Positions 1-64,000 of a stretch of DNA of 64,000 nt are shown here, piece after piece. How positions within the stretch are numbered: position 1 is the first letter of the stretch; every line of letters starts with the position of its first letter. This stretch comes from Naegleria gruberi (lineage: Eukaryota). Location: assembly GCA_000004985.1 (NCBI GenBank), contig GG738873.1; one strand, 5' to 3'. Both the position numbers and the translations under genes were made by a program. Below the pieces are notes generated by a model. It ran no database searches. It worked only from the letters and a program-made list of their open reading frames with translations, and was not told the DNA's origin.

Positions 1-2822
1 NNNNNNNNNNNNNNNNNNNNNNNNNNNNNNNNNNNNNNNNNNNNNNNNNNNNNNNNNNNNNNNNNNNNNNNNNNNNNNNNNNNNNNNNNNNNNNNNNNNN
101 NNNNNNNNNNNNNNNNNNNNNNNNNNNNNNNNNNNNNNNNNNNNNNNNNNNNNNNNNNNNNNNNNNNNNNNNNNNNNNNNNNNNNNNNNNNNNNNNNNNN
201 NNNNNNNNNNNNNNNNNNNNNNNNNNNNNNNNNNNNNNNNNNNNNNNNNNNNNNNNNNNNNNNNNNNNNNNNNNNNNNNNNNNNNNNNNNNNNNNNNNNN
301 NNNNNNNNNNNNNNNNNNNNNNNNNNNNNNNNNNNNNNNNNNNNNNNNNNNNNNNNNNNNNNNNNNNNNNNNNNNNNNNNNNNNNNNNNNNNNNNNNNNN
401 NNNNNNNNNNNNNNNNNNNNNNNNNNNNNNNNNNNNNNNNNNNNNNNNNNNNNNNNNNNNNNNNNNNNNNNNNNNNNNNNNNNNNNNNNNNNNNNNNNNN
501 NNNNNNNNNNNNNNNNNNNNNNNNNNNNNNNNNNNNNNNNNNNNNNNNNNNNNNNNNNNNNNNNNNNNNNNNNNNNNNNNNNNNNNNNNNNNNNNNNNNN
601 NNNNNNNNNNNNNNNNNNNNNNNNNNNNNNNNNNNNNNNNNNNNNNNNNNNNNNNNNNNNNNNNNNNNNNNNNNNNNNNNNNNNNNNNNNNNNNNNNNNN
701 NNNNNNNNNNNNNNNNNNNNNNNNNNNNNNNNNNNNNNNNNNNNNNNNNNNNNNNNNNNNNNNNNNNNNNNNNNNNNNNNNNNNNNNNNNNNNNNNNNNN
801 NNNNNNNNNNNNNNNNNNNNNNNNNNNNNNNNNNNNNNNNNNNNNNNNNNNNNNNNNNNNNNNNNNNNNNNNNNNNNNNNNNNNNNNNNNNNNNNNNNNN
901 NNNNNNNNNNNNNNNNNNNNNNNNNNNNNNNNNNNNNNNNNNNNNNNNNNNNNNNNNNNNNNNNNNNNNNNNNNNNNNNNNNNNNNNNNNNNNNNNNNNN
1001 NNNNNNNNNNNNNNNNNNNNNNNNNNNNNNNNNNNNNNNNNNNNNNNNNNNNNNNNNNNNNNNNNNNNNNNNNNNNNNNNNNNNNNNNNNNNNNNNNNNN
1101 NNNNNNNNNNNNNNNNNNNNNNNNNNNNNNNNNNNNNNNNNNNNNNNNNNNNNNNNNNNNNNNNNNNNNNNNNNNNNNNNNNNNNNNNNNNNNNNNNNNN
1201 NNNNNNNNNNNNNNNNNNNNNNNNNNNNNNNNNNNNNNNNNNNNNNNNNNNNNNNNNNNNNNNNNNNNNNNNNNNNNNNNNNNNNNNNNNNNNNNNNNNN
1301 NNNNNNNNNNNNNNNNNNNNNNNNNNNNNNNNNNNNNNNNNNNNNNNNNNNNNNNNNNNNNNNNNNNNNNNNNNNNNNNNNNNNNNNNNNNNNNNNNNNN
1401 NNNNNNNNNNNNNNNNNNNNNNNNNNNNNNNNNNNNNNNNNNNNNNNNNNNNNNNNNNNNNNNNNNNNNNNNNNNNNNNNNNNNNNNNNNNNNNNNNNNN
1501 NNNNNNNNNNNNNNNNNNNNNNNNNNNNNNNNNNNNNNNNNNNNNNNNNNNNNNNNNNNNNNNNNNNNNNNNNNNNNNNNNNNNNNNNNNNNNNNNNNNN
1601 NNNNNNNNNNNNNNNNNNNNNNNNNNNNNNNNNNNNNNNNNNNNNNNNNNNNNNNNNNNNNNNNNNNNNNNNNNNNNNNNNNNNNNNNNNNNNNNNNNNN
1701 NNNNNNNNNNNNNNNNNNNNNNNNNNNNNNNNNNNNNNNNNNNNNNNNNNNNNNNNNNNNNNNNNNNNNNNNNNNNNNNNNNNNNNNNNNNNNNNNNNNN
1801 NNNNNNNNNNNNNNNNNNNNNNNNNNNNNNNNNNNNNNNNNNNNNNNNNNNNNNNNNNNNNNNNNNNNNNNNNNNNNNNNNNNNNNNNNNNNNNNNNNNN
1901 NNNNNNNNNNNNNNNNNNNNNNNNNNNNNNNNNNNNNNNNNNNNNNNNNNNNNNNNNNNNNNNNNNNNNNNNNNNNNNNNNNNNNNNNNNNNNNNNNNNN
2001 NNNNNNNNNNNNNNNNNNNNNNNNNNNNNNNNNNNNNNNNNNNNNNNNNNNNNNNNNNNNNNNNNNNNNNNNNNNNNNNNNNNNNNNNNNNNNNNNNNNN
2101 NNNNNNNNNNNNNNNNNNNNNNNNNNNNNNNNNNNNNNNNNNNNNNNNNNNNNNNNNNNNNNNNNNNNNNNNNNNNNNNNNNNNNNNNNNNNNNNNNNNN
2201 NNNNNNNNNNNNNNNNNNNNNNNNNNNNNNNNNNNNNNNNNNNNNNNNNNNNNNNNNNNNNNNNNNNNNNNNNNNNNNNNNNNNNNNNNNNNNNNNNNNN
2301 NNNNNNNNNNNNNNNNNNNNNNNNNNNNNNNNNNNNNNNNNNNNNNNNNNNNNNNNNNNNNNNNNNNNNNNNNNNNNNNNNNNNNNNNNNNNNNNNNNNN
2401 NNNNNNNNNNNNNNNNNNNNNNNNNNNNNNNNNNNNNNNNNNNNNNNNNNNNNNNNNNNNNNNNNNNNNNNNNNNNNNNNNNNNNNNNNNNNNNNNNNNN
2501 NNNNNNNNNNNNNNNNNNNNNNNNNNNNNNNNNNNNNNNNNNNNNNNNNNNNNNNNNNNNNNNNNNNNNNNNNNNNNNNNNNNNNNNNNNNNNNNNNNNN
2601 NNNNNNNNNNNNNNNNNNNNNNNNNNNNNNNNNNNNNNNNNNNNNNNNNNNNNNNNNNNNNNNNNNNNNNNNNNNNNNNNNNNNNNNNNNNNNNNNNNNN
2701 NNNNNNNNNNNNNNNNNNNNNNNNNNNNNNNNNNNNNNNNNNNNNNNNNNNNNNNNNNNNNNNNNNNNNNNNNNNNNNNNNNNNNNNNNNNNNNNNNNNN
2801 NNNNNNNNNNNNNNNNNNNNNN
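1..2822. other. assembly gap (run of N)
   Basis: Continuous n characters; no sequence information. Confidence 0.99.
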
Positions 2823-3212
2823 ATAGCAGAAGTAGACGGAAAGTGAAATTATCCACTTTGTCTTTGCACTTCAAATAATCAGTCAAATGTTTGATTGTTA
2901 TCGGATCTCTTTGAAGAGAAACTTTATCCGAAAGTGAATAAAGCTTAAGGACACCTTTTTTAACTTTAGGGTAAGAGACAGAAATATTAATTGTTCTGCC
3001 ATCAAGGTTAGCAAAGAATTGAATAGCTGCTTGCACAGTATTTGCTTTGTAACCTTGAACATTAACCAGAAGGTAAGAGATGTAATATTCAATAGCTAAA
3101 GGATTATCAATGGTAAGATCGAACACATTGATAAACCAAAGAAAACCACCATAAATCCTGTTGTAGGTTCTGAAGGTTTTTTCACCTATTGAAGAGAGAA
3201 TACTGATTTCTC

Positions 3213-5096
3213 TCATTGTTTGAATAACTTGCCATGCACTTGAACAACCAGGAAATTCGAATTCTCGAACTTGTCTTGCAACTCTGATAAGGGCGTTATT
3301 ATAAGCATCTTTCTCGAAACAGTTATCATTCTTTCTGATATCTTTAGCAAGACTGGAAACCATATCGAAGAGGGCCAATCTGGAACCACAAATGTCGCTT
3401 TGGCTCCTGACTTGATGCAGTGAACTAGAGCTTGAGATATCAGACCCAGAGGAGGCGCACAATAGCTCATCAGATTTTGTTCCCATGGGTTCAGAAATGT
3501 GTCGTTCTCTATCCATGAATTGAATTGAATTGTTGTGGTTGATTCCAATGTTGCGAATCTGTCCACGTGGTGTTCTCCAAATTCTGTCTGAACTAGATTC
3601 AATAGTTCTTGAGAGGATTTCCATTCTGTTAGACGACTCAGTCTGTCCGCCAAAATGTTTTCCTTTGAGGGAATATAAATCACTTTGGAAATCCACCATT
3701 TTCTTCTCATTAGAATTTTGTAGAGATCTCTGGCTATTTGTGAGAGTTCTTCGATGACTCCGTAACCTCTCCTTATATAAGATATTGCTGTTACATTGTC
3801 GCCTCTTATCTCGAATGCTTGACCAGGACCATAAAGGTTTAATTGATCTGCTTGTGTGAAGAAAATGAGGAGTGTTTTTAACTCTTTGACATTGATGTGC
3901 TCTGAGGAATTGAATCTTCCAATTGTAATGGTTGATTCTGCGTGAATTCCATAACCTGTTGGGCAAGCATCTGAATTCACTCGAATCGGGTTCATTGAGT
4001 TCAGTTCGAATGGAACTCCACTGTTTTCCTGAATCAGAGTTTTCAATATCTTGAGGTCTTTGGTTGCACCTCTGAATATTCTCATCGATGCGTGCCAGGA
4101 TTTGTCGTTTACTACTTTCACCATATCCTTTCGAAGACGAGCCAGAAATGGTGCAAAATAATGGTTTGATAGGGTTAGAAATTCCATCTTCCCAAGAAAC
4201 TGAGCCACTTTCTTGCAAGCTACATATCTGTTCAGTTGGTTCGCTGACAAGAAGTCTTGGATCAGTTTTATCGCAGTGGCTTGTTTGTTGAGTGGAATTT
4301 TTACCAAACCTGATATTAAATCCAATTCCAGACCCAGAAATTCTATGCATTGACAAGGTGTCAACACACTTTTCTCCTTCTGTATAATCCATCCTAATGT
4401 TTCTAGGTCTTTCAAGATTATCTCTGTGTGTTGTTGGGTAGTTTCCTTGTGGTTGCTTAGAATCAATATATCGTCGATGTAAATGAATACCAAGATGCCC
4501 TGCCTTCTCCACTTGGTCACTAGTTCCTTCATTATCTTGGTGAAGTTTCTGGGAGCTTGACTTAGACCAAATGGAAGGCATTTGAATTGGTATACAAGGC
4601 TCTTGTACTTGAATCCCAGAAGGTGTCGATGACTCTCTCTGATGGGAACATGAAAATAGCCTTTCTTCAGGTCTATCTTTGTTGCCCACATTCCTTTCTG
4701 AACAAACTTCAAACATTTTTGAATGTTGTCCATCTTGAACGAAGTATCCTTGATCCCCAAGTTTACTTTCCTGAGATCCAGAATAAAACGAAACTGATCT
4801 GAGCCCTTCTTGGGGACAATGTTTATTGGATTGAGTACCGTAGATTTGTTTCCAAGTTCGATGACATTGGAACTCAACATCTCTTGGATTTCTTGATCCA
4901 TCCAAGAGGTCTCCTTTGGAGAGAAATTCTTCCCCCGCTTGAATTCTTTCCAAAGGGTGGGATTTGAGTAGATTGGAACTCCATTCCGAATCCAATCCAC
5001 TATGAATGGGTTGAAGTTGTAACTCTCCCACTGAGTTACAAACTTGCCAAGACGACAACCCACCAAGTCAGAGGTCTTTGCTGAAGGATCCTCCAC
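3213..5096 (-). CDS. retrotransposon pol fragment (reverse transcriptase + RNase H)
   Basis: 627-aa ORF with the YIDD box and RT palm motifs; the frame continues in fragments to 2898 and then into the gap. Confidence 0.8.
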   Translation of the reverse strand: MEDPSAKTSDLVGCRLGKFVTQWESYNFNPFIVDWIRNGVPIYSNPTLWKEFKRGKNFSPKETSWMDQEIQEMLSSNVIELGNKSTVLNPINIVPKKGSDQFRFILDLRKVNLGIKDTSFKMDNIQKCLKFVQKGMWATKIDLKKGYFHVPIRESHRHLLGFKYKSLVYQFKCLPFGLSQAPRNFTKIMKELVTKWRRQGILVFIYIDDILILSNHKETTQQHTEIILKDLETLGWIIQKEKSVLTPCQCIEFLGLELDLISGLVKIPLNKQATAIKLIQDFLSANQLNRYVACKKVAQFLGKMEFLTLSNHYFAPFLARLRKDMVKVVNDKSWHASMRIFRGATKDLKILKTLIQENSGVPFELNSMNPIRVNSDACPTGYGIHAESTITIGRFNSSEHINVKELKTLLIFFTQADQLNLYGPGQAFEIRGDNVTAISYIRRGYGVIEELSQIARDLYKILMRRKWWISKVIYIPSKENILADRLSRLTEWKSSQELLNLVQTEFGEHHVDRFATLESTTTIQFNSWIENDTFLNPWEQNLMSYCAPPLGLISQALVHCIKSGAKATFVVPDWPSSIWFPVLLKISERMITVSRKMLIITPLSELQDKFENSNFLVVQVHGKLFKQ

Positions 5097-5267
5097 CGTT
5101 GTTGTTGTTGTACTTTGGTTTTGAGTCTCCTGATTTTTGAAAATTGGAGTTACTCTTGTAAGACTTAGAGTAGCTGTTGTGTTGAGAAGTGTAGGGTTTG
5201 TTCAACTTCTCTTTCATTTTGTTGGGTTTTTGAATCTTTCCAACAAAAGCAGTCTTGATAACAGCTT

Positions 5268-5317
5268 NNNNNNNNNNNNNNNNNNNNNNNNNNNNNNNNN
5301 NNNNNNNNNNNNNNNNN
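5268..5317. other. 50-N scaffold gap
   Basis: Exactly 50 n characters. Confidence 0.99.
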
Positions 5318-5320
5318 TAA

Positions 5321-6040
5321 CTAATTCTGTGATTTCATGATGTTAGCAACGTTCATTGGGTGACTTAAAGCGAAATGGAGTAGTCTAGATTTCAAATGCA
5401 ACATTTCCATCATCTTTTGCAAGCCCTTTGATTGGATTTCTTGCAAACGGGGATAAGTACGATGATTATGAATAACGGATTCAAATCTAGCCATTAATGA
5501 TTGAACTCTATTCAAAAGAGCATCATTGGTTTGATAACGACGAAGAGTTTTGGCTGAAACAAAACTTAAGACATCTCCATCGGCTAATCTGTCGCCAACT
5601 TCATAGTGTCTTCTAATCTCCTTGATTGTTGACATACCCCAATGTTTACCAGTGGAATCTTCAGCAGAATCCTCATCAGAGTTGTCATCAAGTTGATCAG
5701 CTTCTTGAAGGATGGGTGGAACTGCTTCAAGATGTTTAATTCTCTCACCCAATGAAGTGATGGCGTGAAGAATAGCATCTAGGTTCTTTTCAGAACCACC
5801 TTGGTTGTTATCCAAGGGTTTAGTTTGTGATGAAACTGGGTCATTTCCAGAACCACTTTGATTATTATCTAAAGGTTTAGTCTGTGATGACACTGAACTA
5901 CCTTCATCAATTGCTGGGATATATCCAGACTTGTAAGTTGAAACGCTGTCAGCTGACTTACTAGCAGAAATAATTTTTCTGATAGCAGTCACTGTTTTGC
6001 CAGGGGTGTCAGCAATGATTTTGCTTGGTGTGTTTACCAT
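5321..6040 (-). CDS. gag-like ORF of the same element, containing tandem 13-aa repeats (DPVSSQTKPLDNNQ x2)
   Basis: 239-aa ORF immediately upstream of pol and co-oriented with it. It has repeated SQTKPLDNNQ(S/G)GS units and an acidic C-terminal stretch. No CCHC knuckle is visible, so the gag assignment rests on position only. Confidence 0.4.
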   Translation of the reverse strand: MVNTPSKIIADTPGKTVTAIRKIISASKSADSVSTYKSGYIPAIDEGSSVSSQTKPLDNNQSGSGNDPVSSQTKPLDNNQGGSEKNLDAILHAITSLGERIKHLEAVPPILQEADQLDDNSDEDSAEDSTGKHWGMSTIKEIRRHYEVGDRLADGDVLSFVSAKTLRRYQTNDALLNRVQSLMARFESVIHNHRTYPRLQEIQSKGLQKMMEMLHLKSRLLHFALSHPMNVANIMKSQN

Positions 6041-6141
6041 GTTTCTTAATTTTTTTGAGCATAAAAATTATTTATCAACTCAATTTTATTGTTTACAATT
6101 TGTCGAAATACTAACGTTGCATCGTTCCTCGCAACTAGCCA

Positions 6142-6159
6142 ATATATATATATATATAT
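6142..6159. repeat. (AT)n microsatellite
   Basis: atatatatatatatatat. Confidence 0.9.
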
Positions 6160-6679
6160 TCTCAAAGTCATTTACAACTAATAAAGTGAAAATATACAAC
6201 ACTTGACTTACCAAGGTAACCAAATTACTAGATTCTAAAGGAAATACAATATATATTCATGGTATTACTCATCATACTCAAGTTTCTATTATCTTAAAAT
6301 TTTATTACGGCCAATTCAAACAGGCAACAAAAGCACACATTATCAGACATTGTAATAACAAATACTCAACCTTTTGTTGTTTATAATATGTGAAATCTAT
6401 TGACAGAACAAAATGAAATACAAAAAGTCTACTAATAAAGAGTTCTTACCAAGAAATCACCGAAAAACTCATGTAAAATAAAGAATAGAAAATCACTTTT
6501 AAGGGGTAAATAAATATAATCTGAACAGATAAATGAATTTGCGAGGAATTATGATAAAAAGGATGTAGTGAGAATGGGATTTGATAAAGAGAGGATAAGT
6601 AAAAAACATGATGAGGAGTATGATGAAGAATAAAAGGGAAATGATTTTTCTAACATAGATAAATATAATTTTTGTTCAC

Positions 6680-6701
6680 ATATATATATATATATATATA
6701 T
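6680..6701. repeat. (AT)n microsatellite
   Basis: 22 bp of perfect AT dinucleotide repeat. Confidence 0.9.
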
Positions 6702-6847
6702 TCACCCAATAATTTATCAAAAAAATAAAATACAAAAAATCAATTCTCATATAACAACAAAATAAATTGTGAAAATATACAAAAATTATATTCAAACTCG
6801 AATTTAAATCGAGAAACACACTAAACCACCAAACGGTACTACTAAGC

Positions 6848-8187
6848 TTAAAATCTCTAATCCAACTCAAGTCACGGAACACTTTGACAAGATGTTCAAT
6901 ACTGCACTCGGAGACTCTAATTTGGATGAGAAATTAATCACAGGACACCCCAAACTTGCAGAATTTAGGGTTCCACCTGCTAACCCAAGTTTGCTTGCGA
7001 ATGTGGTTAGCCGTATGAAACACTCAATGCCTGGTAGTAATAAGGTGCCAATGATTGTTTCAAATTTATGAATGAAGATACTCTCCTTACCTTCTTTAAC
7101 AAAATATTTGTTGATGGTAACCCCTTCCCTGATTCTTGGAAAGCAGGTCTGCTACTTCCCCTACCTAAAAACTCGAATCCCAAATCACTCTCTGACTTCA
7201 GACCTATAGTTGTTCTCCCTATTCACTCAGCCCAAAGAGACTTCAAACGCCTTGCCTCAACTACTGACCAGCTCGTGGTGGTCTATCATTTCCGAATATA
7301 GAAAAACAAAGAAACCATTATTCATGTGCACCCTTGATATTAAGAATGCATATGGAAGTGTGGTCCATAGCAAGTTGAAATCTATCCTTCCCAGGATAGG
7401 TTTTAATAAGTCAGTAACCAATCTTGTTATGAAAATGGTTACGGGGCACAGAATCAAAGTGCTTGCTAATGGCTCAACATCACCAGCTTTTGAAGCAAGG
7501 TTTGGAGTCCCACAAGGGGATCCTATTAGCCCTCTTGTGTTCAATCTATACTTTAACACTGTTACTTCCGTGATTGATTCATATCAAGGAGCTTCCATTT
7601 GTGGAGAAAAAGTAGTTCTCCTTCTGTATGCAGACGATATCTTGGTTCTTTCTGAATCAGCTTCAGAATTAACCAATATACTTACTGAATTAAACTCAAT
7701 AGCCCTACAACTAGGGCTGCACTTCGCCACACACAAGTGCAAAGTATTTGGTGTCACTGCATCTGGCCTCAGATCTCGAGCAAAAGTTTACGTAAATGGT
7801 ACAAACATTAATAGTTCTAAGAATAATCCATTAGAGTATCTGGGTGCCTCCTTTATTAATAACATGTCTTGGTCTCCCTCCGATGATAAGGTTCTCTTAA
7901 AAGTTGAATCCAGATTACTAAATTTCAGACCAAAACACTTGAGACTCGGTCCAATGAGGAACGTAATATTATCTAAGGTGCTTTCTGTGCCTAGATACCT
8001 CTCAAGCGTAAATGCTATTCCACTTTCACTATTGGAAAAATTGGAAGTCAAAATTAGTGGAATTATTAAGAAAAGAATTGGATGTGACAACAGGCTCTCT
8101 AAAGCCGTTATCTATGGTGATAAATCCCAGGGTGGACTTGGGCTTTTATGTCCAGTTGATATAAGTCACGTGGAAAGGATGGCATCT
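6848..8187 (+). mobile_element. RTE-like non-LTR retrotransposon, copy 1 (5'-truncated, decayed, runs into gap)
   Basis: Near-identical to 9548–10850 of copy 2. Relative to copy 2 it has a ~79-bp deletion at the position of 9931–10009 and a 5-bp deletion, so the frame is broken (table ORFs 7068–7301 and 7210–8253). It ends at the 50-N gap. Confidence 0.8.
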
Positions 8188-8237
8188 NNNNNNNNNNNNN
8201 NNNNNNNNNNNNNNNNNNNNNNNNNNNNNNNNNNNNN
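8188..8237. other. 50-N scaffold gap between the two LINE copies
   Basis: Exactly 50 n characters. Confidence 0.99.
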
Positions 8238-8349
8238 AAAAAGAAAAAACTAGGCAGTCCTTTTAAGTCTGCTATTGTTCTTCGAAACGTGAATCTGAGA
8301 GTTTCCACTACTAAGGCAGCCGATTCCCCATGTATGGCTGTAGATAAAA

Positions 8350-10461
8350 GTGAACTCTCAGAGGAGGACAATTAAACATCACCTTAGAATGGCCAGTTGC
8401 AACCTCTCGTCCTTTTCAATCGACAAACAGGCCATTCTTCTTCACCACATCAAGAACGAGAGGCTTGATGTTATTAACATCCAAGAATCGCACTGGGACT
8501 CCAGCGTGTTCAAGGATAATGTTAGTAAGGCTGCTAAGTTCTTTTCCCCTTGCAAGATTTATGGAACTCCATGTAGTCCAAATGATAAGGCAGCCGGAAT
8601 CCTCACTATTATCAAAGGTACTCTGCATAGAAAGGTAATTTCTTTTGAAGTGCTAGTTTCAGGCAGAGTTTCATGTTTAAAATTAGAAACTGATTATGGT
8701 GTTGTCAACATCATTAATTGGTACGGTGTGCAAAAGTATAGTAGTGAATTCCAGAACATCTTAACTAAGCTCTCAGAGTATTTACTGGAAGCTATGTTTC
8801 ACTCGGAACATGTTATTATAATGGGTGACCTTAATATCAACACCTTGTTTGGCTCGGAGAAGAGGAAAGCGAGCGCCTTCAATGAATGGTTACAAGTATT
8901 TAACCTGAATGATCTTGTTCCATGTCCGACTCGCCCCTCTTTTAAGTCTAGTAGAGGTAGCAAGAAGCCATATTCTACCAGACCAGATCATATTGTTAGC
9001 TCCCTACTCTCCAGCCAACTGTGGGATGTTGAAATGTTTCTTCAACACAAAATGGTCTGTGCTGAGTTTCAATTATTCGATTTGGAGAGCACTGCTAAAT
9101 TTGAGGAGGTTTTCAATATGTCTAAATTCAATAACAAAGCGTTTACTGAGAATCTAGACTGCATCAATTCAAAGATTGCTTCCTTTTCAGGAAAAGATCT
9201 TCAATCCTTCTTAACTGAGCTGTGCTCTCAGTATCATTCGCCGATTAGGAAATCTCCTTTGATTACTGATATTAAAGAATATAGAGATTTAGAGCGTATT
9301 CGGAGGGCTCTCCAAAAGGCTAAATGGTCTAACCGACCGAATAAGATAGCCAAGGAATTTATGGCTACTGTTGGTGTAGATAATGCAATTGTAGCCTATA
9401 AAGATGTGGTGAAGAAACAACAGAACGTTATCCTCAGTGCTCTTAAAGCTAGAAAAGAGGCTTTCAAAAAGGCAGTTAATAACCTTAAAAGTAGTGTTCC
9501 TTATAGATACGCGTTTAAATCGGAGCGTAACTCTAGCTCTGTGTTTAAAATCTCTGATCCAACTCAGGTCACGGAACACTTTGAAAAGATGTTCAATACT
9601 GCACTCGGAGACTCTAATTTGGATGAGAAATTAATCACAGGACACCCCAAACTTGCAGAATTTAGGGTCCCACCTGCTAACCCAGGTTTGCTTGCGAATG
9701 TGGTTAGCCGGATGAAACACTCAATGCCTGGTAGTGATAAGGTGCCAATGATTGTTTTCAAATCTATGAATGAAGATGCTCTCCTTACAGTGTGTTCAAT
9801 CTTTAACAAAATCCTTGTTGATGGTAACCCCATCCCTGATTCTTGGAAAGCAGGTCTGCTACTTCCCTTACCTAAAAACTCGAATCCCAAATCACTCTCT
9901 GACTTCAGACCTATTGTTGTTCTCCCTATTATTTATAGAATTTTTTCTTCCTATGTTAACTACCACCTCATGAACAAGGTGGACGAGGAAAAAGTGATTC
10001 ACTCAGCCCAAAGAGGCTTCAAACGCCTTGCCTCAACTACTGACCAGCTCGTGGTGGTCAAGTCTATCATTTCCGAATATAGAAAAACAAAGAAACCATT
10101 ATTCATGTGCACCCTCGATATTAAGAATGCATATGGAAGTGTGGTCCATAGCAAGTTGAAATCTATCCTTCCCAGGATAGGTTTTAATGAGTCAGTAACC
10201 AATCTTGTTATGAAAATGGTTACGGGGCACAGAATCAAAGTGCTTGCTAATGGCTCAACATCACCAGCTTTTGAAGCAAGGTTTGGAGTCCCACAAGGGG
10301 ATCCTATTAGCCCTCTTGTGTTCAATCTATACTTTAACACTGTTACTTCAGTGATTGATTCATATCAAGGAGCTTCCATTTGCGGAGAAAAAGTAGTTCT
10401 CCTTCTATATGCAGACGATATCTTGGTTCTTTCTTCAGATCTCGAGCAAAAGTTTACCTAA
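8350..10461 (+). CDS. LINE ORF: AP endonuclease + reverse transcriptase (truncated by internal deletion)
   Basis: 703-aa ORF with the EEP and RT motifs listed above. Confidence 0.8.
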   Translation: MNSQRRTIKHHLRMASCNLSSFSIDKQAILLHHIKNERLDVINIQESHWDSSVFKDNVSKAAKFFSPCKIYGTPCSPNDKAAGILTIIKGTLHRKVISFEVLVSGRVSCLKLETDYGVVNIINWYGVQKYSSEFQNILTKLSEYLLEAMFHSEHVIIMGDLNINTLFGSEKRKASAFNEWLQVFNLNDLVPCPTRPSFKSSRGSKKPYSTRPDHIVSSLLSSQLWDVEMFLQHKMVCAEFQLFDLESTAKFEEVFNMSKFNNKAFTENLDCINSKIASFSGKDLQSFLTELCSQYHSPIRKSPLITDIKEYRDLERIRRALQKAKWSNRPNKIAKEFMATVGVDNAIVAYKDVVKKQQNVILSALKARKEAFKKAVNNLKSSVPYRYAFKSERNSSSVFKISDPTQVTEHFEKMFNTALGDSNLDEKLITGHPKLAEFRVPPANPGLLANVVSRMKHSMPGSDKVPMIVFKSMNEDALLTVCSIFNKILVDGNPIPDSWKAGLLLPLPKNSNPKSLSDFRPIVVLPIIYRIFSSYVNYHLMNKVDEEKVIHSAQRGFKRLASTTDQLVVVKSIISEYRKTKKPLFMCTLDIKNAYGSVVHSKLKSILPRIGFNESVTNLVMKMVTGHRIKVLANGSTSPAFEARFGVPQGDPISPLVFNLYFNTVTSVIDSYQGASICGEKVVLLLYADDILVLSSDLEQKFT

Positions 10462-11648
10462 ATGGTACTAACATTAATAGTTCTAAGAATAATCCGTTAG
10501 AGTATCTGGGTGCCTCCTTTATTAATAACATGTCTTGGTCTCCCTCCGATGATAAGGTTCTCTTAAAAGTTGAATCCAGATTACTAAATTTCAGACCAAA
10601 ACACTTGAGACTCGGTCCAATGAGGAACGTAATATTATCTAAGGTGCTTTCTGTACCTAGATACCTCTCAAGCGTAGATGCTATTCCACTTTCACTATTG
10701 GAAAAATTGGAAGTCAAAATTAGTGGAATTATTAAGAAAAGAATTGGATGTGACAACAGGCTCTCTAAAGCCGTTATATATGGTGATAAATCCCAGGGTG
10801 GACTTGGGCTTTTATCTCCAGTTGATATAAGTCACGTGGAAAGGATGGCATCTGTCTGTAGGTTTGTCAATTCTACCTCTCCTATCACCCAAAAAATCGC
10901 AAGAGCCATGATAAATAAGGCGCTCAAGGGTGAAACTACAGATTCACTGTGGAAAAATGCTGCCGCTACAATGAAAGATCTGAAATATTACTTCAAATCC
11001 ACAGATAATGGATGGGTCTTGTGTAACCATACCAATCACAAGCCTGTCTCCAACCTTAGAAATGCTATCATTGAAACTCAGCGATCCAAAAAAATTATCA
11101 ATAAGTTGGGCCAATTAGACAATGACTATAATTGGCATAACAGCACTCTCTCCTTCTGGAGAAACTCTCTCTTGTCTTATTATCAGCAAAGACTCCTCTA
11201 CTTTAATCTCCACCACTCAATTTTACTAGGTGATGACAGTACTTGTGACAAATGTAATGTCAAGGAAGATTGGACCCATGCATTCCAAACTTGTCCCAAA
11301 TGCAATCCTGAAAAGGATGAACTGTATGCCACATGGGACGCTATCTCCCAGAAATTTAGTATTAACAAGATTCGTTTCCCTCCTGATATCTCAGAATCCT
11401 CTCAACTTAGGATAGAATTTGATGGTCGTTGCTCCCGTAATTACTGGCTTAACTGGTCTAAGCGCAAAAAAATACCTAAGTATCTGGCCCTAGAAGTCTA
11501 CAAAGCACTAGCTATTTATTTGGAAAATTGCTACAAGAACTCAGTGTGGTACAACCGTCCCAATGCAAGCTTCACTATTAACAGGAAATACCTCTCTGCC
11601 TACCACAGGCAGGCTCAGTCTAACCAACCACTTAGCGTCAACCCATAA
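10380..11648 (+). pseudogene. frame-shifted continuation of the LINE RT (thumb/C-terminal region)
   Basis: Homologous to copy 1 7780–8187; it is in a different frame from ORF 8350–10461 because of the internal deletion. Confidence 0.7.
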
Positions 11649-11718
11649 CACTTAAACGCTGAACCGAAACTTACTGGTTGTAGACCTCGTCTCTCAGGTC
11701 TTTACGATACAAGAGAAT

Positions 11719-12211
11719 GAGAGCATTTTATCTCTAAACACAAATAAAAATTAATTGCACAGATTTAAAAATTTGTGATTTGTGTTTGTGTAGACAGACC
11801 ATTTTATCTTGAAAACACAAAAGTATTTTATTAAAATAATAAATTATTGTGGTCTTGAATCTTAGGTTGTTTTCTATGAATCTAGTAGTAAAAGTTCATT
11901 CGTCGTTGATCTTGAAATATGTGATCCGATATCAATATTGTTGTTGCAAGAATTGGACATGAATCGGGTTCTAATGGTTGCTGATTTCTTCTCCCGTTTG
12001 ATGAAGGAGAAGTTTAATACATTTTTTATTAATTAAATATTAAAAAATGTAAGAATGGAATAATTTTAAATAAAAATATGTATTTGTGCAAGATAAAATG
12101 GCCTGTCTACACAAACACAAACACAAATTTGTGAAAATATTTTAGCACAATTTAGCACAAATATTCATGTGTAATTAATTTTTTATTTGTGAATAGTGAT
12201 AAAATGCTCTC
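11719..12211. mobile_element. foldback/MITE-like element with ~115-bp terminal inverted repeats
   Basis: Left arm 11719–~11833 is the reverse complement of right arm ~12077–12211. Both begin gagagcattttatc, followed by cacaaataaaaattaatt and gtgtttgtgtagacag(a/g)ccattttatcttg. The internal ~240 bp is AT-rich and non-coding. Confidence 0.75.
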
Positions 12212-12261
12212 AATAAATATAACAATTTATTTTTTATTTAATAAATATTACAATTTATTTT

Positions 12262-15200
12262 TTATTTTACCATGATTGTCAATGTATCTGCAATTAAACT
12301 TGTTGACAAGTAGGTATTGTATCCAATAGTTTCTTTTGTATATCTAATGGCATATCCATATGGGAAATAAGTCCAATTATTGCCATTGCACCCATCAGAG
12401 GAGTGAATTACACTGAGCCAATCTCTTTCACTACCACAACCACCAAAACCATATTGAATTATGAAATGCCTTGGAGTTATTGAAGGACCAGTCAATTGCA
12501 TGGTAAAAGCAGTATAGCTATTAACATAAGAGCTTAATCCGTAAGAGGAAGATTGTATTTTCTGAGGTGTAAACCAATTTTTGAAATCAGTACCTGCTAC
12601 GTTGAATAGAATATAGTGTTGCATTGCTGAGTCCTTGTTAATTTCGATCTTTACAGTACCAAACGAACTCCAATAATTCAAGAGGTCACCTATTAATACT
12701 GTATCTGGAGTATACTTGTCCAATGTTCCCCTAATATTGATCTTTGAATTCCAAACATCTGCAGGTCCATATGGTTGACCAGTTGCAATCTTATTAACAA
12801 GTGTGTAACCACCTCCATCAGTGGTCATGTCACAATACACGTTGAACGGAGCTACTGATGGATCTGGTTGGATAGTATAAACACCATCACCAACATTACC
12901 ACCATAGACTCTGCTAGAGTTTGTTGGGTATCTATAATCTTGGCACGTTCTGGCATAGGTAAAATCAGCAAATTTCCTTCCTTCACCACATCCAACTATA
13001 CCAACAATTGAACAGGAAGGTCCATAACGAGAAGGCCCACAAAAACATTGTCCATCAACGCAAACTCCTGCATAGTTGCAAGTAACACCAAGATTAGGAG
13101 CAGAGAAGCAATAAAGCTTTCCAGTTGGTACGTTATTGTCTGATGATAGACAGTAACTATACACCGAGCCATCTGTACTCCAGATAGAAACATTACTAGT
13201 GGATATATACTCATTGCTCCAGTAACTGTTGCTATACATTCGGGATGGTATTGAATTAGAATAGTTCGTATTCCAATACAACGACAAAGGAATGGTATAG
13301 ATGTCATGTCTTGAGAAACTGGAGGTTTCTTGCTCACAGAATACAGCTAGTGGAGGAAATCCTAATGATCCTTGAATAAGATAAAGACCTCTACCTGTCA
13401 TACCTTGATATGTTTTTGAAGAATTTGTTGGATTACTATATTCTGCACAGTTCTTGGCAAATGTTCCATCTGCATATCTTCTTAATCCATTAATAGAAAC
13501 AACACCCACCAATTCACAGAATTTACCAAAATGGCCATATTCACATTGGCATGTATCATAATCCACACAAACTCCTTTGGAGGAGCAAACAGATTTGCTG
13601 GATGCTTGAAAATTGTTACAATATACGCAGAAAAATGGGTTTTGCTTGCACCATTCTGAGGTTCTGTTTTCCCCATCATATACAGCCATCCATGACCCAA
13701 CTGGATCTTCCTTTTCTGCAACGGCAAAATATGGACCAGCGTTGCCATCGGTTGTGTTGGATCCACCGTAAATATATATATAACCACCTTGGGAGGATAT
13801 TATTCCTGAACTTGTCATATAGTATGGAAGTAAACCAAATGTCATTTCCCACTTCAATGGATTTTCTGTAGTAGCTCTAAAAATGTTGAATGAAGATGAC
13901 TCAAATGTTGTGGAACCACCAAATAGATAAATGTAATCACCAACAACTTCAATAAATGCAGAATACAATGGCACAGGAATGACAGAACCATTTACAATCT
14001 CGAATTGTGTAATATTTGACAATGGAGCCCTCATGATAGTGTCTAATATAACTGGAGTGAAGCTTGGGACATTGGAAGGGTCCTCAATATCTGTCAGTGG
14101 TCTATAACTGAATATTCTAGAAATGCCACCAAATATATAAACATAATCACCAGATTGCATTATCATACCCGATGCAACAGGGACTGGGAGAGAAAATGGA
14201 GTCTTTTCCCATTGTTTCAAATCATATAGAGGACATTTGTAAATTGCATTTGACACGTTATTGTTAACAATTCCCCCAAACAAGTACATTTCCTCATTGT
14301 GTTTGAAAAAGTGAGAGTTATGAATTGAATCTGGGAATCCCTCATTTGATGTGATATTATACTCTATCATCGACCAAACATTTTCATTTTTAGAGATGTT
14401 TCTAGTGTACATGCTGAATCCATTATTTACAAGTGATGGCACTGTGTCATCAGCTTTTAACAAATAACCAATCTCACCCAAATCAAAGTAAGTCATCTTC
14501 CTCATATACCATGGCAAGGTCATGGTGACATGATTATTCATTCTAACAAACTTTCCACTTGGACTAAGAGAATAAATTTTAGAGATTGGCGTTCCGGTCC
14601 AATGGTATGGTTTTGTGTCATAGCAAGAACTTCCAGCAAATATTTCAATATTAGAACAATAACCCACAGCCATAACTGTCCCATCTGCTAGGAATAAATA
14701 ACTATTATCTTCATTACTAGTTATGTCAACCACTGGTTGGAATGAATAATAGACTTTGGTAGGAACAAGAACATTGGAATTAGTTAAGCCAGTACCTGTC
14801 TGACCAGCGTCACTCTTACCCCAAGAATATAGAGTTCTATCTTTGCAATAAACAAAATTATGGAAAGCTTTCGTGTGTATCATTGTGGCAAAACAAGTAG
14901 TGTTTGGTCCAAATTGAGATAAAATCTTTGGAAGTAATCTGTTAGTGGTTGAGTTATCTCCAACTTGGTAATAATTATTAAGACCCCATGAATAGACTCT
15001 TCCACTTGTAGTTAGAATCAAGTTGTGTCCATATCCGCATTGAATATCAGTAATTGTTTCATTGATATGTTTTGTTATAACTTCAATAGGTTCTCCTTGA
15101 GATACATTGTTATTAGTACCAAGTTGTCCCCATCCATTGTAACCCATTGAATACAGTCTATTGGTATTCGACAATACAAGTGCATGCTTAAAACCAGCAC

Positions 15201-16286
15201 AAACCCTAACCATAGTTTGATTCATTAAGGCTGCATACCTGTAAACAGAAAAAGGCCTGTTTTTTTCATCCCAAGTTCTATCCCCCAGTTGACCTTGATC
15301 GTTAGCACCCCAGCTCCATAGTTTTCCTGATGAATCAATTGCGTAGGCTGAAAAATATCCTAGTGCGATTTGCTCAATTTTTGCACCTCTAAATCCATTT
15401 ACAAATGTTGGGACAAACTTTGTTTTGGTTCCTCCGGTAGCCAATTGTGAACGTTCATTTAACCCAAAAGCAAAAACTCCCTTGTTTGTGAGAATAAGGT
15501 TGGAAAATTGATTTGCCTCGATTTGAAGAATATCCAATCCATCTAAAAGTTCAACAGGAGCATTATATATTAATCTAGTATCATTGGTTAGATGAATTCT
15601 TCCAAGATTACCATTTTCAAAAACTCCAGTTGAGTACAATTTACCGTTGGGCATTAAAATTAATACATGTTTTAACCCAGCACTAATTCTATTTCTAATT
15701 CTTTTAATCGGCAGTCTTGTGTCAAATCTTTCGTAAACCCCTCTTTTACAATTGACAGTAAAATGATCTTGGTTTGTTTCATTTAAATTTGTTTCTCTAA
15801 AATACAATTCTTCACCATAGTCTTCTACGGTGTAATTCTTAACAATTTCAGTTTTTTTCGAAGTCAATTCATACTTACATTCATGACATCAGAAGATTTT
15901 CTTCCCAAATCCTCGATACTGTTTAATCCCAATGAAAGAATATATGAATTTTCCAGTTCCCAACTCAATACCTTTGCAACATTTTGATTGTTTTTGGAAA
16001 CCATAGATTCGAAAATAGTCTTATTGATATTAAGTTGTTCCAGGATTGGAGCTGCTAAATTCAATGCGTCCTCCTTGTCAATAGCTATTGGCTTGGCTCT
16101 ACTGCTGACAAATTTGTCGCGCTCCTCCTGAAGATTGGTCATAACGTTGATAAAACTCTTTTGTTTATCCTTCCAACTTTTAACCAAGGACATTTCATAT
16201 TGTTGTTCCTGATTGTTGATGTCGATATATCCACTTATCTCAACCGTATCATATATTAAAAGTACTAGTGGTAAAGTTGTCATCAT
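12262..16286 (-). CDS. paralog A of the secreted RCC1-repeat/Kelch-repeat/EGF-like/fibrinogen-related (FReD) family; exons 15879–16286 and 12262–15837 (41-nt intron 15838–15878)
   Basis: Exon 1 encodes a hydrophobic N-terminus (MMTTLPLVLLIY) and a ~110-aa helical module, ending ...DVMN before GTAAGT. Exon 2 has RCC1 signatures (GKLWSWGANDQGQLGD), Kelch-type YLFGG/YIFGG blades, Cys-rich EGF-like segments and two FReD-like modules (NCAEYSNPTNSSKTYQG...; VYCDMTTDGGGYTLV). Confidence 0.75.
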
Positions 16287-16497
16287 CCTATTAATGTTCT
16301 GATCACCTACATGTAATGGTTATAAACAATATTTTCATCATTTTAGAATAGCAACTACTTGTGGGAGATGATAGAGAGTCACTTTTCACAGTCTTCTCTC
16401 CACTCATTTTCTCTTTTTTTTTAAGATTACTGTGCCTTTACGGTAATGTATGGCGATTTTACAGTTTTTTAACAGTATATTTAGCGCAAAGAGTTTA

Positions 16498-18113
16498 TTA
16501 CAGATCTAGCTTTCTTCTTACAGAACGCTCATCTTCAACCTCGTTGACTTCTCCTGTTTCATCATCATCAAACAATCCACCACTGCCTGGAGGTAGAATT
16601 TCAGAACCAGATGGTGTAGAAATTCCAGATTCATTAAAACTTCTCTTTTGAGTAATACTTGACATGGATGATAAATTTGAAGCTGGTGAAATTAATAATT
16701 TACCATGTTGTTGTGGAGTACATGTTGCTTCTCCCATCATTTCATCATTCGAAACCATGCTAATATTATTTACACTACCAAGAGAATCTCTCCCTCTGAA
16801 AATACTATTTGGTCCCACTAAACTCATCATTGAGTAAGATGAAAGACCACTTGTATTTCCTGGACTGTCTTCAAAGTTTAAAACCTTACTGACAGAATTT
16901 GTAATTCTGTGATGAATTTCTTCTCCATACATTTTTGTGTGAGATTCATAATCTCTTCTCTCTTGTTCGTCATGGTTGATTGCAAGACGTTGATAAGAAT
17001 CCATGGCATGTTTTCTCTTTGGAACAGGAAGGTTAAGTTTAGGAGTTGGTTGAACACCACGAGTAAAGTAAGGATGATTAAGAGCTTGTTCAGCTGTGAT
17101 TCTCTTCTTTGGATCAAAAACAAGCATCTTACTAATTAAATCAATAGCATCACGACTGGCAGCAGTAAAGAGAGCATGGAATTCAGTCTTTTGGAATGGC
17201 TCAAATTCAATATAATTAGGTAATAATTTCATTCCAGGCCATTCTTCCTCAGAAGGTGTTCCCAAACAAGCAAATATCTTTCCCAATTGATCAATATCAG
17301 AATCTCCAGGGAAAAGAGGAGCACGTAACATGAGCTCAGCAAATATGCACCCAATACTCCACATGTCCACACTTGGACCATATAACTCAGCTCCAAATAA
17401 TAATTCTGGAGCTCTGTACCATCTGGTAACACATTGTGGAGAGTATCTCTTATCTGGTGAGCCATATATTTTAGCAAGACCCTTTTTTTAGATAATTTGA
17501 ATGTCTAATGTGCATTGTATTCCTCAATACTTACAAAGTCAGCAAGCTTTAGCTCTACTTCATTGGTTTCTTCGTTTTTCCACAAGAATAGATTGGAAGG
17601 TTTCAAGTCACGGTGGAGTACCCAATTTTTGTGACAATAGTCTACTGCTTCCAAAATCATTTTCATATATTGTTTAATGTCAGTTTCATGTAAAACTATA
17701 GTCTTTTCCTTTATAACTTGTTCCAGATCGCCAAAGCCACAATATTCAAAAACTAAATTAATATTCTTCTTATTCACAAATACATCCAATAAATTTAAAA
17801 TATTTTGATGTTTAATTTCTTGGAGTGATTTAACTTCACGGATAGCAGAAAATGAAACACCTTCTTCAATACCTCGGGCAGAATCAGATGAAAGTGATCC
17901 GAGCTTTATCTTTTTGATGGCTACTGTTTGATTTGTTTCAAGATCTTTTAAAATCGTTATTAAATTATAAATATACAATAATAATTTGTAGTTGTTGTTA
18001 TAGTTACACATACCTTTACACTTGTAAACAATACCGAAAGTACCCTCTCCGATAAAACAAATTCTTTCATACCTTCGTGCTCTTTGATTAGCGGCAAGTA
18101 AATAGTCAAGCAT
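16498..18113 (-). CDS. CDK7: CDK7/MO15-like cyclin-dependent kinase; exons 18014–18113, 17535–17944, 16498–17481
   Basis: GEGTFGIVYKCK...AIKKIKLG, HRDLKPSNLF, DFGLAK (spliced across the 53-nt intron), WYRAPELLFGAELYG and GDSDIDQLGKIF...PSEEEWPGM all match CDK7. Both introns have GT..AG boundaries. There is a ~170-aa Ser-rich C-terminal extension. Confidence 0.8.
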
Positions 18114-18176
18114 TTTTTTTGGCTTGTTTTTGAATATTTTATATTGAAACGATATGATTTGGCGCCAACTAGTTTA

Positions 18177-20354
18177 TTATTTATTCAATAAATTTTCCAA
18201 AAGATTAATAATCTCTGAAAAGTGAGTATTGTTCATGCACCCTGGATCATTCATTTGTTTCTTTAACAAATCCAAAACATTTACCTTATTTTCATCTTTA
18301 AGCATTATCCAAAGTGGAGAGTCGGGCGAATCATCGATATGAGAATTGAATTCCTCAATTAAAAATAAAGCACTTTCAAAATCCTTATCATTAACACATG
18401 AAAAGAGTAAAGACCTCATATTTTGATTCTGTATAAAGGACAATTTGACAAGCAATTTGGAATAATGTTGAGGAACCTGATACTTTTCAAATCTTTGTTT
18501 CATGAATTTAATTACCTGAGGGAGAAGTGCTGTATTATTCTCAACTCTACCAACCAAGTAAGTGAAAGGTAAATTATTGAATGAATCCATTTTGAGAGCA
18601 TTAGCTCCATGTCTTATTAGGAACAAAATTGATGCCAGTGGCAATTCTATACAAGTCTTGTGGAAAAATGGTATATTACCAGAGGTTTGTTTGTTGTGAT
18701 CGAAAGGGCATTCGTTGATATCTAATCCATATTCTAGTAGATTACGGCAAATTGATAGCTTTCCCTGTTTTAGAGATTCGAAAAAAACATCTATTACTGT
18801 TGGAATTTCCTCATTTGTTGTCGAAAAATCCAACGAAATTTGTTGAGTAAGGCACTTGTGGAATTTTTTCTTCATATCTTGGAAACGAGGTTTTCCCAAA
18901 AGATAACATTTGGAAAAAGTCTCTCCAAATGTCCATTTCCACAAAAACTCACAAATTTGTTTACAAGTCTCACCCTTCTTTTTGTCATCGAGAGTTATTG
19001 GGCTGTTTGCATCTTCGAGCAAAATGTAAAAGAGTGGTGTAAACCTTCTAGAATCTCGTTGTAACAAGAGTTCTGGGCACTCCTTGTACAAAAACTTGAG
19101 GGTATCAATTTGACCAAACTTTGCAGCAATATGCATGAGAGTACAATTATAATAATTTGAAAATGAAATACATCTTAGGAAGCATCTAAATTCTTGTCGT
19201 TGTCTGATAACATTGTTAAATCTCTCGTGAAGAAGGCTTTTCAATTGAATGAGGGTTGATTGGTCATTATTTACAGTAGAGAGGCAAGAAATTAAAAGTG
19301 ATTTCCATTCTTCAGAATTCATATGTACAGTGCTTGGGATATTTACAATGGTAGAGGATTGTTGATTGGAAGTTTGTGAGGAAAAAAGAGGAGCAGTGGC
19401 TATATTTGAGTGTCTTCTCAAGTAGTACGCTCTGGAATTGAGGGTATCTGTTGTTTCCTTATTGTGTTGCTCAGACCCAAATGTGAAAGAGCTACAAGCT
19501 AAAGAGGCGAAACTTTGGGCCTCATCAGTTGCTTCAAGGGAACTGACAGTGCTCGAGAAGGAAGACAGAAAGAGTGAATTTGAAAGCGAAGTAGGTGTTT
19601 GTTCATCAGAACTCAGTACTGAACTGTTAGTCATTGTTGTTGATGTTGAGGTGTTGAGTATCAAGGAACTGTCATCCTCCTCTGTGTAATCATTATCAAA
19701 ACTATCAGAGGTTGAGGTTTCAATAATGGTATTAACTGTGGAGGAAGCAGGTGCATTTTCCAGCTCTTCGAATGCCTTCTCTATGGAACGAATATTGTTG
19801 GTAATGCGTGTTGGGGTGGTAGGGAAGTTGGTTGTCTGTTTTTCAAATTCATTCTCATCATCTGTTGTTATTTCACTCGTAAAGTAATTTGGTTTAATGG
19901 CTTTTGGTTTGATAGGTTCATCCTGTTGTTGTTGTTGCAATTCCTTCTTCTTTGGTCTGTGAGAGAAAATATCCTGATCAAACATAATATCTGACTCACT
20001 AACACAAGAGGAAAATAAAGGCGAGCTTTTAGTTTTACCGAAGAGAGTTCTACTTCGCAAAAAGCCACCACTCTTCTTTTCCAATGATTGATCTGGTGAT
20101 GATACGATTATTGGAATGTTGGATTTTTCTTGTTGTTGGGAAGAAACAGCTGGATCACTATCACTACAAATACTGGTATTACATGATGATTTGCCTATAG
20201 GAAATGTTGATGGAGCAATACTTGCTCTCCTCGTTGATGAAGGAGGTGATGTTGTTGAAGTGTTATTGTTATTACACAAATAGGTGCCACTCCCAAAGTT
20301 ACTCCTCCTAGGAAGAAGAATTCTGTTTGGAGTTGTTGGTGTTGTTGAACTCAT
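18177..20354 (-). CDS. ankyrin-repeat protein with long low-complexity S/T/N-rich N-terminal half
   Basis: 725-aa single ORF. The C-terminal half has ANK-like repeats (CTLMHIAAKFGQIDTLKFLYK; LIRHGANALKMD). Confidence 0.55.
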   Translation of the reverse strand: MSSTTPTTPNRILLPRRSNFGSGTYLCNNNNTSTTSPPSSTRRASIAPSTFPIGKSSCNTSICSDSDPAVSSQQQEKSNIPIIVSSPDQSLEKKSGGFLRSRTLFGKTKSSPLFSSCVSESDIMFDQDIFSHRPKKKELQQQQQDEPIKPKAIKPNYFTSEITTDDENEFEKQTTNFPTTPTRITNNIRSIEKAFEELENAPASSTVNTIIETSTSDSFDNDYTEEDDSSLILNTSTSTTMTNSSVLSSDEQTPTSLSNSLFLSSFSSTVSSLEATDEAQSFASLACSSFTFGSEQHNKETTDTLNSRAYYLRRHSNIATAPLFSSQTSNQQSSTIVNIPSTVHMNSEEWKSLLISCLSTVNNDQSTLIQLKSLLHERFNNVIRQRQEFRCFLRCISFSNYYNCTLMHIAAKFGQIDTLKFLYKECPELLLQRDSRRFTPLFYILLEDANSPITLDDKKKGETCKQICEFLWKWTFGETFSKCYLLGKPRFQDMKKKFHKCLTQQISLDFSTTNEEIPTVIDVFFESLKQGKLSICRNLLEYGLDINECPFDHNKQTSGNIPFFHKTCIELPLASILFLIRHGANALKMDSFNNLPFTYLVGRVENNTALLPQVIKFMKQRFEKYQVPQHYSKLLVKLSFIQNQNMRSLLFSCVNDKDFESALFLIEEFNSHIDDSPDSPLWIMLKDENKVNVLDLLKKQMNDPGCMNNTHFSEIINLLENLLNK

Positions 20355-20857
20355 AAATCCAATTATTAATATTCGTCTCGAAGAGCAAAAAGAAAGATTT
20401 TAGCCTTCAGAGTATTTGAACGCTTTTCTTCAAAGTACGATGGCGACCACAGAGTAAAGTTGTTGAGAAGGGAAGATAAGTGGCGCTGGTGAAGAAGCGG
20501 TGAAAGCCTTTTTTTGCTCTTTTGTGCCTCAAGCCTTATGCAAGGCCTATTGGTGTGAGTTGAATGATTCTTTACAGAGGCGATGATGGATGTGGCTTGC
20601 AGCTCGTTTATACAAAAGCCTGGTAATGATGAGTGTGTGAATTAACCAATAATTTTACATGTATTTCTATCATACAACATTACGTTAACTCTATATTAAA
20701 TTAAATATTAAGAAGGAAACGTGAGAAGTTAATCACATTAGAACGTAACATTGATTCTGCTTACCAATCTATTAATAAATATTAAAAAAATTTGCAATAA
20801 TAACAATTTAAAACTGTAAAAGAGTTTGTCCAAGTCATAACATTCCAACTCCTTTTT

Positions 20858-22397
20858 ATGAATAATAGGTGGTTGCCAACAAACGACGATTCCTCATTCA
20901 TCCCTCTCGATCTACTCTCGTCCTCAATTACAGAGTGTCCACCTCTTCATTCTGAATCAAAAACAGAATCACTAACGACATTAAAAAAGCCAAGCAACAC
21001 CCAAAATTCATACATTCCTAAACGAATTAATTCTAAAGAAACTCGTCATCACCTCGATCATTATTATTATCACCAATTACAACAAGAAATTAGAGAAGAT
21101 CCCGATCAAACAATGAATATATTTTATTATAAACAACAATCGGAAAATCAATCCAATGATCCGAAATTAGCTACCAGAGGATGTAGCGAATTTGATGAAG
21201 TAGTACAACAATCTTCATCCATTGAAGGTGGTTCCAAGAAGGAAATTATAGAAGACAAGGAAAAATCAATTCTATTCTGTGGATTTAATCAGTTAAATAA
21301 TTTATTTGCAGTTGGTACTGAACAAGGTTTCTATGTCTATTCAACAGGTAGTCTACGTGAAAGGACCAAAATGTGTAAGTACTATTATTGGTCAAGAACC
21401 CATTTCTAATTTTAAAAAGTATTTAATGGAGGTATTGGAATTGTTGAAATGTTATTCAAGTCAAAGTAAGTAATTGACATTCAATGGTGGAATATTTAAT
21501 TTAAACAGTATTTTTGCTCTTGTGGGTGGAGGTTCAAAACCAGCCTTTGCACCTGATCGAGTTATTTTATGGGAAGACTCTCAAAAGAAGATTATTTCTG
21601 AAATTTCCACTGGAAACAAACCAATTAAGGCTGTTAAGTTACATAAAAACTTGCTAATTGTTGTACTGGAAGATCAAGTAATTGTCTATGATCATGATAT
21701 TAAGGAAAGAAGCAGAGATTCTACAACTGATAATCCTTATGGTATTTGTGCAATTTCTCCTGATACTGAAAATATTGTATTGGCCTACCCTTCAGTTCAA
21801 GTTGGATATATCACAGTTGATCATTTGACCATTCCAAATAGAAAACTTCATATCAAAGCCCATGAATCAAAAATATCTCAAATAGCACTCAACAAGGATG
21901 GTACTCGTGTAGCAACAGCCAGTGAGAAGGGAACACTAATTAGAGTATTTGATACAACTACCAAACTTTTGGTTAAGGAAGTAAGAAGAGGATCTAAACA
22001 AGCTCACATTTATTCTATTGCTTTTTCAGATGATTCTAATTTCATTTGTTGCTCTTCAGATACAGGTACTATTCACGTTTTTTCTCTTGTGGACAATACT
22101 CAAAATAGAACTTCAAGCTTCTCATTTGTAGGGGGTTATATTGCAAGCATTTTCAATTCAGAATGGAGTTTTGGTGAATATCGAGGAGGAGAAGATGGCC
22201 TTGTTGATATACCAACATTATGTTCATTTGCACCAAGAAAAGAAGAAGAAAAAACAATAGCTATCAATGTTTTAACTGGTAAAGGTGAGGTTGTAATTTT
22301 AACATTTGACGTTTCAGGAGGTCAAACAACCCCAACTAATGTTGAAAAGAAATCATTTGTTTCAAATGAATCTCCAAATAATTCTCCATCTCTTTAA
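20858..22397 (+). CDS. WIPI/Atg18-family PROPPIN (WD40 phosphoinositide-binding); exons 20858–21374, 21420–21465 (46-nt micro-exon), 21509–22397
   Basis: The spliced product reads ...FNGGIGIVEMLFKSNIFALVGGGSKPAFAPDRVILWED. Downstream are WD repeats and the LRRG-type PI3P-binding motif (KEVRRGSKQAHIYSIAFS). Both introns have GTAAGT donors and AG acceptors and phases fit. Confidence 0.8.
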
Positions 22398-22534
22398 AGG
22401 ATGTATTATGAATAAAAGTGTAAATATTAGCATTTTGGATGATTTTATATTTAATTTTATTTTTGAATTTAAAAAAAAAACTAAAACTTTACTGTTTTGT
22501 TGATGGAGTCCTCTAGCAAAGATTATTAGGAGAT

Positions 22535-24658
22535 TTGCTTTCTTCAAAAAACCGACTCGACTTTTTAACTATACTAGTATCACAACTCTTAAACATGAAG
22601 AGGCAACACGAAGAATCATCAAGTGGCATTAAATTGGGTGATGATGACGTTAATCAATTCCTCCAATCCATAAACCGCTATAACAATCCCTTCATTACCG
22701 AATCATTACTTTCATCAAATAATTATTCTGATATTACATCACCAGAACATGCTCATGTTGACTCCGAGGATGAGGAGGATCAAACTTGTCAACCTTCCTC
22801 ATTGGCACCAGCAAGAAAGTTTAGAAAGATAAATTCCTCCAATTTATTGCTTGCCCAACATAATTTAGAAACAACAGCCGGTGATTTGGCTTGTGCTCCT
22901 TCTGTTTTTGATGATGATGAAGAAGAGGAAGACAATGAAGAGATTTATGATGACGAAAATCCAAGACTTATTGATAAAACAAGGACCGTTGGATCACTTT
23001 TGGATGAATTTCAAATACAAAATTGGTTTGATACAACAACTGATCTTGCCCACACTAAAATAACTGATTATTTCATATCCAATAAGAAGGTTATTTCTAT
23101 GCTGCATAGTATGAGATTACATTATGGATTGGAAATTGAATTTGGATCAACCCTTCTCTATAAGGTTTGGGAGTCCTCTCAGAGAAGATTGTTCAGCCAA
23201 TTAATGTTATCATTTTCTCCTGATTTGTACAATGAAAATATTGTTGAGATGAAAAGATATGCAGAGCCTCAACCAGGTGTGGAATATTTAAAGAGAGTTG
23301 TAAAGGAATATTTTGTGAAAGAAAACAGCCAAAATACCGAAATTCAAAATTTGAAAATTACAAAAGATTTAAGTATTGATGAAGAACTAATAAGAGTTGC
23401 CAAGTTTGTTCTCAATAGCAAGCAAAAGAGAATCAAACTTCTTTCGTGTACCATGGATGAATGGAATGAAGAATTGGATGTAATGAGTAATGGAGGATTT
23501 TCAGCAGCTGGAGCTTCCGTTGGAAGTCTAAAGAGCATTAATTTAACATCAGAAAATATTAGAAACTATAATAATACATCTGGGGAAGTTGTTACATCTC
23601 TTCAGTTTGTTGATAGCAACTCGGGCAAAAGCTTTATTTCTATTTCAGATGAGGATCCTCTAGATCCAGAGACTAGGAATATTACTGACCCAAGAGTGAG
23701 TGAAGCTAGATATAAAAGAGAAATGTACAGAATCAATCGTTGGAAGACAGAAGGAGCCTATCTAAGAAGATTATATATTGGTGAAATTGATGAAAACAAG
23801 TCATTTTCTTCAAATATGTTCTATGATGGGCAGTCTAGAATCAAATGTTCACCTTTACTGAAAAAATTATATTACAAATTCTTTACACACGTTCCAAGAA
23901 TGTTGGATATTGAAGAAGTTTTACGTTTACTTGTTTCAAAACCAAACGAGTCACACGAAATATTTACAAATCTAGAAACTCATGTGTTTAGAGAATTGGA
24001 TCGATTCAAGGTTAGCCTATGCTTGAAAATAGAAATAGCTTTCGAGGACATTTGTGGATTACATATTCAAAAGGCACCTAGTGGTCCTTATGGCTGGGCT
24101 TTATTAGTGCTAAAACTTGCAAAGAGACCCAAGTTCTTTACAAGACGTGTAATGAGCTCGGATAGAAAGAAAAATCTAGTTAAGCAACGAAATTCTGATT
24201 TCACTCCAAATAATATTGCATCCAAATACAGCACACATTATATAATCGGTGATGAAAGAGAACTGAAACGTATAGTTGCTCTAATGATTGAGGCTGATTC
24301 TGATGTTGGACATATTTGTAAACTATACAAACAAGGCATGGATGATATCTCATTCCCTACTAGCCCAGACTGGAGTTTTGAGGAAAGGAAATCTCAAACC
24401 CAATCCAAACAGAAGGAAATATCATATCCATCCAAGATTTCTTTCCAATCTGCTTTTTTATGCAAAGAAGACGAAGAAAATCAACGAGTGAATGAGGAAT
24501 TATACGATTCTGATGATGGTGTTTTCCCATTTGATGTTTCTATTGACAAACTGGATACAATTAGTAGGCAAAAGTATGAAAGACGACAATTGCAACTAGA
24601 AGATTTAGTAGATATGGAGAATAAGAATTTTGGATTGGATGAATGTTTTGTGCAATAA
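22535..24658 (+). CDS. hypothetical acidic protein (707 aa), no recognisable domain
   Basis: Long uninterrupted ORF with coding-like composition. It has acidic D/E runs near the N-terminus. Confidence 0.45.
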   Translation: MLSSKNRLDFLTILVSQLLNMKRQHEESSSGIKLGDDDVNQFLQSINRYNNPFITESLLSSNNYSDITSPEHAHVDSEDEEDQTCQPSSLAPARKFRKINSSNLLLAQHNLETTAGDLACAPSVFDDDEEEEDNEEIYDDENPRLIDKTRTVGSLLDEFQIQNWFDTTTDLAHTKITDYFISNKKVISMLHSMRLHYGLEIEFGSTLLYKVWESSQRRLFSQLMLSFSPDLYNENIVEMKRYAEPQPGVEYLKRVVKEYFVKENSQNTEIQNLKITKDLSIDEELIRVAKFVLNSKQKRIKLLSCTMDEWNEELDVMSNGGFSAAGASVGSLKSINLTSENIRNYNNTSGEVVTSLQFVDSNSGKSFISISDEDPLDPETRNITDPRVSEARYKREMYRINRWKTEGAYLRRLYIGEIDENKSFSSNMFYDGQSRIKCSPLLKKLYYKFFTHVPRMLDIEEVLRLLVSKPNESHEIFTNLETHVFRELDRFKVSLCLKIEIAFEDICGLHIQKAPSGPYGWALLVLKLAKRPKFFTRRVMSSDRKKNLVKQRNSDFTPNNIASKYSTHYIIGDERELKRIVALMIEADSDVGHICKLYKQGMDDISFPTSPDWSFEERKSQTQSKQKEISYPSKISFQSAFLCKEDEENQRVNEELYDSDDGVFPFDVSIDKLDTISRQKYERRQLQLEDLVDMENKNFGLDECFVQ

Positions 24659-24662
24659 ATAT

Positions 24663-26344
24663 TTATCTCTTTTTTCCATAAGTGAAAAAGTTTTCCATAA
24701 TACTGCCAGAGGTGGCTGGATCAGAAAATGGACAACCAGAAGAACAAGGTTTGAATTCTTCTGACTTTTTGTTTTTGTAATATCTCAACCAAAAAGCTCT
24801 ATCAAAACTCTTCAAGAGTAGCCAATCATCTTGCCTTCCCTTATCAAAAAAGAGAGGATCCTTCTTTAAAATTGTATTGACAAATTCATCTAGTTCAGTA
24901 TGAGTGGTGAATTTGAAAACTTCTTGAGTAAAACCAAACTTTTCTTTCACTTCCTTTGGTAATGTATAATTCAACTCGCAACTTCCATTTGTTCTTAATT
25001 TCTCACAATAGTCATGAAGGGCTCCTTTAAACTTGAGCTCCAAACCCAATACTCTACAAAGTTCGTCAACAAAATGTTGACAGTTAGCCTTCTTTTGAGA
25101 ATACATCATGTTCATATTCCACTCACAAATTACATTACTAATCTTTTCGAGGGCTTCTCCAACCTGTGGTCCATGGAAGCATCTATCCACGTCAGCAGCT
25201 AGTACAGCAGCACCAGAGTAGCATTTTCTTGGTACAATTAATGATGAGTCATTCCACTATTTGTTGTTTCGATATGTTTCAATGAAATGATATTAAATTC
25301 ACTTACCTCTAAATACCATGGTCCTACTACTAGAGCAGAGTGAAAGAGTCCAAATTGAGGAACAACATTGAATGTATCTAAAACTGGAGAAAGGAATTTT
25401 CTGAAATTTCTTTGAGCAGCAGTTCTATGTAGTTCAACAATTACTAATTTGACCTTTAAAAATTCTTCATCCTTAATTATATAATTCTTATTAGTTTGCA
25501 GATCAGAAATTTCATTTTCCATTTTTTGTAAATCTCTCCTTTCTTCTTCATCAACCGCAGAATTGTTACCATCTTCAGCAATATTGGAAGCAATATTTGG
25601 AGCTCTACTTGAAGGGATAATTGATCCGAGATGTGATGTTGTAGAAGGTGGTGATCTACCAATTGGTTTTGAAGAAGGGGATGAGGTTGTATCATCATTG
25701 ATCAATTCTGTAATCGTCTTTTTTGTTGCAACAAAATCCTTATTCAAATAACTGTTTAAGAGATGCTTCTTGACGACTAAATTCTTTGCCTTGTCCTTTT
25801 TCTGTTTATCTGACAAGTTTTGCAAACCTTTCAATTTATCCAATTTACTCAAACACTTTTTAATGGCAACATCTTCATCAATCTGAGGAGTATGTGGGGT
25901 AGAAGGACTATTAATTGTTGTCAGTGATGATGGAGAAGTTGTATTATTTACATTGCTTTTTGTGGTGAGTGTTCGATCTAATTCTCTCATCAATTTGATT
26001 GCCACTCCAGTCGGAATATTCATTTCATCAACAAGTGTATCCTTTGTTAGGGACTCTAACATGGATCCATCAAGACCAACAAAATGTTTCTTATATTCAT
26101 CAAAACCATGAGTAGAAAGCCACTCCATCACCATATCATTGGTCCAATTAGAAATTTCCAAAATATGATTATTTGTTTGTTGTTGTATATAAAACCCTGA
26201 TGATGCTGTTGCTCTATTAATTTGTTGTTGTTGATTTTGTTGTTGGGTGAGAGGTTGTTTCTCAGAGGCGGCTTGTTGATCTTCCTCCGTAGTGACACCT
26301 CTTCCTTCACTCCAACTTGTCCACCAACTTTGGCCAAGACCCAT
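24663..26344 (-). CDS. SAM-domain + LRAT/NlpC-P60-like (H-box / NCxHFV) protein; exons 25307–26344 and 24663–25256 (50-nt intron)
   Basis: SAM-like segment (MVMEWLSTHGFDEYKKHFVGLDGSMLESL). The His box (FHSALVVGPWYLE) spans the GAG|GTAAGT...TAG intron, and the Cys box (ANCQHFVDELCR) is typical of the LRAT/H-rev107 family. Confidence 0.6.
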
Positions 26345-26401
26345 TTTTTATGTTGGAAGATATTTTGATTTTCTTGCTGCTCTAGAAATTTATTAATAAT
26401 T

Positions 26402-29130
26402 TTAATTACAAATGGTTGGATATTTTGAACAAATTGTTGAAAGGGCTGTAGTTGTACCACCAACCCAACCATCAGGGAAGCTTGTTCTGGTGGTTCTATA
26501 AATGTTAGGACCAACCAAACTGTTGCCTGTGGAAGCACCTGAGAACACGACATCATTAGCACTACTTGAAAAGACAGAAGAACCTGAATTGACATGGAAT
26601 GTGAGTTGGGATTTAAGGGTCCAGGAAACAAAATCAGATGTTGAATAAATCTTGTTTGATTGTGATGAAGAAAGGGATGTCAGACCTCCAATTATATAAT
26701 AATTACTGTCTGTGTCAACCTTGTAGACAAAAGCAGAATGTAGGACTGAAGGGAACTTGGAATTAAACATGATTTCCCAGTTTCTCATATCTGAATCTAC
26801 GCTTGTTCTTAATACAGTTTGAGAAATAACGAGATTTTGAATTGCATCAACATCTCTAGAAGAGTTGAAAAGATGTGTTTGCTTAATACCCCCAATGATA
26901 TACACATATTGTGTATCAGAAATCAGCATTCCTGATGCCAATGGGAACGGAAGCTTCTGGTCTAACAATTCCCATCCAAACAATGGGTCAGAAATAGGAG
27001 CTCTGTAAATTGAATTTGATATTTCATTATTAACAAACCCACCGAGCATATATATATATTCCTTGATTCTAATGATGTGTGTACTGTAGATTGATTTCCC
27101 ATAGAGCGTGTTATTGAGAACTGAGGTTGGAGATACTTGCTGCCATGAACTGTAATAGCTACCAGGATTGGTACTGTTGTAGTATCCAAATTCTAGACCA
27201 TTTCTTGATAAGAAACTCTTATCAGATTTAAGTAAATAACCTTTTCCGTTCAAATTGAAATATGGACTTTGTCTCAAATACCATGGTAAATAGGTAAAAG
27301 TGTACATGGAATCTTTTGTAAAGCTGTTAGAAACAGAACCAATTGACCTGAATACAGTTGTGGAGAAAGTACTGCCCGAGTAGTAGATGGATCCATCCAT
27401 CGTTTGAAGAGCAAAGCTTCCCGTTGAGCTACTAGCAATATCCAAAATGGAATCAACAAACTCTGTGCTAAAAGACGAGTAAAGAGTAGGTGAGGTCACA
27501 GTGGAAGCAGTTGAACCGAGTCCCAATTCACCATTTGAGTTTCTTCCATATCCGTACATTTTACCATTTGTGCAAATGAGTATTGTACTATAAAACTTTG
27601 AGTAAACTTTTTTAACACTACAAGGTGCGCTTAGGAGTTGAGGAGTGAACCTTGTGGTTGTGGATCCATCACCCAATTGACCATAGTTGTTGTATCCCCA
27701 TGTAACAACTTTTCCATCTGTAGTCAAAACAACAACGTGGTTAGATCCGCATTGAACATCAAGGATGTTAACTGCAGAGAGAGCACCAGTGAGTGGAATT
27801 GCTACAGGTTTACTTTTAAAAGAAGGATCTGTTACACCAATGCCTAATTGACCTAGAGAATTATCTCCAAATGAAGCTAACGTATTGTCACTTGTAAGGA
27901 CCACAACAAAACTATCTCCAGCGCAGACTTTGACAACTTGCTTGTTTTTTAAAGGTCCATTATTCTTTAGCACCTTAAAAGGTCTAAATTTATCTTCTTG
28001 GGTGCTGTCACCAAGTTGTCCTAAAGAGTTATCACCCCAGGCCCACAACTCGCCATCAGTTGTGATGGCGTACGAGCTTCTGCCTCCTGATGCAATTTGC
28101 TCAACTTTCTTCCCCAATAATCCTTTTACTTTAACTGGATTCAAACTATCAGCTTTGTTTCCAGTTCCTAATTGACCATTAGAATTGGAGCCAAAAGAGA
28201 ACAATCCCTCATTAGTAAGTACAAGATTTGTACGAGAGTATGTTTCTACTTGGTAGATAGTTTCAGAAGCAATAGGAATAGAGTCATTATACCTTAGTGC
28301 AGAACCGGAATAGGTTCTTCCAAGTAGCCCTACCTTTAAAGAGTCAATTCCAGTGGAATAGAGTTTTCCATTTCCTAAAATTACTATAAAATGTTGCTCA
28401 CCTCCGGAAAGGAAATTTCTAATTTGTTTTACAGTTCCTTGTGAGGTCTCTAAATTGAACAATGAATTGCCACTGTTTAGAAATCTTCCAGTTGGAACTT
28501 CTTCATTGCTGCCAATACTTTTGGTATAGGTAAAATCTTGTGATGTCAAAATGTCTTTTGAAATCATTCTCTAAGTGCAAACTAATTAATTTAGAATTTT
28601 TGTAAATTACTTACAGTGTGAAATTTTGTTATTGAGCTATTCGAAAAAGCAATGACCTTATTAATCATTTGCGTGACAATGCCAAGCTCTTCAAGCTTAG
28701 ACTTAATATCTTCCAAGGATTTTGATTTCAAAGCACTAAGGTTGTTTATGTAGTCTGCTGTAACTCCATACTGGGAAGCAAATGCAGATATACCATATGT
28801 ATCGTACAGAAAAGAAATTGAACTAGTAAATTCCAAATGAAGGTTTTTTGAGGTTTCTAAAGGAGGAATAAGTGTGGTGTTGATGTAATCAATTACATTG
28901 GAATGGGATACTCTTTGATTGAGACTCATCCTTAAGCCTTCCTCATAGTCCTCATATGTAAGGCCATCCACAAGTAACGACTCGTATGATTGGGAGGCAA
29001 AGACAGAATCTGTGAGAGTTACCTCCGATTAATTGTTTTACTAATACCTACATGAAGAATAATTCAATAATAATAAAATTACAAGTAATCCAATCCACCA
29101 AACTGTTGTTGTTGTTGGCAATCTACTCAT
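26402..29130 (-). CDS. paralog B of the secreted RCC1/Kelch family (no FReD tail); exons 29051–29130, 28615–29009, 26402–28570
   Basis: Exon 1 is a signal peptide (MSRLPTTTTVWWIGLLVILLLLNYSS) ending at donor GTAGGT. The 41-nt and 44-nt introns are in phase. Exon 3 has RCC1 (LWAWGDNSLGQLGD) and Kelch (YMLGGF, YIIGG) signatures. Confidence 0.7.
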
Positions 29131-29342
29131 GTTGTGAGGAGGCCATTGCTTCTTTAAACACATTTTTGTTTTGTATGAGTTTGGTCAGATTTACAGCATA
29201 TTTGCATGCCGTAGACCCCGTAATGGCAGTAAGAAGCTGTAAATCTAACAACACCTCAAAAAAAAAATTAGATACCATCAGCTTACCATCACAGAGTGTG
29301 TGATCACATTGGAATAGTGAGGAATTGTATTATAGTGTAAGA
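29131..29342. promoter_or_regulatory. short shared intergenic region between head-to-head paralogs B and C (putative bidirectional promoter)
   Basis: Only ~210 bp separate the inferred start codons of two divergently transcribed paralogs. Confidence 0.3.
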
Positions 29343-32084
29343 ATGTTGTCTAAATCAAAAATGTGTGGGACTGTGATTCCCCGACTGTGTGTTATCGTGT
29401 TAATATTGTCTCTTATTCTAACAGGTATGTTGAAAAATAGTTGGAGTTTATATCTTTTCGTTAGTCTTTGCTGAAACAGACTTGACCAATGAGCAAATTG
29501 ACGAATTGAGAGCAAAAATGTTAAAAAGAAAAAACTATCTGGATGTAAAACAACTTTATGTAAAACAAAAAGCTGAAACCGACAAAACCAATATTAAAAA
29601 GAGATTGTTCGAGACCAGGAATAGCTTAGATGTTGCAGGAAACTTTTTAAATGAAACTACAATTTCTCAGAGTTCTTACGATGCATTAATGCAAACTAAA
29701 CAATCCCAATTGCAAAACTTAATGAGCATACACTTGGAAGTAGATAATTTACTCTCCATCATCCAAAATTCTGCTGACATGTTGAATGATGACGTAATAA
29801 CATTTGTTAGAGTAAGTAGATTTAAACCTTACTGAATAATTCTTTTTAGCAACATACCCAAAAAGCACGTACTATTGATAAATATGTATCCACCAATCAA
29901 ACACTTACAACATCTGATTTCAATATAACTTCAATGGAAGGAACTTTACCATCACATTATATGGCCAATTCAAATGGTATAAGAAGAATTAGGAATAGAA
30001 TATCTGCTGGCTATCAACACTTCTTATTACTTTTACCAAATGGAAAATTGTACACAACCGGATTACTTCAAAGTAACAATTTGGGTAGAAGCCAAGGATC
30101 AAACATGCTTGATATTTTATACCCTGTAGAAGGTTTAGAAGGAAAGGAAATTTTACAATTCGAATCAAATGGTTTTTTCAGTTTAGTTCTCACCACTGAT
30201 GGTGTTTACTCATTTGGCTTTAACAATAAGGGTCAATTAGGTACTGCCGATATTGTTGACAGAAATTATGCAGTTAAAGTGAAAGGATTTGCTGGAAACA
30301 ATATTACTCAAATTGCAGTAGGAATATCTTCTTCTTATGCAATTGATACCAATGGAAAAGCATGGTCCTGGGGAAGCAACGAATTTGGTCAGTTAGGAGA
30401 CAGAACAGGAGGTGACAAGGCAAGACCTTTCTCAGTTTACAATAATGGAACAATGTTTGGTAAAAAGCCAGTCAAGATCTGTGGTGGTAACAGATACGGA
30501 GTTATATTAACAAAGGATGGTATTCTCTATTCATTTGGTAACCATGATGTTGGTCAATTAGGAATTCCCTCAGTTTCAGTGTCGTACAAGTCTATTGAGC
30601 CAGTGAAAGTTGTTTTGTCAGCCTTTGTAAATTCCACAGTAATTGATGTTCAATGTGGATATGACCATGTTTTAGTATTGTTGGCAGATGGTTCAGTAGG
30701 TGCTTGGGGTAATAACAATTATTATCAAATGGGTGACCAATCAACAGCAATAAGATTTGTTCCAAAACTTATTTCTCAAATTCCTTGCAAAGTAGCATCT
30801 ATTCATACACGTTTCAATACTAACTTTGCCATTTGCAGAGACAATACAATCTACGCTTGGGGACGAAATGATAATGGTCAAACTGGTTTAGGCACAAGCT
30901 ATAGTGATGGTTCAGCCATGCCTAATGTATTGGTACCAACAAAATTAACATTTGTTCCAGAAGGCAGAGTGGTAGAAATTGCTACAACTCAATTTCACAC
31001 TGTTCTACTTACTTCTGAAGGAGTCTTCCATGGGGTTGGACGTGCTGACACCATGTTCAGATCTTCCTCTTTCAATCCAAACACTTTTTCTGTGTTAAAT
31101 GCATACTTGAAATCTGTTGTTCCTTGGCAATTAAGAAAGATACCATATTTTGAAACTGCAGACAGACTTTATATTTTGTTGGCTGACAAGGTAGCCCCAA
31201 CAAGAAGCTACAACGGATTCAACATGTATTTCAGAAATAGAAATGAGTCAGAAAAGGCCTGGAGATTAGTAGAGTTTGACAAAGAAACGAACACAGGATT
31301 CCCTGTTTCTATATACAGTACACATTACTTGAAACTTGACGAATATGTATACTTCTTTGGTGGATTTATTAATGACCACCTATCGAATGCTGTTTACAGA
31401 GCTCCATACAGTGATGTTGAAACAGGTTGGGAGCTTTTACAAAATGTCACAATTCCGGTTCCGCTCGCTGGTGGAATGACAGCAATAATCAATAATTTCT
31501 TTTACATCTTTGGCGGAATATCAAGCTTGTACAATAGTACCACAGGTGAATATAGACCAGAAGTATCTGATATCATAATGAGAGCCCCTTTGTCCAATAT
31601 TTCTGACTGGCAAATAGTTCCAAACAGAAATTTGGTGACACCCATTCATACTGGCCAAATGGCAATTGTTTGGCCTCATGTATACATTTTTGGTGGTTGC
31701 CAAACTGTGTTCACTTCATCTATGAATATTTTCAGAGCTTTACTTTCTGATCCAACCACTTGGGAAATGACATTTGGTTTGTTGCCTCATTACACAGCTA
31801 ATGCTGCTATTGTTTCTACCGGGGAGAATTTAGTGGTTGTTGGTGGAGGTGCATATCCTGAAAAACCAGGAGGTGTATTCATAGCCAAGGCAAACAAAGC
31901 TGATCCAGTAGGATCCTGGATGGCTGTTAGTGAAGTACTTCCAGATTTCCAGGCTGCAGCTGGTGCTCTCAATGGCACAGAGCTTACTCTGATTGGACAT
32001 GATTTTAGAACAACAACAAATAATCTTGATGTTGCCAGTCTATTAATTGGTCAAACTGTTGAAATTACTTTGTTTGATAATTAA
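29343..32084 (+). CDS. paralog C of the secreted RCC1/Kelch family (no FReD tail); exons 29343–29424, 29480–29811, 29850–32084
   Basis: Exon 1 is a signal peptide (MLSKSKMCGTVIPRLCVIVLILSLILT). The introns are 55 and 38 nt (GTATGT...CAG; GTAAGT...TAG). Exon 3 has RCC1 (KAWSWGSNEFGQLGD) and Kelch (YFFGGF, YIFGG) signatures. Confidence 0.7.
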
Positions 32085-32662
32085 ACTTCCATTTTGTGAA
32101 TATGTTTATTAAGTAAAAGGTTACGAAATGATTATTAAATTTATCAGCTGTTTACTTAGTGAAAATTCGAAGTTGTAATTGGAACCTCTGGACTTTAAAC
32201 ATCAAATATTGACACTTAAGATTTAAGATTCAATAAAGCTGGTCTCAAAATTTATGAACATCAAGTGAACTCTCACCCATACATGTGACAGAGACAAGAA
32301 ATTATCTTGGAAGTATTTTTTTCATTAATTGATTAATTGTGAGTTCCTCTTTTTGAGATTTCATTCTCAAAGAATAAATAGTAGAACCTAAAGTTTTTGA
32401 AGTTCCTTGAGTTGTTTCAAATCAAAATTTACATTATTGGTAGTTTGATGAGGTTGCTAATTGTGTTGGTTGCTCTTTGTTGTCCATTCCTCCATTAATT
32501 ATGTTTTAAACCAACAAACACCATTCATCTAGTAAGGACATTTTTTTTGTTGGTTTTCTCAGTGGAAAAGGAAACGTACACCTTACCGTAGATCTAAAAA
32601 TCCGCTCAGCTTGTTTACTCAAATTACAGTTATTTGCGGTGCACAACTCAGAAAAAAAAAGA

Positions 32663-35600
32663 ATGATGAAGACCCTCAACGCTGGTTTGCGGTCTAAATT
32701 GCAATGTGTGTGTGTAGCTTTTTGTAGGTTGTATATTTCCGCTTACTATAAATTTTTCATAGTAATAATTTGCTTCACATTGAGTGTACATACATTTGAT
32801 GCCTCAAATGATCAACAACAACATGCTGTTGAACTTGTAAAAGGATGGAAAGAAAAACAAAATAGTTACAATAGAGTTCTGGTTGGACTAAAACAACAAA
32901 AAGATGATTTTTACTCCTCAAAGATAAAGCAAAAGCTAGTGAATATGCAAGAAGCACTTGATGGTGCTTCAAGGATATTGGATGACTTGGGAGTTAATCA
33001 AACAATGTTTGATCAAATGGTCACATCAAAGAATAAGGACTTGATAAGAGCAATGAGCGTGGAAGTGGAATTGCGCAATGTCATTACCTTGGCTGATAAC
33101 TCACAAAGAATATTGGGAGAGAATAGTTTTAATATGATTAATGTAAGTTTATTTTGAGCATTGACAATTTAGTTTTGTAAAGAATTTCACCGAAGCTATC
33201 TATGGAGAGGAATTATTATTCAGACAAAACACTTTGAACTTTTCAATGAACCACCAAATGTATTTCAACTCTAGACCAGGTATTTTTCCTTCCTATGAAT
33301 ATCATTCTTCTATTGTCAGAGTGAGAAACAGAATTGTTGCAGGTGCAAATCACGTACTTGTATTAATGCCTAATGGTAAATTGTACTCGACTGGTGTCTA
33401 CAATAATGGAAATTTGGGAAGAACAAGTCAGGATTCTAGACTCCTCTACAATAACCCTGTTGAAGTTCTTGACGAATTAGAAATTCTTCAAATTGAAGCT
33501 CACAGAAATAGCAGCATGGTGTTGACTACGAATGGTCTCTATGTTTTTGGTTTAAATGATCGTTCACAATTAGCAACTGGTGGAACTAAATCTGTGTTGA
33601 AAGCAACAAAAGTTCGTGGTTTTAACTTTGACACTAAAATAGTTCAAATTGCTATGGGTAATTATGCTTCGTATGCGATAGATGAAAATGGAAAATTGTG
33701 GGCATGGGGAGCTAATGATCAAGGTCAAATTGGTGACAGAACTTGGGATGAAAAGAATAGACCATTCTCTGTTTATAGATACGGAGCTTTAGCAAATCAA
33801 ACAGTTGTTAGAGTTTGTGCTGGAAATGGTAGTGTACTTGCTTTAACATCAACAGGTAATCTGGTAGCAATTGGAGACAACACATACGGTCAATTGGGTA
33901 CTGGTGATTACGTTTCAAGTGGTGAGCCTGTAATTGTAAAGATGAAACCATTCCAAAATGAGACAATCAAAGAAATTCAATGTGGTATGTTTCATAACCT
34001 TGTCCTTACAGCCAGTGGTAAAGTTTTTGCTTTTGGTGGTAATATGTATGGACAAGTTGGAACTGGTAACACAACAAACATACCAATACCAACTTTGATT
34101 TCTGGTATTGACTGCACCGTAACCAAGATCCACTCAAAAGGTCATGTGAGTTTTGCTGTTTGTGCATCTAAACCAGGGTATTTTTATTCTTGGGGATTGA
34201 ATGATATTGGGCAAACAGGTGCTGGACTTTCTTATGGATTAAAAATTCTATCACCAAAACTTGTAAAATACTCAGCTCACCCAATTGTAGATATTACTTC
34301 CAATGTTGATAATTCCTTCCTTTTTCTTGCTGATGGATCCATTCATGCCACAGGTGGCTGTTTTAATACCCAGTTTTTCCTTGGACAAGATTGCTTTGAT
34401 GCATCTCCCAAGTACTTTTCCGAAACCGTTCTAACAAAGAAGTATGCTTTCTCTATTAACGGACTTTTCACTCAAGTACGACACCAAACCAATATGCAAT
34501 TACACTGGTATCAGAGAAAACCAGTTTATTTCGAAATGGGTGATATTGCATATTTACTTCAAACAGAGAACACTCTTCCAACAAGAAGAAATAACGGGTT
34601 CAATATGTACACCACAAACGTTACAGCAAATGACATGGTATGGAAAATGGTTGAGTATAATGAAACTACCAACACTGGTTTCCCTCACTCTATTTATAAT
34701 ACACACGTCCTTAAACATGGTGAATATGTCTATTTGTTTGGAGGTGTTGTGAATGATGATATTTCAAATAGAATTTACAGAGCACCTGTCTATGATTTGG
34801 TTCAATCATGGGAATTAATTAATGAAACACTTCCAATTCCAATAGCATCTGGAATGCTTCTGACAGTAGGAGATTATGTTTACATTTTTGGTGGTATCAT
34901 TTCTATCTATGAGTTCAATTCTACCGTCGATCTTGGTCCAACAATGAGACACAATGTAACCAATTGTATAATGCGAGCTTCAACAACAAGCATAACAAAT
35001 TGGGAGATTGTACAAGATGTTATTCCCCTTCCCCTGCATTCTGCTTTTATCGAAGTGGTTGGTAATTATGTCTACTTGTTTGGTGGCAGCTCAACAGTAC
35101 GAGGAAGTGGTATTAATATCTTTAGAGCAACATTACAATCTCCAACTGTATGGGAGATGACCTTCGGTCTTCTTCCTTATTACGTTACTAATACCGGTCC
35201 ATTTTCCTCAACAGAAGATAAGTTATATATTTTTGGTGGTACAAACTCATCCACTAGTTCAACTGGGCCTTACTTTGCCTTTGGTAAGAAGAATGATATT
35301 ATTGGATCATGGACTGCAATACCGGATACAAACATAGAGTTGAATATTATTCACAATTCTACACAATTTGATTGGTGCACCAAGTATCCATTGTTATGCT
35401 ATCAATGTTCTAACCCAGATTATTTTTTCAGTGCTGTTACTGGGCACACTGGTCCACAATATTATGAGGCTACTAATCCAAGTGTCTGCTCTTCAGCTGG
35501 TATTTGCGTTGGTAATGATGGATGTAAATGCACTCCTGGTCGATTTGGTGACCGATGTCAATTTACAGGAATAGTGGCTTACAATAATGGCAGACAATAT

Positions 35601-36314
35601 GCCGATGGAAATGTTGCTGAGTCTTGTGCTGCCTACAAAAATCCAACTAACACCTCTCGAGTATATCAAGGTATAATTGGTGATGGTTTCTATATTATTC
35701 AAATTATTGGAACAACAACACCAATTAAAGTATATTGTGACATGACTACAAATGGTGGTGGTTGGATAGCTTATTATACAGGTAGTGCTAACAAGCCAGT
35801 ACATTTGGCTAAAGGATATCAAAACCCAGGTGAAGATGTAAACTCTGGAGATTACATCGTAGATCTTAGAAGTTTCTTTTTTACCCAAGTTATGTTTTCT
35901 AAAGGTGGACAAAGCGACTGGTTTACTTGTATTGAGTGTGGAAATGGTTACACAGTTGGTTATTCAAATGATGGTGCGTTGACTTCAAATAGCCTGGGTT
36001 CTTGGCGTGCCGGTGGAGCAGTTACTGGTACCTACCAGTTGTACATTGCAGACAATGCTCCAGCATACGCAGGAACAACAAACTCAGCTGCCTTCATGAT
36101 GTACTATTCAACATCAAGTTATACATTAAACCCAACAAGTGGATACGATACCACCTCATACACAATTACTGGTTACAGAACAGATACTGGAGGCAAGATT
36201 ACGAGAACATCAGTAGGTGGCAGTTCTATATATAATGAATGCTTTGGCGTTTGCTTTAGAGCAAACTTGGGAGGTTCTTGTGGTGCAGGCAGCATGACTG
36301 TTTACCTAAGATAG
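32663..36314 (+). CDS. paralog D of the secreted RCC1/Kelch/EGF-like/FReD family; exons ~32663–33142 and 33183–36314 (40-nt intron). The 5' exon structure is uncertain and exon 1 may contain a further intron
   Basis: The exon-1 module (VELVKGWKEKQNSY...FDQMVTSKNKD) is homologous to the gene A exon-1 module and ends ...NMIN before GTAAGT, the same position as gene A. Exon 2 has RCC1 (GKLWAWGANDQGQIGD) and Kelch signatures and a C-terminal FReD-like module (SCAAYKNPTNTSRVYQG...VYCDMTTNGGGWIAYY). Confidence 0.7.
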
Positions 36315-36422
36315 ATCCACAATTTGTATATTATTGTAAATCAATAAATTCGTTATTGTAAAGTATAACACATTTCTAATTTTTGGTCCCCACCTTTTTC
36401 TAATGTTGAATAATCTTATTTA

Positions 36423-37886
36423 TTATTGGCTTTGCTTATTATTTAAGAGTTTTAGTCTTTTGGCAGCACTCTTTCTATATAAATGTTCCAACTTGGGGTA
36501 AACTTTTGCTTCTTCACAACAAGTATAAACCAGCTTGATATCATGTTCTTCAACATCCTTTTCTAAATGAGATATTATTGTTTTCCAATCAGGAATGGAA
36601 TCACTGAAATCCTGATTCAAAGCCTTTGTTCCTCCAAGAATAATGTACATTAGAATGACACTCTCCCATAAATAGCCTATAAGAGATTGCTTCACAACAT
36701 TATTTTTGACATGTTCTGAAACTAATCTCACAGCAAAACATCCTGTGATAGCATGTAGGGTAGCAATGTCCATCTTGTCACACTTCAAATATAAGGTCAA
36801 AGCAGCTTGGCAAAGGTCCTCCAATTCAAATAATAATTGATTATGATCTCCCAATATCATGGAGCATTGTACTGCAAATTCTTTCTGATCAATTACATCA
36901 CGAGCTTCTCTCATCAAGTTATGAATCAAGAATCCTCCCTTTTTTAATAAATCTTGTCTAAACTCATCGGTCAGATATTCTGGATGATTCTTTTCTGTTC
37001 TTTGAAGAATTTCAAGTAAGCTTTGAGGTTTTGAATCATCTGAAAGTGATTTCTTACCCAACGATTCAAGTTTTGGTTCAATATTCTGATAGGAATAAGC
37101 TTGATAGGCCAATGAATTGACAACCATCAAGGTATGGAAATTTTGGAGAATTGAATAACCTAACAAGATGATTGGATGAAAAGCTCCTCCAGAAATTCCA
37201 CTTAGCAATTCAACAACTGATTCATGAGACATGATATTCTCGAACAGTTCCTTCTCCAAGTGCATTGGTAGAATTTCTTCCTCTGAATCACCTTGTTGGG
37301 AACTGTTCATGACTTTAGATTGATCGTGTTGAATGACGTGTAAATAGACTAGAATGTGCATAAATCTACGATAGAAGAGAAAATCTGGACGATTCACACT
37401 AATTCTTCCCATGAAAATCTTATCGAAAATCCAGCTTAATTCTTCCTTAATGAAATGATCGAGTCTTTCCTTTGAAAAGTCCTTTTTCAATTGAGAAAGA
37501 AAAGGTTGATAGGTTTCTTCTTCCCATTTTCTCAATTCTGTGTTTTGATATTTAGCATTAGGATCAATTGGTACAAGTTTCTTCAAGTGATGATTCACAT
37601 TCTCCAAATACACCTTTCTATTAATAATTGGTTGTTCGAAATTTGCCTTAATGTGAAAGAGAGCTGACAAGACCATTGGTAAGTGATTACTCAATCCATC
37701 AGGGATCCTTTCATCCAATCCAAAACTAGGATACAAGTGCACACAAATATAATTCAACAACTCATCCATCCACAATGAATCATCTTGTGAGTCTGTGTCA
37801 ATGCTTTCCTTGGACATGAAATTGGCGGGAAAGATTTCTTGCATTAATTGTTCACTATTCTTTGAAATTTGAGAAAGGTCTGGCAT
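36423..37886 (-). CDS. hypothetical protein (487 aa)
   Basis: Single long ORF; no motif that I can assign with confidence. Confidence 0.4.
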   Translation of the reverse strand: MPDLSQISKNSEQLMQEIFPANFMSKESIDTDSQDDSLWMDELLNYICVHLYPSFGLDERIPDGLSNHLPMVLSALFHIKANFEQPIINRKVYLENVNHHLKKLVPIDPNAKYQNTELRKWEEETYQPFLSQLKKDFSKERLDHFIKEELSWIFDKIFMGRISVNRPDFLFYRRFMHILVYLHVIQHDQSKVMNSSQQGDSEEEILPMHLEKELFENIMSHESVVELLSGISGGAFHPIILLGYSILQNFHTLMVVNSLAYQAYSYQNIEPKLESLGKKSLSDDSKPQSLLEILQRTEKNHPEYLTDEFRQDLLKKGGFLIHNLMREARDVIDQKEFAVQCSMILGDHNQLLFELEDLCQAALTLYLKCDKMDIATLHAITGCFAVRLVSEHVKNNVVKQSLIGYLWESVILMYIILGGTKALNQDFSDSIPDWKTIISHLEKDVEEHDIKLVYTCCEEAKVYPKLEHLYRKSAAKRLKLLNNKQSQ

Positions 37887-38294
37887 GTTGCTTGTTTTTT
37901 TTGAATTGTTTCTCTTGAGATTTTTATTTTTAGAAATTCTATTTATTTATTGAGGAAGATTTTTTTGGAGTTTTGACATTTTTGTAAGTGGACATATAAG
38001 TGCGTATTAATATTTAATTGTGCGCATTTGTAAAATTAATTGAAAACAAGAATGATTCTGTCGTGGATTTCACAATAAATGAATGAGTGGTGTCATCAGG
38101 TTGGAATATATTGTTTACATTATTGATTAATGCATTTTCCAATTCATCATTCCTATGGCACAGTCTCAAGGTTAATATTAAGGTCATATTGAAAGGATGG
38201 ATGTAACCCTTAATAAGACCAAATACGACTGGGAACTCCAATTAGAAAAAATATTGGCAGGAAAAAATTACAGTGAAAATAGACTCCTAAAAAA

Positions 38295-41200
38295 ATGCTC
38301 TGTTTTCAACAGGAGAAGGAATTTCCTCACAAAAAGGAGTGTATGATAATGTATCTAATATTTATTATATTTCTTTGTCAATATTTATCATCATCAACAT
38401 CAACACCATCATTGGGTGGATTAATATTTATTAAGGCAGAACAAACAAGAGTCAATAAGAGACAACAAGATGATACAAGTTTTATCTATCCAACCTATAC
38501 TTCGGAACTCTATGCAGGTAGAACTGATTTCAGTTCATCTATGGACATTTTCTTTAAACAAATGATTCCATCACAGGTGGATTCTAGAATTATCTACATG
38601 TCCTCGAAACTCACCAATTCAATCTATCAATATAATGACACTGATAAGAGTTTGATACAGATATTGCAAGGGAGCTATATAGAAGGGGAGGACACCTTAG
38701 TAAATGGTGATTTACTGATGGTTGAGAAGGAAGAAGTCAATTCTATTCAGTATGATTGTTTATATTATAATATTGAATCTAGAATGTGGAAATATTCAAT
38801 GAGGGACAGAACATCTTCTCGATTAACTGTTTATGGATTGGAACAAGTTTCAAAATTGGGTGTCAATAGACCTTTCGGATTTTTGGATTGGGGAAAGAAG
38901 AATCGAGTGTATGGAGTAGTGGAGGGGAAATTATTTCATGTAGAAAGGGAATACAATTTGACTTGGAATTTCACACAAGTTAAGGAGCTTGATTTGGAAA
39001 ATACTCAATGGGAAGGTTTGGCCATGCATAAAAACAGTGAAATTATGTACTTGATTGCAAATCGTACAATTTTCATGGTTGACATGAGCAAGGACTTGTT
39101 CATTAAGAAATTACAAACTCATGAAAGTCCCAAAATACCTTTTGCTGTTTATCACGATGGACAAGATGAGTATCTTTACTTTACTGCCAATTACGATTCG
39201 ATTTTGGTAAAGTGTCCAACTAAGGAATGCGATAGTGCTCTACCCATCTATACTAGAGACGAAATGATTAGGTCAGGATGGAAAATATTGAGCATTCCGT
39301 CAGCATTTGCCATTACAAAAGATGTTTTCCTATTCAATTCGTATTTTCCAAGGAGGGATGATATTACACACCTTGCACTTTATTCAATGATGGATAATGT
39401 TGCCTATCCAATTTACTCAATGGATGGTCCTATTTGGAATGGTGTTAATGCTTTGAACAGTTCTATATTTCCAACAGGTAAGTTTACAAATTTTTGCCAA
39501 ATTACTATAAATATACAGCGGTAAACTTACTAAAACATGCTGATGGAAGAAAGGAATTGCTTATTAGTGATTATACGAAAATTAGATCAATCTCAATGAA
39601 AGATAGAACCATTTCAGTGGTAAAGGTAGACAATTTGTGCACTTCTTTCACACCACAACTGCCTGCACTCTCCAATATTGGCTCTTCGGTCAACCATTCT
39701 GATGGCAGCTCTACCATATACGCTGCTTCCATTCCAGATACTAATGCACAGTCTTACTCTATCAAAATAGCATCTAATGGGCACACTACGTGGTGTCCTC
39801 TCTCAACAGATATTGAGAACATACCAGTGCCTAATGAGAGCCCTCTGAATCAATCCATGTTTAATGATCCTTCTGGTATTGTCTATTTGAATGGAGAAAT
39901 TTATATTGCTGATACAAAATCCAATAGAATCAGAAAGATTACAAAAGATGCAAGAGTATTGACCTTAGTTGGAGGTGGTAATATTAAGGGAGATAACTTG
40001 ACAGGAACTGATACCTATGCGAATGCCCCTTTCGGTATTGCTGTTTGCAATTCAACAGGAAACGTTTATTTTAGTGTTTCTAACGACCATTGTCTCAAAG
40101 TCTACTCTCAACAAACAGGTCTTGTTCAAAACCTTGCAGGAGATTGTGGAAAACCAGGAATATTTAATTTTCCAAAAGCAATTTCATTGGTGGAGAATTT
40201 CCTCTTTGTTGCCGATTCAATGAATCATAGAATTGCGAGGGTTAATTTAGAGACACGTTTAGTGGAGAGTCTAATTGGAGATGGACAAGCAGGTGAGACA
40301 TCAGACGACAACTATAGCGTAAGATTGAATTCACCAACTGGGGTTCACTATTGTGATGGATATTTATTTGTAGCAGACACTAATAATCATAGAATATTGA
40401 AGGTTTCTCATATACTTGATGTAACAAGTTATGCATACGTTGAAGTCATAGCAACAGGTAAGTTAAAAATTTACATTTTTGGAATATTGACAAAATTACT
40501 AAAAATAGATGATGATGTGAAATTGGCATATCCATATGGTGTTCATGCTTTCAAGATGGGTTACAAAATGTTTTATATCATTACCAATACATATAACAAC
40601 AGATTAATCTTTGCACAAGAAACTCCTTCAAGATATTTCACAGAAATGGGAAGTGGATTGCCAGGTTACAATGGAGACCTTTCCATATTTGAGGCAAGTC
40701 TTTTCAATCCAAAGGGAGTCTGGGTATCTGACAACATTATCTATTTTACCGATTCATCAAATAACCTGATTCGAAAAATCAACTTGTCTCGATTATATTT
40801 TATGGTTGAAACTGTAGCTGGTGGGCATGGTGATGGTGGCTCAATTTTGAATACTCGTATCAAGATTACAAGTTTCTCTCAAGCTCCTGGAGGGATTGTT
40901 GTGACTGATATTCAAAACAACCTGATCAGATTGATAAAACAAGATGGAACTGTCTCTACACTTGTTGGAAGTGGTGGCACACTTTACAATGGAGAGCTAA
41001 TAACTTCCAAGATGGTTAATTTAAATTACCCTTTTGGAGTTTTTGTTTTCAATAATGAAATATACTATTCTGATTCCAAGAATCTGAGAATAAGAAAAGT
41101 GGATCTAGATGGAATCGTCTCAACTGTGATACTCGACGGTAGCTATCCTTCAGCTCTCAGAGTTAGACTTAATGGTGACATAATTTATGTTACTCAAACA

Positions 41201-43196
41201 GGAATTAAGATTTTCCATGCCAAAACAAGTGAATTCCAAAATATTGTAACAGACAGCAATTTTCTCAAAGCATCTGTTGAGTACGATTCAGATGATGGTT
41301 CGATTTATTATGCAACAGATACTTCTGTTGTCAAGTTGACTCCAAGATGTAAGAATGGTTATGTGTTGGATGACCAATTTTCTGAGTGTATTCCAGTATG
41401 TTTCGGATATAATCAATTGGATGTGGAACAAGTTTGTTCTGGACATGGATTGTGTCTAGAGCCAGATAACTGTGGATGTTTTGACCATTACACGGGTAAT
41501 CAATGTGAAAATGCCAAATGTTTCGGTCTTGATGTTAATAATCCAAATATTTGTAATGGAAGAGGTCAATGTGTCTCAGTTGACACCTGTTCATGCTCCC
41601 AAGGCTATTCAGGAATTGACTGTTCCATTCCAGAATGTTTCGGAATCTCTGGAAACATGTCATGTAGTGGATCAGAAAGAGGTAGATGCATTTCACTCAA
41701 CATGTGTCACTGTAATTTGCCTCATTATTCTGGAAGAGCATGCGAGTTAGCAAACTGCTTTGGAATTCCACAAAATGATGCAAAAGTTTGCTCTGGAAAG
41801 GGAAGATGTGTCCGTCCTAACGAATGCAAGTGTGATACTGATTTTTATGACAAGGATTGTTCCAAGTTTGATAATACGAATTGGACAGTTGGAGTTGTTG
41901 TGGGAATTACAGGCGGTTTTGTTATTTTGTTGATGATTGTTGGAGTTGTGTTGATTGTAGTGTTGAGAATTTATAAGAAACAAAAGAAAATATTGGACAC
42001 TGACCTCGAATTGGATCGACAATTGTTGAGTTCTGAAGAAATCAATGGTTATTCTCGTGGTCATACTTCAAATTCAAGTAATAGTGTGGAGGAAGATTTT
42101 TATATCCCACTGAATCAATTAAATATGGACAAACCAATTAAGAGATTGGGAAGTGGTGGTATTGGAAGTGTATTCATGACAAAGTAAGTGTTAAATTTTG
42201 CCTAAATTCTAACTTTTTCATCAATCTTATTTTGAAATATTTCCAAAGATGGAATAATATCATTGTAGCGGTCAAAGTGTTTGATTTGAATAATGAAAAC
42301 ATTGGAATTGAAGATTTTATCAATGAGGCCTTATTACTCTCAAGACTTCGTCATCCAAATATTATTTCTTTTTATGGAGTTTCTTCATCTCCAACCAAAA
42401 GATACATTGCCATGGAGTGTATGGATGCAAGCTTGGAATCCTATATTCAGAAAATGCAAGCATTGCAGTTAAAGCTTCCATTCCGTACAAAAGTGAAAAT
42501 TATTTCAGATATTTGCAGAGGTATCATGTATCTTCACAATTTACAACCAAATTTTATTGTTCACAGAGATTTGAAACCTGCAAATATTTTACGTAAGTTT
42601 ATTTGATTTTTGACATGACTCTAATGTGAGTGAAATAGTTGATAAGGATGGCAATTGTAAAGTTTGTGATTTTGGTTTGGGAAGAGTTTTATCAAAAAAA
42701 ACACTTTCGAATATTACAGCACAGGTTAGTACATTCAAACTATTTCGAATGATTATTTAACTGTATATAGATTGGCACATGTGCATACATGAGCCCAGAA
42801 ATCTCAGGATTCTCTGGTAAGGATATTGATCGTTCACACGTTAAGGCAATTGATATCTTTAGTTTATCCATAATTTTCTATCAAATATTATTCGAAGTGA
42901 TGGATCCATACTCGAGTCAAGATTTGAGAGTGGTGGAAAAGATTGGACTTAAGGAACCAATTCATTATGAATCTTTTTATCATTTGCATAGAGCCATTTG
43001 TGAATTCAAAGTTCGACCTTCAATTCCATTCAATACTATTGAGTCGTGTGTGGAGTGGTGTAAAGTTTATGATTTGGAAGAGAATGCAACAATTTATTGG
43101 AAATTATGTGAAGATGTTATAAAGGAATCATGGAAAGAAGAAGCTTCCGAAAGACCTCCTATTGAAAAATTGGTAGAAATTGTTGATTCATTGTAA
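38295..43196 (+). CDS. receptor-like protein: signal peptide, NHL repeats, EGF-like repeats, TM helix, Ser/Thr-type protein kinase; exons 38295–39477, 39519–40457, 40509–42183, 42249–42592, 42639–42724, 42771–43196
   Basis: NHL-type repeats (NRIRKITKDARVLTLVGG; HRILKV). Four EGF-like Cys patterns are followed by the TM helix VGVVVGITGGFVILLMIVGVVLIVVL. The kinase domain is split by three introns: GSGGIGSVFMTK | WNNIIVAVK ... HRDLKPANIL | DKDGNCKVCDFGLGRV ... | IGTCAYMSPE. All introns are GT..AG, 41–65 nt, and phases fit. Confidence 0.75.
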
Positions 43197-43222
43197 ACTG
43201 TTATAAATAAATATTTAAAAAA

Positions 43223-45073
43223 ATGTCATCATTGATAGATTGTGACAACACCTCTCAACACTATGAATATCTCCCCGAACAGCAATTACACTCACTAAAA
43301 ATCACACCAAATCATGATCACCAACCTTCTACAGCAAGAATTTCACTTCCCGTGATGAATACTCATGATGAGAATATTCAAATTGAAATTAATTCTGATG
43401 ATTATAATATTGATGAGATTAGTGTCGTGTTCTCGGGAGGAAATTTATCCGTGAACAAATGTTACTTGAAGGTGAAGAAGAAGTGTAATGAAAGGTTTGT
43501 TGTGAAATTGAGAGAATTGGAATGTTGTGATTTGATAATTATGAATGAATCGAAAGGGAAGATTGTGTTGGAATATGATTGTTTAATATTAAATCGATTG
43601 GAAATTTCGAATAACCAACAAGAAGAAGAAACGGTAGTGGAAAATCATAGTGATGTTGATTTTTGTGAATTGATAATTGGAGACGGTTGTCAATTTGAGA
43701 ATTATGCCAACTTGCAAGTGTTGAATTTATTGAAGGGTGAAGGATTGGTTAGAAATTTGGGAATGATGTTTTTTGGAAAGGATGTAGAAATCGAGTTGAA
43801 TAATTTGGAAAGTGTTGGAATTGTCAAATTTCCACAATTAGAAAGTTTTGTAAAAGAATTTAAATTAATTAATGGCGAAAGTGAACAAAATTTTACAGAA
43901 CCATTGCCTAGAGGATACAATTATCTCAACAGAGTTGCCCTTTTGAAGGGACTGATAGGGAAGAATACTAAAACCAAAAAACCACAAATTCTCTCCGACT
44001 CAATTCTAGAATATTTAAAGGAAAATCCTGTTAATTCATCAGATGATTTATCTGAGAAGGTGAATGAATATCTATTGAGAGTAGGTGGTACTGAGTACGT
44101 CTCTACATGGGTCTCAACTATTGCCCCGAATATTAGAAAAACACCATCCGCACAAGGTGAAATAAGTGAAAAATTAGAACCATGGACCACTGTTAATGTC
44201 AAATCGATTTATTGTGGAGCTGGAGAGAATGAATTCTGGGCATGCTTGGGAGAAGAGGCCTTTGTATCAACAGATTTTTTGAAAATTAAGCCAAAAGTCA
44301 ATCATCTACTCTATCCTAACATGAAAGGGAGTGATTTACTATCAATCTATGGACCGAACGAACCATTCCTCAACGATAACTTGAAAAATCAATCCAATCA
44401 AGAAATCATTGTTGTAAATACTCCAATATTGGACAGTAATTTACAGTCTATTGGAGAAAAACTTGCTGGAGATTTGGTAACGGTTTATGAATTTACTGAA
44501 ATTAATGGAAAATCACTTGTAAAAATATCTCCTGATGAGGAACATTATATTGAATCGGATTATCTTTCCTCTGAGATGGATAAGAATCTCCTCAATAGGA
44601 ATATTCGAGCATTCCTCGAATTAATTGCCTTTTGTGAAGCTACCTATACATTCGGATACAATCGACTCGTGAATGGAACACCAACCACTGATCCATTCCA
44701 AACATGCTACTCACACGGCATTGTCAATATCACAAGTAATCTCAATACTCATCCGTTCATTCTCGTCTCCCTTAATGCCACTCTAAAATCAACAGCAGCT
44801 GGAAAATATCAATATTTGAATAGAACTTGGCATTCCCTCCCTAAAGAAATTCACAACAATCTCTTTACACCATATGGACAAGACAGAGGAGCCATTGCAC
44901 TTTTAATGAGACGTGAAAGTCTTCAAGCCATCAAACAAGGCAATATTGAACTGGCCCTTAATTTATGTAATAAGGAATGGGCAAGTTTTCCAAACTCACC
45001 ATATGGTCAACCCACTAAAAAGATGGAAGAATGCTTGAAAAAATATTCAGACTTTCTATCAAGATTACAATGA
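43223..45073 (+). CDS. intronless protein with two SH3b-like modules and a possible lysozyme/chitosanase-like glycoside-hydrolase C-terminal domain (tentative)
   Basis: SH3b-like segments (EPWTTVNVKSIYCGAGENEFWACLGEEAFVSTDFL; DLVTVYEFTEINGKSLVKISPDEEHYIESDYL). A C-terminal segment (LIAFCEATYTFGYNRLVNGTPTTDPF) has an E-x17-D spacing reminiscent of GH46/GH24-type catalytic pairs. No intron in 1.85 kb. Domain calls are by eye and low confidence. Confidence 0.35.
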   Translation: MSSLIDCDNTSQHYEYLPEQQLHSLKITPNHDHQPSTARISLPVMNTHDENIQIEINSDDYNIDEISVVFSGGNLSVNKCYLKVKKKCNERFVVKLRELECCDLIIMNESKGKIVLEYDCLILNRLEISNNQQEEETVVENHSDVDFCELIIGDGCQFENYANLQVLNLLKGEGLVRNLGMMFFGKDVEIELNNLESVGIVKFPQLESFVKEFKLINGESEQNFTEPLPRGYNYLNRVALLKGLIGKNTKTKKPQILSDSILEYLKENPVNSSDDLSEKVNEYLLRVGGTEYVSTWVSTIAPNIRKTPSAQGEISEKLEPWTTVNVKSIYCGAGENEFWACLGEEAFVSTDFLKIKPKVNHLLYPNMKGSDLLSIYGPNEPFLNDNLKNQSNQEIIVVNTPILDSNLQSIGEKLAGDLVTVYEFTEINGKSLVKISPDEEHYIESDYLSSEMDKNLLNRNIRAFLELIAFCEATYTFGYNRLVNGTPTTDPFQTCYSHGIVNITSNLNTHPFILVSLNATLKSTAAGKYQYLNRTWHSLPKEIHNNLFTPYGQDRGAIALLMRRESLQAIKQGNIELALNLCNKEWASFPNSPYGQPTKKMEECLKKYSDFLSRLQ

Positions 45074-45168
45074 AAATCAAAAACTATTAAATCAAAATTT
45101 TTCAAACATCTTTTGCCCTCACATGGATGAGCACAAACGGAGAAGTAAAAATAAAACTTTAAAAAAAA

Positions 45169-45999
45169 ATGAGAATCTTGTCCGTACTTGCAAAATCCAA
45201 AACTTTAATTTCCTTCCACAACTCGGCAGCCAAATCATCGTCATCACTGCTTTTCGGAAAACAAATAAAGAAAAATGGAAATTTAATTAAGAATATTCAA
45301 TACAATTATCAACAGGAGAGAAATATATTTATTAGAACAAAGGAAACACCAAATCCTGCCAGTATTCAATTTTATCCTATGGAAGTGAAAGTGCTGGATG
45401 AGAAGGTGTATCCAGACATTTCTTCATTGGAAATTACTAATCCGTTGCAATCATATGTATCTCCTCTTGCCAAGACACTTTTTAAAATTGATGGAGTGAA
45501 GAGTGTATTTCTCTGTAGAGATTTTCTTACTGTAACAATTGATGATCCAACCAATTGGACCGATGTAAAACATGATGTATTCTCAAGTTTGAATAACTTT
45601 TTTGAGAGTGGAGGTATTGTATTAAATAGAGATGCTCAACCAAATCCTGATACAATGGTTCAGGAAGGAGATGATGAAATAATTATTGCAGTGAAGGAAA
45701 TTTTGGAAACTAGAATTCGTCCTATGGTTCAAGAAGATGGTGGTGATATTGTATTTTCGAGATTTGATGAAGAAACTGGTACTGTTTATGTCAAATTACA
45801 AGGAAGTTGTGCCAGTTGTCCAAGCTCTACAGAAACCTTAAAGAATGGTATTGAAAATATGCTCATGCATTATATTGCAGAAGTGAATGCTGTAGAACAA
45901 GAATTGGACGAATTAGATCAAATTAGTGAAGATCAATTGAAAAAGACTGAAGAAAAGCTTGCCAAAGAAAAGGAAATTATTGATCATTATACTAAATAA
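45169..45999 (+). CDS. NFU1: NFU1 iron-sulfur cluster scaffold protein (mitochondrial NifU-like)
   Basis: Matches NFU1 in the N-domain (IRTKETPNPASIQFYP...LFKIDGVKSVFLCRDFLTVT) and the NifU C-domain (IRPMVQEDGGDIVFSRFDEETGTVYVKLQGSCASCPSSTETLKNGIENML). Confidence 0.9.
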   Translation: MRILSVLAKSKTLISFHNSAAKSSSSLLFGKQIKKNGNLIKNIQYNYQQERNIFIRTKETPNPASIQFYPMEVKVLDEKVYPDISSLEITNPLQSYVSPLAKTLFKIDGVKSVFLCRDFLTVTIDDPTNWTDVKHDVFSSLNNFFESGGIVLNRDAQPNPDTMVQEGDDEIIIAVKEILETRIRPMVQEDGGDIVFSRFDEETGTVYVKLQGSCASCPSSTETLKNGIENMLMHYIAEVNAVEQELDELDQISEDQLKKTEEKLAKEKEIIDHYTK

Positions 46000-46141
46000 A
46001 TGAATTTTCTTTCTTGGATTCTTTTTAAATGAAATTTTAAAGGGTATCATTGGATTATTTAAAAGAGAAACACTTCCATTTTACTTAGAGTTATTATTTA
46101 TTTAATTATTATTCAAAAAGAATTATTCTCGAGTTAAAGGT

Positions 46142-47773
46142 TTAAGCAATAAAGCAAACAGTTGTAATATCATCGAACTTGCCACCAAGTTGGCCAATCG
46201 CAACAGCGAATGGTGTTCTGGCCCATCTATTGAGTGCAACAGTTCTGGCTTCAAGAGTTACTCTTCTAGCCAACTCGCAAGCTTGCAATTCACCTCCAGG
46301 AGTACCTTGAGAAGAATTGGCAAGTAAATTATCTTTCATGTCCCATATTAAATTTCCAACAGATTCTGGGAAGAGATTATCCCAAACGCCATCAGTTGCC
46401 ATCACAAGAACATCATCCTTTTCCAATTTGATTTCTTCATCAACAGCATGTTCTGGCAAATCATGGTAGGCGGTACTATTCCCTGGTGGAACAACACCAA
46501 GTTGGAATGGACAATTGAAATAATGTTGTTTTTCCTTAGTTTGGAAAATACAGGCTCCTTCTCTAAAAACTGCAAGGCCTGAATCTCCCAAGTTAGATGT
46601 TCTCAAAATTTTAGTATTCTTGTCGTAGGAAGCAATCGAAGCTGTGGTACTTCCAGCAAGAACTTGTCTTTCATTTACAATTAAATCATATGCCATTTGT
46701 AAAATCTTGTTTGGATTACTCAAAAGTTGGCTATCACCACCCTCACAAACAAGTTTGGCATTGTACATGAGCTGGTTACTGATGAGAGATGGATCAACTC
46801 CAACCTCGGCCCAACCTCCAACACCATCAGCAACACCAATAATTGTATAATTATCATTCTCAAAAGTGAAGAAGGCATCTTCTCCGCATTGTTCCTTATA
46901 ATCAGAAGAATCTAATGATTTTGGTGCAGCAAATTTCTTTCCAACTCCAAAACCACATGCTTGTTTGGCATGACTCTCAATGGTAAAATCAAATTCGGAA
47001 GGTATTGAAGCACCAACAGGTTTTTCTTGTTGTTGTTGTTTTCTGTACAAATATTGTGGTACGTCACTAGTAGTGGATGGTTTAGCATTCTGAACACAGG
47101 TATTTAAATTATTGTAGGATTGGTATTTGAGTGGGATCATTCCTAGGAGAGATGAATGGAAATGTTTAAAAATGTTGTTAGTAGAGGTATTAGTTGTGGT
47201 GGTGGTGGAGGAAACTGTCCAATTGCTATTATTAAACAAGTGGGTTGGCAAAACTGATCGAACTAAACTATGACTATTACTTAAAGCCTTTGAAGCAAGA
47301 CAAGTTGTAGTTTTTTGAAACATGGGTTCAGAAGCTTGATCTGATGAAGGTAAATCCGACTGAGAAGTTGTAGTAGAGGTACAAAACAAGTCCTTGTATT
47401 TTTTGTTTTGTTGTTCTGCTGCTGCTTCAGAGTGGATGAATAAAGTTGCTGCTGTTGTTGTAGCTGGTGTGTTGAGTGTTAAATTATTGCTCTTACTGCC
47501 TGCTGCTGAATGTTGAAAGGAGGAAATGGATAAATTATCTTCTTCTTCTTCAATAAAATCGAATAAATCTTCAATGTATTGTGGATGTTGGGAGTAACTT
47601 GGACTGTCTGGGTTTTCAAAAGAGGTATTAGATGGTTTTTGATTAATTTGACTTGTTGCTGCTTCAGAGGTAAAAGTATCAGCACTATTTGTTGCTTTTG
47701 TAGGGGTTAGCAAGGATGAGAATGGAAAACTATTTGAAGAAGGTAGAGACAATGATTGGTTTTGAGAGGCCAC
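46142..47773 (-). CDS. PP2C-family phosphatase of the PPTC7 type with a long low-complexity N-terminal extension
   Basis: GVADGVGGW, NLGDSGLAVFREG, QHYFNCPFQLG, ATDGVWDN and GGKFDDITTVCFIA all match PPTC7/SpoIIE-like PP2C. Confidence 0.85.
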   Translation of the reverse strand: MASQNQSLSLPSSNSFPFSSLLTPTKATNSADTFTSEAATSQINQKPSNTSFENPDSPSYSQHPQYIEDLFDFIEEEEDNLSISSFQHSAAGSKSNNLTLNTPATTTAATLFIHSEAAAEQQNKKYKDLFCTSTTTSQSDLPSSDQASEPMFQKTTTCLASKALSNSHSLVRSVLPTHLFNNSNWTVSSTTTTTNTSTNNIFKHFHSSLLGMIPLKYQSYNNLNTCVQNAKPSTTSDVPQYLYRKQQQQEKPVGASIPSEFDFTIESHAKQACGFGVGKKFAAPKSLDSSDYKEQCGEDAFFTFENDNYTIIGVADGVGGWAEVGVDPSLISNQLMYNAKLVCEGGDSQLLSNPNKILQMAYDLIVNERQVLAGSTTASIASYDKNTKILRTSNLGDSGLAVFREGACIFQTKEKQHYFNCPFQLGVVPPGNSTAYHDLPEHAVDEEIKLEKDDVLVMATDGVWDNLFPESVGNLIWDMKDNLLANSSQGTPGGELQACELARRVTLEARTVALNRWARTPFAVAIGQLGGKFDDITTVCFIA

Positions 47774-48775
47774 TTTCCGATATTGATTAAACTTAGCCTG
47801 AAGTGAAGAAGATGTTAGCTAGTTTTTTTTTTTTAAATTTAAATGAAAGATGGTAAAGTATGGCGCTTAAAAACTACAATTCTCTAAAAATAGAGTCGAT
47901 TTAAGAGTGGAAAAACAAAAAATAGTGGAACTCAAGTTGATTGTTTTAGTTTACATTGAAAAACATTTTTAAGAGAAGGAGTTGAACTGTAACCTCATAA
48001 ATTCCCCACCAGATTGTAAACATTAAGAAGATGGAGTTGTACAACAAAAAATATAAATATTAATAATTGCTTTCAAGAGGTGAGATCTCTGAACAAGAAC
48101 AAACTTATGATGTTGTTCATAATAGTATATTTATTGAATTTTTAAATATCGATTTTATGCATTTTCATGGTTTTTAACAGAGAGCAGCAACAATTATGTT
48201 TACAATACTGTAGTTGAACGTTACAAATAAGGTGATAGAACAATCAACACCTGCCCTCTTTAATATATTAAACCTTCCTATTCGGAAATAGAATAAGCTC
48301 ATAAAATAAGAAAGCACACGGAAGCGTTTACAATAAGTGTTGGATGCCACCAATCGCTTATTTACAATGGTATAATCGTAGATATTATATTCATTATCAG
48401 ACATCTGTCCTAGTAATCAATTAAAATTGCTTGATGGAAAGCAATTACAAGCTATCAACATTGAAAATAATTGAATTTATCTCTTACGATTCTCGGCATT
48501 GCTAGGGCCCAAGTGTTAATTTATCTCTTTAAAGCTTGCCAAAACGGAATAATTTAACGCGTTGCATCTCTCACGAAAGAATATTCTTCGGACTCTTGTT
48601 TACACAACACCATAAAGAAACGAAAAATTTGAAAAAAACAACTAACGCATAACAGCTAATTTAACCAGTAGAGAGAGATTTAATTCCGCATTCAATATCA
48701 CAATAGCAAACAACAACAACTAAAGCACACTCATTAGACGACTCTGAACCCTCCATCACTATTAGCTATCACAAA

Positions 48776-50296
48776 ATGCTAAGTAACAATAATAATATCA
48801 AAGTAGAAGAAGAAATTTTGAATGAGTCCAATATTCAACAAGAAGAATCACTCTTCCTTGAAAAACCAAAGAGAAGACAAGGAAAGAAGAGTGTCAAGCT
48901 TGTAGAAGAACCTATTATTGCTGCTTCTACATCTTCAGAAGATACCAATAATAACAATGATAACGAAGAAGAAGAAGAAGAAGCAGATGATGAATATTCC
49001 GCAGATGACATCTCAGCAGGTACTCATGGTAGTAATCCTTCTAGACAATGGCAAAAGGATGACACTTTTAATAATCAAGCAGGTTATTGCATCTCTGTGG
49101 GTATTACTACCCGTGATGAAAGTTTACCAATTTATGACACTCCTTGCAAAATGTACTCTAGTTTACGTTACAAGCTTCAATATAAGTGTGTCATTGTCAC
49201 ATCAGGATTGTCTGCCAGTTCAACTCCTAAACTCTTAATGTGTCGTGTCACAGTCATTGATGAAGAAACTAGTAAGGAAATTAAGAAAGATAACAAACCA
49301 ATCATTGATGATTCTCTCATTTCACTCAAATGCACAAGTACAAATGCCACTGCTGGTCAATCATTGGTATTTGAAGCCAATCACAAGATTAAATTCAAGA
49401 GTGTTTCATTCCATCATAATAAGAGCAAGTGGAGATTATTACTTCAACTCTTCTCTGACTCTAACCAAAGCATTAATACACCAGTACTTGTCATTAAGAG
49501 TGCTCCATTCCAAGTATACGCAAGAAGACCAAAGGTTTCTGAAAGAGATTCCACCAATGGTCTCCTCACCTCTACACCAGTTCCAACATCAAAGGAAGAA
49601 AAGAAACAAAAGAAGAAGAAGAATGAATTAAAAAAGAGAAAGAGATCTGCCTCAATGGCTAGTAAGGACATTGCTCCTCCAAAGATAGAAAAGCCATCCA
49701 CTGATGAAGAAACTAATGCACCAACCATTCCAATAGTATCAACTGAATCTTGTATTGCAAGTTCATCCAAGGATGCTCCAATCATTACTGAACCAACCAT
49801 TGCCAGCTCATCAACTTCAACCACCACATCTGATCCAACTCTTGTCAAGGAAGAACCAATCTCTCACACTGAAACCAAGACCTCCATCAAACAAAAGAAA
49901 AAGCTCCTTGATAACTTTTCCAAGACACTTGATACTCTCTTAAAGTTCCACTCAGAGATGGACGATGACAGTAAGAGACTTGCATTTGAAATGTTGCAAC
50001 AAAGAATGTACAATCACTTTTATTCTGATTTGGTGCAGCAACATGAATGGATGGCCCAACAAATGGCAATTCAACATCAACACCAACAAATGCAAGATAA
50101 CTTGTCGCCCCAAAATATTGAAACAGACCATGCTGTTCTTGAAGCTGGTTCTGCAGATGATATCATTGTTCAATGTGATAATGAATCTACCCACTATAAT
50201 GACCATATGGAACATGATCACTTTTTGAACATGTGTGACAGTGGCTCATTCGAAGATAATATGATTTTACACAATGATTACCATCCATTTATTTAA
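48776..50296 (+). CDS. hypothetical nuclear-type protein with poly-E/D and K-rich stretches
   Basis: 506-aa ORF with an acidic run (NDNEEEEEEADDE), a KKQKKKKNELKKRKR NLS-like stretch and a Q/H-rich C-terminus. Confidence 0.4.
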   Translation: MLSNNNNIKVEEEILNESNIQQEESLFLEKPKRRQGKKSVKLVEEPIIAASTSSEDTNNNNDNEEEEEEADDEYSADDISAGTHGSNPSRQWQKDDTFNNQAGYCISVGITTRDESLPIYDTPCKMYSSLRYKLQYKCVIVTSGLSASSTPKLLMCRVTVIDEETSKEIKKDNKPIIDDSLISLKCTSTNATAGQSLVFEANHKIKFKSVSFHHNKSKWRLLLQLFSDSNQSINTPVLVIKSAPFQVYARRPKVSERDSTNGLLTSTPVPTSKEEKKQKKKKNELKKRKRSASMASKDIAPPKIEKPSTDEETNAPTIPIVSTESCIASSSKDAPIITEPTIASSSTSTTTSDPTLVKEEPISHTETKTSIKQKKKLLDNFSKTLDTLLKFHSEMDDDSKRLAFEMLQQRMYNHFYSDLVQQHEWMAQQMAIQHQHQQMQDNLSPQNIETDHAVLEAGSADDIIVQCDNESTHYNDHMEHDHFLNMCDSGSFEDNMILHNDYHPFI

Positions 50297-50879
50297 ATGA
50301 CCCAATTGTTGGGTCATGTAATGGTGATCCACAATTTTTGTACAGTATATTGTTAACTAACTGAAATATTTCGGCCTTTTTCCATATGTTGTAAATAAAC
50401 ATGAGTATCCTTTTAATTATTATTAATTAGAACAATTTTTTTAATGCAATTGTAAATGTTTGGAAAGTGCATCATACCTTCTTAACAGTTCCAAAAACTT
50501 CTCTATTTCACCATTTATGGATCCTCAAATTTCTGCTTCCCACATCTAACAAATTGGTCTTTTTGCAATTCTATTGACAATGAAAGAAGTTGTTTCTAAA
50601 AGCTAGAAAATTATCTGGATATCTGAATATCTCGTTCATTTTGTATTGAATAAACTTCAATATTGTGCCATTCACATTGTCACAAATAACACTACTTCAA
50701 ACTTTCTTTGCAGTGCTCACTCATGTTCATAAACAACCGTTTGAAACTTGAACAAGTACATGAATGAGATTGCAAGTCCGATCTTTATATTGGCAACTGA
50801 ACTCCATGGAGAGTAGTATCTTGTGCCCGACCTTTCCTTGTGGAGAGACCAAGAACAAAGACCAATAACTTTCAAAAAA

Positions 50880-53800
50880 ATGGACAAATTGAAACTCAAC
50901 AACACTAATAGCTCAACATTCTTGCTACTATTGTTGTTTTTGCACTTGTTGTTTCTTGCTGCCCAACCAATTGTCCACGGTCAATCTTTATACCATGTAA
51001 AAACCATAGCAGGTAGTTATCCCTATGGTTACAATGGTGATGACATTGAACCTACCAAGGCAGAAATCACCCTACCTGATGGTCTTGCACTCTCTCCAAG
51101 CAACAATGGTGACATTTTCATAGTTGACAAGATAAATTGTCGAGTGAGACAAGTAGTGGCAAGTAGTGGTAAAATTAAAACAATTGTTGGTGTGGGTATT
51201 CCTGGTTCTGTCACGACAACTATAGCAACTATGGCTCGTTTGAATTATCCTAGTGCACTTGCTTTTCAGAACAGTGATGTCATGTACTTGTCTGATAATA
51301 GTCATGTTATTCGAAAGGTAGTATTATCTAGTAATTTGATTAGTACATATGCTGGTCAAGTTGGTGTACCAGGGAGTATTGGAGATGATGGAGTAGCTAT
51401 CAATGCACTGTTGAATACACCAAGTGGAATTGCCATCTCTCCTGTGAATAATAATTTATATATTGCAGATACCTCAAATAACAAAATTCGTGTGGTTTCG
51501 TATACGGATGGTATCATTAGAACATTTGCTGGAGGTGGAACAGATACATCCACTGTGGTACAGGATGCAACTAATGCACAGTTTAACTTCCCCACTTCCA
51601 TTGCAATCTCTAATAGTGGAGAAGTTTACATTGGCGATGACAAGATTAGAAAGGTGTTCAATAATGGCACCAGTGTACTTCTGTTCACTTCTTTTGGACT
51701 CTCTGGCCAGACTAATACAGTTTATGGAATGGCAGTATCTCCAATAACTGGTGCTCTCTATGTTACTGTTTCAGATAGAGTATACATGATTCAATCGAAT
51801 GGAGTTGCAACATTAATAGCTGGATCAGGAGCTGGCTATGCTGGAGACAATCAATTGGCATCCAATGCCATGTTCAGAGTCACAAGAGGCATTGCTATAT
51901 CCTCAAGTGGGGAGATTTTCATTTCTGATGGTGGAAATAACAGAGTTAGAAAGATTAACACCAACAATATCATCGCCACCGTAGCTGGAACAGGTTCCAA
52001 TCTTGCCTACAATGGTGATAATATTGAGGCAGTGAAGGCAAAACTCTTTGGCCCAGAATCGGTTGCTGTCGCTCCAAATAATGAGGTTATTGTGGCCGAC
52101 ACAAGAAATGATAGATTGAGAAAGATTTCACTTGGTGGAATAATCACAACCATTACTCCAAGTTATAGTTCACCCAGATCTCCTCTCGTGCCCAATGTAG
52201 GGGAGTACTATTTTGTTGATTCGTCAACTGTGAAATATCTCATATCTTCTAGTGGCATTGTAATAACTAAAGCTGGATCTGGAACTACTGGATACAATGC
52301 TGATAACATTCCCGCTACAAGTGCTCATTTAAATTTTCCAAAAGGAATTGCCAGATCCACAAATGGAGATTTGTTCATTACCGATTCTGGAAATCATCGA
52401 ATTAGAAAAGTGTTTTTAAATCAGACCATCATTACTGTAGCTGGTACTGGTACTTCTGCCTACAATGGAGATGGGCTATTAGCAACTAGTGCCAATATTA
52501 ATAATCCATATGGAATTGTACTGACCTCTAATAATGAAGTTATTTTTTCAGAGTATGAAGGCCATCGAGTGAGAAAAATTCTCAATGATGGAACCCTCAT
52601 TACCATTGCAGGAACTGGGGTGGATGGGTATAGTGGGGAGAATTTGAGCGGTTCTAATTCAATGTTGAGATATCCTGCTGGTCTTGCCATTTTATCCAAT
52701 GATGAACTATTGATTTCTGATTCCCAAAACCATGCCATTAGGAAATTATTTAAGAATGGAACTTTGATAACCATTGCTGGTACTGCACCACTGTATGGAT
52801 ACAATGGTGAGAATTTGCACCCTTTGGAAACTCAATTTTATGGACCAATGGGTGTAGCTCTATCTGCTGATGAATCTAAAATTTTCATTGCTGACACAAG
52901 TAATGGAAAGGTGAGAGCGATCTCTTTTGGTTGTGACCTACAGAATCAATGTAGTGGGCATGGAGATTGTGCAGTGAACAATTGTTCGTGTTATTCTGGT
53001 TGGAGAGGAAGTTCTGATTGCTCTCTCTTCTCATGTGAAACATTGAATGCCTGCTCTGGACTTGGTACATGTGTGAGTAATAATACATGCTCATGTACTA
53101 GTGGATGGAAGGGAAGCCTCGATTGTTCCCACTTCTCATGTGAAACATTGAACAATTGTTCAGGGCATGGTGCATGTGTAGGTCCCAATACATGTTCATG
53201 TGATTTGGGGTGGAAGGGAAGCCTCGATTGTTCTTTCTCATGTGAAAAATTGAATGCCTGCTCTGGACATGGTGTCTGTGTGAGCAATAATACGTGTGTT
53301 TGCGATTCTGGTTGGAAGGGAAGTCTGGATTGCAATCTCCCTTCCTGTGAAATGTTTAAAAATTGTTCAGGACATGGCTCTTGTTTGAGTAGTAATACAT
53401 GTTCGTGCTTGAGTGGATGGAAGGGAAGCCTAGATTGTTCCCTATTCTCTTGTGATGCTGTGAAAAATTGTAGTGGAAATGGAACATGTACATCAAGTAA
53501 TGGTTGTTCATGCCTGGAAGGATATGGTGGATTGAGTTGTGATAATAGAATTGTTCCTCCTACCTATGTCTCTCCACTTGCATCCAAGAATGGTCCAGTT
53601 ACTACTACAGGTAATTCTAACATTGGATTGATTGTTGGATTGGTTGTGGGTTTAACATTATTGGTATTGTTAATATTGCTTGCAATCATTGTTACCATCT
53701 GTCTCATTGTGAAATTAAAGAAGAAGAAAAGCAAACCACTGGTTACTAATGAAGAACCAATTGAAATGATAACAACCATTGATGAAAATGTTACTCAAAC

Positions 53801-54752
53801 AGCCAATAGTTCATTACTTACCTCAGATTTCCCAAGCGATACCTTTAACAATTCCTATTACCAGTTGAATTCTTCCAATACTAACACAAGTGCTACTTCT
53901 CCTCCTCAAAACACAGATCATTCTTTGCTCAAAGATAGATACAAGATTCAACAAGTTATTGGTCAAGGTGCATTTGGTAAATGTTATCTCTGTTTGGATT
54001 CTAAAAAGAATGACATGCCAGTTGCCATCAAGACTATTAGTTATGATCAAAGTAGACATTCTAAAATTATTGATGAATGTTCCAAAACACTTTCATACAG
54101 ACATGCAAATCTGGTTGAAGTATATGAATTCTTTGAAGCACAGATTATTCAATCTATTTGTATTGTAATGAAATTTTATGAAGGCGACTTGGAACATGCC
54201 TTGAAAGATTTGAAACAAGATGGAAAGATTGTCTCTGAGAAGATGATCATCTCCATCATGAAACAACTTGGAGATGGTTTGAACTATCTTCACCAAGAGA
54301 AACTAATTGTTCACAGAGATATCAAACCACGTAATATTTTCTACAGTAAATTGGACCGTGAATTGGATGAAATCCAAGTGGTTATTGGTGATTATGGAGA
54401 GGCAAAGGAAACTGGAGAAACTCAAAATTCAGTTGCAGGAACATTGCAATATATGGCGCCTGAGGTCTTTTCTAGAAAATACAGTTATAGTGCTGATATA
54501 TTTTCACTTGGAGTTTCACTCATTCAGGCCATGGCAAATGAATCCTTAGATTTAAACATTACAGCTCAATTATTATACGATAAGGAAGAAGTGGTGTTGG
54601 ACAGAACAATGGAACACTTGATATCAAGAGGTTACTCTGAGAAGCTTTGCAATTTTATTGTGACTATGGTCTCAAAGGAACCGAGTATGAGACCAACAAG
54701 TGCTGACATTCAAAATTTCACTCAAGATGATGGTGCCGAAAAGAGCATTTAA
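50880..54752 (+). CDS. intronless receptor-like protein: signal peptide, ~10 NHL repeats, 7 EGF-like repeats, TM helix, Ser/Thr-type protein kinase
   Basis: Signal peptide (MDKLKLNNTNSSTFLLLLLFLHLLFLAAQPIVHG). NHL repeats (LNYPSALAFQ; NNKIRVVS; GNHRIRKV). Tandem EGF-like repeats (CSGHG.C...C.C..GW.G..DCS), TM helix IGLIVGLVVGLTLLVLLILLAIIVTICLIV and kinase motifs (GQGAFGKCY, HRDIKPRNIF, DYGEAK, GTLQYMAPEV). The long ORF begins at 50823 but the signal-peptide Met is at 50880. Confidence 0.8.
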   Translation: MDKLKLNNTNSSTFLLLLLFLHLLFLAAQPIVHGQSLYHVKTIAGSYPYGYNGDDIEPTKAEITLPDGLALSPSNNGDIFIVDKINCRVRQVVASSGKIKTIVGVGIPGSVTTTIATMARLNYPSALAFQNSDVMYLSDNSHVIRKVVLSSNLISTYAGQVGVPGSIGDDGVAINALLNTPSGIAISPVNNNLYIADTSNNKIRVVSYTDGIIRTFAGGGTDTSTVVQDATNAQFNFPTSIAISNSGEVYIGDDKIRKVFNNGTSVLLFTSFGLSGQTNTVYGMAVSPITGALYVTVSDRVYMIQSNGVATLIAGSGAGYAGDNQLASNAMFRVTRGIAISSSGEIFISDGGNNRVRKINTNNIIATVAGTGSNLAYNGDNIEAVKAKLFGPESVAVAPNNEVIVADTRNDRLRKISLGGIITTITPSYSSPRSPLVPNVGEYYFVDSSTVKYLISSSGIVITKAGSGTTGYNADNIPATSAHLNFPKGIARSTNGDLFITDSGNHRIRKVFLNQTIITVAGTGTSAYNGDGLLATSANINNPYGIVLTSNNEVIFSEYEGHRVRKILNDGTLITIAGTGVDGYSGENLSGSNSMLRYPAGLAILSNDELLISDSQNHAIRKLFKNGTLITIAGTAPLYGYNGENLHPLETQFYGPMGVALSADESKIFIADTSNGKVRAISFGCDLQNQCSGHGDCAVNNCSCYSGWRGSSDCSLFSCETLNACSGLGTCVSNNTCSCTSGWKGSLDCSHFSCETLNNCSGHGACVGPNTCSCDLGWKGSLDCSFSCEKLNACSGHGVCVSNNTCVCDSGWKGSLDCNLPSCEMFKNCSGHGSCLSSNTCSCLSGWKGSLDCSLFSCDAVKNCSGNGTCTSSNGCSCLEGYGGLSCDNRIVPPTYVSPLASKNGPVTTTGNSNIGLIVGLVVGLTLLVLLILLAIIVTICLIVKLKKKKSKPLVTNEEPIEMITTIDENVTQTANSSLLTSDFPSDTFNNSYYQLNSSNTNTSATSPPQNTDHSLLKDRYKIQQVIGQGAFGKCYLCLDSKKNDMPVAIKTISYDQSRHSKIIDECSKTLSYRHANLVEVYEFFEAQIIQSICIVMKFYEGDLEHALKDLKQDGKIVSEKMIISIMKQLGDGLNYLHQEKLIVHRDIKPRNIFYSKLDRELDEIQVVIGDYGEAKETGETQNSVAGTLQYMAPEVFSRKYSYSADIFSLGVSLIQAMANESLDLNITAQLLYDKEEVVLDRTMEHLISRGYSEKLCNFIVTMVSKEPSMRPTSADIQNFTQDDGAEKSI

Positions 54753-54978
54753 TATTGTAATTAAATTATAAAATAATGGATCAAGTTTGTTTGGAATGTC
54801 ATTAAAATTTCTGTTAATTCCAGTAAATAATCAATTCCAAGAAACTCTCATCTGGTTTTGAGTGATATGTTTGTTGTTATTAAGGTGGATTTTAATGAAC
54901 TTTAGTTTCATTATTCTAATCTTGTGTACAAATTTCTTATTTTAGCACCCAACAATCATTCGGGTAAAATCAAAAAAA

Positions 54979-56058
54979 ATGAAACTAGATGAACTTCCCC
55001 TCGACCTTCTTTTCATCATTTGCGATTTTGCCTTCATTCGCAACAATCCCGATTCTCGCCTCGAATCAAACATTAAAACTTTATGTTCGATGGATTTGAT
55101 TTCATCAGTCCTGAGTAGAAATTACGAATTTAGGGGAAAATTGGAGGCAATTTGGAAAATTATTCTATTAAGTTATTTGGGTATTGTTTTGAATGATGAT
55201 GAGCAGGGAACTGTGAATGTTCTACGATCAGGATTTTCATTCCAAGTTGCTGATTTTGAAAATACATTGGAGAAGGCTAGTAAGAAAACATTTAACAGAT
55301 GTTTTGGGCTAATTAGAGAATGTGAGAAGAGGATTGGAAAGAGGAGATTTCAAGGTTTTGATATTGATACAAAGAGTGATAGAACTGTCTCAATTAGTGT
55401 TGTTGGAATGAGTGGGAGTGGAGTAAAATCCATGTTATATCGATATTTTGAAAATAAGTATATTGGAGATGATATTGGAATGATGGATGTGAATGATGAT
55501 TACAATAAGGAAATTAATATTGGAGACAGAGTGGTGAATTTTCAATTCAGGAATGGAAGTGCTTATCAAGATCGATATTTAAGGGATAGTTAGTTTCATA
55601 TCTGTTGTATGGTTAATTATTTAACAACATATTTAGCTGTTTTTCGATACTCTTCTGGGCATTTACTTGTTTTCAATGTTGATTCTGTTGAGGACTATGA
55701 AATAGAAAGCATGATTAGCACGGTTGGAAGAGTTCATGATGATGAGCTCATGCCCATTATTATATGTCTCAATAAGATTGATGTTATTGAGGGTCATCCA
55801 GAACTATACAAACTCAAACCAGAGTACCTGAAAGAAATTACTGAAAAATTATTCTATACCAATGTAGAAATCATTCCAACCAGTTCCAAGGACAACCTAA
55901 ATATTTCAACAGTTATGGAAAAGATTGCTAAGAAGGCCTACTTTTACATTGATGGATTTGATTGTCTTCGAATGAGAAAACATCTCCAACTGGTTGTTAA
56001 GAAGGATAAAAAGATTCTTAGACAATTTAATAAGAAGTCAAATTGTATCCTTTCTTAA
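54979..56058 (+). CDS. F-box-like N-terminus fused to a divergent Ras-superfamily small GTPase domain; exons 54979–55588 and 55637–56058 (48-nt intron GTTAGT..TAG)
   Basis: N-terminal [14 protein letters not shown] (F-box-like). The GTPase-like core has a P-loop variant ([13 protein letters not shown]), a switch II where DTAGQE is replaced by [10 protein letters not shown], and G4 NKID (ICLNKIDV). The splice phase fits: ...YLRD|[17 protein letters not shown]. Confidence 0.5.
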
Positions 56059-56107
56059 TCCCAATTGGATACAATAAAATTAAATTATTGAATAAGCAAA
56101 ACGAAAT

Positions 56108-56180
56108 CGCCCACCGTGGGGGTCGAACCCACGACCACAAGGTTAAGAGCCTTGCGCTCTACCGACTGAGCTAGACGGGC
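56108..56180 (-). tRNA. tRNA-Lys (anticodon CTT)
   Basis: Minus-strand sequence GCCCGTCTAGCTCAGTCGGTAGAGCGCAAGGCTCTTAACCTTGTGGTCGTGGGTTCGACCCCCACGGTGGGCG. It folds as a cloverleaf with a 7-bp acceptor stem (two GU pairs), anticodon loop CTCTTAA, T-loop GTTCGAC and A/B-box-like sequences. It closely resembles metazoan tRNA-Lys-CTT. Confidence 0.9.
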
Positions 56181-56263
56181 TACTGTTAAAGGTCTTTTCA
56201 GTATTCATTCGTAAGTGTTCAAAAGAACAATCTGGGATCTCCTTTTATTGTTATTGACTTAAT

Positions 56264-56423
56264 GTTAATAATTATTGCCACATGTTCCACATGCTGCAGC
56301 ATTACCTTGCAATGGAGGAACGCCAGTACTTAAATTTCTTTTACAGTTTTTACACAAGGTAGCTCCACAAGATTTGCAACGAGCACTGTCGCTACTTCCA
56401 CATCCACTTGACCAATTACACAT
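56264..56423 (-). CDS. small Cys-rich ORF (52 aa), metallothionein-like composition; below the 60-aa cutoff of the ORF track
   Basis: MCNWSSGCGSSDSARCKSCGATLCKNCKRNLSTGVPPLQGNAAACGTCGNNY, which has 10 Cys in 52 aa with CxxC/CxC spacing. ATG at 56423..56421, stop at 56266..56264. Confidence 0.3.
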
Positions 56424-56887
56424 TCTGATTTTGTTTTTTTGAGAAATTGAAATTGTTTGAGAACAAACTTGTTTATTCTTATACTTTTTTCAAAATCATG
56501 CTTTAGACTAATAGATAACATGGATGGCAAATAATTGGGATCAAAATAATGGATTGGTTGGTTAAATTGTAATAGTTTGTTGTAAACTAGATTCTTCCAG
56601 TTGAATTGGTAACTCTTAAACAATTCCTTACAAACATTGGTACTGCATTACAGTAAGATAAAGAAATATCACACAATGCAAGTTCTTATTACTGCAGAAT
56701 TTCTCACATTTATCACGATGAAAAATGAGAAATTTTTTTTTTGAAAATAGGGGCTGAGCTGAGGTTATTATCTCTATGGTTTCAATAAATAAAACTTTAA
56801 AAATTGAAGGATAGGTAGAATAGATATCTGTCTTTGTATTTTTTAAATATCAAATATTAACTATTCGGGATAGAGTCAAAAATTAAC

Positions 56888-56958
56888 CTCGAGTGCCGGG
56901 AATTGAACCCGGGTCGCCAGAGTGACAGTCTGGAATGCTACCACTATACCACACCCGA
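56888..56958 (-). tRNA. tRNA-Asp (anticodon GTC)
   Basis: Minus-strand sequence TCGGGTGTGGTATAGTGGTAGCATTCCAGACTGTCACTCTGGCGACCCGGGTTCAATTCCCGGCACTCGAG. Anticodon stem-loop CCAGA/CTGTCAC/TCTGG, T-arm GGGTTCAATTCCC, GTGGTA D-loop. Confidence 0.88.
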
Positions 56959-57112
56959 TTTCACATTCTTTGTCATTAAAGTACGGATATATAAGTGTTA
57001 CCTTAACCATTTTCCAAACTTGGTTTAACGGTGCAATAGAAAATTGGGAACACCCTCAGAACCATTTTTTCATCAATACCTGAATTTGTGAAAAAGATCA
57101 AAATTGGGTTGT

Positions 57113-60100
57113 TTACTTGGATTTTTTCTTTGATGTGGTGGTACTAGTGGATGAAGGGGTAGTTTGTGGAGGTGGATTGATAAGATTGGATAAAATTTGT
57201 TGGTCTTCCTTTAAGAGATTTAAAATTTCTACAGGTGGTTTCTTAGAGAACGCTTGTCCATTTCCCATAGATTGTTGTAAATTCCATAATTTCATTGCTT
57301 CTTGTTCACCTTGTTTTAATTCTCTCTCGACAGCAACAGCTCTTCCTGTAAAATGTTCAAACCATTGTTCAGATTCCTTGACTTTTGGATCATTTTCACC
57401 ATACTTTTCTTTTAAGATCAAGTAATTCTTTCTCTCAAAAGTGACAGCATTCTTGTATTGTCTGAGGAAGTTGTAGGTCATGGCAATGGCATGGAGAGTG
57501 GTTGCTGATTGATCAGAATTTTCACCTAGAGTTGCATTATAAATTCTTAAACATTCGTGCAAGTACTTGAGAGATCTTTGCATGTCTCCCATATCTTGAT
57601 ACATCATGGCAATATTGAGCATGATGTGGGCAAGATCTGGATGATCAAATCCGCAGCACAAAACATGAATATATCTAGCTCTCAAGAAGTGTTTCAAAGC
57701 AAACTCAGCTTGTCCAACATTGAAACATAATAAACCTAAGAGTGAGTGAATTTGAGAAATGGTTGCACTGTCCAATCCCATAACTCTTCTGGAAATTAAT
57801 AAGGCGTTATGTTGATGTAAGAAAGATTGAGGTAAATCGGAGGCATTAAATAAAATGGTGGCAAGGAAACTGAAACAGGTGGCTACTTCGTTATTCATTG
57901 GGCCCTTAACTTGTTGGAACATGATAATGGCTTGTGAGAGGAATTCAAAGGCCATTTCAAAATTTCCTTTAGTGAGTTGTTGTCTACCAACATCCAAGAG
58001 ACTGTGTGCAGTCTTTGATCTTGGTGTACTGTGTTTGACAACAGGTTCAAGGGAAAGAATATCATTTTGGTTGAAAGGATTAGCAGTATTGAATTGGTAT
58101 TCTCTCAAGAGAATTTGAAGACCAATCTTCATACAGAAACTTCTAACAGTAGCAATAGTCTTGAATTTAGTGATAAAATCATCTTCTAATTCAAATCTGT
58201 AATGAGTCTTGACACGTTCCTTAATGAGGGAGAAGAGGGTAGCTTGAGTAATGTCAGTCTCTTCGAGAGCCTTCTTATCCTTCTTGTTTGGTTCATGTTC
58301 ATCAACATTGGTACCAAAGATGCAACACAAGAATTTGGAAATAAAGGTTGCCAAATTGGAATCTTCAACACTTCTCAAATACTTGTTATAGATGTGTTTG
58401 GCTGCTCTTGTAATCATTTCTTGCTTACACATCATTATAAGATGAGGAACAGAATGTTCCTTGGCAAGTTCAGCAATCTTACCTAGATATCTCATATTGA
58501 TACCTCTTTCATGCATGGCATCAGTGAGAGTTCTACCATCAAATGGATTTTCTTCTCTGAGCTTGAATGATTGAACAAACTTTGGAAGGAGGAATTCGAG
58601 GAGGAATTTACCCAATTTTTGAACCTCTTGAATATCTTGATCAATAACTTCTTGAGAACCTCCCAACTTGGTGTTAGAGTGAATATCAGTATTGAATGCA
58701 ATAACCAATTCATCCTTCTTTGTTTCTTCCTTCTTTTCCTCAGTTTCTTCCTTCTTTTCTTGTTGTTTACGTTTCTTTTGAGTAGTGACATAACTTTGAA
58801 TCAATTCTGGTCTGAAAATGGCAATCTTATTTTCAAGGAAATTGGTGTCTCTTGGAGTAATACTGATCAAATCCAAAACATAGAAACGACCATCTGAACC
58901 AACAATACCCTTGCATTCGGATGGACACAAAATGGTATGTTCCTTTCCACTTTCATCGATAATGGTATGTTCCTTAATGTGGAGCTTTTCAGCAGCTTCC
59001 TTCATGAGAGAGTGGTACTTTGGATCTGTGACAAATGATTTTCCTTCATCAATAGAACCATAGACATGTTTAGATCCTTGATCACCTTGCAAAATACCTG
59101 GAATAATACTTTGAGCGACAACTCTGTAACCTCTATAGTCAACAATTGCAGATGCAAGAGTGTGAACACCAGGAACATCAGCTTCATTGAAAGCAATAAC
59201 ACCCTTGAGGTCATTATTGGCATTTTCATAAGCATATTGATCCATATCATTTTCATCCTTTGGTTCATCAGTATTAATTGAAAAACTAAAGAAGATATTG
59301 TTTTGAATATAGACGTGGGATGATTTTTTGTCAGTTGGATTGATTGGTGAGAGGCTCTTATCAACAACTGCCTTGGCACCTTTAACAGCAGCATCAACAA
59401 AATCACAATGAATCTTGAAAAGAGTTCTATCTCTAATCAATCTTTCATCCATAGCTCCTGAAGGGAGCTCCTTACAATTTTGATATTCTTCATTCCATTC
59501 TCTTTGTTGAATTCTTGGATCAGTTCCCAACATGGTAAAGAATGATTCTTCAGCTCTATTTGGATCATATTCGTGTTTTTCCTCAATATTAATCCACTTT
59601 CTGACATGGAAAGGAACTGGTGTGACCTCAAATGGATGCTTCTTAATTCTGGAACTCAAGAGTTTTGGGAAAGTGGCTCTGAACAATGGAGAAATGTCAC
59701 AAATAAGACCAAGAAGTGTTTGATTCTTGTGTGGCTTGCTGGAAGGTAATGGATTGAACTTGATACCCTTTGTAGCATTCACATAGAATCCAGAAGGTGT
59801 GGCAGTAATGTGGAAAATTGCATTTTCCAAAGTTTCAATTTGCAAGTAGAACAAGTCACCCTTGATTTTTCTGTGTTCTGGAACAGGATTCCATGCAGAG
59901 AAGGTAATACTCTTGACACATTTTGGAAGTTCAGTATTAGAAAGCATGATGAGAGGTTCAAGAGAGCCAATTTTGAATGAATCGGCATCATATAAATTCT
60001 TTGTGTTAAATTCTTCTGGTGTTTGTGGCAATTCGACAACGCTAATCTTGTTTGTAAGATTTGGTTTCTTTTCATCGGAATTACCTTCATTGCCATTTTC

Positions 60101-60876
60101 TTCTTCATTCATTACCACAGTCTTTAATTCAACACGATCAATCTTTGAAGAAGATGTTGAAACCTTCTTCTTCTTTTTCTTTTTAGTTTCCCCAGCTGAT
60201 GAATCTGTATTTGTTGATTGTGAAGATTGATGGGATGGCAGTGTTTGACCTTCTAATTGTAAAAATTCCAAATCACAATTTAAAGCATGACCCAAATCGT
60301 TATACAGTTCAGAATTCACAGATGAGAAGAATGAAGGGAAGGAATGTTGGTTGTTTTTGGTTGCAGAATGGACAATGCCAGTAGAAAGATACAAATCGTC
60401 AATTTTAGAATAAAGTAATTCTCTCAAACGATATACGTGAGTTCTAGCTGATTTGTTATCATATGGCAGTGTGTGCATATTAATTTCTACTCCATCTTTA
60501 ATTTCAGGATAATCAGCAATGTCGGAAAAGTCATCCAAAGTCTTTCCTTTCACTGTGAATTCATAACTAGTAATGTAACTGGTCTCTACACATTCTGCTA
60601 AAAGTTGTTTAATTTCCAATGTAGAGTCACCTTTAGTAATTTGGAGTTTCAATTTACTACCAGTCAAAGTTTTGATGAAAACAGAGAAAACTTCTGCTTC
60701 CATAAAGGGTTGCTCTTGTTCTTGTTGTTCCTTTTCCATTTGATGCTCCACTTCTTGAACATATTGTTCCAAGTATTCATCCAAGTCTACACAATGTTGT
60801 CATGACAATCAAAAAATAAAAACAACCTACCTGCTTGAACCTTTTCTTCCAAGTGCATTGAAAAATCAAAAGACAT
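57113..60876 (-). CDS. CLU: clustered mitochondria protein homolog (CLU/CLUH/TIF31); exons 60831–60876 and 57113–60786 (44-nt intron GTAGGT..TAG)
   Basis: 1223+ aa with the CLU N-domain and central domain (SAWNPVPEHRKIKGDLFYLQIETLENAIFHITATPSGFYVN; GVHTLASAIVDYRGYRVVAQSIIPGILQGD) and C-terminal TPR-like repeats. Exon 1 (MSFDFSMHLEEKVQA) is joined in phase. Confidence 0.85.
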
Positions 60877-62847
60877 TTTGATGACGAATTATTTCTATAC
60901 TATTAGTTGAATGTATTTGAATCCGAAAGAACCCGACAATAATAAGGATGATAATGATGAAAAACCCAACAAAAAGTAATATGGTATTTTTTAGGGTTTC
61001 AAAAATCAACCAGAATGTGTGGTGTGTTTTGTTGAATTTTTTTTTCTTTGAGGTTTTTTGCTTCAACTAAAATTTTCTCTATCAATTTGACCGACATGAT
61101 TTTGATAGAATCGAGCAGCAGAAGATATGAATTGCTGCTTCACACACTCAAGATGAGCCAATCGGATAGATGCTTGAGAGTAATCGGCACTAATTGATTT
61201 TCAAGTGGTTGCCTAAAGGGATTATTCAAGTCAATCAATTTGATAATAGTGATAAATAATGATAATTGTGAATAAACCTGAATTGTAGTCTGTCATTTTG
61301 AATATCATTGGATTTGCAATGGTATTTAATATTCACAGTTTAAGGGTAGTCAAAAATGCATTATTGAAAAATTGTCCTCGTTTCATTGAGCTCCTGATAA
61401 CAATAGATTCTTTATACATAACAAACTTGAATACATCTCTGTGGAGAAATGGCCATTTTCACATATCTTCTCTTATATCTGTATTTGTAAAGTTGCTTAT
61501 TCCCTGCTGTTGACTTTAAGTGTTCGAAAAGGTATAACATTTTTCCAAAATTAAGATAACATGTCACCTTAGTCACTCAATATGCATATTATTTGACTTT
61601 TTTCAAAGAGATTTGAGCTCAAACTGTAAGATCTGAAAATACAGGATTCTCAGTGCTAACCATGATTTTGCTTTTCCATCTTAGAGATCTATCATTGAAT
61701 CTCCTAGCAGTTTGATAATTACAACATCTGTTCGTCTCTTTACCAAAACTTTCTCAACCAACATTGAATTAATACAATGCCACAACAGTTTAACATGACC
61801 AATTTATTAGATATTGAACAGCACATCCTGACTATGGAGTGGGTTAAAAAGACCATGGATTCTTAATGAATTGGATCTTATTGTTTTGTATTGTTAGTCA
61901 TAACCAAAGAATCACTTGCATTTTTCATTCAACTTTTTGCAGTTCTCATCCAGCTGTCACCCTCAAAACAAACCCATCACACCGAAAAAGAACCTGACAG
62001 AATAGCAAACACTGCTTGGTTGAATGCAAACCAAACAACATATTTTCTGCTTGATTAGCTAGTAATCTCCCTCACTACCAGTCATCAAACGCTGAACCTC
62101 TTCAATTTCTTCTTCTTCATTCACAAACAACATCAATAGCAATCTGAGTAAGTAGGAGAATCATTCCCAAAGCTCTCAGTTATTGCATTTGGGTTGAAGA
62201 TTCTCAGCAAGAAACTACGTCGAAAAAAAATCGCAACCGCCCTTTTACCGCCAACTCTCTTTCCAAACAACAACATACTTATTGTGTGTTCAATACTACT
62301 AGACTTCTTGGTACATTACGCAGCGAGAATCATCATTAGTAATAGACAATAATACATTCTAACAACAAGAGTAGTACATCAAGAAGAAGAAGAAGAATTT
62401 TTTCAATTCACTCTAGTAGAAATATTTGAAAACGTTTAATAGCCTGTGGCGATACAACTAAACCTTTCCCTTTTTCATAGTCAAAAGTTCAACCTCGGTT
62501 GTGTGGCTGTTCCGAAGATTCTCATCCAAGATCATCATCATCACTAGTAGTATCATCTTTTGAGGATCCATCATCCCCTTCATATCTTTATATTTATTCT
62601 GTTTATAGATATTGTTTCATACTGTACATATATTCCAATTCTAATTATCTGGCACGATCAGCATTGAACAAGTTAATTGATTATCTAAACTACCATTATC
62701 CCTTTTCCATTTAATCTATATCATCAACAAGATTATATATAACTGAAAAGAATCATTTCAGAAAAAAGTTTAAACATCTCTCGACTGTAAGTACAAGTTA
62801 CAATATTTATTCATGATCATTTATTTCAATTTATTGAATCATAGAAT

Positions 62848-63609
62848 ATGACAAGCCTGATTGATACTGTTGAACAAGTTGTCTCCCCAACATCAACAAC
62901 ATCTCCAATGATTAACATACACTCAGCGTGTACTTCCTCCTGTTCCTTTGATTGCACAGCAGAAAGAGAAACAACATGCTATGAAGATGCCTGCTCTGAA
63001 CATAGCTGTGGTGATCACCACCACGAAGAAACAAGAGAGCATGCACCAGCTACAAATATGCCTCTTGTAGTAGGCCCTGCTCTAGTTTCCCCGACTGCTG
63101 TTGCCAATGGCTGCAAATCGTGTTATACTAGACCACCACATTTGAGAGCCAAGTGTTGTGGACCTGGTAAGGCAAAGCTCTTTAAGAAAAAGTCAAAGGT
63201 TTTGGGAGCTGTATTGGCAGAGAGTGGAATTCTTTCTGATTTGTTAGAGAAGGAAAAACAAGAAAAGGATTCCCTCTCGAATACTGGTTCATACATTCAC
63301 CTCACTCAATTTACATCTGTTGTTGGTGAAGAAAACAATTGTACAAAAGAAGTACTCACCACTACTTCACATAAGGAACACGTAGACGAGACATTGATAG
63401 AACAAGCCAACCATAGCAGCTTACCTCCACTGGTAGATGTTTCCACACATCAAGAAGCCATTGAAAAACCTTCGAGAATGAGATCCTTTTTGAGTGGATT
63501 ATTACAGAGAAAACAAAAGGTTATGGTAACTCTGGGTTTTTCTGGTGATTCCTCAACAACAAGTATGGAAACAACTTCTGATTCTTCACTGACGACAACA
63601 GAAAACTAG
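62848..63609 (+). CDS. hypothetical protein with Cys/His-rich N-terminus and Ser/Thr-rich C-terminus (possibly incomplete gene model)
   Basis: 253-aa ORF only; no recognisable domain. Confidence 0.3.
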   Translation: MTSLIDTVEQVVSPTSTTSPMINIHSACTSSCSFDCTAERETTCYEDACSEHSCGDHHHEETREHAPATNMPLVVGPALVSPTAVANGCKSCYTRPPHLRAKCCGPGKAKLFKKKSKVLGAVLAESGILSDLLEKEKQEKDSLSNTGSYIHLTQFTSVVGEENNCTKEVLTTTSHKEHVDETLIEQANHSSLPPLVDVSTHQEAIEKPSRMRSFLSGLLQRKQKVMVTLGFSGDSSTTSMETTSDSSLTTTEN

Positions 63610-64000
63610 ACACTTCCTGATGTTAACAAGTTACAATATTCCTATAGTCAAATGACAATAGTCATTCTCGTTTTCCAATTGTGCTTCATAGCACTTCCAT
63701 TAGCGAAACATTTCGATGAATTTGTGAAATGTCAAGATGGAAAATCCCTCCATTAATTTATTTAACTCCTAAATGAATGGCAAGTGCCATTACTCACCTC
63801 TCATAATAAATCTAAAAACCGAACGATTTCATTATTAAACAAGTCAAAAGTCTTGAACAAAATTCAATCTCTGCAAAGAGATATTGGAATATTAAGTTTA
63901 TTACTGAATCACACTTTTAAGGTCCCACCTTTCAGTAGGAGGATAGTGGACTGCATGTGACTTTCCTACTTCAACTCGAGTTTTCAAAGTTAATAACTCT

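Follow-up and report, generated by a model that had tools for sequence, protein, structure and literature searches.

A Naegleria-wide family of predicted secretory-pathway proteins combining RCC1-like and Kelch propellers, with EGF-like and divergent fibrinogen-like tails in two members

Four neighboring genes in the amoeba genome raise the question of what becomes of RCC1-type and Kelch-type repeats placed behind a hydrophobic N-terminus and, in two of the genes, ahead of EGF-like segments and a fibrinogen-related tail. The genes lie in the window analyzed here, a 64,000-nt stretch of DNA (35% GC) from Naegleria gruberi NEG-M, a heterolobosean amoeba and thus a protist. A sequence-only reading of this window had described them as sharing one layout and as a locally expanded recognition family resembling the immune lectins of invertebrates. 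We found four intact long reading frames at the positions it gave, clear paralogy and the same domain order. The genes belong to a real, old family seen only in Naegleria, with a new domain architecture and component domains that are all known. Family members are already in databases as 'hypothetical proteins', and we found no mention of the family in the literature.

Gene models and paralogy

Gene A (12262..16341, minus strand; exons 16341-16311, 16264-15879 and 15837-12262) encodes 1330 aa and, spliced by hand, reads in frame to a single stop. Gene B, also on the minus strand (26402..29130; exons 29130-29052, 29009-28615 and 28570-26402), encodes 880 aa and is divergently transcribed from gene C, 212 bp away on the plus strand (29343..32084; exons 29343-29424, 29465-29811 and 29850-32084; 887 aa). 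Gene D follows on the plus strand (32663..36314; exons 32663-32723, 32763-33142 and 33183-36314; 1190 aa). All four consist of an exon for the predicted signal peptide, an exon for a Pro-poor module of ~115 aa and a large third exon (1201, 721, 716 and 1026 codons), separated by introns of 38–46 nt. As anticipated, a phase-0 GTAAGT donor ends the N-terminal module in each gene, and past intron 2 (A 41, B 44, C 38, D 40 nt) a conserved N[YF]T..YGEE..F(F)R picks up in frame. An extra small first intron lies inside the hydrophobic region of the predicted signal peptide in every gene (A 46, B 42, C 40, D 39 nt) and was already implied for B, C and D by their proposed starts. For gene A, the proposed locus and frame stand, but the start is probably at 16341 instead of 16286, because B and D use the same T|GTAGGT donor; if this first intron is not spliced, the start would be 16286.

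BLASTP comparison shows that the four proteins are paralogs with pairwise identities of 33–48% and E-values from 1e-102 to 0. The closest pair is A and D (47.5% across ~1000 aa), the remaining pairs share 33–38%, and B is the most divergent member (34–38% identity to the others). A tblastn search of the window revealed no further copy beyond these four. The common order is hydrophobic N-terminus, Pro-poor module, RCC1-like domain and Kelch domain, to which A and D add EGF-like segments and fibrinogen-like tails that B and C lack.

The large exon of B corresponds to NAEGRDRAFT_49708 (XP_002676255.1), a reference model without the two 5' exons, and C is represented by the truncated NAEGRDRAFT_49709. 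These models, which hold only the large exon or part of it, would fit intracellular proteins whose 5' exons had been mis-joined here and whose large exons are translated alone, as currently annotated. We consider this very improbable, as gene models from N. fowleri and N. lovaniensis, like the four paralogs, keep the 5' exons, splice positions and frame, and the large-exon ORFs of A and D, listed with TTG starts, lack an ATG close to the 5' end. D shares 50% identity over 99% of its length with N. fowleri FDP41_001825, whose three exons (aa 1-20, 21-136 and 137-1172) are split at the same positions. In one N. fowleri annotation, intron 2 has been left in and adds 17 in-frame residues exactly at the exon 2/3 junction.

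N-terminus and propellers

The predicted signal-peptide region of D, delimited by hydropathy (32663..32797, plus strand; aa 1-~32), is split by intron 1; the exon-1 segments of its paralogs lie at 16341-16311 (A, minus), 29130-29052 (B, minus) and 29343-29424 (C, plus). The signal-peptide call rests on hydropathy and the -3/-1 rule. In each of the four proteins the N-terminal segment is the sole Kyte-Doolittle 19-aa window of at least 1.6, with neither a second hydrophobic stretch nor a hydrophobic C-terminus in the scan, and predicted cleavage sites carry small residues at -3/-1 (VFA|S in B, VFA|E in C). The N. fowleri and N. lovaniensis proteins also have hydrophobic N-terminal segments. EGF and FReD-like disulfide-type modules are typically extracellular. 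With the single hydrophobic segment and the conserved exon plan, placement of A–D in the secretory pathway, as first proposed, is most likely.

The Pro-poor module, defined by composition (D 32798..33142, plus, aa 33-147; A 16223-15879, minus; B 28980-28535, minus; C 29467-29811, plus), contains 0–2 Pro, 0–1 Cys and 20–29% charged residues. It is probably helical, with a top hydropathy period of 3.6 residues, a weak signal that 41 of 1000 shuffles matched, and it gave no Pfam and no PDB sequence match. N-glycosylation sequons in A–D are not above shuffled expectation; A, D and their orthologs share a conserved N[YF]T sequon where exons 2 and 3 meet.

RCC1 repeats were confirmed by Pfam far above the cut-offs in all four genes: PF25390 scored 209–246 bits (cut-off 150; E 1e-61 to 1e-72), PF00415 133–173 bits (cut-off 21.7; E 1e-39 to 1e-51), and PF13540 likewise lay far above its threshold. 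The domain spans 33312..34373 in D (plus, aa 191-544), 15708-14644 in A (minus), 28432-27356 in B (minus) and 29979-31052 in C (plus). It is predicted to be seven-bladed because of its ~355-aa length and the profile coverage, which in D reaches from 35 to 354 of 363. The solved eukaryotic RCC1-like domains of HERC2 (3.5e-43) and UVR8 (6e-40) are its best PDB sequence matches, with RCC1 itself at 1e-22.

Outside Naegleria, D is best matched by RCC1-repeat proteins of bacterial or metagenomic origin, over 15–44% of its length. Their RCC1 repeats are accompanied by Ig, FN3, chitobiase-type, T9SS-sorting or choice-of-anchor domains, which shows that RCC1-like propellers commonly operate outside the cytosol; Kelch, EGF and FReD-like parts such as those of A–D are absent. 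The premise that RCC1 and Kelch folds are normally intracellular holds for eukaryotes only; bacterial RCC1 proteins with surface-protein domains are abundant. BLIP-II is a secreted RCC1-like propeller, and attractin, galactose oxidase and NanM are known extracellular Kelch propellers. Attractin and MEGF8 place a Kelch propeller outside the cytosol beside EGF-type modules, as proposed here; A–D differ in that they lack a transmembrane segment and show none of the CUB, PSI, C-type lectin and laminin-EGF domains.

Kelch identity is confirmed, more weakly than that of RCC1. The Kelch-type propeller lies at 34521..35357 in D (plus, aa 594-872; Pfam and family profile), 14496-13666 in A (minus), 27268-26447 in B (minus) and 31140-31946 in C (plus). 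D shows four clear h-h-h-GG blades ~50 aa apart together with degenerate ones, and length and motifs suggest ~6 blades. Of the Kelch blades that had been proposed for all four genes, Pfam supports those of D (Kelch_6 35.4 vs 25.3 bits, Kelch_1 23.2 vs 20.1) and A (Kelch_6 29.2 bits, Kelch_2 23.8 vs 21.3) above cut-off, but the matches in C are all sub-threshold and B has no Pfam match. Whole-domain Kelch models also score below cut-off (36–41 vs 50 bits), as does PF24981, the Attractin/LZTR1 propeller, in C (24.5 bits, cut-off 50). A family Kelch profile nevertheless finds KLHDC10 (3e-8), nitrile-specifier protein (1e-4) and LZTR1 (3e-4) in the PDB and 115 database proteins at E<=1e-5, nearly all with several Kelch Pfam families; in a large database, ~400-aa multi-Kelch proteins match it at E 1e-52 to 1e-25. 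The label 'N-acetylneuraminic acid mutarotase' is attached to several of the closest Kelch relatives outside Naegleria, and YjhT/NanM is among the weak PDB matches (E 0.14), as might be expected if A–D were secreted carbohydrate-processing enzymes with a catalytic Kelch domain like that of fungal galactose oxidase or the bacterial sialic-acid mutarotase NanM. The mutarotase labels are automated JGI annotations, however, and the top solved matches, KLHDC10 and LZTR1, are non-enzymatic Kelch adaptors; we give this idea very little credence.

Fibrinogen-like tails and proposed role

The proposed EGF-like segments of A and D match the PROSITE EGF_1 pattern C-x-C-x5-G-x2-C, once in D (at 928, within a Cys-rich segment at 35373..35564, plus, aa 878-941) and twice in A (at 902 and 1070; segments 13653-13510 and 13086-13006, minus). 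Pfam EGF matches in A fall just below cut-off (EGF_Teneurin 22.5 vs 24.3 bits, EGF_Tenascin 19.1 vs 25).

In D the C-terminus is a divergent fibrinogen-like (YCDxxxxGGGW) domain (35565..36311, plus, aa 942-1190), and A ends in a second sequence type, here A-type (12265..13005, minus, aa 1084-1330). A profile of the D type matches the A tail only over aa 2-70. Gene A additionally contains an internal partial copy of the N-terminal subdomain (13315..13509, minus, aa 916-980), which aligns to the first ~60 residues of the tails, lacks the GGGW motif and gave no NF040941 match; it is also present in the A-like proteins of N. fowleri and N. lovaniensis and in FDP41_001824 and C9374_009414.

That the tails are fibrinogen-related is borne out by the YCDMTT(D/N)GGG(W/Y) motif, by NF040941 scores above the curated 30-bit cut-off (A 54.5 bits, D 40.9 bits) and by the FReD-like fold that the structure model shows for D. 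Canonical FReD identity by whole-domain sequence match was rejected: PF00147 covers only profile positions 11-53 of 221 in A (31.8 bits) and 12-46 in D (23.9 bits), and the remaining ~180 tail residues have no Pfam match even at E 10. PDB profile matches extend over ~45 residues of the D-type tail and up to ~125 of the A-type, and similarity to animal FReDs (ficolins, FIBCD1, tachylectin 5A, FGL1, angiopoietins, tenascin) and intelectins ends after ~50–70 (D-type) or ~125 residues (A-type), with TM-scores of only 0.3–0.45. By contrast, the D tail aligns end to end (~250 aa, 25–36% identity) with NF040941 proteins of Myxococcota, Proteobacteria MAGs, corals, octocorals and Oscarella, sharing the terminal strand ..SVG(I/V)R / ..TVYLR. 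We assign the tail to the bacterial-type 'YCDxxxxGGGW' family, as a divergent member of the FReD superfamily, and not to the canonical animal FReDs. In the NF040941 proteins the domain is preceded by He_PIG, MopE, choice-of-anchor D or EGF, never by RCC1 plus Kelch.

The Naegleria tails form their own long branch relative to these proteins and have lost the Cys cluster and several invariant residues. D keeps 33 of 55 positions conserved in the bacterial and cnidarian relatives and lacks their Cys cluster and their K, D and G-H positions. Tail residues ~166-230, which correspond in position to the P-subdomain region with the Ca2+ site and the acetyl or peptide ligand pocket, are the low-confidence part of the structure model. 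Because of these lost positions and the low confidence of this region, we claim no conserved ligand site, and no Ca2+ site or acetyl-binding pocket like those of animal FReD lectins is recognizable. Nor does a collagen or coiled-coil stalk lie directly upstream of the domain.

We favor, with moderate confidence, the view that A–D belong to a Naegleria-wide family whose multidomain proteins enter the secretory pathway and serve in binding or adhesion, possibly in a lectin-like manner. ER entry would be directed by a signal peptide cleaved from the N-terminus, and the ~115-aa, probably helical module may serve as an oligomerization or pro-region. The rigid 7-blade-type RCC1-like and ~6-blade Kelch propellers would be interaction platforms outside the cytosol and not Ran-GEF or ubiquitin-ligase adaptors. 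In A and D, an EGF-like spacer would present the C-terminal fibrinogen-related globular domain, which has the terminal position of the FReD in tenascins, ficolins and angiopoietins. We infer that the proteins are secreted, oligomerize and bind ligands; the likely ligands would lie outside the cell or in the phagosome lumen, for example surface glycans or proteins of prey bacteria, the substrate or the cell's own coat. A FReD-based function would not be common to the family, because B and C have no tail.

The same signal-peptide features would suit lumenal endolysosomal, phagosomal or secretory-lysosome proteins that act on prey and reach the medium only by exocytosis. In PMC11964265 (S5 Table), N. 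fowleri conditioned medium contained two proteins with signal peptides, an RCC1+EGF protein (A0A6A5BKQ4, 15 peptides) and a Kelch protein (A0A6A5C8W6). Their presence in the medium is an independent precedent within the genus for the secretory reading we favor, although DeepLoc 2.0 labels both 'Lysosome/Vacuole'. These are not orthologs of A–D, and we identified no sorting motif or transmembrane anchor in A–D, so that we regard this location as unlikely. The searched portion of that study's supplements does not list the accessions of the four N. fowleri orthologs (A0A6A5BZJ7, BWR5, BU37 and BW45).

The order of N-terminal helical module, EGF-like segment and C-terminal FReD-like domain recalls tenascin, and the A-type profile finds its best and longest alignment with tenascin FReDs (aligned positions 23-146, E 7e-5). 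Related N. fowleri proteins are auto-annotated 'Tenascin-X' in PMC11964265 (S5 Table). Structural matrix, cell-coat or cyst-wall proteins, forming tenascin-like multimers that cross-link the cell's own polymers and recognize no foreign cells, would fit such an order, but repeated EGF or FN3 arrays are absent and B and C carry no tail at all, which makes this role rather improbable.

Orthologs and rates of change

The binding or adhesion family we favor extends across Naegleria. For A, C and D, both N. fowleri and N. lovaniensis encode orthologs that share architecture, exon plan, hydrophobic N-termini and both tail types and carry the UniProt names 'EGF-like', 'RCC1-like' or 'Fibrinogen C-terminal domain-containing protein'. 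The propellers of these orthologs are 45–63% identical to those of N. gruberi, most of the tail 26–31%. A falls into one group with C9374_009311 of N. lovaniensis and FDP41_001922 of N. fowleri. C comes closest in identity (46–47%) to N. fowleri FDP41_001826 and an ENA protein, but in the NJ tree it does not pair with them, and its position is weakly resolved. For B we detected no ortholog in either species. Tandem trios occur in N. fowleri (FDP41_001824/001825/001826) and N. lovaniensis (C9374_009412/009413/009414), a lineage with an extra D-like duplicate; gene order and orientation differ from N. gruberi. Database searches found this architecture in no protein outside Naegleria, upholding its proposed lineage specificity.

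Since three of the four genes have orthologs in other Naegleria species, the duplications predate the split of N. gruberi and N. fowleri; they are ancient and not the recent local burst that had been proposed. The analogy with invertebrate FREPs likewise fails, both by taxon, the organism being N. gruberi, and by architecture. A recent, local, diversifying expansion of FREP-like innate-immune lectins would agree with the FReD-superfamily fold of the tail and with its rapid change between species, but in place of a metazoan with an upstream IgSF domain and many recent copies we find a protist, no Pfam match to an Ig domain in A–D and four ancient copies in the window. We consider it improbable.

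Past its first 70 residues the tail is the fastest-evolving part, several times faster than the propellers (26–31% vs 59–63% identity between species; N. fowleri vs N. lovaniensis 68% vs ~90%), which fits a ligand-facing domain. Speaking against a recently diversifying lectin family, the EGF and tail region (313 aa) has 0 amino-acid changes between two N. gruberi-type strains, with 21 elsewhere. A metagenome contig bears a 98% identical copy of D with the same neighbors, and pN/pS between D and this environmental copy is 0.27, showing that D is under purifying selection.

Gene models, paralogy and age of the family

The four genes A–D, located in the window by the sequence-only reading as paralogs for secreted RCC1-like and Kelch proteins, are present there as four long intact ORFs. 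Hand splicing from the DNA yields three exons each: A (minus strand; exons 16341-16311, 16264-15879 and 15837-12262) encodes 1330 aa, B (minus strand; 29130-29052, 29009-28615 and 28570-26402) 880 aa, C (plus strand; 29343-29424, 29465-29811 and 29850-32084) 887 aa and D (plus strand; 32663-32723, 32763-33142 and 33183-36314) 1190 aa. Every intron is GT..AG and 38–46 nt long, a slightly wider range than the 38–44 nt initially predicted. The predicted phase-0 GTAAGT donor ahead of intron 2 occurs in all four genes. Intron 1 interrupts the hydrophobic core of the putative signal peptide, with the donor T|GTAGGT in A, B and D; its addition to A moves the likely start from the originally proposed 16286 to 16341, leaving the unspliced start at 16286 as an alternative.

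The N. gruberi reference models of B and C need correction. NAEGRDRAFT_49708 (721 aa) corresponds to the large exon of B, and C matches the shorter NAEGRDRAFT_49709 (659 aa); both models hold all or part of the large exon only and lack the 5′ exons encoding the signal peptide and the N-module, the ~115-aa proline-poor segment ahead of the propellers. No NCBI model for the large exon of D was among the search results, in which the 98% cluster comprised ENA sequences only. Window ORFs identical to NEG-M proteins include NAEGRDRAFT_58274, NAEGRDRAFT_80040 and NAEGRDRAFT_68517. The N. fowleri protein FDP41_001825 has an identical three-exon plan (aa 1-20, 21-136 and 137-1172). In N. fowleri CAG4717363.1, a 17-aa in-frame insert (VSVVICLVEAAQHIFNK) at residues ~170-190 equals a read-through of the family's intron 2; it is probably an unspliced-intron artifact and marks the conserved position of this intron. 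The start codons of B and C lie 212 bp apart (29131-29342) with divergent transcription, and the two genes may share a bidirectional promoter.

A–D are unmistakable paralogs by pairwise comparison, with 47.5% identity over ~1000 aa between A and D and 33–38% for the remaining pairs (E-values 1e-102 to 0). Using tblastn we found no additional copy in the window. In a search with full-length D, query coverage exceeded ~45% only for Naegleria proteins and two environmental sequences, in agreement with the proposed lineage-specific family; the remaining matches were bacterial or metagenomic RCC1-repeat proteins aligned to the RCC1-like domain alone. Tandem genes occur in N. fowleri (FDP41_001824, FDP41_001825 and FDP41_001826) and N. 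lovaniensis (C9374_009412, C9374_009413 and C9374_009414), and the A-like genes FDP41_001922 and C9374_009311 lie ~100 genes from these clusters. A neighbor-joining (NJ) tree places A beside the A-like proteins and D in the group of 001825 and 001824; B is a long-branch outlier. C is closest by identity (46–47%) to 001826 and an ENA protein but is not joined to them in the tree. The duplications therefore took place before N. gruberi separated from N. fowleri and N. lovaniensis, so the local expansion proposed earlier is not a recent event.

A metagenome contig carries a 98% identical copy of D with the same neighbors and a pN/pS of 0.27. Both D introns are identical in this copy, so the comparison cannot tell introns from exons. 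All 21 amino-acid changes fall within residues 254-873 and none in the region of the EGF-like segment and the tail, the C-terminal fibrinogen-like domain of A and D. The trend between species is the opposite, with the tail evolving fastest: N. gruberi shares 59–63% identity with the other species in the propellers and 26–31% in the tail past its first 70 residues, and N. fowleri and N. lovaniensis share ~90% and 68%, respectively.

Two propellers and a divergent fibrinogen-like tail

Profile searches place the RCC1-like domain of A–D beyond doubt. All four proteins match PF25390 (RCC1-like; 209–246 bits, cut-off 150) and PF00415 (RCC1; E 1e-39 to 1e-51), well above the Pfam cut-offs and as the sequence-only reading had it. 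The best solved relatives are HERC2, UVR8, HERC1, RPGR and RCC1. For the Kelch blades claimed in the ~280 residues that follow, a profile built from nine family members recognizes KLHDC10 (3e-8), nitrile-specifier protein, LZTR1 and other Kelch structures, but Pfam repeat matches exceed the cut-offs only in A and D. Against a large protein database the same profile matched ~400-aa multi-Kelch proteins (E 1e-52 to 1e-25). Four clear h-h-h-GG blades spaced by ~50 aa, together with degenerate blades, fit a Kelch propeller of six blades, a number read from the motifs. That this domain is catalytic seems to us very improbable. The nearest Kelch relatives outside Naegleria are numerous stand-alone metagenomic proteins of ~400 aa, one of them labeled uncultured Caudovirales phage (UFOVP1290_423). 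A scan of metagenome DNA with the Kelch profile yielded only five weak relatives (26–35% identity), none of them a new member of the family.

The N-module matches nothing in Pfam or among PDB sequences (best E in PDB 0.3). It contains 0–2 prolines, 0–1 cysteines and 20–29% charged residues, and its top hydropathy period of 3.6 residues, equaled by 41 of 1000 shuffles, is compatible with helices and goes no further. The Cys-rich segments of A and D, described from the start as EGF-like, show two matches to the PROSITE EGF_1 pattern in A and one in D, but the Pfam EGF models remain slightly under threshold.

The tails of A and D, initially described as fibrinogen-related, are not canonical animal fibrinogen-related domains (FReDs): the Pfam Fibrinogen_C match covers only profile positions 11–53 of 221, and their kin is the NCBIfam family NF040941 ('fibrinogen-like YCDxxxxGGGW domain', cut-off 30), which scores 40.9 bits on the D tail and 54.5 bits on the A tail. 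A search with the D tail across 1.84 billion representatives gave 595 matches, mostly to the first ~70 residues; a smaller number of the alignments extended over 160–200 residues. These longer-aligned relatives, from Myxococcota and other bacteria, match the D tail end to end, and bacterial relatives often carry He_PIG, MopE or choice-of-anchor D modules. The tail profile also recovers corals, octocorals and the sponge Oscarella (a protein labeled 'intelectin-1-like'). Judged by the NF040941 scores, the end-to-end bacterial and cnidarian relatives and the partial Fibrinogen_C match, the tail belongs to the fibrinogen-related superfamily as a divergent member. Occurrence of the full-length tail family is patchy, in bacteria, cnidarians, one sponge and Naegleria. 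Giant proteins of 3100–4500 aa with 13–15 copies of the fibrinogen-like N-terminal unit also exist, at least one of them from the amoebozoan Phalansterium solitarium.

The D tail retains 33 of the 55 positions conserved in its bacterial and cnidarian relatives. Their Cys cluster and the adjoining invariant K, D and G-H positions are lost, and thus no binding site can be inferred. For AlphaFold, a 50-sequence alignment of the D tail led to a usable model, while a 10-sequence alignment was too poor (pLDDT 53.7). The A tail represents another sequence type: it matches the D-type profile over residues 2–70 only, and the A-type profile aligns with tenascin FReDs across ~125 residues. We rejected the idea that A-type and D-type tails are interchangeable copies, as their mutual match is limited to the first 70 residues. 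Within A there is, in addition, a partial copy of the N-terminal subdomain that lacks the GGGW.

In the searches run, the nearest relatives of the RCC1-like, Kelch and tail domains outside Naegleria are bacterial or environmental. This hints at bacterial acquisition of the three domains, a result biased by database composition and the word-based prefilter. A plain NJ tree of the tail family shows the Naegleria tails only on a separate long branch, therefore no donor lineage can be named.

Secretory features and a possible binding role

Each of the four proteins has a single strongly hydrophobic segment, located at the N-terminus, and hydropathy analysis of A–D revealed no further transmembrane-like stretch or hydrophobic C-terminus. 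The hydrophobic core is followed by VFA|S in B and VFA|E in C, and the orthologs of N. fowleri and N. lovaniensis have similar N-termini. We give very little credence to the alternative that A–D are intracellular proteins with mis-joined 5′ exons. N-glycosylation sequon counts in A–D are not above those of shuffles and are therefore uninformative. Axenic N. fowleri medium contained the signal-peptide RCC1 and EGF protein A0A6A5BKQ4 (105 kDa) and the signal-peptide Kelch protein A0A6A5C8W6 (98 kDa), as listed in S5 Table of PMC11964265. Neither is among the identified orthologs of A–D; these two entries show that RCC1 and Kelch propellers are exported in the genus Naegleria. The accessions of the four N. 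fowleri orthologs (A0A6A5BZJ7, BWR5, BU37 and BW45) were not found in the searched supplement text of PMC11964265.

The most economical reading, towards which we lean with modest confidence, is that A–D belong to a family found across the genus, whose members enter the secretory pathway and function in binding or adhesion. The RCC1-like and Kelch propellers would serve as interaction platforms and, in A and D, an EGF-like spacer would display a fibrinogen-superfamily head at the C-terminus, a position like that in tenascins, ficolins and angiopoietins. For A–D we infer secretion, oligomerization through the N-module and ligand binding. Among the rival readings, residence in the lumen of phagosomes or lysosomes is rather unlikely, and a role as structural coat or cyst-wall proteins is a little less likely still. 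A FREP-like immune family, after the initial analogy with invertebrate FReD proteins, we regard as improbable; the organism is a heterolobosean amoeboflagellate and not an invertebrate. A more elaborate version of the binding role, about as doubtful as the phagosomal one, is a private Naegleria extracellular recognition system for prey or surface discrimination in phagotrophy, combining three beta-rich kinds of domain: RCC1-like propeller, Kelch propeller and YCDxxxxGGGW head. Its fast-evolving head would be a ficolin- or intelectin-like lectin multimerized by the N-module, making the proteins a protist counterpart of animal FReD opsonins that arose via gene transfer and domain shuffling.

None of the domain types is new, and database entries for the genes and their orthologs already exist as hypothetical proteins under automatically assigned domain names. 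The combination of putative signal peptide, probably helical module, RCC1-like, Kelch, EGF and fibrinogen-like domains appears undescribed, as does the status of a conserved Naegleria family; literature searches, by domain and by locus tag, turned up no paper on the family or its architecture, which had seemed unfamiliar from the outset. If A–D are indeed secreted binders, RCC1-like and Kelch propellers would act outside a eukaryotic cell, and a free-living heterolobosean far from animals would use a fibrinogen-superfamily domain. The finding bears on the origin of FReD and intelectin-type lectin domains: members of the tail family are scattered over bacteria, cnidarians, a sponge, Naegleria and an amoebozoan. 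It is also relevant to how amoebae that feed by phagocytosis attach to prey or host surfaces, among them N. fowleri, a pathogen in which orthologs exist.

Neighboring genes in the window

A reverse-transcriptase ORF lies at 3213-5096 on the minus strand (RVT_1, E 9e-26). Its C-terminal part has a weak, sub-threshold match to the DNA N6-adenine methyltransferase Dam (PF05869, 23.6 versus 28.1 bits); if real, the fusion of a reverse transcriptase with a methyltransferase would be an unusual feature for a Naegleria retroelement. Further reverse-transcriptase ORFs, one with an endonuclease/exonuclease/phosphatase domain (LINE-like), are found at 7210-11648 (plus strand) beside assembly gaps; N runs occupy 1-2822, 5268-5317 and 8188-8237. 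Directly downstream of D, a questin oxidase-like gene (36423-37886, minus strand; PF14027, E 9e-27) is also found on the 98% identical metagenome contig. Two plus-strand ORFs at 39494-42187 and 50823-54752 encode NHL repeats with teneurin/tenascin-type EGF arrays, the latter, receptor-kinase-like in layout, with a protein kinase domain added at the C-terminus. An EGF_TEN protein likewise adjoins the family cluster of N. fowleri.

Follow-up and report, generated by a model that had tools for sequence, protein, structure and literature searches.

Fibrinogen-related heads and non-canonical bodies in the tails of an RCC1-Kelch paralogue family of Naegleria gruberi

Lectins of the fibrinogen-related and intelectin types are regarded as innate-immunity modules of animals. 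The animal fibrinogen-related domains (FReDs; Pfam Fibrinogen_C, PF00147), exemplified by fibrinogen beta and gamma, ficolins, angiopoietins, tenascins and FIBCD1, occur in proteins whose partner domains are other than the RCC1 and Kelch propellers considered here. Intelectins, or X-type lectins, are likewise animal proteins, described in chordates (PMC12800186, PMC9434060). For bacteria, the NCBIfam model NF040941 ("GGGWT_bact", 46 positions, cut-off 30 bits) describes a fibrinogen-like YCDxxxxGGGW domain, of which it covers the head alone. An unnamed bacterial family of about 230 residues (for example MCK6544734.1 and MBM4253755.1) is accompanied by He_PIG, CARDB, Ig-like or EGF domains or by signal peptides, or makes up short secreted proteins. 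Partners such as He_PIG, CARDB, EGF and signal peptides are usual in proteins that are secreted or lie at the surface. At the locus analysed here the same head sits instead in a eukaryote, behind an EGF module and on an RCC1-Kelch protein.

Four paralogous genes, A to D, occupy 24 kb of the window, which denotes the whole 64,000-nucleotide stretch of Naegleria gruberi contig GG738873.1 (about 35% GC, with N-filled gaps). According to their translations and to Pfam, all four are long open reading frames (ORFs) that encode an RCC1 propeller and, after it, one of Kelch type, gene A matching WD40_RLD/RCC1 at 1e-65 together with weak Kelch families; pairwise identity among the four products is 34-47%. 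Their C-termini fall into three tail states, so the modular tail difference described in the original prediction of this locus holds, at a level that far exceeds chance. The best overall explanation, to which a probability of roughly 0.7 is assigned, is an ancient family of RCC1-Kelch paralogues with differing tails, in which A and D bear a putative ligand-binding tail and B and C bear none. The coordinates of the genes and of their tail modules are collected in Table 1.

Table 1. Features of the RCC1-Kelch paralogues and their tails, in window positions
Feature	Positions	Strand	Content or basis
Gene A ORF	12262-15867	minus	RCC1 and Kelch-type propellers and tail
Gene A long exon, including stop codon	12262..15837	minus	Single ORF; RCC1 propeller, Kelch-type propeller, tail
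Gene A intron, 41 nt, GTAAGT...TTAAG	15838..15878	minus	Read from sequence
Gene A upstream exon	15879..16286	minus	Short hydrophobic N-terminus and helical region; ATG at 16286; ORF translations
A tail, Cys-rich linker and EGF 1 (aa 740-784)	13516..13650	minus	Pfam EGF_Teneurin, EGF_2
A module 1 head (aa 794-850)	13318..13488	minus	Degenerate, FReD-A-subdomain-like; CDM..GGGW replaced by VFCEQETSS
A module 1 remainder (aa 851-929)	13081..13317	minus	Truncated body, about 80 aa
A tail EGF 2 (aa 930-952)	13012..13080	minus	Pfam EGF_Tenascin
A module 2 (aa 963-1201)	12265..12981	minus	Complete domain of about 240 aa; GGGWT-type head (12796-12981) and conserved body; predicted FReD/intelectin-like fold
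Gene B, tailless paralogue	26402..28567	minus	Ends 9 residues into the linker motif (ICSKYPTICN*)
Gene C, tailless paralogue	29934..32084	plus	Own C-terminal extension of about 50 aa
Gene D long ORF	33234..36314	plus	RCC1, Kelch, tail
D tail, Cys-rich linker and EGF (aa 715-775)	35376..35558	plus	Alignment with A
D head (aa 786-848), GGGWT-type	35589..35777	plus	NF040941, Fibrinogen_C and A-type HMM matches
D body, about 180 aa	35778..36311	plus	Conserved in N. fowleri CAG4718042.1

The long ORFs of A and D begin within their genes. Removal of the short intron of A keeps the reading frame and yields the junction "...DVMN|NYTVEDYGEELYF", which matches "...NNFTEYVYGEEMFF" in the Naegleria lovaniensis protein XP_044544662.1 (P0004), a protein with a hydrophobic segment, anchor or signal, at the position equivalent to the N-terminus of A. 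The upstream exon of A is homologous to one that precedes the long ORF of D (within 32639-33157, plus strand); therefore, the "TTG starts" of A and D suggested by their ORFs are not real starts. Short introns are common in this genome, as is apparent from a neighbouring gene for a CDK7-like protein kinase, which is spread across at least three ORFs (16498-18113, minus strand). In a collection of 15 billion proteins only the product of gene C was found, as an exact match in ENA metagenome contig L001; A was absent.

The tail of A (aa 740-1201, window 13650-12265, minus strand) consists, in order, of an EGF module, a first head, about 80 residues, a second EGF module, a second head and about 180 residues. 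Two tandem FReD-like copies had been foreseen in A, and two units, each combining an EGF module with a head resembling the fibrinogen A subdomain, are indeed present, with the qualification that the first is no full domain; all of the peptides quoted in support of the claim are found in the ORFs where they were placed. The two units share 31% identity over 144 residues (BLASTP, E=5e-19), and their similarity weakly reaches about residue 110 of module 2, where it ends. Head 1 reads VFCEQETSS instead of VYCDMTTDGGG; it scores 58 bits (E=1e-16) with a hidden Markov model (HMM) of the Naegleria D-type tail and just 9 bits with the A-type profile, a 231-position model built from full-length matches to module 2, and has no match to NF040941. 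Module 1 is best read from its sequence as a shortened remnant in which the CDM...GGGW motif is gone. Module 2 retains the Cys pair and the YCDM..GGGW core of the A subdomain, the latter as GGGY.

Gene D carries one FReD-like copy, as had been proposed, in the form of a single EGF module and a single head followed by about 180 residues. The Cys pair of the A subdomain and the YCDM..GGGW core are both present in this head, which reaches 40.9 bits with NF040941, against 54.6 bits for the head of A module 2; the pattern C...Y.I.P....VYCDMTTDGGGWT is common to the model and to both heads. The A-type profile covers positions 2-66 only in D, which places D outside the A-type domain family. The body of D could not be aligned with that of A, and a comparison of the two families by hhalign found just the 60-column head in common. 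D would thus be the same head as in A joined to another body, and a single type of head appears to be combined with at least two different bodies. Cysteines number 30 in A, 22 in D, 6 in B and 5 in C, mostly within the tails, and N-x-S/T sequons number 20 in A and 14 in D.

How far these tails are fibrinogen-related depends on the part considered. Fibrinogen_C matches score 31.8-33.2 bits in A and 23.9-25.3 bits in D, both over the gathering cut-off of 22 bits, and are confined to positions 11-53 of the 221 in the profile (12-46 in D), which correspond to the A subdomain up to GGGW. A profile search of PDB sequences recovered FReDs and intelectins at 1e-11, again for the head only, and the 179 residues that follow the head had no match among PDB sequences when searched alone. 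When the A-type family was aligned with animal FReDs by hhalign, homology ended after 62 columns, and a match to the whole domain of about 220 residues, with its A, B and P subdomains, was not found at the sequence level. The DxDxD Ca2+ site and the GGWW..C..NLNG ligand-pocket motif of the P subdomain are absent from the sequences of A and D, which do not align there; the corresponding region of A is occupied by a different C-x5-(G)W-x9-C pair. In a Foldseek search with A module 2, the top 50 structures were all FReDs or intelectins, at E values of about 1e-6 to 3.5e-5 and with TM-scores of only 0.35-0.47; intelectin-1 (PDB 4wmq) is 13-15% identical to module 2, with a TM-score of about 0.42 and a profile match limited to the head. 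Neither an HMM match to the fibrillar collagen C-propeptide (COLFI, PF01410) nor its fold was found.

The heads of A and D are, by sequence, evidently fibrinogen-related, and for A module 2 the structural model suggests that the relationship extends to the level of the fold. Since its best structural matches are all FReDs or intelectins, yet the TM-scores are low, module 2 most plausibly belongs to the FReD/intelectin fold superfamily as a genuine but remote member, the periphery of which has been remodelled. The alternative that both tails are complete lectin domains of the metazoan FReD type, with a P subdomain that binds Ca2+ and ligand, could draw on the Fibrinogen_C scores above the gathering cut-off, on PDB sequence matches that include fibrinogen beta, FIBCD1, ficolins and tenascins, and on the identity of the best structural matches; it is largely refuted by the findings beyond the head and is considered improbable. 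Of the original description of a FReD-like carbohydrate-recognition tail, the fibrinogen-related head is borne out by Pfam, NF040941 and PDB matches, while a canonical FReD is not, given the 62-column limit, the low TM-scores and the missing P-subdomain motifs. The comparison with Fibrinogen_C that it had proposed passes the threshold in a short N-terminal part of the profile, outside the Ca2+-binding and ligand-pocket motifs. Annotating the tail as a canonical Fibrinogen_C domain would be inappropriate.

The relatives of A module 2 outside Naegleria are chiefly bacterial, mainly from predators that live in soil. A word-index protein search returned one match for module 2 and one for the C-terminal half of C, and the family was found by exhaustive HMMER searching, in which module 2 retrieved 1895 representative proteins at a threshold of E<=1e-3. 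Some 35 match over the full length (about 230 residues), and many of the remainder are giant proteins in which only the head recurs, up to 15 times. Module 2 itself scores 204 bits with the A-type profile over positions 2-231 of 231 and keeps 32 of the 44 positions conserved at 80% or more, both Cys pairs included. The family has conserved residues of its own, among them the second Cys pair (C182-C198, module numbering), and its bacterial members align with module 2 end to end, sharing a W/R/G core and a terminal strand of the form hydrophobic-x-hydrophobic-R/K. Across one genome per prokaryotic species, 270 bacterial loci were confirmed by tblastn, and the full-length ones belong overwhelmingly to the Myxococcota (Polyangiales, Nannocystaceae, Myxococcaceae) and Bradymonadales; the named examples are hypothetical proteins of Myxococcota and of metagenome-assembled genomes labelled "Deltaproteobacteria". 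A departs from the consensus of the family at four of its most conserved positions (W59Y, D152Y, D185E and G187D), and module 2 may for that reason bind something different, or nothing.

Several further proteins illustrate the range of contexts in which these modules occur. One myxococcotal protein (P0006) contains three tandem full A-type domains. The GGGW head recurs in 14-15 copies, about 500 residues apart, in a metagenomic protein of 4522 residues (P0002) and in a 3103-residue protein of the amoebozoan Phalansterium solitarium (P0003); the many copies in these giant proteins suggest that the head is a reusable module placed before varied sequence. In the coral Acropora millepora, LOC122950586 (P0200) joins a GGGW head to a non-classical body ending in "...FWKVFVR". 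As this end is similar to the last strand of the domains from bacteria and Naegleria, non-canonical bodies may also exist in animals. A search of the literature on Naegleria fibrinogen-like proteins, GGGW domains and Myxococcus fibrinogen-like domains returned nothing relevant.

This distribution raises the question of whether the complete A-type domain moved from bacteria of the Myxococcota type to the Naegleria lineage, or in the reverse direction, and was grafted onto an RCC1-Kelch-EGF gene. Full-length matches outside Naegleria are nearly all bacterial or metagenomic and are concentrated in the Myxococcota, a model built for bacteria recognises the head of A well above its cut-off, and the identity of module 2 to bacterial copies (25-32%) is not far under that to N. 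lovaniensis (30-36%). On the other hand, heads also occur in Amoebozoa (Phalansterium) and in animals, so that the domain may equally well have come down vertically from an ancient superfamily, and gene A has a eukaryotic intron and a base composition typical of the window. Horizontal transfer is accordingly regarded as possible but doubtful. Still more tentative is a fuller version, in which the A-type domain would be a module for recognising prey or surface glycans, exchanged horizontally between Naegleria, as bacterivorous amoebae, and the predatory Myxococcota and Bradymonadales, and would represent a non-animal fibrinogen/intelectin branch that has kept the head and acquired a binding body of its own.

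Genes B and C contain no unit of EGF module and head, in agreement with the original prediction, which had also allowed that both might be incompletely modelled, with FReD-encoding exons further downstream. Such exons would be in keeping with the short introns of the family, such as the 41-nt intron of A, and with the position of the stop codon of B just within the linker motif, where "...ICSKYPTICN*" aligns with "WCKQNPFFC" in A and "WCTKYPLLC" in D. Nevertheless, six-frame hmmsearch with two tail profiles and tblastn with both tails found no FReD-like coding sequence outside A and D anywhere in the 64 kb, including downstream of B and C: the D-type HMM recovered the two heads of A at 58 and 77 bits and the head of D inside a full-length match of 438 bits, the rest being noise. 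The stop codon of B is followed after 58 bp by the start, at 26344, of a SAM-domain gene unrelated to B, and C is followed by the first exon of D itself. With a protein from another metagenome (P0155), C shares 46% identity over 575 residues, and 50% over the C-terminal 340 residues of C. P0155 ends at the position homologous to the end of C ("...EIQLVN*" in P0155, "...EITLFDN*" in C), conserves the last 50 residues and the stop position of C, and is followed by an unrelated gene. On these grounds, B and C are to all appearances truly tailless rather than mis-modelled, and hidden exons are very improbable. Because B ends within the linker motif, its sequence suggests that a tailed ancestor was cut short at this point to give rise to B.

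Two candidate extensions of these comparisons were examined and rejected. The ORF at 25238-26344, considered as a continuation of B, is the separate SAM-domain gene, with its own ATG. The gene downstream of P0155 was considered for synteny with D and proved unrelated to it.

The tail states were compared with those of other Naegleria-like organisms. XP_044544662.1 of N. lovaniensis, labelled as a hypothetical or "EGF-like domain-containing protein", is 45% identical to A over 1222 residues and reproduces the whole architecture of A, with a short decayed first unit (VLQFCDMTPTLPS) and a complete second unit. Its core is as close to A (53.8% identity) as to D (53.6%), so that A/D orthology is assigned by tail architecture only. 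CAG4718042.1 of N. fowleri (P0142) is a fragment with a D-type tail and a core that shares more identity with D (59.6%) than with A (47.7%), and P0155 is of the C type. The N. lovaniensis and N. fowleri proteins, the closest named relatives, are only 45-60% identical to the N. gruberi proteins, and neither is annotated as fibrinogen-like.

These counterparts bear on the age of the tails, for which the original prediction had suggested rapid diversification. A recent and rapid gain and loss of tails inside the cluster would account for the presence of four paralogues and three tail states within 24 kb, for the resemblance of B to a truncated tailed ancestor and for the decay of the first unit of A. 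The mutual identity of the four paralogues is just 34-47%, however, and the A-type end (decayed unit included), the D-type end and the C-type end each have a counterpart in another organism at 45-60% identity. Recent turnover is therefore unlikely, and the word "rapid" does not hold: the A-, D- and C-type architectures appear to predate the divergence of the Naegleria-like species compared.

Within the preferred reading of an ancient family with differing tails, each paralogue would comprise an N-terminal hydrophobic segment, a helical region, the RCC1 propeller and the Kelch-type propeller, to which the A and D subfamilies would add a Cys-rich, probably extracellular tail built from units of an EGF module and a YCDxxxxGGGW head. 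In A, the unit would have been duplicated, the proximal copy decaying to a short spacer-like relic and the distal copy persisting as a complete domain of about 240 residues, of a family common to Myxococcota and other bacteria and distantly related in fold to FReDs and intelectins; in D, the head would have been joined to another body. B and C would be real tailless forms, B by truncation just inside the linker. The propeller body could serve as a rigid scaffold for a distal domain, lectin-like or ligand-binding, that would be either displayed on the cell surface or secreted, and the paralogues would then differ in ligand specificity (A versus D) or bind nothing (B and C).

The tail is most likely an extracellular module that binds ligands or glycans. 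Its EGF modules, disulfide-rich composition and N-glycosylation sequons, the hydrophobic N-terminus of the protein and the lectin-superfamily fold all point to an extracellular location. Extracellular RCC1 and Kelch propellers would be unusual, which counts against such a location. Recognition of microbial surfaces by the A-type domain is an attractive, if tentative, idea, prompted by the concentration of the domain in predatory bacteria and in an amoeba that feeds on bacteria.

What is new here is a non-canonical domain of the FReD superfamily in a new protein context and in a non-animal eukaryote. A free-living amoeba, too, has the YCDxxxxGGGW head, carried by an unusual protein of RCC1-Kelch-EGF architecture, and one of the at least two bodies combined with this head forms a well-conserved domain that can be folded with confidence, abounds in predatory bacteria and has been uncharacterised so far. 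If this domain binds microbial glycans, the lectin superfamily would have a wider evolutionary reach, and the tailed proteins would become candidates for surface recognition in Naegleria, the genus to which the pathogen N. fowleri belongs.

Other genes of the window were noted in passing. Two retroelements adjoin N-filled assembly gaps (1-2822, 5268-5317 and 8188-8237): a DIRS-like ORF with reverse transcriptase and Dam-like methyltransferase domains (3213-5096, minus strand) and a non-LTR element with an APE endonuclease and a reverse transcriptase (7210-11648, plus strand). Questin-oxidase-like proteins belong to a family usually tied to fungal and bacterial secondary metabolism, and a gene of this kind (PF14027, E=9e-27) lies directly downstream of D on the opposite strand (36423-37886, minus strand). 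NHL repeats together with teneurin-type EGF arrays are encoded by two genes (39494-42187 and 50823-54752, both plus strand), whose EGF modules gave the sole other, weak tblastn matches to the tails of A and D; the second of these genes ends in a protein kinase domain, an architecture resembling that of a receptor kinase.

Follow-up and report, generated by a model that had tools for sequence, protein, structure and literature searches.

For an NHL sensor joined to a Ser/Thr kinase, the nearest precedent is found not in plants but in bacteria: PknD of Mycobacterium tuberculosis, a receptor Ser/Thr kinase whose sensor is an NHL β-propeller (PDB 1RWL; Good et al. 2004, cited in PMC6107167). The two genes described here, gene 1 and gene 2, lie in a 64,000-nt stretch of Naegleria gruberi DNA (contig GG738873.1; the window), and an earlier note on this DNA had called the combination of an NHL ectodomain with a Ser/Thr receptor kinase unusual outside plants and some protists, a wording that the bacterial precedent shows to be loose. 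PknD shares with their predicted products an extracytoplasmic NHL propeller, one transmembrane (TM) helix and a Hanks-type Ser/Thr kinase, and presumably also the logic by which the propeller would sense and the kinase switch. It differs in having its kinase N-terminal and its propeller, a single six-bladed one, C-terminal, with no EGF stalk; in Naegleria, by contrast, type-I topology and a signal peptide go together with about 12 blades and 4–6 EGF repeats. Membership of the PknD-type bacterial receptor kinases is ruled out, the Naegleria ectodomain being N-terminal and the kinase C-terminal.

Teneurins are type II proteins without a kinase, in which the EGF repeats precede the NHL domain and which also carry a YD shell and a toxin-like domain. 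They share with the Naegleria proteins the EGF_TEN and EGF_Teneurin Pfam types, found together with an NHL propeller in the ectodomain, and are among the best structural matches. Teneurin membership is nevertheless ruled out by the domain order (NHL then EGF in Naegleria), the N-terminal signal peptide, the C-terminal kinase and the lack of any YD/Rhs or toxin-type family among the Pfam matches listed for gene 1 and gene 2.

Among plant receptor-like kinases (RLKs), wall-associated kinases combine an EGF ectodomain with a TKL-group kinase, and RLKs resemble the Naegleria proteins in being type-I, single-pass and equipped with a Ser/Thr (TKL) kinase, in their lineage-specific expansion, and in that the kinase-less Naegleria relatives are comparable to plant RLPs. 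To our knowledge, no plant RLK has an NHL ectodomain. The kinases appear to differ as well, that of gene 1 matching CTR1, MLK and TAK1 better than the RLK/Pelle kinases 6CTH and SOBIR1, and that of gene 2 being non-TKL. Arabidopsis CTR1 and human ZAK/MLK and TAK1, the best matches of the gene 1 kinase and of its family profile, with the subdomain XI W...RP motif present, are cytoplasmic; the gene 1 kinase instead follows a TM helix, and between its subdomains IX and XI there is an insert specific to its family. The best matches of the gene 2 kinase and its family profile are ULK, NEK, CDPK and STE20 kinases, from which it differs by DYG in place of DFG. Finally, the Bacteroides hybrid two-component sensors BT4663 and BT4673 likewise couple, as judged from the structural match, a tandem-propeller extracytoplasmic sensor to a cytoplasmic kinase, but they are bacterial, their propellers belong to another family and their output is a histidine kinase.

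Architecture of the two predicted receptors

Both genes are predicted to encode type-I single-pass membrane receptors, in which a signal peptide, NHL blades, an EGF stalk, one TM helix, a low-complexity juxtamembrane segment and an RD-type kinase follow one another in the same order; only gene 1 has, in addition, an orphan domain between signal peptide and blades. Hydropathy analysis finds two hydrophobic segments in each protein, one N-terminal and one internal, and each protein has 13–14 N-glycosylation sequons and cysteine-rich EGF repeats N-terminal of the TM helix. The features are as follows.

Gene 1
38295–43196, plus strand: gene 1, 1550 aa, the only stop-free model with canonical introns
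38295–39477, 39519–40457, 40509–42183, 42249–42592, 42639–42724 and 42771–43196, plus strand: the six predicted exons
39478–39518, plus strand: predicted intron 1, 41 nt, phase 1, GTAAGT..AG
40458–40508, plus strand: predicted intron 2, 51 nt, phase 1, in frame and stop-free
42184–42248, plus strand: predicted intron 3, 65 nt, phase 2, directly after the kinase glycine loop
42593–42638, plus strand: predicted intron 4, 46 nt, phase 1, its removal restoring kinase-domain sequence
42725–42770, plus strand: predicted intron 5, 46 nt, phase 0, GTTAGT donor, inside the activation segment
38295–38402, plus strand: signal peptide region, aa 1–36, hydrophobic core aa 16–34 (hydropathy)
38403–39535, plus strand: N-terminal orphan domain, aa 37–400, ~360 aa
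39554–41341, plus strand: NHL-repeat region, aa 407–985, intron 2 included (Pfam NHL 1.8e-17)
41348–41860, plus strand: four EGF-like repeats, aa 988–1158 (Pfam and hydropathy analysis)
41882–41971, plus strand: TM helix, aa 1166–1195 (hydropathy 3.04)
42137–43184, plus strand: kinase domain, aa 1251–1547, assigned to the TKL type, introns 3–5 within (Pfam Pkinase E 1.7e-43)

Gene 2
50880–54752, plus strand: gene 2, single exon, 1290 aa; XP_002676184.1 / D2VI20_NAEGR, ‘NHL repeat-containing protein’
50880–50978, plus strand: signal peptide, aa 1–33 (hydropathy)
51000–52934, plus strand: NHL region, aa 41–685, 12 blades (Pfam NHL E 5.9e-43)
52932–53540, plus strand: six EGF-like repeats, aa 685–887 (Pfam and hydropathy analysis)
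53622–53711, plus strand: TM helix, aa 915–944 (hydropathy 3.4)
53940–54719, plus strand: kinase domain, aa 1021–1280, assigned to a non-TKL Ser/Thr type (Pkinase E 2.9e-46)

Pfam, hydropathy and motifs thus agree with the earlier note, which had described both genes as NHL/EGF receptor kinases with Ser/Thr-type HRD(L/I)KPxN loops; the Pfam search that it had proposed matched NHL, EGF_2, teneurin-type EGF and Pkinase, the EGF repeats of the two stalks being of the same, tenascin/teneurin type. Its coordinates for gene 1, with five introns of 41–65 nt, three of them in the kinase domain, are those of the sole stop-free model, and its single 3.9-kb exon for gene 2 is indeed one 1290-aa ORF. Its count of 4–7 EGF repeats was right at the lower end (gene 1) and too high at the upper, gene 2 having six. 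As it had stated, the genes lie about 7 kb apart with unrelated genes between them: the spacer measures 7.7 kb and contains four unrelated ORFs, encoding a lambda-lysozyme-like protein, NFU1, a PP2C/SpoIIE phosphatase and one unknown protein.

The gene 1 frame opens with an ATG in A-rich context at 38295 and closes with the stop codon at 43196. A single combination of canonical introns (GTAAGT/GTTAGT..AG) yields an open frame with intact kinase motifs, every one of which is restored when the five are removed, and their GC content is 18–28% versus ~35% for the window. Across intron 1, the window and a contig of a second strain (L002) are identical, with no indel. For intron 2, splicing is predicted from its signals only: the GC content is 18%, the donor is GTAAGT, and a motif resembling a branch site reads ACTAA. 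The three kinase-domain introns fall after aa 1265, 1380 and 1409, and removal of intron 5 restores ...AQIGTCAYMSPE.

Neither NHL nor any other Pfam family, nor the blade profile, matched the first ~400 aa of gene 1, and in a search of the orphan domain against 1.84 billion representatives its own allele was the only true relative; the AF2 model of this domain, drawn β-rich, is of low confidence and unusable (pLDDT 39.9). Eight NHL blades of gene 1, all within aa 407–909, are detectable with a profile built from the gene 2 blades; with the same profile 11 of the 12 blades of gene 2 itself scored, a figure that is an internal repeat count. The AF2 model of the gene 2 propeller region (pLDDT 79.9) is all-β, with ~46 strands in four-strand units, and its best PDB folds in Foldseek comprise a teneurin-like protein, the NHL domain of SOQ1 (TM 0.72), teneurins and NHLRC2, along with tandem-propeller sensors such as LRP6 and BT4663/BT4673. 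The 12 blades of gene 2 would, on this model, probably form two six-bladed propellers. Both proteins are assigned to the NHL-repeat β-propellers, which are defined by repeated ~40–55-aa blades matching PF01436, whereas closure into rings of exactly six blades is inferred.

Kinase domains and their groups

Kinase groups were assigned from the best solved-structure matches, in single-sequence and profile searches of the PDB, together with motifs. Both domains have GxGxxG, VA(V/I)K, the αC Glu, HRD..N, DFG (DYG in gene 2), (S/A)PE and the subdomain XI Arg; the catalytic loop reads HRDLKPAN in gene 1, whose motifs include MSPE and ERP, and HRDIKPRN in gene 2, where it is accompanied by IGQGAFG, VAIK, DECSK, DYG, MAPE and MRP. 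Both are apparently catalytically competent Ser/Thr kinases of the eukaryotic protein kinase superfamily. Receptor tyrosine kinases, which have an HRDLAARN or HRDLRAAN loop, are ruled out by the HRD(L/I)KPxN loops of both genes.

On its matches and motifs, the gene 1 kinase is assigned to the TKL type (CTR1, MLK/ZAK, TAK1, Raf-like). CTR1, ZAK, TAK1, TNNI3K and B-Raf lead the PDB searches with the single sequence and with the profile; the family profile scores CTR1 at 163 bits, ZAK at 144, TAK1 at 139 and TNNI3K at 136, followed by Eph, SOBIR1 and B-Raf, and the lectin RLK (6CTH) and SOBIR1 rank below CTR1, ZAK and TAK1. A database search returned four close relatives and then plant CTR1/EDR1-type TKLs and bacterial Ser/Thr kinases at 29–38% identity. 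The subdomain XI motif is SW..ERP in gene 1 and CW..RP in the paralogues P0122 and P0125.

For the gene 2 kinase, by contrast, no single family is clearly ahead, and we leave it as an unclassified non-TKL Ser/Thr kinase. Its family profile scores ULK2 at 136 bits and CDPK at 134, then ULK1, NEK7, NEK2 and STE20s, and its best 60 PDB matches are ULK, CDPK, NEK, STE20, CaMK1, PKR and IKK-alpha kinases, with one exception, chain 9P9U. On these matches the kinase does not belong to the TKL group. The exceptional chain, labelled EGFR, also occurs in the list of the gene 1-family profile.

Integrity of gene 1 and intron turnover

What is to be made of a 1550-aa gene that has no matching protein in public sets? 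It could be an artefact, an ectodomain gene and a kinase gene wrongly joined, or a decaying pseudogene; either would account for the absent public model, and between the flanking models D2VI15 and D2VI19 UniProt has only three entries (D2VI16-18) versus four ORF-genes, while the paralogue P0123 is annotated as a 303-aa kinase alone. We nevertheless hold this to be very unlikely. One exon of gene 1 (40509–42183) spans NHL blades, EGF repeats, TM helix and kinase glycine loop, gene 2 is a single ORF, and the paralogue L001 (37% identity) has the same layout in one uninterrupted frame from the NHL blades to kinase subdomain VIII. Since in each gene the ectodomain, the TM helix and the beginning of the kinase share one exon, the case that the earlier note had named as refuting, an upstream gene mis-joined to a cytoplasmic kinase, is excluded. 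The five canonical introns and the return of all kinase motifs on their removal also speak against an artefact, as does the comparison with the second strain (98.4% DNA identity), in which 2121 coding nt are free of indels and stops, and 17 of the changes are synonymous and 16 non-synonymous (pN/pS 0.25, binomial p 1e-4). Gene 1 is intact and under purifying selection; the absent public model is more likely an annotation gap, and P0123 probably a truncated model. Gene 2, for its part, is 100% identical to P0001 (XP_002676184.1, from N. gruberi NEG-M), and GT[AGT]AGT occurs in it once, within an EGF repeat. Its lack of introns had been ascribed in the earlier note to retroposition or, alternatively, to independent intron loss; the former would make the two genes a pair. 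A processed retrocopy of gene 1, or of another intron-bearing family member, would account for the 3.9-kb single exon and would agree with the 5′ intron found in the gene for P0003 (on L003), a paralogue 42% identical to gene 2, which itself lacks that intron. However, gene 1 is excluded as parent by ~25% protein identity and the other kinase group, the gene 2 ectodomain being nearer to the kinase-less P0035; no poly(A) tract follows the stop on the 3′ side, where the sole A-run belongs to the start context of the following gene; and the longest direct repeat between the flanks, 9 nt, is the modal value for shuffled flanks and does not exceed chance. Moreover, the remainder of the P0003 gene is one long ORF, which implies that the intron-poor state is old in the gene 2 subfamily, and with a genome-wide mean of 0.7 introns per gene in N. 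gruberi (PMC5862402), the absence of introns from a gene calls for no particular cause. Given the low identity, the different kinase group, the missing hallmarks and the low intron density, retroposition is not supported, and we consider it extremely unlikely. Processed retrogene status is rejected, with no highly similar intron-bearing parent, poly(A) remnant or target-site duplications found. Intron positions vary among the paralogues, L001 having neither intron 3 nor intron 4 of gene 1 but others at sites of its own, and such variable positions fit ordinary gain or loss. Five introns versus none is the outcome of ordinary intron turnover in a genome with few introns.

A proposed lineage-specific cassette family and its possible signalling

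Gene 1 and gene 2 are not copies of each other, because their kinase domains come from different kinase groups. By sequence comparison, neither ectodomain is closer to that of the other gene than to those of Naegleria NHL-EGF membrane proteins that lack a kinase: the gene 2 ectodomain is 38% identical (478 bits) to the kinase-less P0035 versus 27% (153 bits) to gene 1. Other members have other outputs, P0036 combining NHL with 7TM and RGS, and P0016, P0025 and P0035 having an anchor only. The simplest reading is a Naegleria-specific family of NHL-EGF surface proteins, in which the ectodomain cassette is followed by differing cytoplasmic outputs (a TKL kinase, a non-TKL kinase, 7TM plus RGS or a bare anchor) to which it became fused, and the two genes are rated a lineage-specific variant of receptor Ser/Thr kinases. 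In such receptors, a ligand or surface might bind the propeller face, binding might alter oligomeric state or geometry, and the kinases might then trans-phosphorylate activation-loop Ser/Thr residues and signal into the cell. The account as a whole, namely intact, mutually unrelated type-I receptor kinases from a lineage-specific cassette family that would signal by propeller-ligand-induced trans-phosphorylation, with introns shaped by ordinary turnover, we regard as likely.

Could both genes instead descend from a single ancestral NHL-EGF receptor kinase, with the kinase domain replaced later in one lineage and no independent fusions? Their common domain order, the matching type of EGF repeat and the location of gene 1, gene 2 and its recent duplicate P0002 on one 462-kb scaffold would agree with this, but ordering by ectodomain similarity mixes members with and without a kinase, and P0038 has a gene 2-type kinase without an EGF stalk; although the available data discriminate weakly between one ancestor and independent fusions, we consider the former unlikely. 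Perhaps somewhat less improbable, yet still doubtful, is that the ectodomains serve mainly in adhesion or phagocytic prey recognition, binding bacterial or substrate surfaces and not soluble cues, with the kinase coupling contact to the cytoskeleton. Teneurins, which serve in adhesion, likewise combine NHL and EGF, the tandem propellers of BT4663/BT4673 bind glycans, and a lambda-lysozyme-like gene adjoins gene 1, a neighbour that may be there by chance. Gene 2 and P0002 are less alike in the NHL region than in the kinase (94.5% versus 99.6% identity, Fisher p 6e-5) and have 6 versus 3 EGF copies, as one would expect where selection on a surface changes, although the quicker ectodomain change could also reflect weaker constraint or gene conversion in the kinase part. 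At the DNA level, the EGF repeats of gene 2 form a tandem array (52983–53440) with a period of 105.

Architecture of the two receptor kinases

Both genes encode a variant within a known class, the receptor Ser/Thr kinases, and share one overall layout that the earlier note had already described.

Receptor kinase genes and flanking public models
36423-37886: D2VI15, flanking model
38295-43196, +: gene 1, six exons, 1550 aa, TKL-type kinase
48776-50296: D2VI19, flanking model
50880-54752, +: gene 2, single exon, 1290 aa, non-TKL Ser/Thr kinase

Pfam (Pkinase, NHL, TEN_NHL, EGF_2, EGF_TEN and EGF_Teneurin in both proteins) and hydropathy, which places in each an N-terminal signal-like segment and one transmembrane (TM) helix (aa 1177-1195 in gene 1, aa 926-944 in gene 2), bear out the series of signal peptide, NHL repeats, EGF repeats, single TM helix and kinase. 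The EGF-like repeats, previously put at 4–7, number four in gene 1 and six in gene 2. The ectodomains carry 13-14 N-glycosylation sequons, and both kinases are of the RD type, with a complete catalytic apparatus and Ser/Thr residues in their activation loops.

A blade profile built out of gene 2's own blades, so that the count is internal to gene 2, re-scored 11 of its 12 blades and matched gene 1 eight times, always inside aa 407-909. The NHL region of gene 2, modelled by AF2 with a 26-sequence alignment (pLDDT 79.9), folds into ~46 strands arranged in four-strand units; in the PDB it most closely resembles a teneurin-like protein, the SOQ1 NHL domain (TM 0.72), teneurins and NHLRC2, and it also matches the tandem-propeller ectodomains of LRP6 and of the Bacteroides sensors BT4663/BT4673. 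The sole pointers to an enzymatic, lactonase-type propeller are weak Pfam matches of gene 2 (SGL, Arylesterase and Str_synth) assigned to no particular stretch. The first ~400 aa of gene 1 have no Pfam match, nor does the blade profile match in aa 1-400; among 1.84 billion representatives the sole true relative of this N-terminal domain is its own allele, protein P0243 being a spurious match inflated by repeats, and its single-sequence AF2 model (pLDDT 39.9) is unusable.

The gene 1 model and its absence from public protein sets

The gene 1 model was obtained by enumerating donor and acceptor combinations and asking for an open frame together with restored canonical kinase motifs. A single combination gave both, with IGTCAYMSPE among the restored motifs and a product of 1550 aa, in agreement with the five introns of 41–65 nt, three of them inside the kinase domain, that had been proposed from the sequence.

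Predicted introns of gene 1
39478-39518, +: intron 1, 41 nt, phase 1
40458-40508, +: intron 2, 51 nt, phase 1
42184-42248, +: intron 3, 65 nt, phase 2
42593-42638, +: intron 4, 46 nt, phase 1
42725-42770, +: intron 5, 46 nt, phase 0

These introns have a GC content of 18-28% and branch motifs resembling ACTAA/CTAAC. Five copies of the hexamer GT[AG]AGT lie on the sense strand of 38295-43196; four of them open predicted introns and the fifth is within intron 4. Intron 2 is in frame and contains no stop, and we infer from its splice signals alone that it is spliced out. The context of the start codon at 38295 is A-rich (aaaaaaATG), like those of gene 2 and the neighbouring genes.

The product of gene 2 is identical over all 1290 aa to a Naegleria gruberi NEG-M record (XP_002676184.1/EFC43440.1/D2VI20_NAEGR, 'NHL repeat-containing protein', on a 461,873-bp scaffold), in databases since 2010 as an uncharacterised protein. 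A 5.8-billion-protein database in which gene 2 does match itself gave no self-match for gene 1, either at full length or as the TM-plus-kinase part; the full-length query returned one weak bacterial NHL match. Between D2VI15 and D2VI19 there are three accessions for four ORF-genes, a count that agrees with gene 1 having no public model if accession order follows position. The absence of gene 1 from public N. gruberi protein sets thus looks like an annotation gap. A paralogue, XP_002679619.1 (P0123, 303 aa), consists of a kinase only and probably represents a receptor similar to gene 1 whose model has been cut short.

Three contigs used for comparison (L001-L003) belong to ENA sample ERZ929261 (project PRJEB11402, 'metagenome'), in which an N. 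gruberi-like strain is present. Contig L002, with 98.4% DNA identity to the window over 32621-40459, covers the beginning of gene 1. Two receptor-kinase paralogues encoded in the same sample, P0124 (on L001) and P0003 (on L003), have no near-identical counterpart in public N. gruberi protein sets.

Mis-joining, pseudogene decay and retroposition

Could the receptor layout be an artefact of joining an upstream NHL/EGF gene to a separate cytoplasmic kinase? This possibility, raised by the earlier note as its own refutation, was looked for and failed. One ORF, with its ATG at 50880 and its end at 54752, makes up the whole of gene 2, just as the one-exon description had it, and in gene 1 the exon 40509-42183 runs unbroken from the NHL blades to the kinase glycine loop (LGSGGIGSVFMTK), with the EGF repeats (four), TM helix and a juxtamembrane segment in between. 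Independent support for the architecture of gene 1 comes from L001 (34% GC), which encodes the paralogue P0124, 37% identical over gene 1 aa 727-1416, with NHL blades, four EGF repeats, TM helix and a TKL kinase to subdomain VIII all in one frame; a mis-join is therefore rejected. The comparison with L002 likewise disposes of gene 1 as a pseudogene. The contig covers the first 2165 nt of gene 1, of which 2121 are coding; the two sequences differ there by 17 synonymous and 16 non-synonymous changes (pN/pS 0.25; binomial p 1e-4 against neutrality), with no indels and no stops, which argues that gene 1 acts as a functional gene.

The lack of introns in gene 2 had been taken to suggest retroposition or independent intron loss. 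As a retrocopy, gene 2 might have kept a poly(A) remnant or target-site duplications, and neither was found: no poly(A) tract lies 3' of its stop codon, where the sole A-run belongs to the start context of the following gene, and the longest repeat common to both flanks, 9 nt, equals the modal value of shuffled flanks. Since, in addition, gene 1 is only ~25% identical to it, the retrocopy is rejected, and ordinary intron gain or loss is sufficient to explain an intronless gene 2. Intron positions are fluid within the family: of the gene 1 introns, 3 and 4 are missing from L001, whose own introns lie elsewhere, one of them inside a blade motif (ADSG|NNRI), and the gene for P0003 has a 5' intron that is absent from gene 2. 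A mean of 0.7 introns per gene is quoted for N. gruberi, after the genome paper, in PMC5862402.

One probable ectodomain family, two kinase classes

Are the two receptors a pair? The TKL-or-other distinction that the earlier note wished to see drawn separates them when judged by best structure matches, gene 1 being TKL-type (CTR1, ZAK, TAK1) and gene 2 non-TKL (ULK, CDPK, NEK, STE20). The gene 1 kinase retrieved CTR1, a lectin RLK, TNNI3K, B-Raf and TAK1 from the PDB, and a profile of gene 1 with the database proteins P0122-P0125 scored CTR1 at 163 bits, ZAK at 144, TAK1 at 139 and TNNI3K at 136, followed by Eph kinases, SOBIR1 and B-Raf. In the database search four close relatives were followed, at 29-38% identity, by TKLs of the plant CTR1/EDR1 type and by bacterial Ser/Thr kinases. 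The gene 2 kinase retrieved CDPKs, STK24, NEK7 and ULK1, and its profile (with P0003 and P0038) ULK2 at 136 bits and CDPK at 134, with ULK1, NEK7, NEK2 and STE20s after them. Chain 9P9U, labelled EGFR, was discounted because it scores in both profile lists. When metagenomes were scanned with an alignment of gene-1-type kinases, the matches listed were generic kinases at ~30% identity, with no close relatives among them.

The ectodomain of gene 2 matches that of P0035, a kinase-less N. gruberi protein, at 38.5% (478 bits) and that of the kinase-bearing P0003 at 477 bits, and that of gene 1 at 27% (153 bits); the best ectodomain match of gene 1 is likewise P0035. Given their low overall identity, different kinase groups and distant ectodomains, genes 1 and 2 are not a pair. 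Three Naegleria NHL proteins (P0016, P0025 and P0035) have a bare anchor end, P0038 has a gene-2-type kinase without an EGF stalk, and XP_002677176.1 (P0036, 2103 aa, on another N. gruberi scaffold) follows its NHL-repeat ectodomain with a multi-pass (7TM) region and an RGS domain, a predicted NHL sensor module coupled to a G-protein-type output. The existence of kinase-less, 7TM/RGS and kinase members points, as far as sequence can tell, to one ectodomain cassette joined to varied cytoplasmic outputs.

More recent change is visible in XP_002676275.1 (P0002), a 91% identical paralogue on gene 2's scaffold. Identity between the two proteins is 99.6% for the kinase but 94.5% for the NHL region (Fisher p 6e-5), and P0002 is shorter by 104 aa, equal to three EGF repeats, having three against six; the ectodomain is therefore the faster-changing part. 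At the DNA level the EGF array of gene 2 (52983-53440) repeats in tandem with a period of 105, and the length of the stalk, to judge from these observations, shifts by unequal recombination.

Possible function and significance

While the receptor Ser/Thr kinases of plants, animals and bacteria have been studied in depth, those of Discoba, a deep-branching eukaryotic group to which the pathogen Naegleria fowleri belongs, have received little attention. A tentative reading, held at slightly below even confidence, is that Naegleria possesses a receptor Ser/Thr kinase repertoire based on the NHL and EGF cassette, joined in separate events to two or more unrelated kinase classes, to 7TM/RGS and to bare anchors. 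Such a modular surface-receptor system, possibly serving prey or surface recognition, would be convergent with plant RLK/RLP and bacterial PknD, and partly invisible in annotation. By analogy with PknD and the tandem-propeller sensors, a ligand or surface bound by the propellers might alter receptor pairing, and the activation loops might then be trans-phosphorylated; equally plausible roles are adhesion or prey recognition and the sensing of soluble cues. PknD, whose topology is opposite, is the closest functional precedent, and teneurins, which differ in orientation and domain order and lack a kinase, are the closest ectodomain relatives. The literature search found nothing on these proteins, on Naegleria receptor kinases or on PRJEB11402.

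That one amoeba combines the same sensor design with kinases of different classes offers a clean natural case of domain shuffling in receptor evolution, and both genes are concrete candidates for environment sensing by a bacterivorous amoeba. The N. gruberi reference annotation appears to omit or shorten family members, as with the missing model of gene 1 and the kinase-only P0123. The practical weight is modest, gene 2 being a database entry already; gene 1 is new to databases.

Neighbouring genes

The window has ~35% GC, long ORFs and very short introns.

Other features of the window
1-2822, 5268-5317, 8188-8237: assembly gaps
3213-5096, -: RVT_1 reverse-transcriptase ORF
8350-10461, +: RVT_1 reverse-transcriptase ORF
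12262-15867, -: RCC1-like gene
16498-17370 and 17451-18170, -: protein kinase, apparently intron-split
26402-28567, -: RCC1-like gene
29934-32084, +: RCC1-like gene
33234-36314, +: RCC1-like gene
43223-45073, +: lysozyme-like ORF, 616 aa
46142-47773, -: PP2C/SpoIIE-type phosphatase gene
56108-56180, -: tRNA-Lys(CTT), downstream of gene 2
56888-56958, -: tRNA-Asp(GTC), downstream of gene 2

The two RVT_1 ORFs, probably retroelement copies, adjoin assembly gaps that they may have caused. The four RCC1-like genes, within 26 kb upstream, form a further local cluster of beta-propeller genes; three of the four proteins also have Kelch-type matches, and one has a fibrinogen C-terminal domain match. 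The additional kinase is weakly similar to that of gene 2 (tblastn E 2e-7) and has neither NHL nor EGF repeats. The phosphatase gene lies between both receptor kinases, probably by coincidence. The 616-aa ORF, with a good A-rich start context, begins just 27 nt past the gene 1 stop codon, an extremely short spacer. A Pfam search of this ORF gave no match; its last ~110 aa match phage lambda lysozyme structures (3D3D, 1AM7; E 7e-19), and it may encode a bacteriolytic enzyme that this bacterivorous amoeba acquired laterally.

What the first reader, a model, noticed from the sequence alone, without database searches (positions are those of the whole stretch)
43223..45073. Intronless gene with bacterial-type SH3b-like modules and a possible glycoside-hydrolase-like tail: candidate horizontal acquisition
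In a locus where almost every gene over 1 kb has short introns, this 1.85-kb ORF has none. It contains two segments with the bacterial SH3b pattern (hydrophobic-x-VNVKS...W.x.G....V..D(F/Y)L) and a C-terminal region with an E...D spacing reminiscent of lysozyme/chitosanase-type catalytic dyads. The usual context for SH3b plus a glycoside hydrolase is bacterial or phage cell-wall hydrolases, so a foreign-origin gene domesticated in a eukaryote is plausible. My domain assignments here are by eye and weak.
Basis: inference. Interest (0 to 1): 0.6.

Follow-up and report, generated by a model that had tools for sequence, protein, structure and literature searches.

The report
Phage-type lysozyme gene in Naegleria
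This Naegleria gruberi gene ends in a cell-wall-cutting enzyme domain of the phage lambda lysozyme type, almost certainly acquired long ago from a bacterium or phage and fused to a large orphan N-terminal region; databases already label it "muramidase", and it is one more example of a known kind of gene transfer.

Summary
The 616-codon ORF at 43223-45073 (+) is real. It is XP_002676182.1 / D2VI17, "muramidase [Naegleria gruberi]"; the database model starts at Met45.

Residues ~453-612 are a true glycoside hydrolase family 104 (GH104) domain, the phage lambda R lysozyme type of lytic transglycosylase:
- PDB 1am7/3d3d match at E 2e-17, and PHROG endolysin at E 4e-31.
- The AF2 model superposes on 3d3d with TM 0.82.
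- The catalytic Glu (E472) and every residue at least 99% conserved in the family are kept.

All detectable relatives are bacterial, phage or metagenomic, at 31-44% identity by BLAST/tblastn. This supports a foreign origin, but an old one. GC3 and codon usage match the neighbours, the branch is the longest in the tree, and no donor is identifiable.

The SH3b claim is not established. Segment 1 gives only a sub-threshold Pfam SH3_3 match (17 bits against a cutoff of 27). Segment 2 gives none.

Residues 1-446 have no homolog among 1.84 billion representative proteins.

The intronless argument fails, because larger neighbouring genes are also single ORFs.

By hydropathy, no signal peptide or membrane segment is detectable.

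Phage lysozyme transfer into eukaryotes is a known kind, so interest is modest.

The parts
43223..45073 (+). Complete intronless ORF of 616 aa including the stop codon. It is Naegleria gruberi XP_002676182.1 / EFC43438.1 / D2VI17, 'muramidase'.
   Evidence: ORF. (100% identity to P0001, 572 aa, on a 461,873-bp N. gruberi contig).
43355..43357 (+). Met45, the start codon used by the database gene model (572 aa). Which of Met1 and Met45 is used is not known.
   Evidence: P0001 begins MNTHDENIQ, which is residue 45 of the ORF. (sequence).
43355..44089 (+). Orphan N-terminal region (residues ~45-289). AF2 predicts mostly beta strands followed by a few helices, at low confidence. Function unknown.
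   Evidence: no homolog among 1.84e9 representatives. (no family match). (AF2 pLDDT 33-64; no fold match at E<0.08).
44129..44284 (+). Candidate SH3b-like module 1 (residues 303-354). Sub-threshold match only.
   Evidence: SH3_3, E 0.067. (E 0.0057, 17.3 bits against cutoff 27, profile positions 4-54 of 54). (no PDB support). (pLDDT ~30).
44375..44557 (+). Claimed SH3b-like module 2 (residues ~385-445). Unsupported by any profile of known function.
   Evidence: no Pfam, PDB or NCBIfam match. (only phrog_8844, unknown function, E 0.004). (no significant similarity to module 1).
44579..45058 (+). GH104 (phage lambda lysozyme-type) lytic transglycosylase domain, residues ~453-612.
   Evidence: 1am7/3d3d, E 2e-17. 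(phrog_90 endolysin, E 3.9e-31). (AF2 pLDDT mostly above 85 outside the insertion loop; TM 0.82 and rmsd 2.6 A to 3d3d_A). (family members).
44636..44638 (+). Codon of Glu472, the counterpart of the catalytic Glu19 of lambda lysozyme.
   Evidence: invariant in 205 relatives; aligned with lambda E19.
44672..44728 (+). Lineage-specific insertion inside the catalytic domain (residues ~484-502, around TPTTDPFQTCYSHGI). It lies between the catalytic-Glu motif and the conserved His-Pro motif and is modelled with low confidence.
   Evidence: alignment gap in all relatives. (pLDDT <50 at model residues 206-218).

Best explanation
The gene encodes a chimeric protein.

C-terminal domain. The last ~160 residues are a lambda-lysozyme-type (GH104) peptidoglycan lytic transglycosylase. 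A Naegleria ancestor acquired it from a bacterium or a tailed phage or prophage. Since then it has been fully adapted to the host in base composition and codon usage.

N-terminal region. The ~450 N-terminal residues are lineage-specific. They may include one or two small beta modules that could bind the cell wall.

Inferred mechanism. Glu472 acts as the single acid catalyst on the MurNAc-beta-1,4-GlcNAc bond of bacterial peptidoglycan, and the product is 1,6-anhydro-MurNAc muropeptides. In a bacterivorous amoeba this most plausibly serves killing or digestion of bacteria.

Shown here: domain identity, fold, conserved active site, eukaryotic genomic context, and a prokaryote/phage-dominated family.

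Inferred, not shown: the enzymatic activity, the direction and timing of the transfer, the cellular compartment, and any role for the N-terminal region.
For: Domain identity:
- phmmer against PDB lambda lysozyme 1am7/3d3d, E 2e-17.
- PHROG_90 endolysin, E 3.9e-31.
- The AF2 model with a 35-sequence alignment has pLDDT mostly above 85 in this domain, outside the insertion loop. Foldseek gives 3d3d_A as top hit, E 1.7e-8, TM 0.82, rmsd 2.6 A.

Active site:
- E472 aligns with lambda E19.
- All 20 columns conserved at 99% or more across 205 relatives are retained: A463, L465, E472, Y479, H510, P511, S523, A525, A526, G527, Y529, Q530, Q553, D554, W586, A587, S588, P590, Y594, Q596.
- GH104 enzymes use one acidic residue and form 1,6-anhydro-MurNAc (PMC7511926).

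Foreign origin:
- Relatives were found in 634 phage records, at least 588 stretches of bacterial genomes from many phyla, at least 598 stretches of phage-sized IMG/VR contigs, the 80 listed all 51 kb or shorter, and metagenomes.
- The closest relative's contig has overlapping, prokaryote-style genes.
- A 2012 CAZy survey found GH104 in 0 of 42 eukaryotic genomes and 95 of 1398 bacterial genomes (PMC3541169).

Not contamination:
- The gene sits on a 461,873-bp contig between intron-bearing NHL-EGF-kinase, Nfu1, PP2C and CLU genes.
- Its GC3 and codon usage are the same as theirs.

Chimeric build:
- Residues 1-446 have no homolog anywhere.
Against: - No signal peptide or transmembrane segment is detectable at either candidate start. 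The maximum 19-residue Kyte-Doolittle mean is 0.92. How the enzyme would meet peptidoglycan in a phagosome is therefore unexplained.
- No expression or activity data could be found.
- The residue after the catalytic Glu is Ala, where 96% of relatives have Gly. Three other positions conserved at 75-87% also differ.
- The tree is neighbour-joining without bootstrap, and the Naegleria branch is the longest in it (0.313 against a median of 0.10). The placement among particular bacteria means nothing.
- I could not search eukaryotic genomes systematically. The word-index searches even failed to list the gene's own protein. Absence from other eukaryotes, including other Naegleria species, is therefore not proven.
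- GH104 has been reported in Umbelopsis fungi (PMC7928374).
Confidence: 0.72

Rival explanations
1. En-bloc transfer. A complete bacterial or phage modular cell-wall hydrolase (two SH3b wall-binding modules plus catalytic domain) was transferred as one unit, and the SH3b modules have since diverged almost beyond recognition.
For: - Pfam SH3_3 matches residues 303-354 over nearly the whole model (positions 4-54 of 54) at E 0.0057 for the excised segment.
- SH3b-plus-muramidase architectures are common in bacterial and phage lysins (general knowledge).
- Low-confidence AF2 secondary structure shows beta strands in both segments.
Against: - The score is 10 bits below the gathering cutoff.
- Segment 2 has no match.
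- The two segments are not significantly alike.
- Residues 1-446 have no homolog in 1.84e9 representatives, and none next to 164 bacterial/phage GH104 genes.
- The closest full-domain relatives have the GH104 domain at the N-terminus with a C-terminal membrane region.
- Ten relatives with N-terminal extensions have no Pfam domain.
Confidence: 0.15
2. A cytosolic or otherwise non-phagosomal role. Because it lacks a signal peptide, the protein acts in the cytosol on bacteria that escape their vacuole or on intracellular symbionts. Alternatively it processes peptidoglycan fragments, with the orphan N-terminal region giving targeting or regulation.
For: - No hydrophobic N-terminus or membrane segment at Met1 or Met45.
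- The upstream gene's stop is only 26 nt before Met1, so there is no room for a missed signal-peptide exon.
- A large non-catalytic N-terminal region is retained as an open frame.
Against: - The evidence is purely negative.
- Hydropathy is a crude test, and no SignalP-type predictor was available.
- Unconventional delivery to phagosomes cannot be excluded.
- There are no localisation data.
Confidence: 0.12
3. A decaying or non-catalytic relic. The domain is retained but no longer cleaves peptidoglycan. It would be a binding module, a pseudo-enzyme, or a strain-specific gene on its way to loss.
For: - Longest terminal branch in the family tree.
- Gly-to-Ala change next to the catalytic Glu, and a 15-19-residue insertion in the catalytic domain.
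- No ortholog detected for the N-terminal part.
Against: - All residues conserved at 99% or more, including the catalytic Glu, are intact.
- A 616-codon frame remains open in AT-rich DNA.
- Codon usage is host-like, which implies long residence under translation-related constraints.
Confidence: 0.08
4. Bacterial or phage contamination, or an assembly chimera, rather than a Naegleria gene.
For: The catalytic domain's relatives are all prokaryotic or phage.
Against: - The ORF is 26 nt downstream of an intron-containing eukaryotic kinase gene and 95 nt upstream of Nfu1, on a 461,873-bp contig.
- GC3 and RSCU are indistinguishable from the neighbours.
- Three quarters of the protein has no prokaryotic homolog.
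- The best identity to any prokaryotic sequence is about 44%.
Confidence: 0.02

Closest known systems
Bacteriophage lambda lysozyme R (PDB 1AM7, 3D3D; CAZy GH104; endolysin and lytic transglycosylase)
   Same: - Homologous over the whole catalytic domain (30-33% identity in the structure-based alignments).
- Same fold (TM 0.82).
- Same catalytic Glu, and the same invariant H-P, S-T-A-A-G-x-Y-Q, Q-D and W-A-S-x-P motifs.
   Different: - Lambda R is a free-standing 158-aa enzyme released through a holin in a phage lysis cassette.
- Here the domain is the C-terminus of a 616-aa eukaryotic nuclear gene with no holin or spanin neighbours.
- It carries a 15-19-residue insertion, and has Ala instead of Gly after the catalytic Glu.
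Phage or bacterial lysozymes domesticated by eukaryotes: GH25 muramidases (Metcalf et al. 2014, PMC4241558), phage-type lysozymes in bivalves (PMC5303276), GH104 in Umbelopsis fungi (PMC7928374)
   Same: The same kind of event: an antibacterial peptidoglycan-cleaving enzyme of prokaryotic or phage origin, resident in a eukaryotic nuclear genome of an organism that meets many bacteria.
   Different: - A different glycoside hydrolase family from the GH25 and bivalve cases.
- A different host lineage (Heterolobosea).
- Fusion to a large orphan N-terminal region, and no detectable signal peptide.
- None of these papers mentions Naegleria or, apart from the Umbelopsis paper, GH104.
Phage virion-associated or membrane-anchored GH104 proteins of ~345 aa (for example P0033, P0046, P0065, P0104)
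   Same: Among the closest relatives that match nearly the whole catalytic domain (40-43% identity over ~89% of it).
   Different: Opposite architecture: GH104 at the N-terminus followed by a Gly-rich linker and C-terminal transmembrane segments. Nothing resembles the Naegleria N-terminal 450 residues.
SH3b (Pfam SH3_3) cell-wall-binding domains of bacterial and phage lysins
   Same: Segment 303-354 follows the general SH3_3 profile from end to end, and it lies immediately upstream of a muralytic domain, which is the usual place for such modules.
   Different: The score is below the family threshold. The second claimed copy is undetectable, and no structural confirmation was obtained.

Membership tests
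GH104 / lambda-lysozyme-type lytic transglycosylase | Significant sequence homology to characterised members across the catalytic domain | tested here: met
   1am7/3d3d at E 2e-17. phrog_90 endolysin at E 3.9e-31. 629 phage records cover at least 80% of the domain.
GH104 / lambda-lysozyme-type lytic transglycosylase | Lambda-lysozyme fold | tested here: met
   AF2 model with pLDDT mostly above 85 in the domain, outside the insertion loop. Foldseek top hit 3d3d_A, TM 0.82, rmsd 2.6 A over 162 columns.
GH104 / lambda-lysozyme-type lytic transglycosylase | Single catalytic Glu (lambda Glu19) and the family-invariant residues | tested here: met
   E472 is invariant and aligned to lambda E19. All columns conserved at 99% or more are retained. 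Deviations occur only at A473, N484, L547 and S566.
GH104 / lambda-lysozyme-type lytic transglycosylase | Cleavage of MurNAc-GlcNAc with formation of 1,6-anhydro-MurNAc | not testable with these tools
   Inferred from family chemistry (PMC7511926). Needs a biochemical assay.
SH3b (Pfam SH3_3, PF08239) | Profile match at or above the gathering score (27 bits), module 1 (residues 303-354) | tested here: not met
   13.8 bits for the whole protein and 17.3 bits for the excised segment; E 0.067 and 0.0057.
SH3b (Pfam SH3_3, PF08239) | Profile match, module 2 (residues ~385-445) | tested here: not met
   No Pfam, NCBIfam or PDB match at E up to 10. The only hit is phrog_8844, of unknown function, at E 0.004.
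SH3b (Pfam SH3_3, PF08239) | Small beta-barrel fold | tested here: inconclusive
   AF2 pLDDT is about 30 in this region, both with and without an alignment. No homologs exist to build an alignment. The afdb50 library was unavailable.
Horizontally acquired prokaryotic/phage gene in a eukaryote | Physically integrated in the eukaryotic genome among eukaryotic genes | tested here: met
   Flanked by NHL-EGF-kinase (with introns), Nfu1, PP2C and CLU genes on a 461,873-bp contig.
Horizontally acquired prokaryotic/phage gene in a eukaryote | Homologs essentially confined to the donor domain, with the query nested among them with statistical support | tested here: inconclusive
   All listed relatives are bacterial, phage or metagenomic. 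The tree is NJ without bootstrap and has a long branch. Eukaryotic genomes could not be scanned. GH104 is reported in Umbelopsis.
Horizontally acquired prokaryotic/phage gene in a eukaryote | Compositional or codon-usage anomaly (a marker of recent transfer only) | tested here: not met
   GC3 is 0.299 against 0.304 pooled. The RSCU distance is 0.356 against a neighbour range of 0.19-0.50. The GH104 segment scores 0.602 against size-matched chunks of 0.49 +/- 0.09.
Phage holin-endolysin lysis cassette | Adjacent holin or spanin genes, or other phage genes | tested here: not met
   Neighbours are ordinary eukaryotic genes.
Secreted or lysosomal amoeba lysozyme | N-terminal signal peptide | tested here: not met
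   No hydrophobic stretch: the maximum 19-residue Kyte-Doolittle mean is 0.92, and none lies at either candidate N-terminus. This is hydropathy only; no dedicated predictor was available.

The most novel reading that the evidence does not exclude
A signal-peptide-less eukaryotic lytic transglycosylase that works outside the classical phagolysosomal route. One version is a cytosolic effector against vacuole-escaping or symbiotic bacteria. Its 1,6-anhydro-muropeptide products differ chemically from those of hydrolytic lysozymes. The orphan 450-residue N-terminal region would be a new targeting, wall-binding or regulatory module invented in Naegleria.
Probability: 0.1. Interest if true: 0.65.

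Novelty: new member of a known kind. Interest (0 to 1): 0.33.

Why it matters
This adds a Heterolobosean, GH104-family example to the short list of phage or bacterial muralytic enzymes domesticated by eukaryotes. The known cases involve GH25 muramidases, phage-type lysozymes in bivalves, and GH104 in Umbelopsis fungi.

Two features are worth a bench test:
- The enzyme type is expected to make anhydro-muropeptides rather than hydrolysis products.
- The protein has no recognisable secretion signal and carries a 450-residue region with no relative in about 15 billion predicted proteins.

Otherwise it is an already annotated muramidase gene and changes no general picture.

Tried and rejected
- Whole-protein and C-terminal word-index homolog searches were insensitive. 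The C-terminal search did not even return the gene's own protein, so I place no weight on them as evidence of absence.
- The first AF2 job, full length with a 52-sequence alignment, failed on the server.
- AF2 of residues 45-450 without an alignment gave mean pLDDT 40.6. Its Foldseek hits were noise (best E 0.08, TM below 0.2).
- phmmer of each SH3b-like segment against PDB gave nothing relevant.
- tblastn of residues 290-445 against 50,697 phage records gave only E >= 4.
- The internal-repeat test was not significant.
- Pfam has no model that hits this GH104 domain. NCBIfam also gave no hit.
- An exact-sequence contig look-up for P0001 found nothing.
- The afdb50 fold library, which could have shown eukaryotic GH104 folds, was unavailable.
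- Literature searches for the accession numbers and for 'Naegleria gruberi' with 'muramidase' found nothing.
- I looked in the window for EFC43444.1, a protein that the Naegleria pangenome paper places in a phage endolysin-like orthogroup, and did not find it.
- A giant-virus donor was considered. All 80 listed viral-contig hits are on contigs of 51 kb or less, so nothing supports it.
Full report
**Observation**

The window is Naegleria gruberi DNA. The ORF at 43223-45073 (+) is present exactly as described: ATG to stop, 616 aa. Its product is 100% identical to a 572-aa database protein that starts at Met45 of the ORF. That protein is XP_002676182.1 / EFC43438.1 / UniProt D2VI17, named "muramidase [Naegleria gruberi]", on a 461,873-bp contig. 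At about 35% G+C, a 616-codon open frame cannot be chance; roughly 7% of random codons would be stops, giving about 1e-20 (my arithmetic). The upstream gene's stop codon is only 26 nt before Met1, and the next gene starts 95 nt after the stop. There is therefore no room for a missed upstream exon.

**The catalytic domain**

- Residues ~453-612 match the two solved structures of bacteriophage lambda lysozyme (1am7, 3d3d) at E 2e-17, and PHROG_90 "endolysin" at E 3.9e-31.
- Pfam and NCBIfam have no model that detects the domain.
- An AF2 model of residues 285-616, built with 34 homologs, has pLDDT mostly above 85 in this domain outside the insertion loop. Its best PDB fold match is 3d3d_A: E 1.7e-8, target-normalised TM 0.82, rmsd 2.6 A.
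- In an alignment of 206 domain sequences, Glu472 aligns with the catalytic Glu19 of lambda lysozyme. Naegleria keeps all 20 columns that are at least 99% conserved.
- It deviates at only four less-conserved positions: A473 (Gly in 96%), N484, L547 and S566. It also has a lineage-specific insertion of 15-19 residues.
- This family is CAZy GH104. Its members are lytic transglycosylases that use one acidic residue and produce 1,6-anhydro-MurNAc (PMC7511926).

**The SH3b claim**

- For residues 303-354, Pfam SH3_3 matches nearly the whole profile. The score is only 13.8 bits for the whole protein (E 0.067) or 17.3 bits for the excised segment (E 0.0057), against a gathering score of 27.
- For residues ~385-445 there is no Pfam, NCBIfam or PDB match. 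The only hit is a PHROG of unknown function at E 0.004.
- The two segments are not significantly similar to each other: 131 of 2000 shuffles reach the observed local score.
- AF2 confidence is about 30 in this region in both models. tblastn against phages finds nothing.
- I rate module 1 as possible and module 2 as unsupported. Neither passes a membership test.

**The N-terminal region**

- Residues 1-446 were scanned exhaustively with HMMER against 1.84 billion representative proteins. They hit only the protein itself.
- They match nothing in 1.05 Mb of DNA around 164 bacterial and phage GH104 genes, and no family in Pfam, PHROGs or NCBIfam.
- The single-sequence AF2 model is poor (mean pLDDT 40.6), and its fold hits are noise.
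- The region is an orphan. The protein is a chimera of a foreign-type catalytic domain and lineage-specific sequence.

**Origin**

- Relatives of the catalytic domain are abundant:
  - 634 phage records at 34-37% identity;
  - at least 588 bacterial genome stretches from Proteobacteria, Bacteroidota, Chloroflexota, Saccharimonadales, Acidobacteriota, Cyanobacteria and others, at 31-43%;
  - at least 598 IMG/VR stretches, the 80 listed all on contigs of 51 kb or less, at 33-42%;
  - several hundred metagenomic proteins, the best at 43-44%.
- The closest metagenomic relative lies on a contig with overlapping, prokaryote-style genes.
- The best full-domain relatives have the opposite architecture, with GH104 first and then transmembrane segments. 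Ten relatives with N-terminal extensions have no Pfam domain.
- In a neighbour-joining tree, the Naegleria sequence sits among bacterial sequences on the longest terminal branch (0.313 against a median of 0.10). There was no bootstrap, and no donor can be named.
- A 2012 CAZy survey found GH104 in 0 of 42 eukaryotic genomes and 95 of 1398 bacterial genomes (PMC3541169). GH104 has since been noted in Umbelopsis fungi as a probable transfer (PMC7928374).
- Horizontal acquisition of the catalytic domain is the best explanation, but it is old. GC3 is 0.299 against 0.304 for pooled neighbours, and codon-usage distance lies within the neighbours' range for the whole gene and for the GH104 segment alone.

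**The intron argument**

It does not hold.

- The window contains ten stop-free frames longer than this ORF.
- The 1311-aa NHL-EGF-kinase gene at 50817-54749 holds all its domains in one ORF. It is a paralog of the intron-bearing gene just upstream of the candidate.
- The 1223-aa CLU gene does the same.
- From my own knowledge of the N. gruberi genome paper (Fritz-Laylin et al. 2010), most N. gruberi genes lack introns. I could not retrieve that figure here.

**Context**

The neighbours are ordinary eukaryotic genes:
- an NHL/EGF/transmembrane/kinase gene with introns (39494-43196);
- Nfu1 (45169-45999);
- a PP2C/SpoIIE-type phosphatase (46142-47773, minus strand);
- a second NHL-EGF-kinase gene, and CLU.

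There are no holin, spanin or other phage genes. Contamination is excluded.

**Mechanism and open problem**

The most likely function is cleavage of bacterial peptidoglycan by a single-Glu lytic transglycosylase mechanism, in the service of killing or digesting bacteria. This is inference from family chemistry and the amoeba's lifestyle.

The unexplained point is topology. By hydropathy, neither candidate N-terminus nor any internal segment is hydrophobic enough for a signal peptide or membrane span; the maximum 19-residue Kyte-Doolittle mean is 0.92. This leaves room for unconventional delivery or for a non-phagosomal, for example cytosolic, role. That is the most novel reading not excluded, at a probability of about 0.1.

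**Novelty**

- The gene is already annotated as a muramidase.
- I found no paper that discusses it.
- The Naegleria pangenome paper counts lysozymes under two orthogroups (OG0000047, which is endolysin A-like, and OG0011079). This accession was not found in the stored, truncated supplementary files.
- Transfer of phage or bacterial lysozymes to eukaryotes is an established phenomenon (PMC4241558, PMC5303276, PMC7928374).
- I class this as a new member of a known kind, of modest interest.

Noticed in passing
window 1-2922: The first ~2.9 kb of the window are Ns (2922 N in all; GC 0 in the first two 1-kb bins). This is an assembly gap at the window start.
   Followed up: no
window 39494-43196 (+) and 50817-54749 (+): Two paralogous receptor-like genes (NHL repeats, teneurin-type EGF repeats, a transmembrane segment, a protein kinase domain) flank the candidate. 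The upstream copy has short introns inside the kinase domain. The downstream copy is one uninterrupted 1311-aa ORF. This looks like intron gain or loss between close paralogs.
   Followed up: partly
window 12265-15888 (-), 26405-28570 (-), 29850-32081 (+), 33165-36311 (+): A cluster of four paralogous genes combines RCC1 repeats with Kelch repeats. Two of them also have a short fibrinogen C-terminal-like match. This is a local gene-family expansion with an unusual domain combination.
   Followed up: no
window 36426-37946 (-): A 507-aa ORF matches Pfam Questin_oxidase-like (E 1e-26). To my knowledge this family is best known from fungal and bacterial secondary metabolism, so this is another possible foreign-origin gene in the same window.
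   Followed up: no
window 3216-5201 (-) and 8344-10458 (+): Two long ORFs have clearly higher GC3 (0.43 and 0.40) and the largest codon-usage distance from the other genes of the window (0.47-0.50). They deviate more in composition than the candidate itself does.
   Followed up: no
window 43197-43222: Only 26 nt separate the stop codon of the kinase gene from the first ATG of the lysozyme ORF. The database model instead starts at Met45 (43355). Which start codon is used is unresolved.
   Followed up: partly
outside the window (N. gruberi EFC43444.1): The Naegleria pangenome paper (PMC9928731, supplement) puts EFC43444.1 in an orthogroup whose best annotation is mycobacteriophage D29 endolysin A (lysozyme-like). 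That accession is six numbers away from this gene's EFC43438.1. I could not find it in the window. A second phage-type lysin gene may lie nearby on the scaffold.
   Followed up: partly
window 46142-47773 (-): A PP2C/SpoIIE-type phosphatase domain is preceded by ~280 residues of Ser/Thr/Asn-rich, low-complexity sequence.
   Followed up: no
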